From the NCBI GenBank assembly GCA_008932965.1, contig WBXG01000017.1:1-28682 (forward strand): a stretch of 28,682 nt of DNA. The letters run 5' to 3'. Position numbers and translations under genes: made by a program. The notes below the pieces were generated by a model. The model saw nothing but the letters and a program-made list of their open reading frames with translations, did not search any database and had not been told where the DNA came from. Positions 1-28,682 of this stretch are shown here, one piece after another (position 1 is the stretch's first letter; each line of letters starts with the position of its first letter). The DNA is from Verrucomicrobiota bacterium (GTDB lineage: Bacteria; Verrucomicrobiota; Verrucomicrobiia; Chthoniobacterales; UBA6821).

Positions 1-122
1 AGACTCACATTTTGATTTGGGCAGTATGTACACATACAGCCCTGCATCAAAATGCTCGCCTGCCTTACCCCATCAGCCTTCGCGGCCTCCTCGTCACGAT
101 CAGTATGAAATATCCGGGTTAA
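1..122 (+). mobile_element. Hairpin element copy A (type 1a), 5' end cut by the window edge. Lies in frame inside ispG.
   Basis: Nearly identical to 1053-1174 of copy B. Ends in CACGATCAGTATGAAATATCCGGGTTAA. Translated in the ispG frame as ...[25 protein letters not shown], then continues into IspG sequence. Confidence 0.9.
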
Positions 123-994
123 GTTGGAATCTAGTGGCGCCAGGATGGTCGTTTTTTAGCAGTGATCGGCGAGATTCTCAAAAAATAATGATCAATAATA
201 CCGAGGTTGGTGGTACTTCTCTGGTGCGGGTGGTGATACCGCGTCATTCCCATGAGGCAGTAGCTCCCAAGCTCGCTTTCATGGGAGAATATCAACCCGA
301 ATTCATTTTGGAGGATTTATCACTCATAGAAATGGATCCTCGTTCCGAGGAGGAGATAGCTTTATTGAGCCATGAAAAAGCACCTCGCCTGATTACTGTT
401 CGTGATGGGATTGAGATGAGCCCGATTGCTGCTTTTCGCCTTCTTGCAGCACGTATCCCATCTAGCTATCCCATTTTGCTTAAAGATACTCTCAAGCCGG
501 AAAGCCAGATAACAGAGTCAGAGTTGCATAGAAGAGAAGTTACAAAAAATCTACTTACTGCCTCAACAGTAATTGGGGCCCTTCTGTGTGATGGGATTGG
601 TGATGCTGTTCTCATTCGTGGCGAATCCTCTCCTGAAGCTTCTCTTCGGCTTGCCTATAATATTTTACAATCTGCAGGAGTGCGGATTTTTAAAACGGAT
701 TATGTAGCCTGTCCTTCCTGTGGGCGTACACTTTTTAATCTTCAGGAAACAACAGCACGTATTAAAGCTGCAACAGACCATCTTAAGGGAGTTCGTATTG
801 CTATTATGGGTTGTATTGTTAATGGTCCTGGAGAAATGGCGGATGCCGACTTTGGCTATGTGGGTGGAGCACCCGGAAAAGTGAATCTCTACGTTGGCAA
901 GCAAGCAGTCAAATTTAATATTCCTCAGGAAGAGGCTGTGGAGCAGCTTGTCACCTTGATTCAGGAGCATGGGAAATGGGTAGAAAGAGATTAA
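2..994 (+). CDS. ispG: 4-hydroxy-3-methylbut-2-enyl diphosphate synthase IspG (long form), 5'-truncated by the window edge. The frame runs through hairpin-element copy A (1-122).
   Basis: The C-terminal motifs [20 protein letters not shown] and GCIVNGPGE are typical of IspG/GcpE. The ~200 aa before them fit the extra insert domain of long-form IspG. The N-terminal TIM-barrel part is absent, and the frame stays open to position 2 through the repeat. The stop TAA at 992-994 lies inside the TTAA at the start of copy B. Confidence 0.85.
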
Positions 995-1174
995 CCCGGA
1001 TATTTCATACTGATCTACTACGGAAGCCGGGAACTCAGATGGATGCTGCGTTAGACTCACATTTTGATTTGGGCAGTATGTACACATACAGCCCTGTATC
1101 AAAATGCTCGCCTGCCTTACCCCATCAGCCTTCGCGGCCTCCTCGTCACGATCAGTATGAAACATCCGGGTTAA
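991..1174 (+). mobile_element. Hairpin element copy B (type 1a), full length 184 bp, starting on the ispG stop codon.
   Basis: 5' TTAACCCGGATATTTCATACTGATC and 3' GATCAGTATGAAACATCCGGGTTAA form ~25-nt terminal inverted repeats. The interior hairpin is CATTTTGAT...ATCAAAATG. TTAA is present at both ends. Confidence 0.92.
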
Positions 1175-1243
1175 CCCGCCTATTTCATACCGATTCTGCT
1201 GCGGCTTGCGAACACCTGATAGATACTGCGTCAGTCTCCAACT
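1171..1243 (+). repeat. Hairpin element copy C (type 2), 3'-truncated, abutting copy B through a shared TTAA.
   Basis: TTAACCCGCCTATTTCATACCGATTCTGCTGCGGCTTGCGAACACCTGATAGATACTGCGTCAGTCTC matches the first ~70 nt of copy G (8257-). Confidence 0.8.
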
Positions 1244-1265
1244 TTTTTTAGTCAGAGTTCGATTT

Positions 1266-1898
1266 CTATTTAGGAAAAAACTTTCTAATTTCCTGAAGCA
1301 TACGATGGATGTGGCGATAGCCTTTGACCTTAGAGAGAAGTAGGTAGCTATGCCACGGATCTCCCCATTCTATGATTTCAATGGTGACACGGCGTACCCC
1401 CCACTGGGACATGGCTGTCCGCGTTGGTTTGTAAAGATCGATAGTGTTTGTTCCAGCGAGTGCAAAACCATAATCATCGACAATAAAATTTTCTCCTGTT
1501 GCCTTAATGCGAAACCGAGTTCCAGCTGGCCAACGTGCCCAATCAGCAGCTGCACTGTTGAGCGCTCCATATTTTAAAGGTGTGCCAAGGGCGGAACAAG
1601 CTCCATAACGATGGTGGTCGCGTTCAGAATGAGTGTAGGCTGTTGTACGCACTTTTTGAACAGCAGTACGTGCAAGCGGTTTTTCATATGTTGGAAGTTG
1701 GTGGGCACAACTGCTGAGGAATAATACCGTTGCTACTGCAAGAGATGAAACACCTTGCTGTAGCCTTGTTGGACATTTTGTAATTGCAAATTCACTGTTG
1801 TGATCAATCTCTCTCTTCATAAGAAAGTCTATGTCTGCAAGCATTCCATCATGCTGAAATAACCAATCTGCAACGTGGGAGCAGAGAAGGCTCTGCAT
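1266..1898 (-). CDS. 3D-domain (MltA-like) lipoprotein. Maximal ORF shown; the likely start is the ATG at 1820.
   Basis: The C-terminal half (RTTAYTHSE...NFIVDDYGFALAGTNTIDLY) looks like a 3D domain. The lipobox-like LFLSSC is preceded by a hydrophobic stretch, which fits a start at MKREID (1820) better than 1898. Confidence 0.7.
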   Translation of the reverse strand: MQSLLCSHVADWLFQHDGMLADIDFLMKREIDHNSEFAITKCPTRLQQGVSSLAVATVLFLSSCAHQLPTYEKPLARTAVQKVRTTAYTHSERDHHRYGACSALGTPLKYGALNSAAADWARWPAGTRFRIKATGENFIVDDYGFALAGTNTIDLYKPTRTAMSQWGVRRVTIEIIEWGDPWHSYLLLSKVKGYRHIHRMLQEIRKFFPK

Positions 1899-1906
1899 TC
1901 ATGAAA

Positions 1907-2923
1907 TTATATCGATGAATTATTTGCTGCTACTTGGGCTACGGCACTTGCCACTGTTGTTGCTGCTGCCACAGCAGTAGCTTGTTCAGGAGTGAGTGAA
2001 AGCCCTGGAAGTAAATCTCCTTCGGTTGTTCCGACCCCTTGAATACGACGTTTTTCTTGCCTTTCTTGAGAAATGCGAACGACTTCACGAGCTAAGCCAC
2101 ATTTTTCCATAATACGAATTACATAGGCAGAGGGATCAATTTGCCACCATTTCATTCCGTGAAAAGCAGAGCGAGGAAAAGCATGGTGATTGTTATGCCA
2201 TCCTTCACCCATTGCTAGAATTCCGAAGATAAAATTATTGCGACTTACATCAGTTGTTTCAAAATCCCGGCCACCAAATGTGTGGCAGATAGAATTAACC
2301 GACCAAGTTACATGATGATTGAGAAAGACACGTACAAGTCCACCCCAGAAAAATCCTTGTAATGCTCCAACCTCGAAACCGTGAAGGCCACCACCATGAA
2401 GAGATTCAATCCAACCACACAGTAGGGTGGGTACGAGAAATCCAAGGGCAACCCAAACAAAAAAAGTTTTACTGATAAAAACAATCAGTGGATCTTTGAG
2501 AAGGGGCTTCGCATATTTTTCAATATTAGGCTGGAAATCATCTAGAATCCAACCGACATGAGCATGAAAAAAACTTTTGAGGGGACTATGAGGATCATCC
2601 TCCATATCCGAATTTGCGTGATGTTGAATATGAGTGGCTGCCCAGTTAAGAGCTGGCCCTTGAAGGGTCATGGAGCCTGTGATCAAGAAAAAAGCGCGAA
2701 CCCAGTCGGGTGCATGAAAACTTTTATGGGTTAGCATGCGATGGTAGCCGATGGTGATACCGAAGCCGCCTAGGATAAACATTCCAAGCATGACAAGCAA
2801 GGAGCTCATGTTAACCATTTGATTCCAGAGAAAGTAAATTCCAATCATCGTAGCAATAAGTGGAATCCAAACGACGAATAAAAGAATGGTTTTATTGAGA
2901 GAGGAGGTCTGTGGATGACTCAT
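1907..2923 (-). CDS. Acyl-CoA/acyl-lipid (delta-9 type) fatty acid desaturase.
   Basis: Three histidine boxes (HRMLTH, HIQHHANSD, HNNHH) and N-terminal transmembrane segments. Confidence 0.88.
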   Translation of the reverse strand: MSHPQTSSLNKTILLFVVWIPLIATMIGIYFLWNQMVNMSSLLVMLGMFILGGFGITIGYHRMLTHKSFHAPDWVRAFFLITGSMTLQGPALNWAATHIQHHANSDMEDDPHSPLKSFFHAHVGWILDDFQPNIEKYAKPLLKDPLIVFISKTFFVWVALGFLVPTLLCGWIESLHGGGLHGFEVGALQGFFWGGLVRVFLNHHVTWSVNSICHTFGGRDFETTDVSRNNFIFGILAMGEGWHNNHHAFPRSAFHGMKWWQIDPSAYVIRIMEKCGLAREVVRISQERQEKRRIQGVGTTEGDLLPGLSLTPEQATAVAAATTVASAVAQVAANNSSI

Positions 2924-2980
2924 GATCTTTATAAACTACATCAAAAGATAGGAAATGCAAGGGGAGGTAATGAATCTTTA

Positions 2981-3112
2981 TTAACCTGCATATTTCATAC
3001 CGATCACCTACGAAAGCCGGGAAGCAAGGGTGGATGCTGCGTTGAGCTCGAAGTCTTACCCCATCAGCCTTCGCAGCTCCCTCGTTACGATCAGTATGGA
3101 ATATCTGCTCTA
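2981..3112 (+). mobile_element. Hairpin element copy D (type 1b), with a ~52-bp internal deletion. Sits between the glycosyltransferase stop and the desaturase start.
   Basis: TTAACCTGCATATTTCATACCGATCACCTACGAAAGCCGGGAAG...CCCCATCAGCCTTCGCAGCTCCCTCGTTACGATCAGTATGGAATATCTGCTCTA. The central hairpin is missing relative to copy H. The terminal TA overlaps the stop codon (CTA on +) of the 3110-4210 gene. Confidence 0.85.
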
Positions 3113-4210
3113 GGATATTTTGTTCAAAATAAATGTTGCTATTTTTTGGGTTGCAGAAGAGGTAGCCAAAACTGATAAACACTCTTTCCAATATTTCCAT
3201 GTTGCTGCTTCCTGGGAAAAAACTTCTGCTACAGAAGCAGCAATAGTTTCAGGATAGTGGGCAGCTAAACGACCAATATTATGCCGTTCGATAAGTTCTA
3301 TGTTCCCCTCTTCTTGCCCAGGAACAATATGACTGATTAAAAGTGGACACTTCGCTGCCATAGCTTCATGAACAATGGCACCACCAGCTTTTCCAATATA
3401 GAGATGGTGAGAGGCAAGAAGTTCAGGGATGTTTTTTGTCCAACCTATGAGGCTTAATTGAACCCCATTGAAAATACCTGATTTTTCCAAACTTGCATGC
3501 ATTTCTCTCAAGCGGCCAGTGACGACGGTGATCTCAATATTAGGAATACTTTTCAAGGCCTCTAGGACTTCTAATGTATGTTGGGCTTTGGAAGAGGGGA
3601 GGTAGAGAATTTTCCAAGGAGGTTGTGTTATGATCGGAAGAGAAGGCAACATGGCAAACCGTGGAGCAACGGGGAATCCCAAAACATGAATTTTTTCTCT
3701 AAGAACACCATCTTTAGTTAAGACAGAGGCTGTTTCCTCATCAACAACAATAAAATCGTCACTACCGGCTCGATACCACGCTATATTAATAGCAGTCGAG
3801 TCGGTAATCATTGTGACGAAACGGACCTTGCTTGCTTTATTCCCCTCTTTTCGAAGCTCACGAATGAGAAAAGCATAAAGAGGATAAGTCGAAACAATGA
3901 TGTCAGGCTCGAGTTGATCAATGGTCTTTTGAAGGGCGCGCTTGAGTGGCCCCATCATAAAAAGTGTTCTTTCTAAGGTGCTAGGATGATTCAAAAAATT
4001 AAAGATAACACCCCAAATCATTGGGAATTTATTGATTGCAAGTCGGTATCCTGATTGAAGAGCTTTTGTTAACCAAGGAGTGCTTTGAAGGTAAATATCA
4101 ATGACCGTGACGGCTACTTCCGTACCCTCTTGTAATGCTTCACTAATATTATGGGCTGCTGTGTTATGACCATCACCGAACCCAGCCGTAAGAATAAGAA
4201 CTTTTTTCAT
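3110..4210 (-). CDS. MGDG synthase / UgtP-type (GT28 family) diacylglycerol glycosyltransferase.
   Basis: N-terminal MKKVLILTAGFGDGHNTAA and C-terminal GKAGGAIVHEAMAAKCPLL...PGQEEGN resemble the monogalactosyldiacylglycerol synthase family. Confidence 0.8.
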   Translation of the reverse strand: MKKVLILTAGFGDGHNTAAHNISEALQEGTEVAVTVIDIYLQSTPWLTKALQSGYRLAINKFPMIWGVIFNFLNHPSTLERTLFMMGPLKRALQKTIDQLEPDIIVSTYPLYAFLIRELRKEGNKASKVRFVTMITDSTAINIAWYRAGSDDFIVVDEETASVLTKDGVLREKIHVLGFPVAPRFAMLPSLPIITQPPWKILYLPSSKAQHTLEVLEALKSIPNIEITVVTGRLREMHASLEKSGIFNGVQLSLIGWTKNIPELLASHHLYIGKAGGAIVHEAMAAKCPLLISHIVPGQEEGNIELIERHNIGRLAAHYPETIAASVAEVFSQEAATWKYWKECLSVLATSSATQKIATFILNKIS

Positions 4211-4335
4211 AGAAGAGGCTATGCAACTTTAACCTAAAACCGATAAAGCCTGCATCAGGAATTGGAATTAAAAATAGTTGTTATGGAGATAGCTATTCTG
4301 CATGTTCCATGATATTGGCTACAACATAAATACTT

Positions 4336-4362
4336 ATCCGGATTAACCCGGATTTTCATCAG
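4336..4362 (+). repeat. Hairpin element end remnant (copy E): TIR-to-TIR junction-like ATCCGGATTAACCCGGATTTTCATC.
   Basis: Resembles the copy B/C junction (ATCCGGGTTAACCCGCCTATTTCATAC). It overlaps the last codons and the stop (4343-4345) of the CFA synthase gene. Confidence 0.5.
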
Positions 4363-5611
4363 AAGGAAGCATATAGATGGGAGACTTCAATGTGAGATTT
4401 GTAGGGCGTGAATAGAGCGCCTGTACAGTCGATTTCGAGCGTGTTGCAAATGCGGCCTCACAATAGCAGAGATAGTAAAACCATTTTCTTAAAAAAAGGG
4501 TGGAGCATCCTTGTTTTTGCATTTTAGGTAAGGAGCTGGTAAAGGCAGTGCGCCACAGGGCCATTGTTCGTGCTGCAGAAGGAGTGATATCCTCGCAGTC
4601 TAGCAGGTTGAGATTTCCAGTTTCATTGCAGGCTTCGGTGAGGCGCCTCAAGGAAGGAGTCAATGTTCTTGGAGTAATATATTTTTGAACAAAATCGACG
4701 TTATCACGCAGGAATGGATATTGGTTGTCAGGACAAAGAACTAACTGAAGTACAAGTAATCCTTGTGGTGCAAGTAGGCTTTCTATTTTAGCAAAGAATG
4801 GCTCTAAATCGGGATCATCGGCCAGATCCATCATTTCTATGCAAGCAATTTTGTCAAAGCGTCCTCCCAAATGCTGGTAGTTACAAAAGACAACCTCAAC
4901 GAGATTTGCAACGCCCGCTTTTTCGACATTAATATCAGTTTGCCGATATTGCTCCTCGGAGAGGGTTGTTGCTTGAATACGACATCCATACTTCTGAGCT
5001 GCATAAATTGCAAAGCCACCCCAGCTGCATCCAATATCCAATAAATAATCATGAGCAGTGAGCAGTAATTTTTGGCAAAGGCGTTCCCACTTAGCTTCCT
5101 GAGCTAGCGTGAGACTTTCCGTGGATGTCTTAAAGTAAGCAGCTGAGTAGGCCATGGAGGTACCTAGCCAATGTTGAAAAAAAGAGGTATGGACGTTGCT
5201 TTGGTCATAAAAAAGGGCCTCCTTTTTTTTCTTAGAGCAATGGCGTAAGAGGTGCTGGACTTGATTGGCAATGCCAAGAATATTATGTTTTTCAAGACCT
5301 TGTTCCCTCACTTTTTCTCCAGAGAGGAAGGAAGCATTTAAAAAAAACCATGCAATGACTCCAGTAAGATGATTCGTCTCCCATTCATTGTGGAGATAGG
5401 ATTCAGCAAGACCTATAGAACCGTACAGCACCCAACGACGGTAGAATGCTTCATTCTTAATTTTTATTTCTGCATGCAATTCTTTATCGAGCCCCCCAAA
5501 CATGCGAGATGATCCTCCTGGCATTGTGAGACGTAAGGTGCCTCGACGGCCTCGATGGAGGGTCTCTAAAACAAGATTACGATACAGTTTAGTGAATGCG
5601 GCTTGGAACAT
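4343..5611 (-). CDS. cfa: Cyclopropane-fatty-acyl-phospholipid synthase family methyltransferase.
   Basis: SAM-binding motif LLDIGCSWGGFAIYAAQKYG, with overall length and layout typical of CFA synthases. Confidence 0.85.
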   Translation of the reverse strand: MFQAAFTKLYRNLVLETLHRGRRGTLRLTMPGGSSRMFGGLDKELHAEIKIKNEAFYRRWVLYGSIGLAESYLHNEWETNHLTGVIAWFFLNASFLSGEKVREQGLEKHNILGIANQVQHLLRHCSKKKKEALFYDQSNVHTSFFQHWLGTSMAYSAAYFKTSTESLTLAQEAKWERLCQKLLLTAHDYLLDIGCSWGGFAIYAAQKYGCRIQATTLSEEQYRQTDINVEKAGVANLVEVVFCNYQHLGGRFDKIACIEMMDLADDPDLEPFFAKIESLLAPQGLLVLQLVLCPDNQYPFLRDNVDFVQKYITPRTLTPSLRRLTEACNETGNLNLLDCEDITPSAARTMALWRTAFTSSLPKMQKQGCSTLFLRKWFYYLCYCEAAFATRSKSTVQALYSRPTNLTLKSPIYMLPSDENPG

Positions 5612-5713
5612 GGTTTTTGCCGTGGGGGGATATAGCTGTGAGTTGAAAACTCCAAATTAACCACAAAAAAGAAGAAAGAACACAAAGAAAAATAAGGACA
5701 ATAGAGAATGACA

Positions 5714-5769
5714 AGCCCGGATATTTTATAGCAATCACTTGTGACGATCAGTATGAAATATTCTGACTA
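5714..5769 (+). repeat. Mini hairpin element (copy F, ~56 bp) that keeps both termini only.
   Basis: AAGCCCGGATATTTTATA...GTGACGATCAGTATGAAATATTCTGACTA in the divergent intergenic region between cfa and the GT4 gene. Confidence 0.6.
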
Positions 5770-5808
5770 GATTTCATTTTTCAATGACGATGAGAAAAAA
5801 ATATCATA

Positions 5809-6966
5809 GTGTGGCCCATGCATCCATACCTTCAACAACTACTTCGACCCAGGAAAAAATCCGGATTAGTTTCCCTGCCTCCTCATGGTGAATTTCGAGG
5901 TCATGCTTTAGGAAAAGTTCTTATTGCTTATATAACATGGCCTTTTAGGGAAGGGCACCATGCACCACGAGCTCGTGGGCACACCAATGCTTTTGAAGTC
6001 ATAGCAATGGCTAGCTCCTATCAAGAGCTCGGTTACCAGGTTGAAATTGTCGATTACGATGATAACACTTATATTCCCCCTTCAGATTGTTGTGTCGCTA
6101 TTGATCTGCATGGGCAACTGGAAAGATGGAATTCTTTCTTGCCTGAAACATGCCAGCGTATTCTTCATGCAACAGGGCCCCACTGGTTATTGTGGAATGA
6201 TTCAGAATTAAGGCGTCTCCTTGCAATCCAAGATCGCAAAGGGGTTGCCCTCTTTCCCCAGCGGCAGGTGGCTCCCTCTCATAGTGCCTCTCTTGCAGAC
6301 CAGATTGTTGTGCTAGGTAACAACTACACAATGCAGAGTTTTCAATTTGCAAATAAGCCAATCACTCGTGTTCCTCTCTCTTCTGCTTATGAATTTGATT
6401 ATCCTCAAGAGCGCGATCTTTCTGTTGCAAAGAAGCATTTTCTTTGGGTAGGAAGTTATGGAATGGTGCACAAGGGTCTTGATTTAGTACTCGATGCTTT
6501 TGCAAGGATGCCAGAGCTTTCACTCACCGTCTGTGGACGTCCAGAGAAGGAGAGAGATTTCTTTCGTCTTTATGAAAAAGAATTGCTCCATACCCCCAAT
6601 ATTACTTTTCATGGATGGATCGATATGGCTTCTGATGCCTTTAGCACAATCTCAAAGACCCATGCTGCTATTATCTATCCCTCGAGTGCCGAGGGAGGAG
6701 CTGGATCTGTCATTCATTCCATGCACGCGGGTATGGTTCCTATTTGTACGAGAGAAGCCTCGGTAGATCTTGGGGATTTTGGACTTCTCATTACAGAAGG
6801 TTCAGTAGAAGCGGTCATGGAGGCTGCTCTTGAGTTTTCTTCCTTATCAGATCAAGAGGTTTCAGAGCGTGCTGCTGCCTCCTATGCACATGCTCGTACG
6901 CACCATACACAAGAACTATTTCAAAAAAATTACCGAGACTTCGCAAAACATCTTCTTCATAGATAA
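5809..6966 (+). CDS. Glycosyltransferase family 4 (group 1). GTG start at 5809; alternative ATG at 5818.
   Basis: The C-terminal half (KGLDLVLDAF...YPSSAEGGAGSVIHSMHAGMVPI) has a GT-B/GT4-type layout. Confidence 0.8.
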   Translation: MWPMHPYLQQLLRPRKKSGLVSLPPHGEFRGHALGKVLIAYITWPFREGHHAPRARGHTNAFEVIAMASSYQELGYQVEIVDYDDNTYIPPSDCCVAIDLHGQLERWNSFLPETCQRILHATGPHWLLWNDSELRRLLAIQDRKGVALFPQRQVAPSHSASLADQIVVLGNNYTMQSFQFANKPITRVPLSSAYEFDYPQERDLSVAKKHFLWVGSYGMVHKGLDLVLDAFARMPELSLTVCGRPEKERDFFRLYEKELLHTPNITFHGWIDMASDAFSTISKTHAAIIYPSSAEGGAGSVIHSMHAGMVPICTREASVDLGDFGLLITEGSVEAVMEAALEFSSLSDQEVSERAAASYAHARTHHTQELFQKNYRDFAKHLLHR

Positions 6967-7048
6967 ATGAGGTTTTCTAAGTCCCTATCCCAATAGAGAT
7001 GATCTAGGGTATCTTACTAAATGGCATTCACCCCTGTTCTTCTCAATA

Positions 7049-7963
7049 ATGGAACCTATGGACTCTATTAGCATTATTATCCCAGCCTATAATGCAGCTA
7101 CGACTTTAAAAAAAACACTCGAGTCATGTCTTTCCCAAACAACAGCCCCTCTTGAAATTATTCTAGTTAATGATGGGAGTAGTGATGCGACAGCTTCGGT
7201 TGCAGATTTATTTAAAAATGTGATTCGCTATTTTCATTTGGAAAATGGGGGGGTGTCTCGTGCTAGAAATTATGGGGCCTCGCAGGCAAAGGGCGATTGG
7301 TTGCTCTTTCTTGATGCAGATGATCGATTGCTTTCACAGGCGCTGGAGAAATTACGAGAAGCAGCATTAAAGCAAAAGGTAGGGGTTGCCTATGGCATGG
7401 TTTTGGAACAACGTGAACCTCCAGAACAAGCCCGTCTCAATGGATTTAATTATGCGGCTGGTCAGCCACCCGCAGGATCACAACGCATTTTTTGGAGGAA
7501 TGCTATCATTACTCCTGGCTCAGCTATCGTGAGAAAGAGTCTTCACGAAAAATGTGGCGGCTTTGTAACTGGGTATGAACCGATGGAGGATCGCGATTAT
7601 TGGATCAAGTGTGGAATGCTAGAACCGATCGCTTTTTGTGAAACGGTGGTGCTTGATAAACTATGGCAACCTGCTTCCCATGGTTCCCAACACAGTAAAA
7701 GAATTTATCGGGGGCAGGTGGCACAGCGTGCACTCAAAAACTGGGCTCAGGTAAGAAATATTCCTGCCGACTGGATGCCGCTTGATCGGGAGATTATCAA
7801 ATCAGCACTCGATGAGGCTGTTTGGAGGCGCTCGTACACTATTTTAAGGCCATTGCTTACCGAGGCTCAGGCTCACGGTGTATGGCATTGGAGAGCTTTT
7901 TTGCTCTCGATTCTATTCCCTAGAAAAAATCCGCAATGGATGATGGGGGGCATGGGGAAGTAG
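7049..7963 (+). CDS. Glycosyltransferase family 2.
   Basis: ISIIIPAYNAATTL, ILVNDGSSDAT, RARNYGA and LLFLDADD are classic GT2 motifs. Confidence 0.88.
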   Translation: MEPMDSISIIIPAYNAATTLKKTLESCLSQTTAPLEIILVNDGSSDATASVADLFKNVIRYFHLENGGVSRARNYGASQAKGDWLLFLDADDRLLSQALEKLREAALKQKVGVAYGMVLEQREPPEQARLNGFNYAAGQPPAGSQRIFWRNAIITPGSAIVRKSLHEKCGGFVTGYEPMEDRDYWIKCGMLEPIAFCETVVLDKLWQPASHGSQHSKRIYRGQVAQRALKNWAQVRNIPADWMPLDREIIKSALDEAVWRRSYTILRPLLTEAQAHGVWHWRAFLLSILFPRKNPQWMMGGMGK

Positions 7964-8243
7964 GGGGCATATCTTGTTTGCTTTTTTTCTGTAATTTTTT
8001 GGAATGTCGTAAAATCACATTAAAAAGATGTTCAATGAAGAGAGGATCAAGGTTGTAGCTTTTTGCGAGGGAGGCATGTTTGTTTTTCAATTCTTCTTCT
8101 CGTGCTGGATCATGAATGTTCTGTTTCTCTTGAAGTTTGAGAAATCCAATGATGGAAGAGAGATGATTGCGTCGGGCGAGTTGTTCTATAATGAATGTAT
8201 CGATCTGATCGACCTCGGCTCGGAGCTCTTGGAGTGTTTTCAT
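7920..8243 (-). CDS. Chorismate mutase (AroQ class).
   Basis: LQELRAEVDQIDTFIIEQLARR...DPAREEEL... matches the AroQ-type helical chorismate mutase pattern. It lies downstream of tyrA in the aro operon. Confidence 0.85.
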   Translation of the reverse strand: MKTLQELRAEVDQIDTFIIEQLARRNHLSSIIGFLKLQEKQNIHDPAREEELKNKHASLAKSYNLDPLFIEHLFNVILRHSKKLQKKSKQDMPPTSPCPPSSIADFF

Positions 8244-8256
8244 AAAGATAGCCTGA

Positions 8257-8440
8257 TTAACCCGGATATTTCATACTGATTCTGCTGCGGCTTGCGAACA
8301 CCCGATGGATACTGCGTCAGTCTCGAATTGCTCCTCGGGCAGTATGAAACATACAGCCGTCGTCGCAATCCATCACCTTCCTTGTCTGCATCAGCCTTCG
8401 CGGCCTCCTCGTCACGATCAGTATGAAACATCCGGGTTAA
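8257..8440 (+). mobile_element. Hairpin element copy G (type 2), full length 184 bp, in the tyrA-chorismate mutase intercistronic spacer.
   Basis: TTAACCCGGATATTTCATACTGATTCTGCTGCGGCTTGCGAACACCCGATGG...CATCAGCCTTCGCGGCCTCCTCGTCACGATCAGTATGAAACATCCGGGTTAA. It abuts the tyrA stop (8441-8443) and ends 13 nt from the chorismate mutase start codon (8241-8243). Confidence 0.92.
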
Positions 8441-9160
8441 CTAGGTTAAAGTATGGTGCAGTATCGAAAGCTCTTTCAAAAATTTTTCTCGAACAGAGTG
8501 GGTGTATGGATTGTAGCGGTGCATATCTCCAAAAAGCTCTTCACTGTCTGCTGTAACACTGCGAACCATTTTTTGTAGAAGTTCAAAACTAGGTGTTGAA
8601 AGGATTCCTGGTGGAGTAGTCAGCATCGGGGCTCTTCCAATAAAATGGACTAGGGCCTGCATACTGGCACTTTGCATATCATGCTCTTCTGGAGTAAGAG
8701 AGATGATTTCTAATCCCATATGTTGAAAAATCTCGATCATCTTATGAGCTCTTTCCTCTTGTGGGCTAGTACAAAGCACTATTTTGTGACCACGTGTGCC
8801 TTCTGATTTTAGTATAGAATTAGGACCAAAAAGGGGGTGTATTGCCATGATCGGTTGTTTCTGTGGAAAGAGTTCACTCATGATTTGCATGGGAAATACT
8901 TTTACAGAGCAGGTATCGACAAGAAGAGTGGAAGGGGAAATAATTTTAGCTACGTGTTTACAGCACTCTTGAAATGAAGAGATAGGAACCGCTAAAAGAA
9001 GAACCTCAGTATCTCTTAGCTCCTCTAAGGGAACTAAGCTTACACCCTTGATGAGGCTCGTCTTGAGAATAGCGTCATGGGCCATCACTTTACCATAGGG
9101 TAACAGGAGCTCTGACCAACATTGACCCAAACGTCCAAAACCTATAATTCCAAATCGCAT
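8441..9160 (-). CDS. tyrA: Prephenate/arogenate dehydrogenase.
   Basis: N-terminal Rossmann motif MRFGIIGFGRLGQ, prephenate dehydrogenase-like length, and aro operon context. Confidence 0.82.
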   Translation of the reverse strand: MRFGIIGFGRLGQCWSELLLPYGKVMAHDAILKTSLIKGVSLVPLEELRDTEVLLLAVPISSFQECCKHVAKIISPSTLLVDTCSVKVFPMQIMSELFPQKQPIMAIHPLFGPNSILKSEGTRGHKIVLCTSPQEERAHKMIEIFQHMGLEIISLTPEEHDMQSASMQALVHFIGRAPMLTTPPGILSTPSFELLQKMVRSVTADSEELFGDMHRYNPYTHSVREKFLKELSILHHTLT

Positions 9161-9219
9161 TTTATTTGGGGTGCTATATTTCTATGAATCACTTTTATCT
9201 TAGATTGTTTTTTAATGTA

Positions 9220-10311
9220 CTACTGATTCTGAGCTTTATGGAGCAGGTAATGATCCATCAAAACCAGTGCGGCCATGGCATCGACGATAGGAACTGCACG
9301 TGGCAGGACGCAAGGGTCGTGACGACCTTGAACTGAGATACTGATTTCTTCTTGAGCTACATTGAGTGTCTGTTGCTCCTTGGCAATCGTTGAGACAGGT
9401 TTAAAGGCAACACGAAAAAGGATATCCTCTCCTGTGGAAATGCCTCCTAAGATTCCTCCCGCATGATTGGTTAAGCAGCTCATTTTTTCATTTCGTAAAA
9501 TAAAAGCATCGTTGTGCTCACTTCCAAGTAAGGTTGTCCCTTCAAATCCGGATCCGATTTCAAATCCTTTCACAGCATTAATCCCAAGCATCGCTTTTCC
9601 TAAGTCAGCTGAGAGTTTGTTAAAGACAGGAGCTCCAAGTCCTACTGGAACATGACGCAGGACTCCTTGAATCACCCCACCAACGGAGTCTCCTGTCTGT
9701 TGTACTGATTCAATCAATTCCATCATGGAGGGAGCCATTAAAGGATCAGGGCAGCGCAAAGGGTTGCTTTCAATGGTCTCTGCAGAGACGCTTCGAGGAT
9801 CTATGGTCGTACGTAGTCTCGCTACTTGCTCGACATAGCTTAGAATTTCAATATTGAAATGCTGTTTCAAATATTTTTTGGCAATGGCTCCTGCAGCTAC
9901 ACGGGCCCATGTCTCTCGAGCACTTGCACGACCGCTTCCTCTGAAATCACGACGCCCATATTTTTGCTGGTAGGTGAAATCTGCATGAGAAGGTCGATAG
10001 ACATTTTTGATGGCTTCGTAATCTCCTGGACGACTATCTTCATTATAAGCAAGCAGCAAAATAGGGGTTCCCAATGTATGCCCCTCAAAGACTCCAGAGA
10101 GAATGTGGACCTGATCTCGTTCCTGGCGAGGTGTTGTCAGTGCACTTTGTCCTGGTCTTCTACGATCGCATTCGTGCTGGATCTCCTCAGGCGTGATAGC
10201 CAAACCGGGAGGGCATCCATCGATGATCACTGCCACAGCACCTCCATGTGATTCACCACAGGTAGTAATTTTAAAAAGGTGTCCGAATGTGTTCATTTTT
10301 TTATAATTCAA
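9220..10311 (-). CDS. aroC: Chorismate synthase (alternative start at 10296, MNTFG).
   Basis: NTFGHLFKITTCGESHGG, RPGQSA, RPSHAD and GRHDPCV are AroC signature regions. Confidence 0.93.
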   Translation of the reverse strand: MNYKKMNTFGHLFKITTCGESHGGAVAVIIDGCPPGLAITPEEIQHECDRRRPGQSALTTPRQERDQVHILSGVFEGHTLGTPILLLAYNEDSRPGDYEAIKNVYRPSHADFTYQQKYGRRDFRGSGRASARETWARVAAGAIAKKYLKQHFNIEILSYVEQVARLRTTIDPRSVSAETIESNPLRCPDPLMAPSMMELIESVQQTGDSVGGVIQGVLRHVPVGLGAPVFNKLSADLGKAMLGINAVKGFEIGSGFEGTTLLGSEHNDAFILRNEKMSCLTNHAGGILGGISTGEDILFRVAFKPVSTIAKEQQTLNVAQEEISISVQGRHDPCVLPRAVPIVDAMAALVLMDHYLLHKAQNQ

Positions 10312-10320
10312 AAGGGGGTA

Positions 10321-11799
10321 TCATAGTATCACTTCTTTTAAGGCCTTCAGAACGATTGTATCGTCTATTTCGTGAATGACCGATCCTTGGGTTCTATCAA
10401 CCTTACCAATCTGACTCAATAAAACGGTTCGAATCGCTCTTGAGCCTCTTTTTTTATCATAACGTGTTGCTTCGAGAAGATCATTAGGATTCATGCTGCT
10501 TAGGAGCATGGGATCTAACCCAAATATTTCATTCTGATCACCTGCGCAGACCGGGAAATCAGATGGATGCTGCGTTGAGCTCGAAGTCTTCCTCGGGCAG
10601 TAGGGACTCATACAGCCGTCGTTAGACTTCATCACTCGCCTGGCCCCATCAGCCTTCGCAGCCTCCTCGTTACGATTAGTATGAAATATCCGGGTTAATT
10701 TGAATTGATGAAAAAAATCAACGATCATGTCTGCTTCCGTTTTGGAGCAGATTCCTAGGAGTTCACTGATTTTGAGTTCGACTAATATTCCTAACCCTAC
10801 GGCATATCCATGCATGATTTTATATTGAGAAACCTGCTCCATAGCATGCCCTATGGTGTGACCAAAATTTAAAATCATCCGTTCACCAGATTCTTTTTCA
10901 TCCTTGTGAACAAGAGCCATCTTCTGTTCTACCGCCTTGATAACTACCCCCTCTAGCAAATCAAGATCTGGAATCAAAAGTTGGGCAAGATGTTCTTGTA
11001 CGAAAAAAAATTGATCTCGATCATTTGTTAGGAATATTTTAATGGCTTCCATGAGGCCATTGATCATCTGTTCTTGGGAGAGTGTTGTTAAAAAATTAAG
11101 GTCGGCAATCACTGCTGTGGGTTGCCAAAACGCCCCAATGAGATTCTTTCCATAAATCGTATTAATAGCTGTTTTTCCACCAATACTGCTGTCAACCATT
11201 GCAAGTAACGTTGTTGGTATCTGAATGTAGGGAATTCCTCGCATGTAGGTCGCTGCAACAAAGCCTGCAAGATCCCCAACGACTCCCCCTCCTAGGGCCA
11301 CGATCATTGTATTACGTCCACATTGATGCCGGAGCATTTCACCTTCAAGGCGTTCTTTTACCCTGCTGTTTTTTGATTTTTCTCCAGCTCGGAATGAGAG
11401 GAGCTGGGCCTGAAAACCACGCTGGAGTAGTTTTTCAAGCAACGCATCACCATACAGTTTTTTGACATGATGATCCGTAATTATGACCACCTTCTGCTCT
11501 AGTGAGAGAAAGGTTTCTAAGCTCTCTAGCCCGGATATTTCATGCTGATCACCTACGGAAGCCGGGAAGTTAGATGGATGCTGCGTTGATCTCGAAGTCT
11601 TCCTCGGGCAGTGTGTATACACACTGCCCGAGGAAGACTTCATCGCTCGCCTTGCCCCATCAGCCTTCGCGGCCTCCTCATCACGATCAGTATGAAATAT
11701 CCGGGTTATGATATCCCTGCCGATCAGGATCGGATACTGATAACCGGGCGCAGAGGGAAGTTCTAGATAGAGTTGTTGGGGGGTAGTTTGATGTTTCAT
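10321..11799 (-). CDS. aroB: 3-dehydroquinate synthase carrying two in-frame 60-codon hairpin-element insertions (492 aa; 372 aa without them).
   Basis: AroB motifs are intact (GGGVVGDLAGF, DSSIGGKTAIN, NFGHTIGHAME, HGYAVGLG). Two segments, [11 protein letters not shown]...DQHEISGL and TRIFHTNRNEE...DQNEIFGL, are translations of element copies I and H. Confidence 0.9.
   Translation of the reverse strand: MKHQTTPQQLYLELPSAPGYQYPILIGRDIITRIFHTDRDEEAAKADGARRAMKSSSGSVYTHCPRKTSRSTQHPSNFPASVGDQHEISGLESLETFLSLEQKVVIITDHHVKKLYGDALLEKLLQRGFQAQLLSFRAGEKSKNSRVKERLEGEMLRHQCGRNTMIVALGGGVVGDLAGFVAATYMRGIPYIQIPTTLLAMVDSSIGGKTAINTIYGKNLIGAFWQPTAVIADLNFLTTLSQEQMINGLMEAIKIFLTNDRDQFFFVQEHLAQLLIPDLDLLEGVVIKAVEQKMALVHKDEKESGERMILNFGHTIGHAMEQVSQYKIMHGYAVGLGILVELKISELLGICSKTEADMIVDFFHQFKLTRIFHTNRNEEAAKADGARRVMKSNDGCMSPYCPRKTSSSTQHPSDFPVCAGDQNEIFGLDPMLLSSMNPNDLLEATRYDKKRGSRAIRTVLLSQIGKVDRTQGSVIHEIDDTIVLKALKEVIL
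10515..10698 (+). mobile_element. Hairpin element copy H (type 1b), 184 bp, inside aroB (C-terminal third), in frame.
   Basis: CTAACCCAAATATTTCATTCTGATCACCTGCGCAGACCGGGAAATCAGATGGATGCTGCGTTGAGCTCGAAGTCTTCC...CCCCATCAGCCTTCGCAGCCTCCTCGTTACGATTAGTATGAAATATCCGGGTTAA. No stop codon in the aroB frame. Confidence 0.92.
11526..11709 (+). mobile_element. Hairpin element copy I (type 1b), 184 bp, inside aroB (after residue ~31), in frame.
   Basis: CTAGCCCGGATATTTCATGCTGATCACCTACGGAAGCCGGGAAGTTAGATGGATGCTGCGTTGATCTC...CCCCATCAGCCTTCGCGGCCTCCTCATCACGATCAGTATGAAATATCCGGGTTAT. No stop codon in the aroB frame. Confidence 0.92.
11594..11641. repeat. Perfect 48-bp palindrome at the centre of copy I.
   Basis: GAAGTCTTCCTCGGGCAGTGTGTATACACACTGCCCGAGGAAGACTTC equals its own reverse complement (checked base by base). 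The homologous region of copy L is only an imperfect hairpin. Confidence 0.95.
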
Positions 11800-11898
11800 G
11801 AGGGAACAAGTCAGTATGGTCTAACATGAGATAGAATTGCACTAGATGAAGTCCATTTCAGGTTTTGATATCAAAGCATGCAGATGTGCCTGGATTTT

Positions 11899-12978
11899 TT
11901 ATTCACAATTAAGAGGGAGTTTCAACTGCTCCTTTTTCTTCATAGCAAGGGCAAAGGCGGCAAGGAGCTCTGCTGTCTCTTGAAGATCAGAAAAATGGAT
12001 CATCTCTACGGGGGAGTGCATGTAGCGATTGGGAACTCCAATGGAAACGGTCGGAATCCCTCCTTTTTGACAAAAGATGGCATCAGCATCAGTTCCTGTC
12101 CAACGGGGATTAGTTTCTACCTGAAGTGCAATTTTTTTGCTTTTAGCAACACTGCGTAAGAGTTCATTGACGATGGGATGATTAGTGCTTCCCACACTCA
12201 GGACCGGTCCTTTACCCAAGCGCACATCACCGTGTTGCGGCTTGGAACAATTGGGGATATCTGTAGCATGAGTCACATCAACGACGAGAGCCACATCGGG
12301 ATGAATGCTATATCCTGCCATCGATGCACCATAGAGTCCATTTTCCTCCTGAATGGTGGAGACAGCAACAACAGAGGCTTTCAGATTTTTTCGATTTTTG
12401 GCAACTAGGCAAAAAGCTTCTGCAGCTGCCCAGGCCCCAATACGATTATCACAGCCTCGTGCAGCAAAGCGTCCTCCAGCGAGCTCCACAAAACCAGCAG
12501 TGTAGGTTATTGCATCACCGATATGAACGAGCTTCTCTGCTTCCTTGCGTGAGCTAGCTCCAATATCGATATACATTTCGTGGAGATGGGGGACTTTTTT
12601 GCGATCCTCCGGCTCCTGAAGATGAATTGCAAGGAGTCCTGTTACTCCTGGAATGGGGCCGCTTGAGCTATGAATCGTCACACGTTGGCCTCGCACAAGT
12701 GCCTGATCGATACCGCCGATCCCTTTGAAGTAAAGAAATCCCTCCTCAGAAATAAAGGAAACCATCATTCCTATTTCATCCATATGACCAGAAAAAAGGA
12801 TTTTTGGAGAGCCTTCAGGGTTGATTGTCGCAAAGGCATTCCCATAACTATCAACAGTGACCTGGTCTGCAAAAGGTTTTACATAGTCAATCCAAAGCTG
12901 CTGGCCACGTGTTTCAAAGCCAGAAGGAGATGGGGTTTCAAGGAGCTCTTTTAAGAAGGCACGTGATGATGGTTTCAT
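11899..12978 (-). CDS. M42 family metallopeptidase (glutamyl aminopeptidase / FrvX-like).
   Basis: FSGHMDEIGMMV, CDNRIGAWA, IQEENGLYGA and the length fit peptidase family M42. Confidence 0.88.
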   Translation of the reverse strand: MKPSSRAFLKELLETPSPSGFETRGQQLWIDYVKPFADQVTVDSYGNAFATINPEGSPKILFSGHMDEIGMMVSFISEEGFLYFKGIGGIDQALVRGQRVTIHSSSGPIPGVTGLLAIHLQEPEDRKKVPHLHEMYIDIGASSRKEAEKLVHIGDAITYTAGFVELAGGRFAARGCDNRIGAWAAAEAFCLVAKNRKNLKASVVAVSTIQEENGLYGASMAGYSIHPDVALVVDVTHATDIPNCSKPQHGDVRLGKGPVLSVGSTNHPIVNELLRSVAKSKKIALQVETNPRWTGTDADAIFCQKGGIPTVSIGVPNRYMHSPVEMIHFSDLQETAELLAAFALAMKKKEQLKLPLNCE

Positions 12979-13031
12979 AGAAAATCAAACAATATTAAAG
13001 AAAGTTTATGCAGAGCACAAGATCGTTGACC

Positions 13032-13095
13032 TTAGCCGGAACATTTCATACTGATCGCCTGAGGAAACCGGGAAGTCAGATGGATGCTGCGTTAG
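13032..13095 (+). repeat. Hairpin element copy J1 (type 1), 5' ~64 nt only.
   Basis: TTAGCCGGAACATTTCATACTGATCGCCTGAGGAAACCGGGAAGTCAGATGGATGCTGCGTTAG. It breaks off at the TA where the J2 terminus begins. Confidence 0.8.
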
Positions 13096-13190
13096 CCCAC
13101 ATATTTCATACTAGTTCGTCGCGAGGCGCTGCAAATCCTGATGCAGAAACCACCGGCAGTCGGGAGACCGCGGTGGAGACTGCCCTGGCT
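13093..13190 (+). repeat. Element-like segment J2: a TIR-like 5' end followed by a GC-rich module that is unique in this window.
   Basis: TAGCCCACATATTTCATACTAG resembles the 5' TIR. The following ~75 nt (GTTCGTCGCGAGGCGCTGCAAATCCTGATGCAG...GGCAGTCGGGAGACCGCGGTGGAGACTGCC) contain two short hairpins and match no other copy here. Confidence 0.55.
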
Positions 13191-13374
13191 TTAACCCGGA
13201 TATTTCACACTAAATCTATTACGGCTTGTGGAAAGCTCATCATTACTGCGTTGGTCTCGAATTGTGATTTGGACAGTAGGGACTCATACATCCCAGCGTC
13301 AAAATACTCGCCTGCCTGACCCCATCAGCCTTTGTGGCCTCCTCGTTACGACCAGTATGAAATTTCGATACTAA
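13191..13374 (+). mobile_element. Hairpin element copy J3 (type 3), 184 bp, upstream of purS.
   Basis: TTAACCCGGATATTTCACACTAAATCTATTACGGCTTGTGGAAAGCTC...CCCCATCAGCCTTTGTGGCCTCCTCGTTACGACCAGTATGAAATTTCGATACTAA. Its 5' module is shared with copies M, O and P. Confidence 0.88.
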
Positions 13375-13428
13375 GAAAATCATTTTATTCTTGCCGGAAA
13401 GGAGGTTGTCATAGATTTTTATAGGCTT

Positions 13429-13659
13429 ATGAAAGTTCGCATCACCATCATGCCACAAGCTGCAGTCCTTGATCCAGCGGGGGTTGCCACTGCACATGCT
13501 TTAGAACACTTGGGGCTCCATGGGGTAAGCTCTCTACGTATTGGAAAATTAATCGAGCTCGATATCGAAGGAGCCACTGAGGAAGAACTTCATCAGGCCT
13601 GTCGGGATCTCCTTTCCAATCCTGTGATGGAAGATTATTGCCTTGAGGTTATCTCCTAA
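13429..13659 (+). CDS. purS: Phosphoribosylformylglycinamidine synthase subunit PurS.
   Basis: A 76-aa protein (MKVRITIMPQAAVLDPAG...) immediately upstream of purQ and purL. Confidence 0.9.
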   Translation: MKVRITIMPQAAVLDPAGVATAHALEHLGLHGVSSLRIGKLIELDIEGATEEELHQACRDLLSNPVMEDYCLEVIS

Positions 13660-13661
13660 CA

Positions 13662-14372
13662 ATGCGTTGCGCTGTTCTTCAATTTCCTGGTTCTAATGGT
13701 GATATCGATGCCTTGGAAGCCTTGCGTTCGTTTGAAAATGTCACTGCAGAATTAGTCTGGCATCAAGAAAAGTCACTTGATTCCTTTGAGTTCATTCTTT
13801 TACCAGGTGGTTTTTCTTATGGAGATTATCTCCGGTGCGGTGCCATTGCCCGTTTTTCTCCTATTATGCAAGCAGTTCAAAAGGCTGCAGCCTCCGGCAC
13901 ATTGATTTTGGGTATTTGTAATGGCTTTCAAATTCTGTGTGAGGCAGGGCTTTTACCTGGAACACTCATACGCAATCGCAATCTTCTTTTTCGGTGTGAA
14001 GAGCGTCTTGTGCGTGTGGAAACAAGTGATTCTCCCTTCACAAAAAAAATCTCTTCTGGATCTGTGTTGCATCTTCCCATTGCTCACGGAGAGGGTTGCT
14101 ATTTTGCAAAAGAAGAAACACTTCAAGAACTCCATGACAAGGATCAAGTATTGCTGCGCTATGCTACTTCAAAAGGGGAGATAACCAAGGATGCCAATCC
14201 CAATGGCTCTTGTGAAAATATTGCTGGCATTTGCAACCAAAAGAGAAATGTTTTTGGCCTCATGCCCCACCCGGAACGCGCTTGTGACGAGCTTCTAGGA
14301 AGTACTGATGGACGTATGATTTTTGAATCGATATTAGATCATGTTCACCATGGTGCAGGTACCTCACTATAA
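13662..14372 (+). CDS. purQ: Phosphoribosylformylglycinamidine synthase glutaminase subunit PurQ.
   Basis: GATase1 motifs LPGGFSYGDYL, GICNGFQIL (catalytic Cys) and MPHPERA. Confidence 0.93.
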   Translation: MRCAVLQFPGSNGDIDALEALRSFENVTAELVWHQEKSLDSFEFILLPGGFSYGDYLRCGAIARFSPIMQAVQKAAASGTLILGICNGFQILCEAGLLPGTLIRNRNLLFRCEERLVRVETSDSPFTKKISSGSVLHLPIAHGEGCYFAKEETLQELHDKDQVLLRYATSKGEITKDANPNGSCENIAGICNQKRNVFGLMPHPERACDELLGSTDGRMIFESILDHVHHGAGTSL

Positions 14373-14404
14373 TTTAATCCCAAGGACGCATTAAACTAAC
14401 AACG

Positions 14405-16666
14405 ATGTCTTCGCTTTCATCCTCACCTCAACTCACACCTTCTATTCTTGCAGAGCAACATGGTCTCTCCAGTGAGGAGTATCAAAAAATTCTCTCTCTC
14501 TTAGGTCGCGAACCTAATCGTGAGGAGATTGGGGTTTTTTCGGTCATGTGGAGCGAGCATTGTTCTTATAAAAACTCGCGCTTGGAACTTAAAAAATTTC
14601 CCACTACTGGAAGCAAGGTGTTGGTCAAGGCTGGAGAGGAGAATGCAGGGGTCATTGATATCGGAGATGGTTGGGCTGTTGCTTTTAAGATAGAGAGCCA
14701 CAATCATCCCAGTGCTGTAGAGCCATTCCAAGGGGCTGCAACTGGTGTTGGTGGTATCATTCGTGATATTTTTACGATGGGGGCGCGCCCTGTTTTTCTT
14801 TTAAACTCACTCCGCTTTGGACCTATCTCGGGAGATTCATTACGTGCCCGTGATAATCGCCAGCTTTTCTCTGGCGTTGTCGCCGGTATTGGGCACTATG
14901 GCAATTCCATTGGTGTTCCCACCATTGGAGGAGAGGTCTATTTTGATCCTAGTTATAACGGCAATCCTTTGGTCAATGCTTTTTGTCTTGGGGTCTTAAA
15001 GCATGAGCAGATTGCTCGGGGTGCTGCCAAAGGAATTGGGAATCCTATATTTTATGTTGGAGCAGAAACGGGCCGAGATGGACTTGCGGGAGCTGCTTTT
15101 GCCTCACGCGAACTCACCGAAGAATCAAAAGCCGATCGTCCTGCAGTTCAAGTGGGGGATCCTTTTCGAGAAAAATTACTCTTAGAAGCCTGCTTGGAGC
15201 TTCTTGCAAGTGGATGTGTCGCTGGCATTCAAGATATGGGGGCAGCAGGCCTGACCTGCTCTACCTGTGAAACAGCAAGCCGTGGCGGTACCGGAGTTGA
15301 AATTGACCTTGATTTGGTTCCTAAGAGATCAGCCGATTTAACTTCTTATGAGCTTCTTTTAAGTGAATCCCAAGAGCGGATGCTCGTCATTGTTCATCAG
15401 GGCGAGGAGGCCACTGTTCAACGTATCTTTGAAAAATGGGAGCTGCCTTATGGGTTGATTGGCCGTGTGACTGATGATGGAAAGATGAAGGTAAAGCGAG
15501 GAAAGGATCTTGTTGTTGATATTCCTGCACGGACCCTTGCTGACGAGGCCCCACTGTATCAACGAGAGGCTGCCACTTGGAAGGCTCCAGCACCCCTTGA
15601 TCTCACAACGGTTGCAGAATGTGATCCTATAATCGTATTACATCAGCTCTTAGCACACCCAAGCATTGCCTCCAAACAATGGATCTGGCGTCAATACGAT
15701 CATACAGTACAGACAGGGACAGTTGTTCCACCTGGTTCAGATGCTGCTGTTTTTTATGTGCGTGAGGCCAATAAATTCTTGGCAGCAACAAGTGACTGTA
15801 ATGCCATTTATTGTTCTCTTGATCCTCACGAAGGAGCAAAAATTGCTGTTGCCGAGGCAGCTCGTAATTTAGCCTGTTCTGGAGCTGTTCCTATCGGTGC
15901 TACCGATAATCTGAATTTTGGAAATCCTCACAAACCAGAAAGTTTCTATGAGTTGCGTGCAGCGGTTGAAGGAATTTCCGAAGGATGCCGTGCTTTTGAT
16001 ATTCCCGTGACTGGGGGAAATGTCAGTCTCTACAACGAAAGTCAACTTGCCTCCATCGATCCGACTCCCACAGTAGCCCTTGTGGGCCTCATTGAGAAAA
16101 GAGAGCAGATCACAACTCAATTTTTTAAAGAACCGGGAGATGTGATTTTTTTACTTGGGGAGCTTGGGAGTGAGCTTGGAGGTTCCCATTATCTCTTAGC
16201 TTCACATGGAAGAAAAGAGGGGCTCCCTCCACGTGTTGATTTTGAATATGAGAAAGCCATTCATAAACAACTTCTTTCCCTCATTCGAGCTGGCCTGGTT
16301 CGAAGTGCCCATGATTGTTCTGAAGGAGGTCTTGCAGTAGCCCTTGCCGAAGCCTGTTTTGGAGATTCCAATAAAGCCGAAGTAAAACTTTTTGGAGCGT
16401 GTATCGATTTAGGAAAAAAAGGAATACGAGATGATGTTGCTCTTTTTAACGAATCACAGAGTCGAATTATTTTTTCAACTAAGGCCCAGCAGGTGGAACA
16501 AGTAGAGCAAGAGTTACAGGCTTCGGGTCTTCCCTTTACCCGTTTAGGAAGTGTCACTAAGGAAACAATACTCTCTATTCAACTAGATGAAAAAGAATAT
16601 AGCTGGAGCACAGAGATCTTGCATCAAAGTTGGTTTAAAGCCATTCCTCACCTCATGCAGGCTTAG
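14405..16666 (+). CDS. purL: Phosphoribosylformylglycinamidine synthase subunit PurL (FGAM synthase II).
   Basis: [34 protein letters not shown] and [13 protein letters not shown], 753 aa, directly after purS and purQ. Confidence 0.95.
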
Positions 16667-16689
16667 TAACTTGACATGAAGGGGCCAAG

Positions 16690-16727
16690 CTTCCACAAGC
16701 CATAATGGATGGAGTATGAAATATCCT
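16690..16727 (-). repeat. Hairpin element remnant P (type 3, 5' end, reverse orientation).
   Basis: TTCCACAAGCCATAATGGATGGAGTATGAAATATCC parallels TTCCACAAGCCGTAATAGATTTAGTGTGAAATATCTGGG of copy M. It supplies the upstream ATG (16709) of the maximal ispE ORF. Confidence 0.55.
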
Positions 16728-16759
16728 TTCAAGGAGACTCCACTCCTTATTTTTTCATT

Positions 16760-17617
16760 ATGTCAGCCTCCTCTCTAACGCTCTTAGCACCAGCAAAAAT
16801 CAATCTCTCGCTGCAGCTCTTAAACAAAAGAGCTGATGGATATCATGAAATTGAGACGTTGATGGCACCTATTACTCTGGCTGATGAGCTTGAAATTACC
16901 TGCACTCATACTGCTGCTCCCATTCCAATAACACTCACCTGCAATGATCCTTCCCTGCCACTTGGAGAAAAGAACCTATGCGTACAAGCTGCTCATGCTT
17001 TTCAGAAAGCAACTGGTATTCAAGAGCCAGTTTCTATCACCCTGTTAAAAAAAATCCCATATGGAGCAGGGCTAGGTGGGGGGAGTAGTGATGCAGCTGC
17101 GGTGCTACAAGGTATGAATGCTCTTTTCAAAAAGCCTTTAGTCGAGGAGGAGCTGCATCTCCTCTCCGTATCACTAGGATCAGATGTCCCCTTTTTTTTA
17201 CAAAGGAAACCTGCATGGTGCCGTGGCCGTGGTGAAATTCTCTCTGAAGCAGCGCCTCTTCCAGCATGGAACCTGCTTCTAATCAAGCCTCCCTTTTCCG
17301 TAGATACCACTTGGGCTTACCAGCACTGGGACAAAAAAAAGTGGACCCCAAAAGAGCCAATGACTCACGATGAGATCACCCTTTTCAATCATCTCGAGCT
17401 TCCTGTTTTTGAAAAGTACCTTCTCCTTCCAGTCTTAAAAGAGTGGTTATTAAAGCTACCTGAAGTAATCACAGTTTGGATGAGTGGCTCTGGATCAACA
17501 ATGGTGGCACTGTTAAACCAAGAGCTCTCTTGGGAGCAGAATCAAAGACTCCAAACAACGATAAGAACTACTTTTGGAGAGTATTTTTGGATTAAAAGTG
17601 TCACTTTTCTAACTTAA
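16760..17617 (+). CDS. ispE: 4-diphosphocytidyl-2-C-methyl-D-erythritol kinase (start chosen at MSASS; the maximal ORF starts at 16709 inside a repeat remnant).
   Basis: LLAPAKINLSLQLLNKRADGYHEIETLM and PYGAGLGGGSSDAAAV are GHMP-kinase IspE motifs. The stop TAA at 17615-17617 lies in the TTAA at the start of copy K. Confidence 0.9.
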   Translation: MSASSLTLLAPAKINLSLQLLNKRADGYHEIETLMAPITLADELEITCTHTAAPIPITLTCNDPSLPLGEKNLCVQAAHAFQKATGIQEPVSITLLKKIPYGAGLGGGSSDAAAVLQGMNALFKKPLVEEELHLLSVSLGSDVPFFLQRKPAWCRGRGEILSEAAPLPAWNLLLIKPPFSVDTTWAYQHWDKKKWTPKEPMTHDEITLFNHLELPVFEKYLLLPVLKEWLLKLPEVITVWMSGSGSTMVALLNQELSWEQNQRLQTTIRTTFGEYFWIKSVTFLT

Positions 17618-17799
17618 CCCGCATATTTCACACCGATCTACTACGGAAGCCGGGAAGTCAGATGGATGCTGCGTTAGACTCACATTTTGATTTGAGCAGT
17701 ATATACACATACAGCCCTGCATCAAAATGCTCGCCTGCCTTGTACTAATAAGCTTTGCACGGCGCCTCATGACACTTCAGTATGAAACATCCGGGTTAA
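17614..17799 (+). mobile_element. Hairpin element copy K (type 1a, diverged 3' module), 186 bp, between the convergent ispE and exonuclease genes.
   Basis: TTAACCCGCATATTTCACACCGATCTACTACGGAAGCCGGGAAGTCAGATGGATGCTGCGTTAGACTCACATTTTGATTTGAGCAG...CTTCAGTATGAAACATCCGGGTTAA. The left TTAA holds the ispE stop and the right TTAA holds the exonuclease stop on the other strand. Confidence 0.9.
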
Positions 17800-18395
17800 C
17801 AGTTTTTTTTACGAGTCCGAGTTAAGAATTCAATAGGCTCTTCATAAAGTTCTGTTTCTTGGATCAGATGCAACAGTAAGACTAAGCAAGCAAGGGCATC
17901 TGAGAGTGCTTCGTGCCAACGGAAATCAGGGAGTATTTTTCTTAATTTTTCTAAAAGTCCAAAATGAGTAATGAGATCTTCAAGCTTGTAGGAAGGAAGT
18001 CCTGGAATCATCTCGCGACTCAGAGTCAATGTATCAATCCATGGACCAAAGCCATGCATCGGGAAGGCACGTAAGAAGCGGCGTTCAGTACCATGTCCAT
18101 GGGCTACAAGATAGCGACTAGCAAGACGTTTTTTAAACTCTGGCCAGAGCGCCTGCATTGTAGGGGCCTCCTTAAGATGATGATCAGAAATGCCATGCAG
18201 TTGCTGTGCTCTCCAGGTAACAGGGCGTCCGATTTGTAAATAAGATCGAAAAAACAGCGTCGGTTGTAATTGTAACTCTTTCATGGAGGCCATTCCGACT
18301 TGAATAGGATAGGTCGTTTCTCCAGGAGATTCTCCAGCAGATTCAAAATCAATAGCAACAAGCGAGGCCTCTTTAATCAGTAATTTTCCCATCAA
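17796..18395 (-). CDS. DEDDh 3'-5' exonuclease (DnaQ/epsilon-like domain protein).
   Basis: Exo I VAIDFESAG, and Exo III-like HEALSDALA with H-x4-D. About 200 aa. Confidence 0.75.
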   Translation of the reverse strand: MMGKLLIKEASLVAIDFESAGESPGETTYPIQVGMASMKELQLQPTLFFRSYLQIGRPVTWRAQQLHGISDHHLKEAPTMQALWPEFKKRLASRYLVAHGHGTERRFLRAFPMHGFGPWIDTLTLSREMIPGLPSYKLEDLITHFGLLEKLRKILPDFRWHEALSDALACLVLLLHLIQETELYEEPIEFLTRTRKKNC

Positions 18396-18504
18396 TAAGG
18401 TAGAGTCAAATGACTATGACGTTTCTAAATTCGTAATTGGCATAATTTGTTTCCTATGAAGTAGAGTGCTCCTTCTTCCCATTCCATCTTTCTGGAATCC
18501 AGGG

Positions 18505-18688
18505 GTAACCCGGATATTTCATCCCGATCTACTGTAGAAAACGGGAAGTCAGATGGATGCTGCGTTGATCTCGAAGTCTTCCTCGGGCAGTGTGTATACA
18601 CACTGCCGTCGTCAGACTTCATCACTCGCCTCGCCCCATTAGTCTTCGCGGTCTCCTCGTCACGATCAGTATAAAATATCTGGGTTAA
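18505..18688 (+). mobile_element. Hairpin element copy L (type 1b), 184 bp, between the DAHP synthase stop and the exonuclease start.
   Basis: GTAACCCGGATATTTCATCCCGATCTACTGTAGAAAACGGGAAGTCAGATGGATGCTGCGTTGATCTCGAAGTCTTCCTCGGGCAGTGTGTATACACACTGCCGTCG...CACGATCAGTATAAAATATCTGGGTTAA. Confidence 0.9.
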
Positions 18689-18714
18689 GATGAGGGATTC
18701 TCTCATGGCTTCTT

Positions 18715-19794
18715 TTATTCAGCAATGCTGCGCAGCATTCTCTGTGTTGTCTCCCAATCAATACAGGAATCAGTGATCGATACTCCGTAGCGTAAAAGGG
18801 AAAGATCTTGAGGAAGCGGCTGATTTCCTTGTTCAAGAAAGCTTTCAATCATGGCTCCGACGATCTCCCTTTTGCCTTCCAGACGTTGCTGTAAAATGCT
18901 CTTCCATACCTCTTCCTGTTGCATTGGATCTTTGCCACTATTGGCATGGCTACAGTCGATCATGATGGCAGGAGGAACCGCTGCTGCTTTGAGTTCAGCA
19001 ATAGTTTGGGCTATTTGATGTGGAAAATAATTAGCTCCATGACGCCCTCCCCTCAAGACCAGATGACTTTCATGATTTCCGTACGTGGTAACGATGCTCG
19101 TCATTCCATCCTGATCAATACCAAGAAAACTATGAGGAATACGCGAGGAACGCATGGCATTAATGGCAGTTTCAATATAGCCATCTGTACTATTTTTAAA
19201 GCCTACGGGCATGGAGAGGCCACTTGCCATTTCACGATGTGTCTGAGATTCAGTTGTGCGAGCCCCAATAGCAGACCAGGTAATAAGATCTGCAATATAT
19301 TGAGGGATGATGGGATCAAGAAATTCTGTTCCTGCAGGGAGGCCAAGTTCTGCAATTTTTAAAAGAAGGTTCCGCGCAATAATAATTCCTTCCTCTATTT
19401 TTCCAGAATCATTGAGATAAGGATCACTAATGAGTCCTTTCCATCCAATGGTTGTTCGCGGTTTTTCAAAATAGACCCGCATCACAATAAAAAGATATTC
19501 TTTTAATTCCTCTGCAAGGTGGGCCAGTCGCTCTGCATAGTCAATTGCAGCAATCGGATCATGAATTGAGCAGGGTCCTACAACAACGAGTAAGCGAGGA
19601 TCCTCCCCTCGGAGAATACGACTTGCTGTTGAGCGAAAATGAACAACATGATTATGGAGTTTGGTGGAGGCTGGGGATTGTTCTTTGAGGAGACGGGGGG
19701 AGGTCAGGCGTGTGATTTTTTGAACACGAGTATTTTCAAATGCAGCTTGGGAACTCTTTGGGTCTGCATGGGTGAGATCGTAGGAATAGGACAT
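18715..19794 (-). CDS. aroG: 3-deoxy-7-phosphoheptulonate (DAHP) synthase, class I (start at MSYSYDL; the maximal ORF to 19962 was rejected).
   Basis: LLVVVGPCSIHDP, VMRVYFEKPRTTIGWKGLISDP, GARTTESQTHREMASGLSMPVGFKNSTDG closely parallel E. coli AroG. The upstream extension overlaps the divergent yajQ. Confidence 0.92.
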   Translation of the reverse strand: MSYSYDLTHADPKSSQAAFENTRVQKITRLTSPRLLKEQSPASTKLHNHVVHFRSTASRILRGEDPRLLVVVGPCSIHDPIAAIDYAERLAHLAEELKEYLFIVMRVYFEKPRTTIGWKGLISDPYLNDSGKIEEGIIIARNLLLKIAELGLPAGTEFLDPIIPQYIADLITWSAIGARTTESQTHREMASGLSMPVGFKNSTDGYIETAINAMRSSRIPHSFLGIDQDGMTSIVTTYGNHESHLVLRGGRHGANYFPHQIAQTIAELKAAAVPPAIMIDCSHANSGKDPMQQEEVWKSILQQRLEGKREIVGAMIESFLEQGNQPLPQDLSLLRYGVSITDSCIDWETTQRMLRSIAE

Positions 19795-19839
19795 TTTTTC
19801 TAGACTAGGATTTTTAAAATAATATGGCAAGATCACCCC

Positions 19840-20328
19840 ATGCCTACTTTTGATATTGTCTCTGAAATAGAACGGATGGAAATTGAAAACGCTGTGAATC
19901 AAGCTCGTAAGGAGCTTGCAACACGGTTTGATTTTAAAGGTAGTGTTGTTACAATCGAACAACCCAAACCAGAAACCATCATCTTAAGCGCTCAAGACAG
20001 CAAAAAACTCCAAGGATTGCGTGAAATCATGATTGGAAAGCTGGCGAAGCGCAATGTCGATTTGCGCAACGTGGAGCAAAAAAATCCAGATATTTCTCCA
20101 CTCGGTCATGCCCGCCAAGAGCTTCTCATCAAGCAAGGTCTTGATGGTCCCAAGGCCAAAGAAATTACAACAGCAATCAAGGGAGGAAAATTCAAGGTTC
20201 AATGCACCCTTCAAGATCGTCATGTCCGTGTTACTGGGACAAAACGCGATGAGTTACAAGAGGTTATTACCTATTTAAAAGGTAAGAATTTTGAAATTGC
20301 TCTCGGTTTCAAAAATTTCAGAGACTAG
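19840..20328 (+). CDS. yajQ: YajQ family (UPF0234) nucleotide-binding protein.
   Basis: MPTFDIVSEIERMEIENAVNQARKELATRFDFKGS parallels the E. coli YajQ N-terminus. 162 aa. Confidence 0.88.
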   Translation: MPTFDIVSEIERMEIENAVNQARKELATRFDFKGSVVTIEQPKPETIILSAQDSKKLQGLREIMIGKLAKRNVDLRNVEQKNPDISPLGHARQELLIKQGLDGPKAKEITTAIKGGKFKVQCTLQDRHVRVTGTKRDELQEVITYLKGKNFEIALGFKNFRD

Positions 20329-20356
20329 CCCGCTCGTCTTGCCCTTTCAGGGATGC

Positions 20357-20460
20357 TTAACGCGCATATTTCATACTGCCCAATCACAATTCGAGACCAA
20401 CGCAGTAATGAGGAGCTTTCCACAAGCCGTAATAGATTTAGTGTGAAATATCTGGGCTAG
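20357..20460 (-). mobile_element. Hairpin element copy M (type 3), reverse orientation, 104 bp with an 80-bp internal deletion.
   Basis: Its reverse complement, CTAGCCCAGATATTTCACACTAAATCTATTACGGCTTGTGGAAAGCTCCTCATTACTGCGTTGGTCTCGAATTGTGATTGGGCAGTATGAAATATGCGCGTTAA, follows J3 up to GGGCAGTA and then jumps to the 3' TIR. Its end encodes the last 7 codons and the stop of the 20438-21283 gene. Confidence 0.85.
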
Positions 20461-21283
20461 TTTCTTGATGCTTTTTCTTTTGAAGTAGAACCCACAACCA
20501 AGCTCCACCAAAGTTCTCATCACGCTCTGCACGAATTAATTTTTCAAATCGGTGGAGTAATTGAATGACAAGATCCTCCGTGTGATCCCAGGAAACCGCT
20601 TCAAAAGGACCTCCAGCTCCCTGTTCCATATTTGTTCCCATATCGTAGAGTAAAAAACCTTCAGGTTTCAGAACACGTGCATGCTCTCTCATCATTGCTT
20701 CCAGATCGAAAGCATGATCCACGCAATTGGTGTAGAGCATATCAATCGAATTCTCTTTCTCCTGAAGCTTCATAAAATCACCTGCACGAACAATACGGTT
20801 GTCAGGACCAGGATTGAGATCGATTCCGTAAGCATTAAAAAACCCTAGATCGTGTAATACTTCCACTTCTGTTCCCTGGCGGGCACCTGAGCAGAGAATC
20901 ACCGCATCTCGTGAAAGGAGCTGTGTCAAATGTTTGAAGCGGCTGTAAAATTTCAAACGATACTCGCAAATATCCCAATTACTAAATCCTCCTTTCATCT
21001 TGAGCATTTCATCAAGCTTCTGCTGCTGATGTGTCACATATTCGTCGTAGCTGGAATAGTCCCTTTTGAGAAGATCACCCTCTTTTTCCGATTTCCAACC
21101 TCCTTCACCATGGTGCTTGAGACGGACCTCATGCTTATCACGCTCATGTTGATAATTCGCATCCTGCATCTTCCGAAGTTTGCGAATGTATCCATACCCT
21201 CCTGGAATAACGAGATGCAGGGCTGTTTTGAACCAGAACCGTGGATAAAATGAGGGAAGAAGCGTGTGTCGAAGGTAGGCCAT
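20438..21283 (-). CDS. Class I SAM-dependent methyltransferase whose C-terminus is encoded by element copy M.
   Basis: Rossmann-like ILCSGARQGTEVEVL...GIDLNP and LYTNCVDHAFD...LKPEGFLL. The terminal SPDISH-stop is a translation of AGCCCAGATATTTCACACTAA (element TIR). Confidence 0.75.
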   Translation of the reverse strand: MAYLRHTLLPSFYPRFWFKTALHLVIPGGYGYIRKLRKMQDANYQHERDKHEVRLKHHGEGGWKSEKEGDLLKRDYSSYDEYVTHQQQKLDEMLKMKGGFSNWDICEYRLKFYSRFKHLTQLLSRDAVILCSGARQGTEVEVLHDLGFFNAYGIDLNPGPDNRIVRAGDFMKLQEKENSIDMLYTNCVDHAFDLEAMMREHARVLKPEGFLLYDMGTNMEQGAGGPFEAVSWDHTEDLVIQLLHRFEKLIRAERDENFGGAWLWVLLQKKKHQETSPDISH

Positions 21284-21386
21284 AAAATCAGCCTGCAGGC
21301 TACAACCTTCAGGCTTCAGGCTGAAGAAAAAAATATTTTAGGAGAAAATAAATGTTTAAAATCTAATATTGCTCAGGACTGAAGTA

Positions 21387-21441
21387 CCCATCATCCGTTA
21401 TTCATTACCCATGATACTTTAGTATGAAATATCTGGGTGAA
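21387..21441 (+). repeat. Degenerate 3'-end remnant of a hairpin element (copy N).
   Basis: CCCATCATCCGTTATTCATTACCCATGATACTTTAGTATGAAATATCTGGGTGAA, compared with the consensus CCCCATCAGCCTTCGCGGCCTCCTCGTCACGATCAGTATGAAATATCCGGGTTAA. It ends 3 nt from the stop of the 21445-22335 gene. Confidence 0.55.
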
Positions 21442-21444
21442 ATT

Positions 21445-22335
21445 TTATCCTCGTAAAAACATTTTCCAAAAAAGAGTAAGTGGTCCTTCAAGGTAGAGAA
21501 TATCGTGTTTAAAAGCCCCTACGTAGTGGCGGGTGATACTTTTTTTATCGCGAAAGAATCCCCAACTAATTTCATAGGTGAAAGGAAGTGCTCCTCCATG
21601 ATTCCAGTGAGAAGCCATCAGTGCGTAGAGGGTCTGTTCAAAAAATTGAGGATGGTGGGCCGTTGTTTCGAAGGTGATGAGGAGTTGTTCGGCAAGTTCG
21701 AGTGAGAGAGCTTTTTTAGGAACAAGCATGAGTCCACTGTTAAAACGGGGCCATAGATTCACCCCCATTTTTTGTTCAATCTCTTCCCGAGGAATACAAT
21801 ATTTTTCCTTCGTATCTTCGTTGTAAAAAAAATCTTCACTTTCTCCATCGGCCCAATCCAAGATTTCTTCTGGTTTGCGATAAAAAAGAACATCGGAATC
21901 GAGGAAGATAAATCGTTCACCTAATGCAAAAACAGGAATATCAAAAAATTTCAAAAAAAGATTATGCTTTGAGCGATGTGCCCAACATGCAGGATAGTTT
22001 GCTAACGCTTGTTGGACTCGTGCCTCAGATTCCTCTCTGGAAATAAAATGAACCCCAGGCAACACTGCCTCTATACGACAGCGTTCTTTTTCTTCAACCG
22101 ATCCATCTTCATGAATGAAAATATTCCAACGTCGTTCTGTAAAAAATTCAAAACTCACTGCAGCAAGGAGGCCTGCATGCCATGTCTTAGAGGAGACCAG
22201 CAAATGAACTGATATATCAGGATTCTGGAGTTTCTCTAAGCCAGGACGCTTTGAAAGGGTTGCAACCAAGGTTCCTAGAGCATGCCCACATTTGCTAAGT
22301 AGTAAGCGTGCAAGAGTACGGAGTGATCGGGTCAT
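21445..22335 (-). CDS. Putative GT-A fold (GT8-like) glycosyltransferase.
   Basis: FIFLDSDVLF (DxD-type motif) and RFNSGLMLVP resemble GT8 nucleotide-sugar transferases. There are no other recognisable motifs. Confidence 0.55.
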   Translation of the reverse strand: MTRSLRTLARLLLSKCGHALGTLVATLSKRPGLEKLQNPDISVHLLVSSKTWHAGLLAAVSFEFFTERRWNIFIHEDGSVEEKERCRIEAVLPGVHFISREESEARVQQALANYPACWAHRSKHNLFLKFFDIPVFALGERFIFLDSDVLFYRKPEEILDWADGESEDFFYNEDTKEKYCIPREEIEQKMGVNLWPRFNSGLMLVPKKALSLELAEQLLITFETTAHHPQFFEQTLYALMASHWNHGGALPFTYEISWGFFRDKKSITRHYVGAFKHDILYLEGPLTLFWKMFLRG

Positions 22336-22354
22336 TAGAACAATAAATTAAAAA

Positions 22355-23500
22355 TTAAGGGATTGAGCCTTCATCAGAAAATTTCCAACGCGTCGCCCTA
22401 ATCTCGGACCAATGTGAGGCAATCTCCTCAGCTAGCCATTCGGTAAATAAAGGGGCTCCAGCAGCAGTGGGATGGACTCCATCAAACCAATAGTTTTCTT
22501 GCAATAATGTTTTCATGAACTTGAGTGAAGCGGGGCCTAACATCACCGTGTGAGGAGGAAGTGCTGCAGCAAAGGCAGTTTGATACTCACGTCGTTGAAC
22601 TTCAAGAACAGGGAGAGCATAAAAAACTAACGTATGAATCATCGTTCCCATCTGTTCATAAAGCTCTCGGTAATATATCATCCATCCTGGAAGTGGTATT
22701 GTGATTTTTTCAGCATTAGGAGAGGCTGTCATGGATTTCTCAAAAGCCTCCTTGGTCTTTGTGTACTCAAAAGTTCCTTTAGTTTTTTGAAGAGGACAAA
22801 ATTGAGAGACTTTTTTTTGATAGGAGAGAGGTTCTAAAGTCGAAAAGATTCCTATAGCAAATCGATTCAGTAAAAGATGCTCTAGCATAATCCAGGTGAG
22901 ATTTTTATTCTCCTGAAGACTTGCCTTTAAGGATTTCCAAGCCATTAGTGCGTTGTGCGGTTCTAACCATACCAAAGAACGTTGAGTATTGGCCTCCTTA
23001 AAAAAAAGATAAATTGGATTTTGATCATAGGCATCAAAGACTTCACTTAATAGAATTGCAGGTGCTTGTTTTAATGCATCACGAGGAATTTTTCCAAGCT
23101 CTCGAAGAAAAACCTGCATCATAAAAAGCCGTTCAAAATGATTTGCTCCAGGAAGAGAGAGTTTCAGAAGTGTCACCTCAATTCCCTTTTCGGCTAATTT
23201 TTTTTCAAGAAGCTCCGGATTAATTCCAAATTCGGTAGCACTACTTCCTTCTAAAATAAGAACCGGTTTTTTTTGCCATCCTGGGGTATGGAGCAAATGA
23301 TCTACTTGGCCACGAACGTGCGTAATGGCATCTGCCTCGGGATAAAACCATTTGGAGGAAATGAAAAATCGTAACCCCAGCAGTGCGGAAAAACAAAGTA
23401 ACAGAGTAATAAGGAAAGATTTCAACTTCAGAGGAGTCTTGCTAGGAACAATAAATCCTAGGGCTAACATTGCGAGAATAGGAATCAAAACGAGGATCAT
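22355..23500 (-). CDS. Membrane-anchored SGNH/DltD/AlgJ-like protein, the putative partner of the adjacent MBOAT.
   Basis: N-terminal transmembrane segments, then LILEGSSATEFG (block I-like) and FDGVHPTAAG (block V DxxH-like). It lies immediately downstream of the MBOAT gene on the same strand. Confidence 0.55.
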   Translation of the reverse strand: MILVLIPILAMLALGFIVPSKTPLKLKSFLITLLLCFSALLGLRFFISSKWFYPEADAITHVRGQVDHLLHTPGWQKKPVLILEGSSATEFGINPELLEKKLAEKGIEVTLLKLSLPGANHFERLFMMQVFLRELGKIPRDALKQAPAILLSEVFDAYDQNPIYLFFKEANTQRSLVWLEPHNALMAWKSLKASLQENKNLTWIMLEHLLLNRFAIGIFSTLEPLSYQKKVSQFCPLQKTKGTFEYTKTKEAFEKSMTASPNAEKITIPLPGWMIYYRELYEQMGTMIHTLVFYALPVLEVQRREYQTAFAAALPPHTVMLGPASLKFMKTLLQENYWFDGVHPTAAGAPLFTEWLAEEIASHWSEIRATRWKFSDEGSIP

Positions 23501-23514
23501 CAGGAGTGGATACG

Positions 23515-24966
23515 TTAAAATTGAAAATAGATAAATGGGACCATGCCTGTGCTCATGAAGAGTAATCCTAAAAGAAGCGCTATGCTGATGGCCACATAGA
23601 AGGCGGTATTAGAAGCCAACGCGTAGCGACTTCTTAAACGATCGCTTCCAAGAAGTGCTGTGTCGAAGAAGAGCGGTAAGATCAATAAAGCCCAAGGAAG
23701 CGAGCAGGGAGCTAGGGTTGGGATTTTGAGCGCAAAGAGTGCATAGGAAAACCGAGTGATTCCTAGGAAAAACTGATGCATGATGTAGAGCGTATCACTC
23801 CAGGTAGCTGCTCGGAACGGAATCCAACAGAGAAAAATAATTCCTTGAGTTAGGAGCCATGCACTGATGTTTGAAAATGAAAAAAATTCTTTACTCATAT
23901 CATTTCCTGCACTTTCTCTCGAACGTTGCCAGAGATGATTAAGACACAGTGCCACTCCGTGAATCCCACCCCAGAGCAAAAAATTCCAGCTTGCCCCATG
24001 CCACATTCCACCAAGAAACATAGTGATAATGATATTAGCGTAGTTTCGGGGAAGTGAGCAGCGATTTCCTCCTAGTGGAATATAGACATAGTCACGTAAC
24101 CAGGTAGAAAGCGAAATGTGCCATCGTCTCCAAAAATCGATTAAGGATGTTGCACGATAGGGGAAATGAAAATTTTCAGGGAGCGTGTACCCTAGTAATT
24201 GAGCCACTCCGATAGCCATCAATGAATAGCCAGCAAAATCAAAATAGATCTGGCCATAAAATCCTAAGCATCCCCCAAAGAGTTTCAGAGCAGCTTGATT
24301 CTCTACCTTTTCAAAAATGGGATTCACAAAGGCCGCCAGATGATCTGCAAAGACCGCTTTGTAGAGAAATCCCAAAGCGAACTTTCGACATCCTTCGATA
24401 AAAAAAGAGGGATCAAAAGAACGTTTCTTCTGCAGTTGTGGAAGAAAGGTGGGTGCATGAATGATCGGCCCTGCAACAAGATGTGGAAAAAAGGAGAGAT
24501 AGACGCCCAGGCGTATGAACGATTTTTCCGCTACCAATGTTTGTCGATAAACCGTCACGACATAACTGAGCGCTTGGAAAATATAGAAACTAATTCCTGC
24601 AGGAAGAATAATGTTCAGGGTTGTCCAGCCTGAAGTTCCTCCCATTTTTGTGAAAGCAGTGTGAAGTGATTCTAAAAAAAAGTTAGTATATTTAAAATAG
24701 CCAAGGATGAGGATTAGCAAAGAGCAAGCACCGACCATGAGCCTCTTTCTGTGAAGCTCAGCTGTTCTTTCTAGGAGCCTTCCAGCAAAATAAGAGATCA
24801 CAATAACAGTAAAAAGGAGTCCTGTGCATTTCCAGTTCCACCAGCCGTAGAAAAAGAAATTAGCTGCAAATAGAAAAGGATGTCGCCATCGGTCTGAGGG
24901 AAGACTCCAATAAACAATGAGGACTACGATCAAAAAAAAGAAAAAGGGGAGGGTGTTAAAAATCAT
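23515..24966 (-). CDS. MBOAT family O-acyltransferase (AlgI/DltB/PatA-like).
   Basis: Polytopic membrane protein with the family signature FWRRWHISLSTWLRDYVYIPLGGNR and GMWHGASWNF. Confidence 0.88.
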   Translation of the reverse strand: MIFNTLPFFFFLIVVLIVYWSLPSDRWRHPFLFAANFFFYGWWNWKCTGLLFTVIVISYFAGRLLERTAELHRKRLMVGACSLLILILGYFKYTNFFLESLHTAFTKMGGTSGWTTLNIILPAGISFYIFQALSYVVTVYRQTLVAEKSFIRLGVYLSFFPHLVAGPIIHAPTFLPQLQKKRSFDPSFFIEGCRKFALGFLYKAVFADHLAAFVNPIFEKVENQAALKLFGGCLGFYGQIYFDFAGYSLMAIGVAQLLGYTLPENFHFPYRATSLIDFWRRWHISLSTWLRDYVYIPLGGNRCSLPRNYANIIITMFLGGMWHGASWNFLLWGGIHGVALCLNHLWQRSRESAGNDMSKEFFSFSNISAWLLTQGIIFLCWIPFRAATWSDTLYIMHQFFLGITRFSYALFALKIPTLAPCSLPWALLILPLFFDTALLGSDRLRSRYALASNTAFYVAISIALLLGLLFMSTGMVPFIYFQF

Positions 24967-24979
24967 GTTTCAAAATATT

Positions 24980-26635
24980 TTATTCCTTCTTATTTCTTTT
25001 GAATAAGAAAATCAGAATGCTTCCAAGTAGTACTACTAAACATCCCTGTGCAAAAAGATCCCCATGCCTTGAATAAAAAGTGGGTGAGGGGTAGGAGGGG
25101 AGGTTCCACGGGGCTGCCATGATTCCCTCGAAAAAAGTACTACCATGATCATCTTCAAGTTGATGGGTAATCCGCCCAAAGCGGTCGATGAGACAAGTCA
25201 CTCCAGTATTGGCAACGCGTAGCATTGGGAGTTTTGTCTCCACACAACGAAAGAGAGCATTGGTGACATGCTGTTTGGAAGCAGCTGAATGTCCAAACCA
25301 TCCATCATTGGTCAATGTGATGAGGCCTTGTGCTCCAAGTAGTGCAAATTGTCTTACAAGGTCACCAAGTGTATCTTCAAAGCAGAGTAGGGGAGCTACT
25401 TTTATTTTCTGATGAGAGAGTGAGAGGAGCTTTGGGCCTGGACCTGCATCGAAGTCACCTAAAATACGATTTCCAATGATCCATTGAAAAAGGGGGAAGC
25501 TCTGACGACACGGAATGTATTCGCCAAAAGGGAGAAGATGCGTTTTGGCATAATATTGGATTTCTGAAATACCTGGAATAGGTTTTGCATTAAGTAAAAC
25601 GGCAGCATTGTAATCCCGTTGAGGCTCCTCTTCAAAATGCAATGAACCGATAAGAAAATCGGCAGAACCTTGTTTTAAGAGCTGTTTGACTTGAGAAAAA
25701 GTTTTCTGATCACCTAGGAGAGGTCGAGGGGTTGCCGCCTCAGGCCACACAATCAAATCGGGATGGAGAGCGAGAGCCGTTTGGGATTCACGGTAATAGG
25801 TGTTCATGATTGTCTCTTCAAAAGCACGATTCCATTTATGATCTTGTGGAATATTTCCTTGAATAGCCACGATGGAGAGCACTTTCTTAAGCGGTGCTGG
25901 AGCAACCATTTCACGCAGTCCATAAATCATGACTGCGAGAATCAAGAAAAGTATTGATAGGATATCGCCATGAAATCTTAGGCAAAGCGGCATGGTGATT
26001 TTTTTTTGTTTTGATTCCTCCACAAAGCGCTTAATTGCGAGAGCAAGACAGCAAGAGGTCATCACACCGAGAAAAGAGAGCCCAGCAACGCCAGTAATAT
26101 CACTGATTTGAAGCAAAGGAATTGTATGATGAAAGGCTACTCCAAAAGAATTCCATCCAAAGCCAGTAAATAAAGTTCCCCGAAGCCATTCTAAGCCACT
26201 CCAGCTCGCAGCAGCTAATACGGAGATAAGAAGATTTTTAAGCGAAGAGAAGTTGTGATATCCAGAGCCTTCTAAAAAAAACCTGAGAATCATTCCAACA
26301 AAGACTCCCCAGAAACCCATATAGAGAGCTAAGTAAAAAGGGAGGGTGACTAATCCTTCCCAGGCCACAGTGGTAATCCATTCTAGCGTGAGAAGAAAAA
26401 AAATAGAGCCAGCAAAGAAACTGAGAAAAAAAGTGAAACTTAAACGCCTCAGAAAAGAAGCTGGAAGTGGCGAAAAGAAAAGGGCTGATATCAGTGGTAG
26501 AAAAGCGACAAAAGGGACCCATGCGAATACTTCACGATCATAAGGAGGGAAGGTGCAGCTCATGGCTATTCCCGTAACGAGTGCAAGAAACCAGGGCACT
26601 ACGTATTTTAGAGATACTCGGAAACAAATCCTCAT
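24980..26635 (-). CDS. lnt: Apolipoprotein N-acyltransferase.
   Basis: N-terminal multi-TM region followed by a CN-hydrolase domain with IVWPEAA and LLCFEDT (catalytic Glu and Cys contexts). 551 aa. Confidence 0.88.
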   Translation of the reverse strand: MRICFRVSLKYVVPWFLALVTGIAMSCTFPPYDREVFAWVPFVAFLPLISALFFSPLPASFLRRLSFTFFLSFFAGSIFFLLTLEWITTVAWEGLVTLPFYLALYMGFWGVFVGMILRFFLEGSGYHNFSSLKNLLISVLAAASWSGLEWLRGTLFTGFGWNSFGVAFHHTIPLLQISDITGVAGLSFLGVMTSCCLALAIKRFVEESKQKKITMPLCLRFHGDILSILFLILAVMIYGLREMVAPAPLKKVLSIVAIQGNIPQDHKWNRAFEETIMNTYYRESQTALALHPDLIVWPEAATPRPLLGDQKTFSQVKQLLKQGSADFLIGSLHFEEEPQRDYNAAVLLNAKPIPGISEIQYYAKTHLLPFGEYIPCRQSFPLFQWIIGNRILGDFDAGPGPKLLSLSHQKIKVAPLLCFEDTLGDLVRQFALLGAQGLITLTNDGWFGHSAASKQHVTNALFRCVETKLPMLRVANTGVTCLIDRFGRITHQLEDDHGSTFFEGIMAAPWNLPSYPSPTFYSRHGDLFAQGCLVVLLGSILIFLFKRNKKE

Positions 26636-26638
26636 GAG

Positions 26639-27076
26639 CTAGTGAATGGGGGGAATAGTCGTATCGATGGTCACCGTGCAATGGGTGCCGGGGATCCATG
26701 CATCTTGCTTTTCCGAATAAAGACCATTGTTTTTAGGAGTTCCAACGAAGAGCTGCAGTTTTACCAGGAGAAGAGATCTCCTTCCTAACATGGTTGGGTT
26801 CACCGAAATAACTTCTGCCTTGTATGGAAAGAGAGAGGCTTGCCCTTGAAACGTAATCTTAGCTATTTGATGAGGAGTAATTTTTTTTGCGAGTCGGTGA
26901 GGATAGAGTGCAGCGATGGTTCCCTCTTTACTAATAATCTGAGCCTCATGAGTGGAATAGACATGCTGCGCATAGATCCCAATTGTCATGCCTGCTCCAA
27001 TAATTCCGAAGATGAGAATGGATAACGCCAAATAAGAACCATTTTTCCAAAAGGAGGGAGAGGAAATACGTTGCAT
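26639..27076 (-). CDS. Hypothetical membrane-anchored protein.
   Basis: Single N-terminal TM (YLALSILIFGIIGAGMTIGIY) then a beta-rich soluble part. Only 3 nt separate it from lnt, suggesting co-transcription. No motif recognised. Confidence 0.5.
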   Translation of the reverse strand: MQRISSPSFWKNGSYLALSILIFGIIGAGMTIGIYAQHVYSTHEAQIISKEGTIAALYPHRLAKKITPHQIAKITFQGQASLFPYKAEVISVNPTMLGRRSLLLVKLQLFVGTPKNNGLYSEKQDAWIPGTHCTVTIDTTIPPIH

Positions 27077-27148
27077 GAAATAAGAAATAAAACTGGGGTC
27101 AAGATTCGTGATTGAGAAGTTTAAAAAAAAAGGTGATTCTTTGAAATC

Positions 27149-27856
27149 ATGAAATTGTCGTACTACCTTCTTTTTTTGGGATTCATGAGCGTTAGTTGTA
27201 ATGGAATCTGCAGCATTGAAAAAACCAATTCTATCTCACGCTCAGCAATAGAGGAGATGACGCAGTCAACCGCTCCACAAGAAAACAGTCCTTTCTTTAT
27301 TGAACGTGAGGAGGCACGTCAGGCTGCAGCAGAGGCTGCTACCAATTCGATTTATAGAAGTTCTCTGCTCGTCCCTCGGCATTCTATTCAAGAGGAGATG
27401 AAAAAATGGGCGAGTCAGTGTCTTAATGTAATCAAGATTATTCCTAATAAAACGATCCTTCCTTCATCACAAATCATTGTAGAACCAATTTTCTTCTCAT
27501 TAAGTGAGACTCCTCAATTACATGTTTCTTTTAAAGTAACCAATAACACTAAGAAGGTTCTCTTTCTTGATTTTTCAACGAATCAACGCCTTGAAATTCT
27601 TCTCAAAGAACAAAGTGGAATGGTGATCACTCGGTGGTCGGAAGATCGATCCTTTGATTCGATCGCTAGCGTTGTGATCATCAATCCCAAAGAAAGTGTC
27701 GTTTATACGGAAACAATTCCAACCCTCGGTATGAAAAAGGGGGTCCCCTACAACATTGAGGTCTCACTCGTGGGGCATCCCGAGTATACGCATACTCAAT
27801 CCATCACTTCTCAGGATAGTTCTGAGGATTTCTCTAATGCATCGTTGCATGAATAG
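27149..27856 (+). CDS. Putative lipoprotein of unknown function.
   Basis: Signal peptide with a lipobox-like FMSVSC. The rest is unrecognised (a possible BsuPI-like beta-sandwich is only a guess). Confidence 0.55.
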   Translation: MKLSYYLLFLGFMSVSCNGICSIEKTNSISRSAIEEMTQSTAPQENSPFFIEREEARQAAAEAATNSIYRSSLLVPRHSIQEEMKKWASQCLNVIKIIPNKTILPSSQIIVEPIFFSLSETPQLHVSFKVTNNTKKVLFLDFSTNQRLEILLKEQSGMVITRWSEDRSFDSIASVVIINPKESVVYTETIPTLGMKKGVPYNIEVSLVGHPEYTHTQSITSQDSSEDFSNASLHE

Positions 27857-27947
27857 AAAGGGTATGAGATGCATTTTTTAAATAAAAATATTGCCAAAAG
27901 ATGCACGAATCTCTACTTCTTGACTCCAATTAATCCAATTAACCACC

Positions 27948-28193
27948 ATGTCTGATACATCCATTGAAGAAAAAGTCCGTAATATTATCGTCGAACAACT
28001 CGGCGTCACTGCTGAACAAGTTACTCTAAACGCCTCGTTCATTGAAGATCTAGGAGCTGATTCACTCGACACTGTTGAGCTTGTCATGGCTTTCGAGGAA
28101 GAGTTCGGTGTTGAAGTTCCTGATGAAGATGCCGAGAAGCTTCAAAAAGTTGGTGATGTTGTGAAGTATATTGAAGAGCACAGTAAGGCATAA
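27948..28193 (+). CDS. acpP: Acyl carrier protein.
   Basis: 81 aa with the [20 protein letters not shown] phosphopantetheine attachment motif. Confidence 0.95.
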
Positions 28194-28219
28194 TTTTTAC
28201 TTCATAAATAATTTCAAAG

Positions 28220-28254
28220 AATGCTGCTTCTCAATCGGGGCAGCATTTTTTTTG
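28220..28254 (+). terminator. Rho-independent terminator downstream of acpP.
   Basis: Stem AATGCTGC / GCAGCATT with a 12-nt loop, followed by a run of eight T. Confidence 0.8.
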
Positions 28255-28273
28255 TATTTTTATATAGAGCCGC

Positions 28274-28458
28274 TTAGGCATGATATTTCACACTCAATCT
28301 ATTACGGCTTGTGAAAAACTCTAGGGCTACTGTATTGGTCTTAAATGGTGATCCGGAAGGTAGGACTTTACTCCTATATCGTCAGGCTTCTTCACACACC
28401 TTGCCCCATGAGCCTTCGCGGCCTCCTCATCACGATGGGTAGGAAATATTTTGTTTAA
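28274..28458 (+). mobile_element. Hairpin element copy O (type 3, diverged), 185 bp, downstream of the acpP terminator.
   Basis: TTAGGCATGATATTTCACACTCAATCTATTACGGCTTGTGAAAAACTC...CCCCATGAGCCTTCGCGGCCTCCTCATCACGATGGGTAGGAAATATTTTGTTTAA. Confidence 0.85.
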
Positions 28459-28505
28459 ATTGTGCTTCCATTGGGAACTATATTGCTTATCTTTCAGTCC
28501 CCCTC

Positions 28506-28682
28506 ATGAAAATATCGTTTCCCCTATGTGCTACTGCTCTTCTTTGGATCAGTAGCCCATACCTCCTCTCACAAGCATCCCAAGCCTCACAAGGAGATCC
28601 CTCTCAAAAAGAGGTCATCACTTCCTATGAGTATCAGGCCTTCCTTAATGCAGCCTCTCTTCATGAAGAGCTAGCCCAGATA
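28506..28682 (+). CDS. Secreted protein, 3'-truncated by the window edge.
   Basis: ATG at 28506, signal-peptide-like MKISFPLCATALLWISSPYLLSQA, and the frame is open to the end of the window. EYQAFLNA is faintly reminiscent of FGE-sulfatase-domain proteins, but that is weak. Confidence 0.45.
   Translation, partial: MKISFPLCATALLWISSPYLLSQASQASQGDPSQKEVITSYEYQAFLNAASLHEELAQI

Follow-up and report, generated by a model that had tools for sequence, protein, structure and literature searches.

An undescribed MITE-like family in Verrucomicrobia that behaves like Rickettsia palindromic elements

Repeat copies and their neighbouring genes in the window

The window, meaning the whole stretch of 28,682 nucleotides analysed here, contains numerous copies of one repeat family. 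Using an nhmmer profile built from the eight full copies listed in the original prediction, we found eight full copies, one copy cut by the edge and seven fragments, which in total occupy about 2.17 kb, a share of 7.6%. The nine full-length copies of the prediction (one of them edge-cut) were exactly those recovered, all on the + strand, and its hand count of ~2.2 kb (~8%) agrees with the measured share, whereas its "about nine" truncated or deleted copies come down to seven. A search with the 21-nt terminal inverted repeat (TIR), allowing up to 3 mismatches, gave 16 matches in the window compared with 0.00 expected from shuffled sequences.

The edge-cut copy (1-122, match from position 2, +) represents the right two-thirds of the element (profile positions 64-184, 119 bits) and is translated within the ispG frame (ORF 17-994), with the GcpE domain lying downstream in the same ORF. 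This ORF ends at a TAA (992-994) inside the left duplication of a full copy at 991-1174 (+, 176 bp plus TTAA/TTAA, 191 bits), which is followed in tandem by a left-arm-only fragment (1171-1249, +, profile positions 2-79, repeat family D7), one TTAA being common to both. An internally deleted copy (2981-3113, +, profile positions 1-77 and 126-179) carries in its right flank CTAG (3110-3113) the stop codon of an MGDG-synthase-like gene (ORF 3110-4210, -). The mini remnant at 5714-5769 (+) consists of two nearly abutting TIRs with weak nhmmer matches at both ends (repeat families D6, D8 and D10). Between convergent genes lies the full copy at 8257-8440 (+, TTAA/TTAA, B-type left arm, 162 bits), directly adjoined by the stop codon (8441-8443) of the prephenate dehydrogenase gene.

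Two full copies (10515-10698 and 11526-11709, both +) are located inside aroB, the gene for 3-dehydroquinate synthase (10321-11799, -; Pfam DHQ_synthase and DHQS_C), the former in the C-terminal domain and the latter in the N-terminal region, and antisense translation turns each into 60 extra residues. These two in-frame copies and the one in the ispG frame had gone unmentioned in the original prediction. Further along follow a rearranged or internally deleted copy of 112 bp (13032-13143, +, profile positions 1-65 plus an inverted match), an intergenic full copy upstream of the pur genes (13191-13374, +, TTAA/CTAA, C-type left arm, 157 bits) and a right-end remnant of 35 bp (16691-16725, +, repeat family D11). 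The listed start of the ispE ORF (16709, MEYEIS...) falls within this remnant. The full copy at 17614-17799 (+, TTAA at both ends, 155 bits) separates two convergent genes; the ispE stop (17615-17617, ORF 16709-17617, +) lies in one TTAA duplication and the stop of an exonuclease gene (17796-17798, ORF 17796-18395, -) in the other. An intergenic full copy (18505-18688, +, GTAA/TTAA, 183 bits) precedes a left-half fragment (20368-20459, -, profile positions 2-95, 56 bits), whose TIR forms the final codons and stop (...SPDISH, stop) of a methyltransferase gene (ORF 20438-21283, -). The remaining two are a short end fragment (21383-21438, -, profile positions 4-57, E = 0.003, repeat family D8) and a full but diverged copy downstream of acpP (28274-28458, +, TTAG/TTAA, 138 bits).

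Element structure, distribution and target site

The element proper measures 176 bp from CCCGG to CCGGG and is bounded by perfect TIRs of 21-22 bp with CCCGGATATTTCATACTGATC at both ends; the original prediction gave ~184 bp for the element and ~25 nt for the TIRs. Across 103 copies the TIR positions are 90-100% conserved. Exactly 176 bp are found in 77 of 148 elements, and for 95 of these 148 the net addition is a multiple of three. As the interior consists of two diverged arms that are mutually inverted, the element forms a hairpin over its full length, both as DNA (-63.4 kcal/mol, z = -12.9) and as RNA (-79.9 kcal/mol, z = -9.9), and the imperfect palindrome noticed earlier is thus supported by both folding energies. 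The consensus structure of the 103 copies keeps the TIR stem alone (-9.65 kcal/mol, covariation part -1.2), as the interior arms have been swapped between copies and their pairing is often broken. The same 20-nt TIR with flanks of the YTAR type also encloses further small elements, whose interiors are unrelated; the contigs carrying them have 39-53% GC, apart from two with 61-62%.

Looking for further copies outside the window, we found hundreds in several genomes. At least 92 TIR-bearing stretches are present in five Verrucomicrobia/Chthoniobacterales MAGs; 614 kb of MAG loci yielded 251 profile matches, 125 of them full length, and 676 kb of contigs from lake and other metagenomes yielded 221 more. 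The family thus occurs in at least five Chthoniobacterales/Verrucomicrobia MAGs and in many lake metagenomes, its hosts being known only as bins from lake, soil and other metagenomes. In related genomes some orthologous sites proved to be filled and others empty. Locus L061 has two tandem copies, absent from the window, within its ortholog of ORF 1266-1898. The sister-species locus L212 shares most sites with the window, has no copy at the site of 2981-3113, and possesses a full copy (reverse complement 16428-16612) where the window keeps the 35 bp of 16691-16725. Among five samples of one population the copy positions were identical and no within-species insertion polymorphism was found. The majority of copies are old. 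They have become fixed in the species, are largely common to the sister species and decay by internal deletion. Given the lack of polymorphism within the species, the family may be extinct as a mobile element.

Just outside CCCGG...CCGGG lies a target-site duplication of 4 bp, YTAR. The flanking 4-mers, nearly all of them YTAR, are identical at both ends in 90 of 145 elements, compared with 41.7 expected if the ends were independent; the pairs TTAA/TTAA, CTAG/CTAG and CTAA/CTAA occur 54, 22 and 11 times. TTAA is the commonest target (65/145), with CTAG, CTAA and TTAG also freely used, giving the preference TTAA > CTAG > CTAA/TTAG. The TA core proposed for the junctions (mostly TTAA) holds, but a duplication of the 2-bp TA does not, since the outermost and the innermost base of the 4-mer change in step at the two ends. 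Correia elements duplicate TA. A TA-only duplication of this Correia or IS630 type was rejected for our family, as it does not predict the co-varying pairs CTAG/CTAG (22) and CTAA/CTAA (11).

The duplication also bears on the idea that the copies are extragenic palindromes of the REP/BIME kind and owe their spread to a RAYT, a single-strand transposase of the IS200/IS605 type, instead of a DDE enzyme. Every copy being a long hairpin would suit such an origin, and so would the orientation bias relative to GC skew in some genomes (95:44 in the MAG loci, 9:0 in the window), which is also seen in single-strand transposons. This bias, however, was not replicated in the metagenome loci (25:22) and is weak in the Kiruna MAG (34:23). 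Single-strand (Y1) transposition leaves no target duplication, whereas a variable one of 4 bp is clear here; in addition the ends are true inverted repeats of 21-22 bp, the unit is 176 bp and not 20-40 bp, and no conserved RAYT-like ORF accompanies the copies in the 614 kb of MAG loci or, by Pfam, among the window ORFs. We therefore regard a RAYT origin as highly improbable.

With 176 bp, perfect TIRs, a target duplication, a sole open frame of 60 residues and no transposase coding, hundreds of copies and empty sites, the copies are very probably non-autonomous DNA transposons (MITEs), in line with the first reading of the window.

Read-through in aroB and termination at stop codons

The addition of the 176-bp element and the 4-bp duplication gives a net gain of 180 bp, i.e. 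60 codons, per insertion. Because of two such in-frame copies the AroB of the window has 492 aa, whereas relatives have about 365 aa (about 118 homologues without inserts range from 363 to 375 aa). The 365-aa ortholog of the Kiruna MAG (L023) has neither window insertion and aligns with clean 180-bp gaps, while aroB of the sister species (L212) contains a third in-frame element piece of 132 bp. Within the species the doubly inserted gene is fixed, and of eight substitutions five affect the 120 residues that were inserted. When the window is compared with L212, dN/dS is 0.225 in the host codons and 0.79 in the inserts taken together (1.05 and 0.46 singly), suggesting that the inserted peptides evolve almost neutrally. 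In an AlphaFold2 model of AroB based on 78 homologues the pLDDT exceeds 90 over most of the host fold and drops below 50 at residues 58-86 and 392-425, both within the inserts. The model thus predicts an intact AroB fold from which the inserts protrude with little order.

The finding of the same 60 residues in unrelated proteins, including AroB, PriA, IspG and a 1022-aa protein, in a frame that has been open since before the split of the two species, might also be explained by a genuine protein module that many proteins have recruited, with the DNA repeat being secondary. Most copies, however, are intergenic or lie on stop codons, and the same DNA read either way encodes two unrelated peptides. 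A recruited module is also hard to reconcile with an insert dN/dS of about 0.8-1.0 against 0.23 for host codons, with close AroB orthologues that work without inserts, with low AlphaFold confidence for half of each insert and with the lack of any Pfam match inside the AroB inserts. Pfam likewise found no match in the 60-residue peptide of the element's sole open frame, and we give this explanation hardly any credence compared with the insertion of a MITE.

The consensus is free of stops in exactly one frame in both orientations (YTA RCC CGG ATA TTT CAT ACT GAT ... GAT CAG TAT GAA ATA TCC GGG YTA). In this frame 0 the interior lacks stops in 76-96% of copies in either orientation, non-genic copies included, compared with 2-56% in the other two forward frames and none in the two remaining reverse ones. 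As the element is near-palindromic its orientations do not count as independent, and the arm types are also related by descent; the openness of frame 0 could be partly accidental. About 26 of 145 elements (~18%) are read through within long ORFs, 25 of them exactly 176 bp long, a count that derives from stop-to-stop ORFs rather than curated genes and includes at least one spurious case (995-1170 of the window, antisense to ispG). For 33 ORFs with a length of 100 codons or more the stop coincides exactly with the TAR of the flanking duplication, compared with 0-2 at other nearby offsets, and seven more end at a TGA within the TIR.

What an insertion leads to depends on the reading frame of the target YTAR. 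A target in frame 1 results in a tolerated 60-residue insert, L[TA]RIFHTD...DQYEISGL. In frame 2 the TAR is itself a stop codon, so that the element hits the stop of the gene and the duplication restores it. In frame 3 the TGA inside the TIR ends the protein after about seven codons, which can be survived only near the 3' end of a gene. Afterwards selection would need only to keep the insert open and, judging from dN/dS, the inserted peptide would drift almost neutrally.

Several copies are found exactly between convergent genes (8257-8440, 17614-17799) and the hairpins are very stable, which could also mean that the copies persist mainly because their RNA or DNA structure acts as a signal, for instance as a terminator, a stabiliser of mRNA or a hairpin with a regulatory role, and that they are domesticated instead of selfish. 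Effects of this kind have been reported for Correia and ERIC elements (PMC10969869). Against this, the TIR stem is the only consensus structure kept across the 103 copies, and the Rfam search recommended for the family returned no match, so it is no described Rfam family. A simpler reason for finding copies at the ends of genes is that TAR stop codons are themselves targets of the YTAR type. Retention as signals thus has a slim chance of being the main reason for the persistence of the copies, and we prefer selfish insertion at YTAR.

Relation to known elements and the mobilising enzyme

Judged by Rfam and the literature searched, in which the TIR string was not found, the repeat is a new, undescribed MITE family with Rickettsia palindromic element (RPE)-like behaviour. 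Of the two systems it had been likened to, the Correia elements of Neisseria are also MITEs with TIRs and a hairpin-forming interior, present in hundreds of copies (100-160 bp, TIRs about 26 bp); they include size variants due to internal deletion and have no parent IS that has been identified. Their TIR sequences are unrelated, they are essentially intergenic, and the comparison, like that with IS630-type elements, breaks down at the duplication, which is 4 bp YTAR here and not TA. The RPEs are the closer parallel as our element is built for in-frame read-through. As far as the summary of Ogata et al. 2000 in PMC10969869 describes them, both are imperfect palindromes over their whole length of about 100-200 bp, both are numerous and lack a known transposase, a large proportion of either lies in frame inside unrelated housekeeping genes with an inserted peptide that is apparently tolerated and not functional, and both include ancient insertions common to several species. 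Our family, too, often enters unrelated protein-coding genes in frame while the fold of the host protein is retained. It probably has no sequence relationship to the RPEs, and it differs in its host (Verrucomicrobia/Chthoniobacterales, not Rickettsiales) and in its crisp TIRs of 21-22 bp, demonstrable 4-bp YTAR duplication, fixed net length of 60 codons and strong association with stop codons. The family works like an RPE, a likeness of behaviour and not a demonstrated identity. In the enterobacterial MITEs of ERIC/YPAL type, intragenic copies (Delihas 2007, as cited in PMC10969869) are, as far as that account goes, exceptional, whereas about one fifth of our copies are read through and about one fifth more lie on a stop codon.

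The absence of a transposase ORF from the window noted in the original prediction agrees with Pfam, which found none among 20 ORFs, and with the annotation of the syntenic locus. The suggested search for an IS with matching ends had no success in the window, the 614 kb of MAG loci or the 676 kb of metagenome loci. No multicopy ORF of at least 150 aa occurs in the MAG loci. Where TIRs enclose an interval of 1-4 kb, it contains host genes only. As MAG assemblies break at long repeats, a multicopy IS could be missing from the contigs examined, in which (about 1.3 Mb) no parent transposase was found. A missing parent does not exclude membership among the MITEs since the accepted Correia and RPE families are also parentless.

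From the TIRs and the duplication we infer that a DDE-type transposase acting in trans would move the element, and that its 4-bp staggered cuts at YTAR would produce the duplication. IS5 ends begin GGAAGG..., whereas those of our family begin CCCGG. IS5 nonetheless resembles it in a 4-bp duplication with the consensus 5'-YTAR-3' (PMC5009759), and from this target an IS5-group-like enzyme is our best guess. Neither an IS5-type transposase nor a matching full-length IS was found in the contigs examined. The hallmarks of piggyBac are a TTAA duplication and 5'-CCC...GGG-3' termini. The termini of our family would fit, and TTAA is its commonest duplication though just 65 of 145, with CTAG, CTAA and TTAG also freely in use; the resemblance is a tentative one. 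An IS1380/piggyBac-like enzyme would be the alternative, IS1380 transposases being distant bacterial relatives of piggyBac (PMC10140906); none was found in the contigs examined. The IS701 family makes a duplication of exactly 4 bp (PMC2266710), the length observed here, and at locus L188 a TIR match adjoins an IS701-family transposase. This parentage was rejected, as six IS copies in different flanks put the IS end 32-50 bp inside the TIR match and the other copies have no TIR.

The sharing of TIR and YTAR by unrelated small elements could point to a widespread, unrecognised transposase. It is a speculative possibility, to which we attach a small likelihood, that the family is shaped for life inside genes and served by such an enzyme, perhaps a bacterial piggyBac/IS1380-like one with seamless excision. 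The 60-codon net length and the one frame open both ways even in intergenic copies would fit, as would a target that, depending on its frame, reads as Leu, reads as a stop or soon leads to a TGA. If true, in-frame insertions would be reversible.

Until now Rickettsia has supplied most of the known cases of selfish DNA lying in frame within proteins, and the elements there have unclear ends, show no duplication and are moved by no enzyme known so far. The present family is an independent case in another phylum with readable insertion chemistry, and the 4-bp YTAR duplication and fixed 60-codon payload give a mechanistic explanation for placement in frame or on stop codons. Copies of the element inflate gene calls in Verrucomicrobia MAGs and distort them; dozens of "hypothetical proteins" are element read-throughs, some start codons are wrongly placed, and repeats give rise to chimeric assemblies. 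With many ortholog pairs with and without inserts, it might now be possible to study how proteins absorb 60-residue insertions.

Copies, ends and interior of the element

In order to count the copies we used the 21-nt element end CCCGGATATTTCATACTGATC, which matches the window 16 times with at most three mismatches and shuffled sequence not at all, and a search profile derived from the eight full copies at 991–1174, 8257–8440, 10515–10698, 11526–11709, 13191–13374, 17614–17799, 18505–18688 and 28274–28458. The profile found all eight and the copy cut by the window edge (2–122, forward strand) at 119–191 bits, so that the nine large copies of the original prediction were all recovered, whereas only seven of its about nine further fragments were. 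Profile search and repeat families place these at 1171–1249, 2981–3113, 5714–5769, 13032–13143 and 16691–16725 (35 bp) on the forward strand and at 20368–20459 and 21383–21438 on the reverse strand. Copies and fragments make up ~2.17 kb or 7.6% of the window, close to the ~2.2 kb or ~8% estimated before. All nine large copies lie on the forward strand, though the adjoining genes are on both, and each full copy forms one long hairpin (DNA −63.4 kcal/mol, z = −12.9; RNA −79.9 kcal/mol, z = −9.9). The pair bracketing the 3' part of ispG (1–122 and 1053–1174) is 98% identical compared with 62–87% for other window copy pairs, suggesting that gene conversion or a recent duplication may have taken place locally.

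When the ends of 113 full copies were lined up, the 4 bp outside the conserved CCCGG...CCGGG proved to be variable among copies and matching across the two ends of one copy. The flanking 4-mers are identical in 90 of 145 elements (41.7 expected with independent ends), the pairs being TTAA/TTAA (54), CTAG/CTAG (22), CTAA/CTAA (11) and TTAG/TTAG (3). Because pairs of the CTAA/CTAA type are impossible from a TA duplication with complementary termini, the duplication is 4 bp long with the consensus YTAR; the co-variation of the 4-mers thus rules out a TA-only duplication of the IS630/Correia type, and the TA formerly seen at both junctions is only part of the duplicated target. The element proper measures exactly 176 bp in 77 of 148 elements, and one insertion adds 180 bp. 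TTAA, the commonest of several targets here, together with CCC...GGG termini is reminiscent of piggyBac, of which both are typical. Bacterial relatives of piggyBac form the IS1380 family (PMC10140906), the target of IS5 is YTAR (PMC5009759), and IS701-family elements generate duplications of exactly 4 bp (PMC2266710).

The interior is modular: the 103 aligned copies combine at least three types of left arm with at least four of right arm in various ways (compare window copies 991–1174, 8257–8440 and 13191–13374), and the copy L078:3456–3639 from a MAG locus carries a 'right' arm on each side. This mosaic suggests that copies may have exchanged arms by recombination or gene conversion. RNAalifold retained the TIR (terminal inverted repeat) stem alone as consensus structure of the 103 copies, which rules out a conserved whole-length RNA or DNA structure; the full-length hairpin is a matter of two inverted related arms and not a fold maintained by covariation. 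Longer classes of ~270 bp and 350–390 bp between the TIR ends also exist (L010:3111–3385, L013:6174–6445, L043:123–379 and about 35 others). The ~270-bp class, the sole one inspected as a possible larger relative, turned out to be ordinary elements with an internal insert of 80–95 bp, and one of its members is read through at the PriA N-terminus. Most copies carry GATC at the inner edge of each TIR (e.g., window 1012–1015 and 1150–1153); in IS10 and IS50, transposition is linked to replication through Dam sites at the termini.

Read-through and host genes

The element is built for read-through. Its 180 bp correspond to 60 codons, and reading the sequence across the element end shows that the frame YTA-RCC-CGG-ATA-TTT-CAT-ACT-GAT is open, that the frame Y-TAR gives a stop codon and that the frame YT-ARC-CCG-GAT-ATT-TCA-TAC-TGA stops after seven codons. 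As the ends are inverted repeats, the outcomes are the same on the opposite strand. The interior of the open frame is free of stops in 76–96% of the 176-bp copies in both orientations, and also in 78–82% of the copies not called intragenic. None of the copies is without stops in the two remaining reverse frames, compared with 2–56% in the two remaining forward frames, and these other frames of 176-bp copies have 0.6–3.8 stops on average. Read-through within a long ORF applies to about 26 of 145 elements, of which 25 have a length of exactly 176 bp. Furthermore, the TAR of the flanking duplication is the exact end point of 33 ORFs with 100 codons or more, compared with 0–2 ORF ends at other nearby offsets, and the TGA within the TIR terminates seven more.

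All three frame outcomes are present in the window. The aroB gene (10321–11799, reverse strand) contains two copies, each encoding 60 extra residues (TRIFHT[DN]R[DN]...GDQ.EI.GL), and the ispG frame continues through the copy at 1–122. The stop codons of ispG (992–994) and ispE (17615–17617) and, on the reverse strand, those of the exonuclease gene (17796–17798) and the MGDG-synthase-like gene (3110–3112) lie within flanking duplications, and the methyltransferase gene (20438–21283, reverse strand) takes its last codons and its stop (...SPDISH, stop) from a TIR at 20438–20459. The element distorts gene calling in these genomes: the listed ispE ORF starts within an element remnant (MEYEIS..., 16709–16730) and has 302 aa compared with 284 aa in the sister species. 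The AroB cluster member P0143 (456 aa) tracks the window AroB to the second inserted element and continues as unrelated sequence, probably through chimeric assembly at the repeat.

The 20 large window ORFs scanned with Pfam are ordinary housekeeping genes and include no transposase, as had been predicted for the window. They comprise ispG, a fatty-acid desaturase, MGDG-synthase-like and other glycosyltransferases, a CMAS methyltransferase, chorismate mutase, prephenate dehydrogenase, aroB, ispE, an RNase T-like exonuclease, DAHP synthase, an MBOAT protein and lnt, while aroC, an M42 peptidase, purQ/L and acpP were identified outside the scan through syntenic annotation or reading of translations. 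PurL (KAB2644250.1) and AroB (KAB2644245.1) are deposited from the window under a 'Verrucomicrobia bacterium' MAG. The chorismate mutase ORF (7920–8243, reverse strand; CM_2, 107 aa) and a glycosyltransferase ORF (7049–7963, forward strand) are convergent with a 3' overlap of 44 bp, and the same overlap is annotated in the sister species (L212 13613–13936 and 13893–14798).

The inserts in AroB are passengers. Between the window and L212, the syntenic locus of the sister species, the host codons of aroB show a dN/dS of 0.225 compared with 1.05 and 0.46 for the two inserts (together 0.79), and five of the eight AroB substitutions within the species fall into the 120 inserted residues. The protein between the inserts aligns with solved dehydroquinate synthases (3okf, 1dqs; E about 1e-59). 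In an AlphaFold2 model based on 78 homologs (mean pLDDT 82, >90 over most host blocks) each insert was predicted as a helix that protrudes and then passes into a stretch of low confidence (pLDDT <50 at residues 58–86 and 392–425).

Age, orientation and distribution

A comparison of orthologous sites between the window and Tobar2m-G38, the Kiruna MAG and L212 showed filled and empty ones, in line with the mobility originally proposed. Tobar2m-G38 carries two tandem in-frame copies in the ortholog of window ORF 1266–1898, which has none in the window, and the Kiruna MAG has an AroB of 365 aa with neither of the window insertions, leaving clean 180-bp gaps. The best 120 AroB homologs have 349–412 aa (nearly all 362–393) except for two, namely that of the window species, which has 492 aa, and that of one sister species with 536 aa. 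L212 is 82–90% identical to and syntenic with window 992–17799, with which it has in common the two aroB insertions as well as the copies near 1.0, 8.3, 13.0–13.4 and 17.6 kb; therefore, most insertions are older than the species split. L212 also shows a full copy at the site of the 35-bp window remnant, no copy at window 2981–3113, and a third insert in its aroB, an in-frame remnant of 132 bp (44 codons) with an internal deletion. Copies thus decay through internal deletion.

Recent activity is not supported, as copy positions are identical in five samples of one population and no insertion polymorphism was seen within a species. Loci L093–L097 come from a StratFreshDB-type lake series. The doubly inserted aroB allele was found again in 15 database members. 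Indels of ~50–60 bp split an aminotransferase gene between two of these samples (L093 versus L094, about 1935–2004) and between L096 and L093, and in L094 a transporter gene (ACR_tran) is also split; the indels are located away from element positions and may be either real or assembly errors.

In the MAG loci, with the window excluded, the window-type orientation is found on the locally G-rich strand at 95:44 (p = 2e-5), and orientation shows no link to the coding strand (76:63); the window itself gives 9:0. Among the MAGs the ratio is 34:23 for Kiruna and 55:21 for the others, and metagenome loci give 25:22. A replication-strand bias, although significant in the MAG loci, is thus weak in the Kiruna MAG and not replicated in the metagenome loci, and we regard it as suggestive only. 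The top strand of the element is C-rich (GC skew −0.12 in the alignment of 103 copies) and the bottom strand forms the stabler hairpin in 97 of 103 copies (DNA mean −43.5 versus −37.7 kcal/mol), so that the favoured orientation would put the weaker hairpin on the strand expected as lagging-strand template. Such a placement would be expected under selection against deletions caused by hairpins, and the hairpin strand asymmetry could be the basis of the orientation effect.

Outside the window, where further copies had been expected of a mobile family, hundreds of profile matches were found. An exact-match scan with one genome per species gave at least 92 TIR-bearing stretches, and those among the matches listed are all in Verrucomicrobia MAGs ('Spartobacteria' Kiruna_bin-02438, Chthoniobacterales Tobar2m-G38, Deming_bin.170, SMAG_U8253 and a Lake Pavin Verrucomicrobiia bin). 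The window belongs to none of these MAGs, its best match among them being Tobar2m-G38 at 83–84% nucleotide identity. The 614 kb of MAG loci contain 251 non-overlapping profile matches (125 full length), and another 221 came from 98 loci of a metagenome scan. Two element peptides gave 132 matches in a database of 5.8 billion proteins, almost all of them short 'hypothetical proteins' of Verrucomicrobia/Chthoniobacterales MAGs, which are gene calls on the element itself. The original prediction had not recognised a named family, and Rfam returned 0 matches to the element at gathering thresholds, IMG/VR 0 matches, and blastn against 72,556 plasmids only chance matches (E ≥6); a literature search for the TIR string and for MITEs of Verrucomicrobia/Chthoniobacterales gave nothing relevant and no description of the element.

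The TIR group, the mobilising enzyme and classification

In 18 of the 98 metagenome loci the TIR is shared without any similarity to the interior of the element, and about 12 of these 18 have YTAR as the four bases before the TIR. Several of the loci (among them L109, L115, L128, L133, L136 and L182) hold different small elements, 159–245 bp long, that are bounded by the same 20-nt TIR, have unrelated interiors and lie on contigs with 39–53% GC, and two loci with the TIR only (L157 and L188) are at 61–62% GC. Since the same TIR surrounds unrelated interiors, it marks a wider group of elements, a TIR-defined superfamily, which implies a conserved, widespread transposase.

A parent IS would have YTAR-flanked ends that read CCCGGATATTTCA. 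No multicopy ORF of at least 150 aa is present in the 614 kb of MAG loci, and TIR pairs 1–4 kb apart (L045, L070, L092, L043, L124, L162, L107 and L121), as candidates for a full-length IS, enclose host genes (e.g., PriA, PheT, phosphoglucomutase and transporters) and no transposases. As MAG assemblies usually break at long multicopy repeats, the absence of a parent IS from the contigs is weak evidence. In the metagenome locus L188 an exact TIR match adjoins an IS701-family transposase (NF049999, 169.8 bits; PF13546) with >3000 close homologs, but comparison of six copies in different flanks placed the end of this IS 32–50 bp inside the TIR match, and the other IS copies are without the TIR, so that IS701 was rejected as parent. 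This unrelated IS of ~2.0 kb (L188:187–2189, equal to L188rc 2376–4378; L206–L211) consists of a 111-aa upstream ORF and a 451–457-aa transposase, and its homologs show 74–83% identity and are found in metagenomes, mostly on contigs of about 2 kb.

By every testable criterion except a known parent the element is a MITE. Thus, the MITE-like reading of the original prediction stands, but the element is not of the Correia/IS630 type, which duplicates TA and not a 4-bp YTAR. It is also not of the REP/RAYT kind, and it does not belong to the families of Rickettsia palindromic elements (RPE). It does behave like these in its in-frame insertion, with a far more legible insertion chemistry and in another host phylum. 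Interest in the element would grow were its parent enzyme of a novel kind, or were its in-frame insertion an adaptation of the element itself.

Follow-up and report, generated by a model that had tools for sequence, protein, structure and literature searches.

Introduction

Palindromic repeats that enter housekeeping genes in frame have classically been associated with Rickettsia and with the relaxed selection of an intracellular lifestyle. In the passages of PMC10969869 that draw on the original reports (Ogata et al. 2000 Science 290:347; Ogata et al. 2002 Genome Res 12:808), Rickettsia palindromic elements (RPE) are described as palindromic inserts lying in frame in housekeeping genes. The same passages place these insertions at sites where the protein fold is predicted to accommodate them and the ORF stays intact, and mention further copies in intergenic DNA (PMC10969869). 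A second group of small repeats, the bacterial MITEs, includes the Correia elements of Neisseria and QMITE1/2 of Coxiella burnetii. Bacterial MITEs occasionally make in-frame fusions and supply C-terminal residues or stop codons, and the QMITE insertions in functional Coxiella genes are found at 3' ends only (PMC5896051, PMC10969869).

Here, we describe a palindromic MITE family of an uncultured, Chthoniobacterales-like freshwater Verrucomicrobiota, seen in lake metagenomes, and a copy of it that lies in frame inside ispG. The window analysed is a complete contig of 28,682 nt (JGI 3300009164 Ga0114975_10000538), whose proteins are also found in the GenBank MAG 'Verrucomicrobia bacterium' under locus tags beginning with DVB29_. 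Like RPE, as far as the cited passages describe them, the verrucomicrobial MITE is short, palindromic and highly repeated, and it occurs in frame in unrelated genes as well as between genes. Unlike RPE, it has clear inverted ends of 25 nt, is flanked by a TTAA duplication and adds exactly 180 nt net. Its reading frame is open in both orientations, so that, again unlike RPE, it can give two alternative peptides, and its host contrasts with the obligate intracellular alphaproteobacterium that carries RPE. Profile searches with Pfam, NCBIfam and Rfam revealed no sequence relation to RPE; this comparison was made at the level of profiles. The ispG case is thus an RPE-like phenomenon in a new repeat family and a new phylum.

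The family also resembles other bacterial MITEs in being small and transposase-free, with terminal inverted repeats, a target duplication and many copies near or in genes. It differs from the Coxiella QMITE in that copies are internal to essential enzymes (ispG and aroB) and in that the family makes up 6.9% of the contig. TTAA and YTAR targets are used by insertion sequences of the IS5 family and the IS630/Tc1-mariner type, and by the eukaryotic piggyBac. The flanks of the verrucomicrobial MITE, TTAA or mostly YTAR, resemble these systems in target type. A search of open-access text for the MITE, for SRR5818191 or for the peptide motif found no publication.

The host gene belongs to a well-defined enzyme family. 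Three-domain IspG (GcpE), with the order A-A*-B and the Pfam families PF04551 and PF26540, is known from plants, Chlamydiae, Bacteroidetes and Verrucomicrobia. The ispG studied here is of this normal long form, with a TIM barrel, an A* domain and an Fe-S domain that align with those of its orthologues.

Anatomy of the Repeat Family

Including both flanking TTAAs, the MITE is 184 nt long, and its net addition of 180 nt corresponds to 60 codons. Its inverted ends (TTAACCCGGATATTTCATACTGATC and GATCAGTATGAAATATCCGGGTTAA) are 25 nt long and 100% complementary, with TTAACCCGGATATTTCA as the end sequence. The whole element folds into a long hairpin, as RNA or as single-stranded DNA, with a free energy of -77.3 kcal/mol (z = -8.2). 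Its only ORF is the read-through of 60 codons; there is no transposase gene inside. Neither orientation of the encoded peptide had a match in Pfam or NCBIfam at E-values up to 10, and the element had no match in Rfam.

Allowing up to three mismatches, the 21-nt end motif occurs 18 times in the window, compared with 0.00 times in 100 shuffles. Using nhmmer, we identified 15 copies or fragments, which together account for the 6.9% of the 28.7 kb given above. Exact matches to the end motif also occur in over 82 contigs of JGI metagenomes that belong to several projects, none of them from the same species as the window. The window and 82 of these metagenome loci together held 294 copies or fragments, with a modal length of 184 nt and a second size class of about 280 nt. 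TTAA was present on both flanks in 33 of the 67 full-length copies, while most of the others had CTAG, CTAA or TTAG, which conform to YTAR, on one or both sides. A few flanks fell outside the YTAR pattern (TGAA, TTGA, TTAT, TTAC, TTTA and GTAA), so the TA is not strictly invariant.

As a non-autonomous, hairpin-forming element, the MITE would presumably be mobilised in trans by a transposase. No transposase was found between pairs of inverted ends in 684 kb of related contigs. Where such pairs lie 0.8-4 kb apart, they enclose ordinary genes, including murA, an ABC ATPase and recJ-like and priA-like genes. An ORF at 20438-21283 of the window, between two end-like motifs, was considered as a candidate transposase and rejected, as it is a methyltransferase.

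A MITE Copy within ispG

The window starts inside a MITE copy, which we call copy A, and runs from there into ispG. Copy A occupies positions 1-122 on the forward strand and represents the right-hand 122 nt of the 184-nt element, with the last 39 of its 60 extra codons; it is 98% identical to positions 1053-1174, and nhmmer places model positions 64-184 at 2-122. The 3' part of ispG lies at 2-994 on the same strand and consists of these 39 element codons followed by 291 IspG codons, which encode the A* insert and the 4Fe-4S B domain, as delimited by the translation, by Pfam and by the 570-aa orthologue P0001. Residues 40-330 of this translation align with residues 280-570 of P0001 at 98% identity, and the TAA stop is at 992-994. 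The Pfam GcpE family (PF04551) matches with an E-value of 5.4e-37. Because this match is limited to profile positions 204-342, the TIM-barrel half of the protein is absent from the window. These results agree with a reading made earlier from the sequence only, which held that copy A is read through in the ispG frame up to the window edge, that the TIM-barrel N-terminus is missing, and that the gene continues upstream of the element: the frame from position 2 is open to 994, and the upstream half was recovered from a near-identical contig, as follows.

The window lacks sequence of its own upstream of copy A because the assembly broke in the repeat. By looking up the neighbouring 210-aa protein we found three further contigs (L165, L166 and L167). 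L165 (ENA ERZ28593679, sample SAMEA8798216, scaffold_3195, 12,602 nt) is colinear with window positions 1-11252 at 99.48% identity without gaps, has no mismatches over 1-1096, and reaches 1350 nt beyond the window start, upstream of copy A. The ispG half upstream of copy A was read from L165 alone, which comes from a different sample than the window. On this contig, the 62 nt of copy A that lie beyond the window start are present, and the full copy spans L165 positions 11131-11314. ispG is here one uninterrupted ORF of 655 codons, in which a GcpE TIM barrel ending in ...KIERKEEREEV directly precedes the 60-aa MITE insert, followed by a C-terminal part identical to that of the window. Ahead of window position 1 there is thus neither a stop nor a frame change, and the N-terminal domain lies in the same frame, as the earlier reading had anticipated. 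The 655-aa protein passes the ispG model TIGR00612 (459 bits against a cut-off of 280) and matches Pfam GcpE with an E-value of 3.7e-124. A BLASTP alignment with P0001 contains a single gap, of 60 residues.

The copy closest to copy A is copy B, which lies 870 nt downstream in the same orientation. The two are 95% identical overall; identity reaches 98-99% over the right 122 nt and drops to 89% over the left 62 nt, for which the copy A sequence comes from one short-read assembly, where the interior of a repeat may represent several copies merged into a consensus. When looked up exactly, the partial ispG product of the window gave no match, and a protein search with the N-terminal half of IspG plus the insert gave P0001 as the sole near-identical match.

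Filled and Empty Alleles

P0001 is encoded on a JGI 3300081888 contig (L001) that is 98.2% identical to window positions 119-1118 and carries ispG without the MITE. At the insertion site, this empty allele reads gaagaagtc TTAA gttggaat, with a single TTAA, while the filled allele in L165 reads gaggaagtc TTAA cccgg...ccggg TTAA gttggaat. As the TTAA is single in the empty allele and present on both sides of the element in the filled one, we conclude that the MITE integrated at a TTAA, which was duplicated in the process. A duplication of 4 bp (TTAA) or of 2 bp (TA) would leave identical sequence. In the register GTC-TTA-AGT, the target encodes Val279-Leu280-Ser281 in the numbering of the 570-aa protein; the right-hand TTAA duplication of copy A is at window positions 119-122 on the forward strand, with TTA as the Leu280 codon and the last A as the first base of the Ser281 codon.

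The insert is missing as well from more distant IspG orthologues with 87-89% identity in their N-terminal half. Its absence from both L001 and these orthologues indicates that the empty state is ancestral and the insertion young. An alignment with orthologues, suggested by the earlier reading as a way to locate the insertion, placed it at the A/A* boundary, in the linker between the TIM barrel and A*. The extra segment of 60 residues at this boundary sets the protein apart from other three-domain IspG, as it was present in none of the orthologues found by protein searches and alignment. Among GTDB representatives and named MAGs, the nearest IspG sequences come from Chthoniobacterales and Spartobacteria, at no more than 72% identity. 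When the GTDB representative genomes were scanned with the IspG fragment, the repeat end motif was absent from all 80 relative loci, which are likewise at most 72% identical.

A metagenome assembler could in principle have created the junction between repeat and ispG, as a chimeric join or a collapsed repeat. Both the window contig and L167, the latter a second assembly whose break is 8 nt from that of the window contig, end within the repeat, and 14 clustered mismatches that separate the window from L165 within copy C, downstream of ispG, suggest mixed repeat variants. We nevertheless regard an assembly artefact as very improbable. Both L165 junctions fall on the TTAA that occurs once in the empty allele, a pattern that marks transposition and not misassembly, and the right junction of the filled allele was obtained independently from three assemblies, namely the window contig, L165 and L167. 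An exact search for this junction among JGI metagenome contigs gave 0 matches, which is surprising, as the source contig is itself from JGI; it has the junction 119 nt from its end.

Proposed Activity of the Chimeric IspG

We propose that the MITE insertion in ispG is read through, resulting in a 655-aa IspG with an extra loop of 60 residues, and that this loop is in all likelihood tolerated and the enzyme active. Translation of the insert and retained activity are deduced from the following sequence evidence. The MITE landed in the variable stretch that links the TIM barrel to the A* insert domain, and the ribosome would read straight through copy A, as the MITE is free of stops when the target TTA is a codon. 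In a 35-sequence IspG alignment, the insertion site lies between the TIM barrel and A*, in an unconserved block that has more gaps than any other. The AlphaFold model of the empty allele has a mean pLDDT of 81.9, and residues 276-281 form one of only three segments below 50. By these predictions, the site would be compatible with the fold and lie in the least constrained part of IspG.

A young pseudogene would look similar in some respects. If ispG had been inactivated, isoprenoid synthesis would have to rely on a further ispG copy, a different pathway or a partner organism. The MITE is inherently open in frame 0, so its open frame alone is not evidence of selection; the insertion is also recent, being absent from L001, which is 98.2% identical. 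Between the filled and empty alleles we counted 20 synonymous and 10 non-synonymous differences, which gives a dN/dS of 0.146, with 0.07 in the N-terminal and 0.27 in the C-terminal half; these values integrate the whole divergence of the alleles, a longer time than that since the insertion. The higher C-terminal value favours decay, while the low overall value of about 0.15 speaks against it. Further points oppose this explanation. The 655 codons contain no stop or frameshift, as read from L165, which is identical to the window over 1-1096. The 4Fe-4S ligand motifs ACPSCGRT and GCIVNGPGE, which are invariant columns in the alignment, are intact in the window translation. ispE is intact on the same contig, which indicates that the MEP pathway is in use, and protein searches found no other close ispG of this lineage; a second ispG may nevertheless exist elsewhere in the genome. 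Finally, the insertion sits in a variable linker. We therefore consider it unlikely, but worth keeping in view, that ispG is a pseudogene.

Alternatively, the insert may be removed after transcription or translation, in the manner of an intron or an intein, leaving a wild-type mature IspG. The compact and strongly structured RNA hairpin of the insert would fit such a scenario. However, intein splicing needs a Cys, Ser or Thr nucleophile and a terminal His-Asn, and the insert, which reads LTRIF...YEISG and is followed by L, has neither. A group I or group II intron would also be far larger than 184 nt, the insert has no Rfam match, and the same MITE is found between genes as well. Removal of the insert thus seems extremely improbable. 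Under the preferred reading, in which the insert is translated, its hairpin could still impede translation or invite cleavage by RNase III, and the chimeric IspG might lack activity or be expressed at a low level.

Copies Downstream of ispG

Immediately after the ispG coding sequence lies copy B, a complete 184-nt MITE at 991-1174 on the forward strand, with perfect inverted ends of 25 nt, TTAA on both sides and an nhmmer score of 196.6 bits. L001 and L165 carry it at this position too. Just as the sequence-only reading had stated, copy B begins with the TTAA at 991-994, whose TAA (992-994) is the ispG stop codon. In our reading, it entered a TTAA composed of the last T of a GAT codon and the TAA stop, and the target duplication preserved the stop and left the protein unaltered.

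Copy C abuts copy B at 1171-1243 on the forward strand and is a 5' fragment of about 72 nt that belongs to a second subfamily. It corresponds to the opening ~72 nt of the subfamily typified by the copy at 8257-8440, with 89% identity to positions 8252-8327, and nhmmer aligns it to model positions 2-80. This match bears out the proposal that a truncated copy of another subfamily shares the TTAA at 1171-1174 with the end of copy B. The synteny between L001 and the window ends within copy C, where L001 has a full-length copy. We read copy C as the remnant of a further insertion into the right-hand TTAA of copy B that was subsequently cut by a rearrangement.

The earlier statement that ispG was hit three times holds for the three copies A, B and C themselves and falls short as a count, as near-identical and related contigs carry further MITE copies just 5' of the ispG start codon. 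Downstream, the next gene is convergent to ispG and lies at 1266-1898 on the reverse strand; according to the ORF list and cluster names it encodes the 210-aa protein mentioned above, called a '3D-domain protein' in one source. Copies B and C occupy most of the spacer between ispG and this gene. A scan of window positions 1-1400 for promoters and terminators gave scores no better than those of shuffled sequences.

The Open Reading Frame of the Family

We compared reading frames among 28 canonical copies of 184 nt drawn from the window and the 82 metagenome loci. In complete copies, the only register free of stops is the one that reads TTA as a codon, and this is the case on both strands. The other four registers contain one to eight stops, including the TAA of the TTAA itself. 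Frame 0 was open in 18 of the 28 copies on the plus strand and in 22 on the minus strand, compared with 0-1 copies for the other frames, and shuffled sequence was open in 7.4% of trials. Because frame 0 is stop-free, roughly a third of the TTAAs in genes can take the MITE in either orientation while the ORF stays unbroken. An open frame in ispG is not improbable by itself; what is informative is an insertion in an essential gene that persists.

The ispG insertion is one of many. No fewer than 15 other MITE copies were found in frame within long ORFs resembling genuine genes. Based on sequence resemblance, these hosts include pyrF-like (OMP decarboxylase), ispD-like, trmD-like and PBP-like genes, a GT2/deacetylase gene, an ABC binding protein and an IS30-type transposase. 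Profile libraries were used on one of the in-frame hosts besides ispG, the aroB gene of the window, which encodes 492 aa, contains two MITE copies, both read in the opposite element orientation, and passes TIGR01357. P0260, a 433-aa AroB, was examined as a possible allele minus one insert and rejected, as it merely reflects a shorter start call. A search of the MITE peptide against 5.8 billion proteins returned only 'hypothetical proteins' of 45-105 aa from three MAG lineages (DVB29, QE493 and K9M81). These short proteins are ORFs called on copies of the repeat.

The recurrence of the same peptides in many unrelated proteins, together with a frame that is open in both orientations far above chance across the family, might point to a co-opted 60-aa module, for example an interaction or regulatory loop kept by positive selection. 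Several observations oppose this. The peptide has no Pfam or NCBIfam match, the same copies also sit in intergenic DNA, and the ispG copy is young and absent from close relatives. In addition, survival bias explains the open frames equally well, with only non-disruptive insertions persisting. Co-option of the module is accordingly a very doubtful explanation, and we favour a tolerated insertion. A different possibility concerns the element and not its hosts: with a TTAA target, a net addition of exactly 60 codons and no stops in the TTA register in either orientation, the family may conceivably have evolved as a 'coding-compatible' transposon, a suggestion we put forward only tentatively.

Significance

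Compared with the Rickettsia inserts, the verrucomicrobial family offers a molecularly cleaner case: its inverted ends are defined, the TTAA target is duplicated, and the gene of an essential Fe-S enzyme is available as a filled and an empty allele with a divergence of about 2%. The two ispG alleles also provide a natural experiment on the amount of sequence that can be added to the A/A* linker of three-domain IspG. The family also matters for the interpretation of metagenomes: the MITE breaks assemblies, yields dozens of spurious 'hypothetical proteins' in MAG annotations, and can give intact genes a partial or pseudogenised look. If the tentative 'coding-compatible' reading is true, the MITE could colonise essential coding sequence in a gene-dense, free-living bacterium. 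Protein invasion of the RPE type would then be a general strategy that extends beyond obligate intracellular bacteria, and the MITE would provide a continuing supply of new surface loops in core enzymes.

Repeat copies within and between coding sequences

The aroB gene (window 10321-11799, minus strand) carries two complete, in-frame copies of the palindromic MITE (window 10515-10698 and 11526-11709), and it is because of these two copies that the predicted protein reaches 492 aa. Both are read in the opposite orientation of the element ([18 protein letters not shown]...), and the 492-aa product still passes the curated aroB model.

Another complete copy (window 17614-17799) lies exactly between ispE and a convergent RNase T-like gene. 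The stop codon of ispE (TAA, 17615-17617) falls within the left TTAA of this copy, and that of the RNase T-like gene, the reverse complement of 17796-17798, within the right TTAA. The empty site must have been a single palindromic TTAA in which the two stop codons overlapped, and both stops were kept by the duplication of this TTAA on insertion.

Repeat copies around ispG

We also looked for the right-hand boundary between the in-frame ispG copy and ispG sequence. An exact 23-mer spanning this filled junction had no matches in a scan of JGI metagenome contigs, a scan that may miss some records or leave out contig ends; the JGI source contig itself carries the 23-mer, 100 nt from its end. Further repeat copies closely precede the ispG start codon in L165, a contig 99.5% identical to the window that has the filled ispG allele (12280-12602, reverse strand), and in L001, a 98%-identical contig with an empty ispG site (537-813). 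One upstream copy is a long form ending about 50 nt before the ispG ATG, and the tail of another copy is also found there. Therefore, the promoter region of ispG has been invaded as well.

Size classes and a breakpoint downstream of ispG

Copy B, the complete MITE that follows ispG, contains in L001 an extra internal GC-rich segment of 80 nt (L001 2773-2852) that the window copy lacks. Across many loci, the repeat falls into two size classes: about 184 nt, represented by 50 end pairs, and about 280 nt, represented by 35. As for the shorter class, 280 minus 4 is a multiple of three.

Copy C is the adjoining 5′ fragment of a type 2 repeat. The window and L165 differ by 59 mismatches, and 14 of these cluster in 37 nt of copy C (window 1191-1227); this clustering suggests either conversion between repeat subfamilies or the mixing of repeat variants by assemblers. 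Synteny between the window and L001 also stops inside copy C (window ~1234-1243, L001 2970-3110). Beyond this point, L001 continues with a full-length type 2 copy and then a ketoacyl-synthase gene, and the window with a convergent gene, named a 3D-domain protein by one source. The end of synteny is a rearrangement breakpoint within the repeat.

The repeat in other genomes and in a possible mobile element

Dozens of 'hypothetical proteins' of 45-105 aa in NCBI MAG annotations (P0319-P0369 in our peptide search) are ORFs called on repeat copies; the MAGs concerned are three Verrucomicrobiota with locus tags DVB29_, QE493_ and K9M81_. In L110, a related metagenome contig, a repeat copy (922-1105) lies in frame inside an ORF resembling an IS30-family transposase by sequence. 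The MITE thus appears to have invaded a putative mobile element.

Follow-up and report, generated by a model that had tools for sequence, protein, structure and literature searches.

Copies of a dense MITE family lie on stop codons, probably through a YTAR target site and purifying selection

Insertion sequences of the IS5 group (IS5 family) duplicate a 4-bp YTAR target, and in the IS1380 family the target duplication ranges from 4 to 5 bp (ISfinder). For IS1247, a member of the latter family, the duplication is 5 bp (PMC3281130). IS1380-family insertion sequences are prokaryotic relatives of piggyBac, their transposases forming the prokaryotic outgroup of piggyBac in PMC10813416. Bacterial MITEs fused in frame with open reading frames – Rickettsia palindromic elements (RPE), ERIC, the 107-bp Correia element and YPAL – have been reviewed (PMC2229807). 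The QMITE1 and QMITE2 elements of Coxiella burnetii run into the 3′ ends of functional genes; in some (ubiB, CBU_2020) the overlap is no more than the 2–3 bp of the stop codon, and in others the elements provide a short C-terminal tail, a 3′ preference whose cause the authors describe as unknown (PMC5896051).

The window analysed here is an entire 28.7-kb contig from an uncultured Chthoniobacterales bacterium (Verrucomicrobiota), in which a single MITE family is represented by about 17 copies or remnants (Table 1). Pooled with 71 loci from related Chthoniobacterales MAGs – three related MAGs and a fourth that contributes a single locus – it forms a sample of ~470 kb with 202 non-redundant matches, 92 of them full length. 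The MITE body is ~176 bp, and a full copy is 184 nt including both flanking 4-mers; its terminal inverted repeats span ~25 bp (CCCGGATATTTCATACTGATC...GATCAGTATGAAATATCCGGG). The entire MITE is self-complementary and folds into a single long hairpin, with stabilities across copies of −80 to −116 kcal/mol (z −10 to −15); copy B forms one long hairpin at −79.9 kcal/mol (z=−9.9). Occupied sites have flanks that bear no relation to one another, which marks the insertion events as independent. Very probably these repeats are a non-autonomous transposon family, derived from an IS1380-family element, whose copies have come to lie on stop codons through a YTAR target combined with selection.

Table 1. 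Copies and remnants of the MITE family in the window
Element	Position	Strand	Description
Copy A	1–122	+	3′ two-thirds, cut by contig start (nhmmer match, HMM positions 64–184); TTAA 119–122; in frame within ispG
Copy B	991–1174	+	full length, 184 nt, TTAA both sides; left TTAA 991–994
Copy C	1171–1249	+	5′ fragment, HMM 2–79; TTAA 1171–1174 common to copies B and C (tandem array)
Copy D	2981–3113	+	internally deleted, 133 nt; left TTAA, right CTAG 3110–3113
Remnant E	4335–4356	.	22-nt palindrome TATCCGGATTAACCCGGATTTT; two element tips abutting TTAA
Copy F	5712–5770	+	59-nt mini-copy, only the two inverted repeats; 4-mers CAAG (decayed) and CTAG; divergent cfa/GT1 promoter region
Copy G	8257–8440	+	full length, TTAA both ends; between chorismate mutase start and tyrA stop
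Copy H	10515–10698	+	in-frame 60-codon insert, aroB C-terminal domain (gene on minus strand)
Copy I	11526–11709	+	in-frame 60-codon insert near aroB N-terminus
Cluster J	13032–13374	+	between M42 peptidase and purS
J1	13032–13096		5′ fragment (cluster J)
J2	13092–13144		inverted 3′ fragment (cluster J)
J3	13191–13374		full copy, TTAA...CTAA (cluster J)
Terminal remnant	16691–16726	−	upstream of ispE; supplies ATG 16709 of the longest ispE ORF (MEYEIS...)
Copy K	17614–17799	+	186 nt; TTAA left and right; right arm from another subfamily
Copy L	18505–18688	+	full length, GTAA...TTAA; between exonuclease start and DAHP synthase stop, 27 nt from the latter
Copy M	20357–20460	−	half-size deletion derivative, TTAA...CTAG
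Remnant N	21417–21441	+	25-nt 3′ tip; decayed 4-mer TGAA
Copy O	28274–28458	+	diverged, full-size, TTAG...TTAA; near contig end

A central issue is the unit that is duplicated on insertion. The first-pass annotation had remarked on a TA at every junction, and TA is indeed present throughout, but the duplicated unit is a 4-bp target, YTAR, read as Y-T-A-R at both element ends. TTAA is the commonest target, with CTAG, CTAA and TTAG used too. In 54 of 91 full copies the 4-mer on the left is the same as that on the right; pairs among full copies include the non-palindromic CTAA...CTAA (n=7) and CTAG...CTAG (n=19). Left and right 4-mers are associated both in their first bases (OR 32, p=8e-11) and in their last (OR 31, p=2e-9). 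The preference for T-TAA/C-TAG that had been proposed is thus supported, once corrected to a 4-bp duplication of YTAR.

As to the source of the family, a 1.8-kb element from another order, Pedosphaerales (locus L010, 4912–6720), has the form CTAG-CCCGGATATTTCATACTGG...CAGGTATGAAATATCCGGG-CTAG and encloses an IS1380-family transposase (Pfam DDE_Tnp_1_4, 2.7e-97; NCBIfam transpos_IS1380, 1.6e-72) lying between identical 18-nt termini; the inverted repeats of the MITE match those of this element. The transposase looks truncated, and the Chthoniobacterales loci sampled yielded no transposase. Presumably the MITE has been moved in trans by a transposase of the IS1380 family.

These properties suggest a simple route onto stop codons. 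The MITE integrates into the tetranucleotide YTAR and duplicates it; positions 2–4 of that target read TAA or TAG on either strand, and any stop, TAA or TAG, with a pyrimidine before it is therefore a legitimate target. Because 4 bp are duplicated, the stop codon is wholly contained in the duplicated target, a complete copy of which is kept on the gene side. On whichever side the gene lies, the full 4-mer – hence the stop – remains beside it after insertion, leaving the protein unchanged. Many copies exactly on stops, with the gene undamaged, are what a target holding TAA or TAG on both strands would produce. Other genic insertions would be lost unless the 4-mer were read as YTA (Leu), yielding 60 open codons whichever way the element faces, or unless the insertion fell at the extreme 3′ end, adding a six-codon tail, xPDIS[YH], before a stop. 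Target specificity together with long purifying selection in a compact genome, including pressure against the splitting of operons, would then concentrate the survivors on stops. That the coincidence reflects target site and selection, and not a new mechanism, we hold to be very probable.

Eight stop codons had drawn attention to the family. Their coordinates all proved correct and the genes were confirmed with Pfam, but the description of element termini as overlapping, or lying within about 3 nt of, all eight holds only in part. Overlap is exact in four: the TAA of ispG (992–994) lies wholly within TTAA 991–994 at the left end of copy B; the minus-strand TAG of the MGDG-synthase-like gene (3110–3112) within CTAG 3110–3113 at the right end of copy D; and copy K holds the TAA of ispE (17615–17617) in its left TTAA (17614–17617) and the minus-strand TAA of the exonuclease (17796–17798) in its right TTAA (17796–17799). 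The cfa stop, TAA as the reverse complement of 4343–4345, sits in the central TTAA of remnant E, from which the last cfa codons (..NPG*) derive. That of tyrA (TAG, 8441–8443) is adjacent without overlap, lying in a separate CTAG that abuts the TTAA of copy G (8437–8440). The minus-strand methyltransferase enters copy M via CTAG 20457–20460, out of frame with its TAG, and reads six element codons (..SPDISH) before the element-internal TAA at 20438–20440. Finally, the GT8-like stop (21445–21447), 4–7 nt from the 25-nt remnant N, is a near miss.

Comparison with orthologous loci shows what insertion did to these genes. At copy D, the ortholog L093 reads ...AGG-TAA-TAAGGGGG..., against ...TCC-TAG-[D]-TTAA-TAAAGATT... 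in the window; the stop codon and downstream sequence of L093 align with the right TTAA and flank of the window. This orthologous empty site shows that insertion left a Y-preceded stop intact. Against the empty site in the same locus the core of remnant E is a 16-nt insertion, with the cfa end GAAAAATAGGAG in L093 and GAAAA[TCCGGGTTAATCCGGA]TAAG in the window. The aroB ortholog of L037, which lacks copy H, reads FFRKLNITPTLISKMNPVDLLEATRQDKK where the window has FFHQFKL[60 aa]DPMLLSSMNPNDLLEATRYDKK. Relative to 40 homologs the ispE C-terminus keeps its native position; L090 has an ortholog of copy K inserted at the ispE stop, with synteny breaking at 17799. In that locus, whose genes are about 90% identical to those of the window at the nucleotide level, the J1 junction is orthologous, a full copy stands in the place of the terminal remnant upstream of ispE, and copy I is orthologous with its reading frame still open; the element there is only 66% identical, compared with 93% for the flanking aroB. 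The ATG supplied by that terminal remnant is, judging by homologs that begin MSxxSLTLLAPAKINL, probably not the real start of ispE. Several copies are thus orthologous across about 10% nucleotide divergence, and none is polymorphic between contigs that are 99.5% identical. The copies are old; all the informative ones are so.

The insertions that survive inside genes bear on selection directly. The net insertion is 60 codons (180 nt), open in frame in both orientations, and RPE-like in-frame inserts are present in aroB (two) and ispG. L096, a contig 99.5% identical to the window but reaching further upstream, carries a complete ispG of 655 aa with the 60-codon insert LTRIFHTNLLRR...HDQYEISGL. 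Alignments of PDB 3-dehydroquinate synthases to aroB are confined to the stretch between its two inserts; ispE carries inserts in other species. Of 24 coding insertions, 16 are open and in phase 0; the canonical 184 nt is seen in 15 of the 16. Phase-1 insertions are mostly at gene ends, and the xPDIS[YH]* tail seen in the methyltransferase recurs in five phase-1 insertions in related genomes. Among coding insertions, almost every survivor either adds 60 open codons in frame or is located at the extreme 3′ end.

The quantitative case rests on the occupancy of available sites, with genes called by an in-house codon-score ORF caller instead of a standard gene finder. If every TA or YTAR site is admitted to the null, the excess at stops is large, but it mostly reflects the loss of insertions from coding DNA; the proper null is the set of YTAR sites outside coding sequence. 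In the pooled ~470 kb, full-length copies occupy 24 of 4847 coding YTAR sites (0.5%), 33 of 977 intergenic sites (3.4%) and 17 of 131 that overlap a stop (13%). This gradient, with survivors in frame or 3′-terminal, supports the suggestion that selection retains ORF-preserving insertions. Occupancy of stops exceeds that of intergenic sites (OR 4.3, p=2e-5), and stops hold 17 of the 50 non-coding insertions, for an expectation of 11.8% (binomial p=3.5e-5). The excess persists when all unclassifiable copies are counted as intergenic (OR 2.9, p=9e-4) and when partial copies are added (stops 31/145, intergenic 82/1026; OR 3.1, p=4e-6), and it has the same direction in the window and in each of the three well-sampled MAGs. 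No enrichment is seen at YTAR sites 1–30 nt downstream of stops (4/146, pooled). The window alone has 39 intergenic YTAR sites and 12 that overlap a stop; of its roughly 12 primary non-coding insertions about 4 fall on stops, for an expectation of 23.5%, which is not significant. The wording of the first-pass annotation, 'far more often than expected', captures a real excess of ~3–4-fold but overstates it.

Could the junctions instead belong to an IS630/Tc1-mariner-like or Correia-like element that duplicates TA and whose terminal A completes TA-A into a stop, the model implicit in the first-pass annotation? TA at every junction and the T-TA-ACCC of most copies would suit such an element, but the bases outside and inside the TA change together, as in a direct 4-bp repeat, a fixed terminus cannot yield CTAA...CTAA and CTAG...CTAG pairs, and the sole autonomous element found to carry the same inverted repeats is the CTAG-flanked IS1380-family one. 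The co-variation refutes this reading, and we give it almost no credence. Chance proximity – short spacers in a compact genome, such that any intergenic repeat ends near a stop – is also very improbable. It accommodates the non-significant count for the window, and three of the eight cases (tyrA, methyltransferase, GT8-like) are instances of closeness and not overlap; it nonetheless fails on the pooled data, with or without partial copies. Moreover, sites 1–30 nt away are not enriched, so that only exact overlap shows the excess, which a model in which any position past the ORF is neutral fails to explain.

The residual 3–4-fold excess of stops over other intergenic YTAR sites could be due to selection or to integration bias. 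With an active bias the transposase would prefer gene-end YTAR sites via an extended asymmetric motif, or via features of DNA or transcription at 3′ ends. The confinement of the excess to exact overlap is consistent with this, as are the asymmetric flank on the left side of the element (G at −3, 50% versus 23% background; R at −2, 71% versus 37%), the tally of ends that abut a stop (left 21, right 8) and HMM scores that show no significantly greater age for copies on stops (p=0.17). However, the informative copies are all old, so that their distribution has already passed through long selection, and the flank signal is due in part to tandem arrays. Occupied stops, furthermore, have 9 convergent and 9 co-directional downstream neighbours, compared with 23 and 88 at unoccupied stops (p=0.015), an enrichment of convergent neighbours that selection predicts. 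We consider a bias unlikely, and infer that selection underlies the residual excess. Recruitment of the hairpin as a transcription terminator, RNase III site or mRNA stabiliser at gene 3′ ends, roles proposed for REP, ERIC and Correia elements, with copies kept because useful, appears improbable. The great stability of the hairpins, the enrichment of occupied stops between convergent genes and an orientation biased relative to the upstream gene all accord with such recruitment. Yet a 3′-end function would be served equally well a few nucleotides downstream, where sites are not enriched, and copies are equally at home in promoter regions and inside genes. The hairpin, which has no T-tract on its 3′ side and no Rfam match, also decays in copies that are retained, such as copy I.

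A YTAR target combined with selection, the reading we favour, sets this family beside several known systems. As in the IS1380 family (IS1380, IS1247, ISEcp1, ISPme1) and in MITEs derived from insertion sequences, the inverted repeats begin with CC, and the 4-bp duplication is within the family range; in contrast, the MITE is non-autonomous, has a 176-bp body without a transposase, and shows strict YTAR specificity and a very high density, with 17 copies or remnants in the 28.7 kb. No report of an IS1380-derived MITE was found in the literature searched. The piggyBac superfamily likewise duplicates a TA-centred tetranucleotide and has termini that start with CCC, but the target here is relaxed to YTAR, and the L010 transposase matches the IS1380 model and not that of piggyBac. 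Target consensus and duplication length are identical to those of the IS5 group, to which the same stop-codon logic consequently applies, although the only autonomous element found with the MITE inverted repeats encodes an IS1380-type and not an IS5-type transposase.

RPE and the other in-frame elements resemble the MITE in being palindromic, about 100–200 bp long, continuously open, and in frame within conserved housekeeping genes – here aroB and ispG, with 16 more cases in relatives. No sequence relation to them is detectable, and the RPE host is an obligate intracellular bacterium whereas that of the MITE is a free-living freshwater/soil member of the Verrucomicrobiota. For the MITE, unlike RPE and the others, we know both the parent IS family and the duplicated target; the insert measures exactly 60 codons, its frame being set by the duplicated YTA read as leucine. 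Coxiella QMITE1 and QMITE2 likewise overlap gene 3′ ends; in the present family, by contrast, the overlap can be explained by a stop codon inside the duplicated target, and it has been tested quantitatively against the sites available.

Full copies of the element are bounded at both ends by Y-T-A-R, and in 54 of 91 the left and right 4-mers are identical: 28 pairs are TTAA, 19 are CTAG and seven are the non-palindromic CTAA...CTAA. Between the two 4-mers of a copy there is a strong association, both at the first base (OR 32, p=8e-11) and at the last (OR 31, p=2e-9). The first-pass annotation had noted the TA found at every junction, and a TA-only duplication, as in the IS630/Tc1-mariner-derived, Correia-like MITEs, was ruled out: the bases outside TA co-vary between ends, and pairs such as CTAA...CTAA and CTAG...CTAG are impossible for an element that duplicates TA and carries fixed terminal bases. 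The duplicated target is a 4-bp YTAR. It follows that the element body is CCCGG...CCGGG, of 176 nt, and that a canonical insertion adds a net 180 nt; with both flanking 4-mers the unit measures 184 nt.

Copies were located by repeat finding, by fuzzy terminal-repeat search and with nhmmer, for which seven copies from the window supplied the profile. There are about 17 copies and remnants in the window; the window and 71 element-carrying fetched loci (about 486 kb) together yielded 202 non-redundant hits, including 92 of full length. In a one-genome-per-species scan queried with 18 nt of the terminal repeat, the matches listed came mainly from three Chthoniobacterales/Spartobacteria MAGs (CAIWMF01, JAIPKF01 and JBMOFC01). 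Inverted repeats of about 25 nt (CCCGGATATTTCATACTGATC...GATCAGTATGAAATATCCGGG) are conserved in the 91 full copies, and the element carries no transposase. The unit is self-complementary end to end, with predicted folds of -79.9 kcal/mol for copy B (z=-9.9) and -116 kcal/mol for copy I (z=-15); an Rfam search of the window, the element included, gave no family match.

The family is not uniform. Subfamilies differ entirely in their central segments (window 1060-1105 versus 11594-11641 and 18573-18620), each centre being perfectly self-complementary (ACATTTTGATTTGGGCAG... versus GAAGTCTTCCTCGGGCAGTG...); the sequence is replaced and the hairpin kept. A longer class has 261-295 nt between the same terminal repeats (L017, L024, L025, L026, L032, L036, L047, L052, L058, L074, L088 and other loci). 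Tandem or nested arrays in which one 4-mer is held in common occur at window 1171-1174 (B/C), at 13032-13374 (J1/J2/J3) and in many fetched loci; every insertion creates two new harmless YTAR targets.

The window is identical to a complete metagenome contig (JGI 3300009164 Ga0114975_10000538, 28,682 nt). Part of it matches a contig of MAG JAIPKF01 at 88% identity, homologs of its proteins occur in Chthoniobacterales, and its host is an uncultured Chthoniobacterales bacterium (Verrucomicrobiota). It is gene-dense, with Pfam confirming ispG, a fatty-acid desaturase, an MGDG-synthase-like glycosyltransferase, cfa, two more glycosyltransferases, tyrA, aroC, aroB, an M42 peptidase, purQ, purL, ispE, an RNase T-type exonuclease, DAHP synthase, a DUF520 protein and a methyltransferase. 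A 107-aa ORF at 7920-8243 (minus strand), which overlaps the end of a GT2 gene, is a chorismate mutase (CM_2) by the Pfam match of the identical gene on metagenome contig L096, and completes an aroB-aroC-tyrA-CM cluster.

The first-pass annotation had claimed that element ends overlap, or lie within about 3 nt of, eight stop codons in this DNA. Four of the eight lie wholly inside a flanking 4-mer and that of cfa lies in the TTAA of a remnant; for tyrA, the methyltransferase and the GT8-like gene the relation is looser.

Stop codons of window genes and their position relative to element ends
Gene	Stop codon	Relation to the element
ispG	992-994	wholly inside TTAA 991-994
MGDG-synthase-like	3110-3112	wholly inside CTAG 3110-3113
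cfa		within the central TTAA of a 22-nt palindromic remnant (E)
tyrA		in a CTAG directly adjoining the TTAA of copy G
ispE	17615-17617	wholly inside TTAA 17614-17617
exonuclease	17796-17798	wholly inside TTAA 17796-17799
methyltransferase		gene runs six codons (SPDISH) into copy M; stop is an internal TAA
GT8-like		4-7 nt off a short remnant

That these stop codons predate the insertions is evident from the ispE homologs and from an empty site. When the window's ispE product is aligned with 40 homologs, it terminates where they do. A metagenome scan with the MGDG-synthase-like protein returned one close relative only, locus L093, whose ortholog (85% protein identity) lacks copy D. The empty site reads ...AACAGG-TAA-TAAGGGGG...CTCTCCTTGCATTTCC, while the window reads ...TCC-TAG-[D]-TTAA-TAAAGATT...CCCTTGCATTTCC; the stop codon of L093 and what follows it downstream are matched collinearly, in the window, by the right 4-mer and its flank. 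The same locus is without remnant E, which is thereby seen as a 16-nt insertion at the cfa stop. The palindrome at window 4335-4356 (TATCCGGATTAACCCGGATTTT) resembles the right tip of the element, then TTAA, then the left tip: it might have been left as a footprint of excision, have come from an extreme internal deletion or consist of the ends of two copies that abut. A search by reconstructed junctions among 89 fetched loci recovered mostly nested or tandem copies, the aroB site in L037, where the ortholog is without copy H, alone being informative. Past mobility is documented by filled versus empty orthologous sites: L093 without D and E, L037 without H.

A critical issue is whether stop codons are occupied more often than the supply of targets predicts. 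From a sample of 8-kb tiles with at least one terminal-repeat match, 89 cleanly bounded full copies were excised, one 4-mer being left for each; genes were called with our own codon-score ORF caller, which is not a standard gene finder but whose window calls agree with Pfam. Occupancy was 24 of 4,847 coding YTAR sites (0.5%), 33 of 977 intergenic sites (3.4%) and 17 of 131 stop-overlapping sites (13%), a clear excess of stop over intergenic sites (OR 4.3, p=2e-5). Expressed differently, 17 of 50 non-coding insertions fall on stops against an expected 11.8% (p=3.5e-5). The flanks of occupied sites are unrelated, and the insertion events are thus independent. The excess persists when all 15 unclassifiable copies are counted as intergenic (OR 2.9, p=9e-4) and when partial copies with one intact end are added (31/145 versus 82/1026, OR 3.1, p=4e-6), and the window and all three well-sampled MAGs, taken singly, point the same way (OR 2.5-6.2). 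It is, moreover, specific to exact overlap: occupancy of intergenic sites is 2/57 within 10 nt of a stop, 2/89 at 11-30 nt, 12/210 at 31-100 nt and 8/334 beyond 100 nt. The claim of a stop-codon excess thus holds for the pooled sample but not for the window alone, where, with 12 stop and 39 intergenic sites, about four of 12 primary non-coding insertions lie on stops, which is not significant. At six of the 17 stop-site copies the apparent start of another copy adjoins the far end, though in three of these it is a degenerate fragment only.

The coincidence with stop codons is real, but for the most part it can be predicted from the target sequence. Positions 2-4 of YTAR read TAA or TAG on either strand; because the target contains these triplets on both strands, every TAA or TAG stop preceded by a pyrimidine is itself a target. 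The duplication keeps the whole stop codon on the gene side at either end of the element, leaving the protein unchanged. The earlier suggestion of a target preference for T-TAA/C-TAG is in this respect well founded.

The suggestion had been paired with another, that selection retains only those insertions that preserve the reading frame, and several of our results point to selection. Coding YTAR sites are sevenfold depleted relative to intergenic ones, and the coding insertions that survive are nearly all harmless in form. The downstream neighbour is convergent at 9 of 18 occupied stops versus 23 of 111 unoccupied ones (p=0.015), a bias that fits the cost of splitting operons. Furthermore, the copies are old. 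Two metagenome contigs about 99.5% identical to the window, L096 (window 1-11252) and L098 (9-7851), show no indels; over 11 kb no copy is polymorphic and all nine or so are fixed, so that nothing points to recent transposition in the population. The aroB, M42-purS and ispE-stop insertions are orthologous in a species about 10% divergent at the nucleotide level (locus L090). A bias in integration itself is a less probable alternative. Among 74 classified full copies (window and L001-L089, in element orientation) the left flank, and only the left, carries G at -3 in 50% versus 23% and R at -2 in 71% versus 37%; the left end adjoins the stop in 21 cases and the right in eight; and stop-site copies are not significantly older, with HMM score as a proxy for age (p=0.17). 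Such asymmetry of flank and end is odd for a near-palindromic element, and tandem arrays explain only part of it. Taken to its limit, the alternative describes a family, itself a prokaryotic cousin of piggyBac, that is built to colonise compact genomes by means of a YTAR that encodes a stop or leucine, a 60-codon length and a frame open both ways, with the three- to fourfold stop excess, the GRN-YTAR flank and the orientation bias reflecting a genuine preference for integration at gene ends and not selection alone. We think this improbable; if true, the element could establish itself at stop codons, and within essential genes too, and do little damage.

Within genes, the net insertion is exactly 60 codons. 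When the duplication is read as YTA (Leu), 42/89 and 39/89 copies are open in the two orientations; virtually no copy is open in any other frame. For canonical 184-nt units that lie outside genes the proportions are 21/28 and 22/28 (75-79%), and for composition-matched shuffles 7.7%. This was not accepted as proof of adaptation: one open frame in three, each with a 7.7% chance, is not significant for the family consensus. In the pooled sample 16 of 24 coding insertions are phase-0 open inserts, including copies H (10515-10698) and I (11526-11709), both in aroB on the minus strand. Both aroB inserts have homologous sequence on either side; 3-dehydroquinate synthases in the PDB align solely to the stretch between the two. 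Copy A (window 1-122) is the ispG insert, and a complete 655-aa ispG on L096 carries it in frame. Copy I is orthologous in L090 (681-864), a locus of a related genome, where the 60-codon frame is still open; the copies are 66% identical, the flanking aroB 93%. The frame is therefore conserved while the peptide drifts and the hairpin is not conserved. Phase-1 insertions near gene ends give rise to a tail of the form xPDIS[YH]*, as in the window methyltransferase. In ispE homologs of other Chthoniobacterales/Verrucomicrobiota, same-family inserts stand in frame at two positions, neither of which is filled in the window (P0031, P0038 and P0041, 358-359 aa; P0040, 367 aa); they read ..AQIFHASHSE...GHEISGL.. 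and ..LARIFHHSRDEKAAKADE....

The element also leaves its mark on gene calls. The ATG of the longest ispE ORF (16709; MEYEISFQG...) derives from an element remnant at 16691-16726. As homologs begin 17 residues downstream (MSASSLTLLAPAKINL), the annotated 302-aa product is probably over-extended. ORFs of 83-166 aa that are mostly element lie at 976-1251(+), 665-1165(-), 2915-3175(+), 8305-8556(+) and 18425-18706(-); the gene calls of public contigs include those at 976-1251, 2915-3175 and 8305-8556 as genes without a domain (91, 86 and 83 aa). Element-made ORFs are probably spurious hypothetical proteins. For annotation the consequences are spurious "hypothetical protein" ORFs, false start codons, and 60-residue inserts added to housekeeping enzymes in public databases.

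Copy K, which joins the ispE and exonuclease stops, deserves comment. The idea that it arose as one insertion where the stops of two convergent genes overlapped was rejected on the evidence of two ispE relatives, neither of which served as an empty site: L090 has an orthologous element on the same ispE stop with other genes downstream, and L092, a further related locus, has a longer ispE ending in TGA. Synteny with L090 (7038 onward) breaks exactly at 17799, the right end of copy K, and the right arm (window 17745-17799; cf. L096 12548-12602) belongs to a different subfamily. Judging from these sequences, recombination between two copies probably produced the right junction. The break itself suggests a chromosomal rearrangement by the same route, and copy K is better understood as a pair of junctions at stop codons than as a single insertion. 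The element may mark rearrangement breakpoints.

An autonomous partner was looked for as distant pairs of the terminal repeat. One 1.8-kb unit emerged, in a Pedosphaerales MAG (L010 4912-6720), a member of another order of the phylum and not of the Chthoniobacterales. It reads CTAG-CCCGGATATTTCATACTGG...CAGGTATGAAATATCCGGG-CTAG, its terminal 18 nt being identical to those of the MITE. Its ORF (5321-6496, 392 aa) is an IS1380-family transposase (Pfam DDE_Tnp_1_4, 2.7e-97; NCBIfam transpos_IS1380, 1.6e-72). Since the match is limited to the first ~300 profile positions (Pfam 5-299 of 435; NCBIfam 2-295 of 419), this copy may be defective. It was the only transposase of the kind in the fetched loci, with none in those sampled from the Chthoniobacterales hosts; for that reason mobilisation in trans by an IS1380-family transposase is something we infer. 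With terminal inverted repeats, a target-site duplication, small size, many copies, past mobility and an autonomous partner, the element is a MITE.

Target-site duplications in the IS1380 family range from 4 to 5 bp, and the 4-bp duplication and CCCGG termini seen here fit that range and the CC-starting termini of the family. The IS5 group of the IS5 family has the same YTAR target and 4-bp duplication as our element, and the stop-codon logic of YTAR would apply equally to it; however, the sole partner found is of IS1380 type, not IS5 type. Within the IS1380 family IS1247 makes a 5-bp duplication (PMC3281130), and IS1380 transposases form the prokaryotic outgroup of piggyBac, whose target is TTAA (PMC10813416). 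Whereas piggyBac is strict for TTAA, the element here accepts YTAR (TTAA at both ends in 28/91 copies, CTAG in 19/91), and it is the IS1380 model, rather than that of piggyBac, that the L010 transposase fits.

Neither a MITE derived from IS1380 nor a MITE family of Verrucomicrobiota was found described in the searched literature; this very abundant Chthoniobacterales family, linked to IS1380, is apparently undescribed so far. Its behaviour does have precedents. In-frame MITE fusions are well known from the Rickettsia palindromic elements (RPE), ERIC, the 107-bp Correia element and YPAL (PMC2229807). Like the RPE, our element is palindromic and interrupts conserved protein genes without loss of frame, homology resuming beyond the insert; the likeness to the Rickettsia elements is functional only. 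It extends RPE-like in-frame colonisation of essential genes (aroB, ispG, ispE) to free-living bacteria, with inserts that stay open across species outside the obligate intracellular bacteria. In Coxiella, the ends of QMITEs overlap the stop codon or 3' end of functional genes, a preference that has been called unexplained (PMC5896051). For the element described here such overlap has an explanation: the duplicated YTAR contains the stop, and so insertion is protein-silent.

Follow-up and report, generated by a model that had tools for sequence, protein, structure and literature searches.

The window, by which we mean the whole stretch of DNA analysed here (28,682 nucleotides), derives from a freshwater metagenome and belongs to a population of Verrucomicrobiota, order Chthoniobacterales. 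It contains two convergent genes, ispE and a 3'-5' exonuclease, that are separated by a short repeat element and end in the two junctions of that element. The features of the locus are as follows.

16691-16726: element-end remnant, which holds the called ispE start at 16709
16709..17617, plus strand: ispE (4-diphosphocytidyl-2-C-methyl-D-erythritol kinase), a GHMP kinase, named ispE by Pfam and by the source annotation
17615-17617, plus strand: ispE stop codon TAA, within the left TTAA (17614-17617)
17614..17617: left TTAA, putatively the target-site-duplication copy of an old insertion, E1, in the ispE stop codon (T+TAA)
17618..17795, plus strand: the MITE proper, 178 nt (canonical length 176), matching the full model with an nhmmer score of 162.7
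17618-17642 and 17771-17795: TIRs of the focal copy, imperfect, about 22-25 nt, paired in predicted folds
17741..17776, plus strand: C-type variant of the right arm, in the window assembly only
17796..17799: right TTAA, putatively a target-site duplicate left by a second insertion (E2) in the 3' UTR of the exonuclease gene, and now the exonuclease stop
17796-17798, minus strand: exonuclease stop codon (reverse complement), within the right TTAA (17796-17799)
17796..18395, minus strand: RNase_T-family 3'-5' exonuclease, an ORF of 199 aa
17799..17810, minus strand: four extra C-terminal codons of the exonuclease (KKNC), with AAA at codon 17808-17810 against the native TAA of relatives
18506..18687, plus strand: adjacent element copy in the spacer between the exonuclease and DAHP synthase, with an empty site in the sister species

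A preliminary description of this DNA had placed both stop codons inside the junction tetranucleotides, and the coordinates are confirmed for ispE (ORF 16709-17617, plus strand; stop 17615-17617) and for the exonuclease (ORF 17796-18395, minus strand; stop 17796-17798). Its arithmetic is also correct: deletion of the element and one TTAA gives ...CTAACTTAACAGTTT..., in which both stops fall within a single TTAA. The C-terminus of IspE has its native length, as seen by comparison with 40 homologues. The first 18 codons of the called ORF, in turn, cross the element-end remnant, and the true start is therefore probably Met19 at 16763, with codons 1-18 (16709-16762) probably untranslated; the IspE protein of the sister species has 284 aa. 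A full element copy also lies between purL and ispE in the sister species (L001:5772-5954).

The end of the exonuclease is different from that of its homologues. In relatives the protein terminates in ...TRPR*, ...TQLR* or ...TQLH*, and in the window it terminates in ...TRTRKKNC*. The 3' DNA aligns ungapped, with CGT TAA AAA AGC TGC TAT in the sister species and CGT AAA AAA AAC TGT TAA in the window; the native stop codon has been lost. The TTAA on the exonuclease side is a back-up stop and not a regenerated original. The preliminary description had both stops regenerated by the element, which is right insofar as a TTAA duplication keeps a TAA readable from either side, but the exonuclease stop within it is not ancestral.

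We identify the element as a MITE, a non-autonomous transposon, whose family is abundant in MAGs of freshwater Chthoniobacterales (Verrucomicrobiota). A scan of GTDB species genomes for the TIR pattern found at least 80 loci, nearly all of which, among the matches listed, lie in Chthoniobacterales or 'Spartobacteria' MAGs. By profile search of about 1 Mb of fetched DNA, we obtained 292 non-overlapping matches, among which 101 unique copies are full and have flanks; the 28.7-kb window itself has at least 13 copies or fragments. The family has a modal length of 176 nt plus the duplication, occurs in many copies and encodes no transposase of its own, the only ORF inside the element being a read-through frame of 53 aa. 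Its TIRs are about 25 nt long (CCCGGATATTTCATACTGATC / GATCAGTATGAAATATCCGGG), with the family sequence CCCGGATATTTCAYACYGATC and a TIR end also given as CCCGGATATTTCAYAC. Copies of a second size class (263-301 nt) carry the same TIRs (L082:289-551, L139:120-382, L153:1203-1465 and about 17 more).

About 1 Mb of related DNA yielded neither an autonomous copy nor a transposase, an absence that carries little weight since MAGs often lack IS copies. Within the same 1 Mb, TIR pairs spaced 0.26-4 kb apart enclose housekeeping genes only, and no multi-copy ORF occurs among 518 ORFs. Rfam at gathering score and ARAGORN returned no RNA family or tRNA match on the window. A conserved full-length hairpin was considered and rejected, as RNAalifold on 61 copies supports just the pairing of the TIRs and short local stems; the fold of the focal copy gives z = -1.8 for the plus strand and z = -4.2 for the minus strand. 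The focal copy contains one promoter-like match, a number not above that in shuffles of the region, and no terminator-like site.

The family is assembled from arm modules, A or B on the left and A or C on the right, which recombine freely across its members. Relative to seven other assemblies of the locus (L005, L007-L012), all with an A-type right arm, the window has 25 differences within the element, of which 19 fall in 17741-17776, and a flank divergence of about 0.3%. The C-type arm that occupies this segment is a standard module in other copies, and the arms of the element are exchanged rapidly.

Comparison of the junctions across the family defines its target site. Both junction 4-mers are identical in 70 of the 101 full copies (TTAA in 37, CTAG in 24 and CTAA in 9) and differ in the remaining 31. 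The outer bases flanking the central TA match their partners in 82 and 81 of the 101 copies, respectively, and one base further out the agreement falls to 35 and 34. Three clean empty sites, two from nested insertions and one orthologous, carry a single TTAG, CTAA or CTAG (filled copies L115:2114-2295, L125:2525-2709 and L066:10259-10440). The target is YTAR, and all four of its bases are duplicated. The claim that the junction tetranucleotide is a duplicated target is thereby upheld, on the 4-mer identity in 70 of 101 copies and the single-copy empty sites; the nested and orthologous empty sites are cleaner evidence for it than the focal locus, which had been put forward as the cleanest. Among the three possibilities that the preliminary description proposed to separate, a 4-bp duplication stands, at YTAR with TTAA commonest, whereas duplication of TA and insertion without duplication do not.

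A family of the IS630/Tc1-mariner type, duplicating TA only and with termini A...T or G...C, would fit TA as the sole invariant junction dinucleotide and a sister empty site that reads CATCT-CA-CCAC against TA...TA; it is hardly tenable, given that non-palindromic 4-mers are duplicated entire (CTAA/CTAA nine times, and TTAG/TTAG) and have single-copy empty sites, and that it is the flank, rather than the opposite terminus, with which the bases beside TA co-vary. With 10 copies and a single empty site of the sister species, the duplication looked like a 2-bp TA, a reading that the table of 101 copies and the nested empty sites overturned. The strict TTAA target of piggyBac-like elements is not seen either, as 37 of the 70 matched pairs are TTAA. 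Palindromic elements of the IS200/IS605 type (PATEs) lack TIRs, make no duplication and insert 3' of a short sequence, a combination that the family does not have. Its 4-bp YTAR duplication is that of the IS5 family, and the duplication motif of IS5, as measured in E. coli, is YTAR (PMC5009759). By analogy, the mobilising enzyme would be a DDE transposase of the IS5 family; because about 1 Mb of related DNA gave no autonomous copy or transposase, the duplication is the sole ground for this assignment.

Abutting copies with one common junction TTAA or CTAG occur in the window (992-1173 / 1172-1251) and in L013 (3878-4059 / 4058-4246), in addition to the nested copies in L115 and L125. Regenerated targets and YTAR sites within the element are re-used for insertion.

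The duplication has a direct consequence at gene ends. When TTAA or CTAG is duplicated, a complete TAA or TAG is left facing inward on each side, and insertion into a stop codon consequently costs the gene nothing. Junctions of full copies coincide with the stop of an open frame (120 codons or more) in 28 of 208 cases (13.5%), compared with 1.4% for YTAR sites as a whole in this DNA. At that rate, both junctions would be gene stops in about 1.9 of 104 copies, and one was observed, namely the focal copy; the enrichment of stops in junctions is beyond chance at the level of the family, not at the focal locus. Elsewhere in the window, the stop of ispG (GcpE; ORF 17-994) at 992-994 lies inside a junction TTAA, and that of a glycosyltransferase (ORF 3110-4210, minus strand) at 3110-3112 lies inside a junction CTAG.

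In the sister species, whose ispE is 87% identical, the gene order is ispE-element-206aa-134aa-DHO_dh (L001). The element copy sits in the same ispE stop codon as in the window (...GAT TAA CCCGG), and insertion E1 is thus common to both species. A relative at 82% has the ispE end GTT TAA AAAAG and no element, and the outgroups L020, L023 and L024 pass from ispE to the 206-aa gene, again with no element. The exonuclease is followed on the same strand by a gene of 285/286 aa in the sister species (L013-16) and in the relatives L017-19, L062 and L064/65, and the spacer between the two genes has no element in the sister species. The preliminary description had proposed a look at the orthologous ispE/exonuclease junction in relatives and had named another gene-end arrangement there as grounds for refutation; the arrangement found is indeed a different one, with the 206-aa and 285/286-aa genes as neighbours. 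Because both genes have other downstream neighbours in the sister species and relatives, the convergence of ispE and the exonuclease is derived, with the element at the synteny break. In L064 (150-300) and L065 (115-265), a degenerate insert of ~150 nt with the same termini (TAGCCCGCC...GCCGGGCTA) lies in the exonuclease/285-aa spacer, 45 nt past the exonuclease stop, and shows that this spacer was hit by a separate insertion.

The cluster of 285-aa proteins from the window's species led to contigs with the reciprocal junction. L066, L067 and L068 carry genes for IMS, S24, an aminotransferase, DHO_dh, the 134-aa protein and the 206-aa protein (minus strand); these are followed by the element and, after it, by the 285-aa gene, a PUA methyltransferase and a radical SAM protein. 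A metagenome scan for the 206-aa gene of the window species returned other species. That both junctions come from the same species is seen in ispE, the exonuclease and the 285-aa protein, which are common to two NCBI MAG accession series; divergence from the sister species is similar at the two junction loci.

The flanks of the two junctions restore the ancestral order when exchanged. The ispE flank of the window, joined through one TTAA to the reverse complement of the left flank of L066, aligns ungapped with the sister locus after removal of its element and is colinear with the outgroups. The exonuclease flank of the window, joined through one TTAA to the right flank of L066, is colinear with the sister exonuclease/285-aa spacer, and ungapped homology to the sister exonuclease 3' UTR reaches the right TTAA. 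The other half of the E2 duplication is found at L066 7941-7944, adjoining the 285-aa gene. The two junction elements point in opposite directions, which is the arrangement expected after an inversion between inverted repeats. The ispE-element-exonuclease join is present in at least six independent assemblies; the two junctions are known from separate metagenomic contigs and would both lie on one chromosome.

From these alignments, we consider it likely, with good confidence, that one inversion between the inverted copies E1 and E2 made ispE and the exonuclease convergent. E1 would have inserted in the T+TAA of the ispE stop before the split between the window species and its sister, with the 206-aa gene downstream. 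In the window lineage, E2 would then have inserted in the opposite orientation in a TTAA 13 nt past the exonuclease stop, a site that lies upstream of the 285-aa gene. The intervening DNA would then be inverted as E1 and E2 recombined, giving ispE -> element <- exonuclease as one product and 206-aa gene <- element -> 285-aa gene as the other. At an undated point in this sequence, the native TAA of the exonuclease became AAA, and translation now extends by four codons to the retained TTAA; its order relative to the other steps is a matter of reconstruction.

We infer that the exchange was homologous recombination and not transposase-mediated. An inversion by a transposase acting on the ends of two copies, through alternative transposition or end exchange, would be in keeping with a flank switch that apparently falls at or very near the element ends, with whole arm modules beside new flanks, and with the non-matching junction 4-mers of 31 of the 101 copies, which flank exchange would give. 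We regard this route as unlikely: point mutation or arm conversion also yields non-matching 4-mers, about 1 Mb of related DNA revealed no transposase gene, and RecA has adequate substrates in inverted 180-bp repeats whose 25-bp ends are identical.

It is very improbable that the ispE-element-exonuclease join is an assembly chimera arising from repeat collapse. The element is highly repeated, and other joins at the same copies are present in L004 and L010, but assemblies from different projects and samples, at least six of them, contain the same join, at least three samples yielded the complementary join independently, the NCBI protein accessions of ispE and the exonuclease are consecutive, and the window copy has locus-specific sequence across the element. 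In L004 (3907-4260), from another assembly of the same population, ispE and the element are joined to HpaP/FliP genes; in L010 (4796-5100), likewise another assembly of this population, the exonuclease and the element are joined to RND efflux genes. Either more element-mediated rearrangements or chimeric assemblies would account for these joins.

The preliminary description had ispE and the exonuclease already convergent, with stops overlapping in one TTAA that a single insertion then duplicated, a history that agrees with the deletion arithmetic and with the family's habit of duplicating TTAA but is next to impossible in view of an ispE/exonuclease adjacency found in no relative, other neighbours conserved in the sister species and outgroups, the 206-aa gene downstream of the sister's ispE-side copy, the reciprocal junction and an ancestral exonuclease stop four codons upstream of the TTAA; the two TTAAs represent two insertion events.

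A limit on the preferred reading, an inversion between E1 and E2, is that all four junction 4-mers are TTAA, and for this reason the original junction pairs are not recoverable. A B-type left arm lies beside ispE in the sister species and beside the 285-aa gene in L066. Placement of the crossover from arm types was tried and rejected, as the arm types are common modules that are exchanged between strains. Since arms do not track flanks and are exchanged fast, the crossover cannot be placed, and later conversions must be assumed.

Members of the family also lie inside genes. The canonical insertion of 176 + 4 = 180 nt is exactly 60 codons, and the frame TTA-ACC-CGG can be read through in either direction (LTRIFHTD...YEISGL); the following frame runs into TAA or TAG at the junction. 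The insert peptide has a constant start and ends in ...YEISGL, whichever the orientation. The window copy at 10516-10697 is in frame within aroB (ORF 10321-11799, minus strand), and the AroB structure 1dqs aligns on both sides of the 61-residue insert. Of 103 full copies, at least 10 are in frame within long ORFs, among them one in glnD with the HD domain before the insert and ACT domains after it; in-frame copies are located at L088:3868-4049, L141:2883-3064, L148:1854-2035, L156:3660-3841 and L097:273-454. A PD-(D/E)XK nuclease, an FtsX permease and other proteins carry like inserts in related MAGs. Frequent in-frame coding insertion, as in Rickettsia palindromic elements (RPEs), is thus a property of the family and not of the focal copy, which is intergenic.

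The copies are also biased in orientation. Relative to the sign of the local GC skew, orientations are 57:23 at positive loci and 19:40 at negative loci (L070-L157; Fisher p = 6e-6), and the window copies with a score of at least 60 comprise nine on the plus strand and none on the minus strand. This suggests a bias in insertion or survival linked to replication direction or to gene-strand composition. We put forward, tentatively and as a possibility that we rate below even, the joint reading that the family is shaped for coding compatibility, as a verrucomicrobial counterpart of RPEs, and that its insertion or survival is perhaps coupled to replication. By virtue of coding compatibility, a copy may land in a stop codon or in a gene, as in the essential genes aroB and glnD, without destroying the gene. 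Replication coupling, if true, would explain inversions from recombination between copies.

Among known systems, IS elements of the IS5 group and the MITEs derived from them resemble the family in their 4-bp YTAR duplication (TTAA, CTAG, CTAA/TTAG), their TIRs and their bias towards non-coding DNA and gene ends. The family differs in that about 1 Mb of related DNA yielded no cognate transposase, and in its host, uncultured Chthoniobacterales. piggyBac of eukaryotes likewise duplicates TTAA as 4 bp, and uses TTAA only. The verrucomicrobial family, by contrast, also uses CTAG and CTAA, has a bacterial host and is not accompanied by evidence of a piggyBac-type transposase. Correia elements of Neisseria and MITEs of the RUP/Nezha type, which are mobilised by IS630-like enzymes, share a length of 100-200 bp, TIRs, a TA core, a preference for gene ends and rearrangements, and Correia elements have been involved in inversions, as the focal element probably has. 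These duplicate TA only, whereas the verrucomicrobial family duplicates four bases. RPEs are small palindromic repeats that often lie in frame in housekeeping genes and add a conserved peptide (PMC10969869). The verrucomicrobial copies that add 60 codons inside aroB and glnD are reminiscent of them, a resemblance of behaviour; unlike RPEs, the family has a clear 4-bp duplication, long TIRs and mostly intergenic copies.

The locus is a worked example of two known things, a MITE that sits free of cost in a stop codon and MITE copies that act as inversion breakpoints, and its arrangement is what insertion into a stop codon and a later inversion between copies ordinarily produce. A gene whose own stop is lost can find a back-up in the element. 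In abundant freshwater Verrucomicrobiota, such repeats break or mis-join metagenomic assemblies, inflate ORF calls, as in an ispE start 18 codons too long and an aroB with a 61-residue insert, and mark synteny breaks. The in-frame copies of 60 codons, the orientation with GC skew and the rapid exchange of arms may be of interest for work on mobile elements and on protein evolution.
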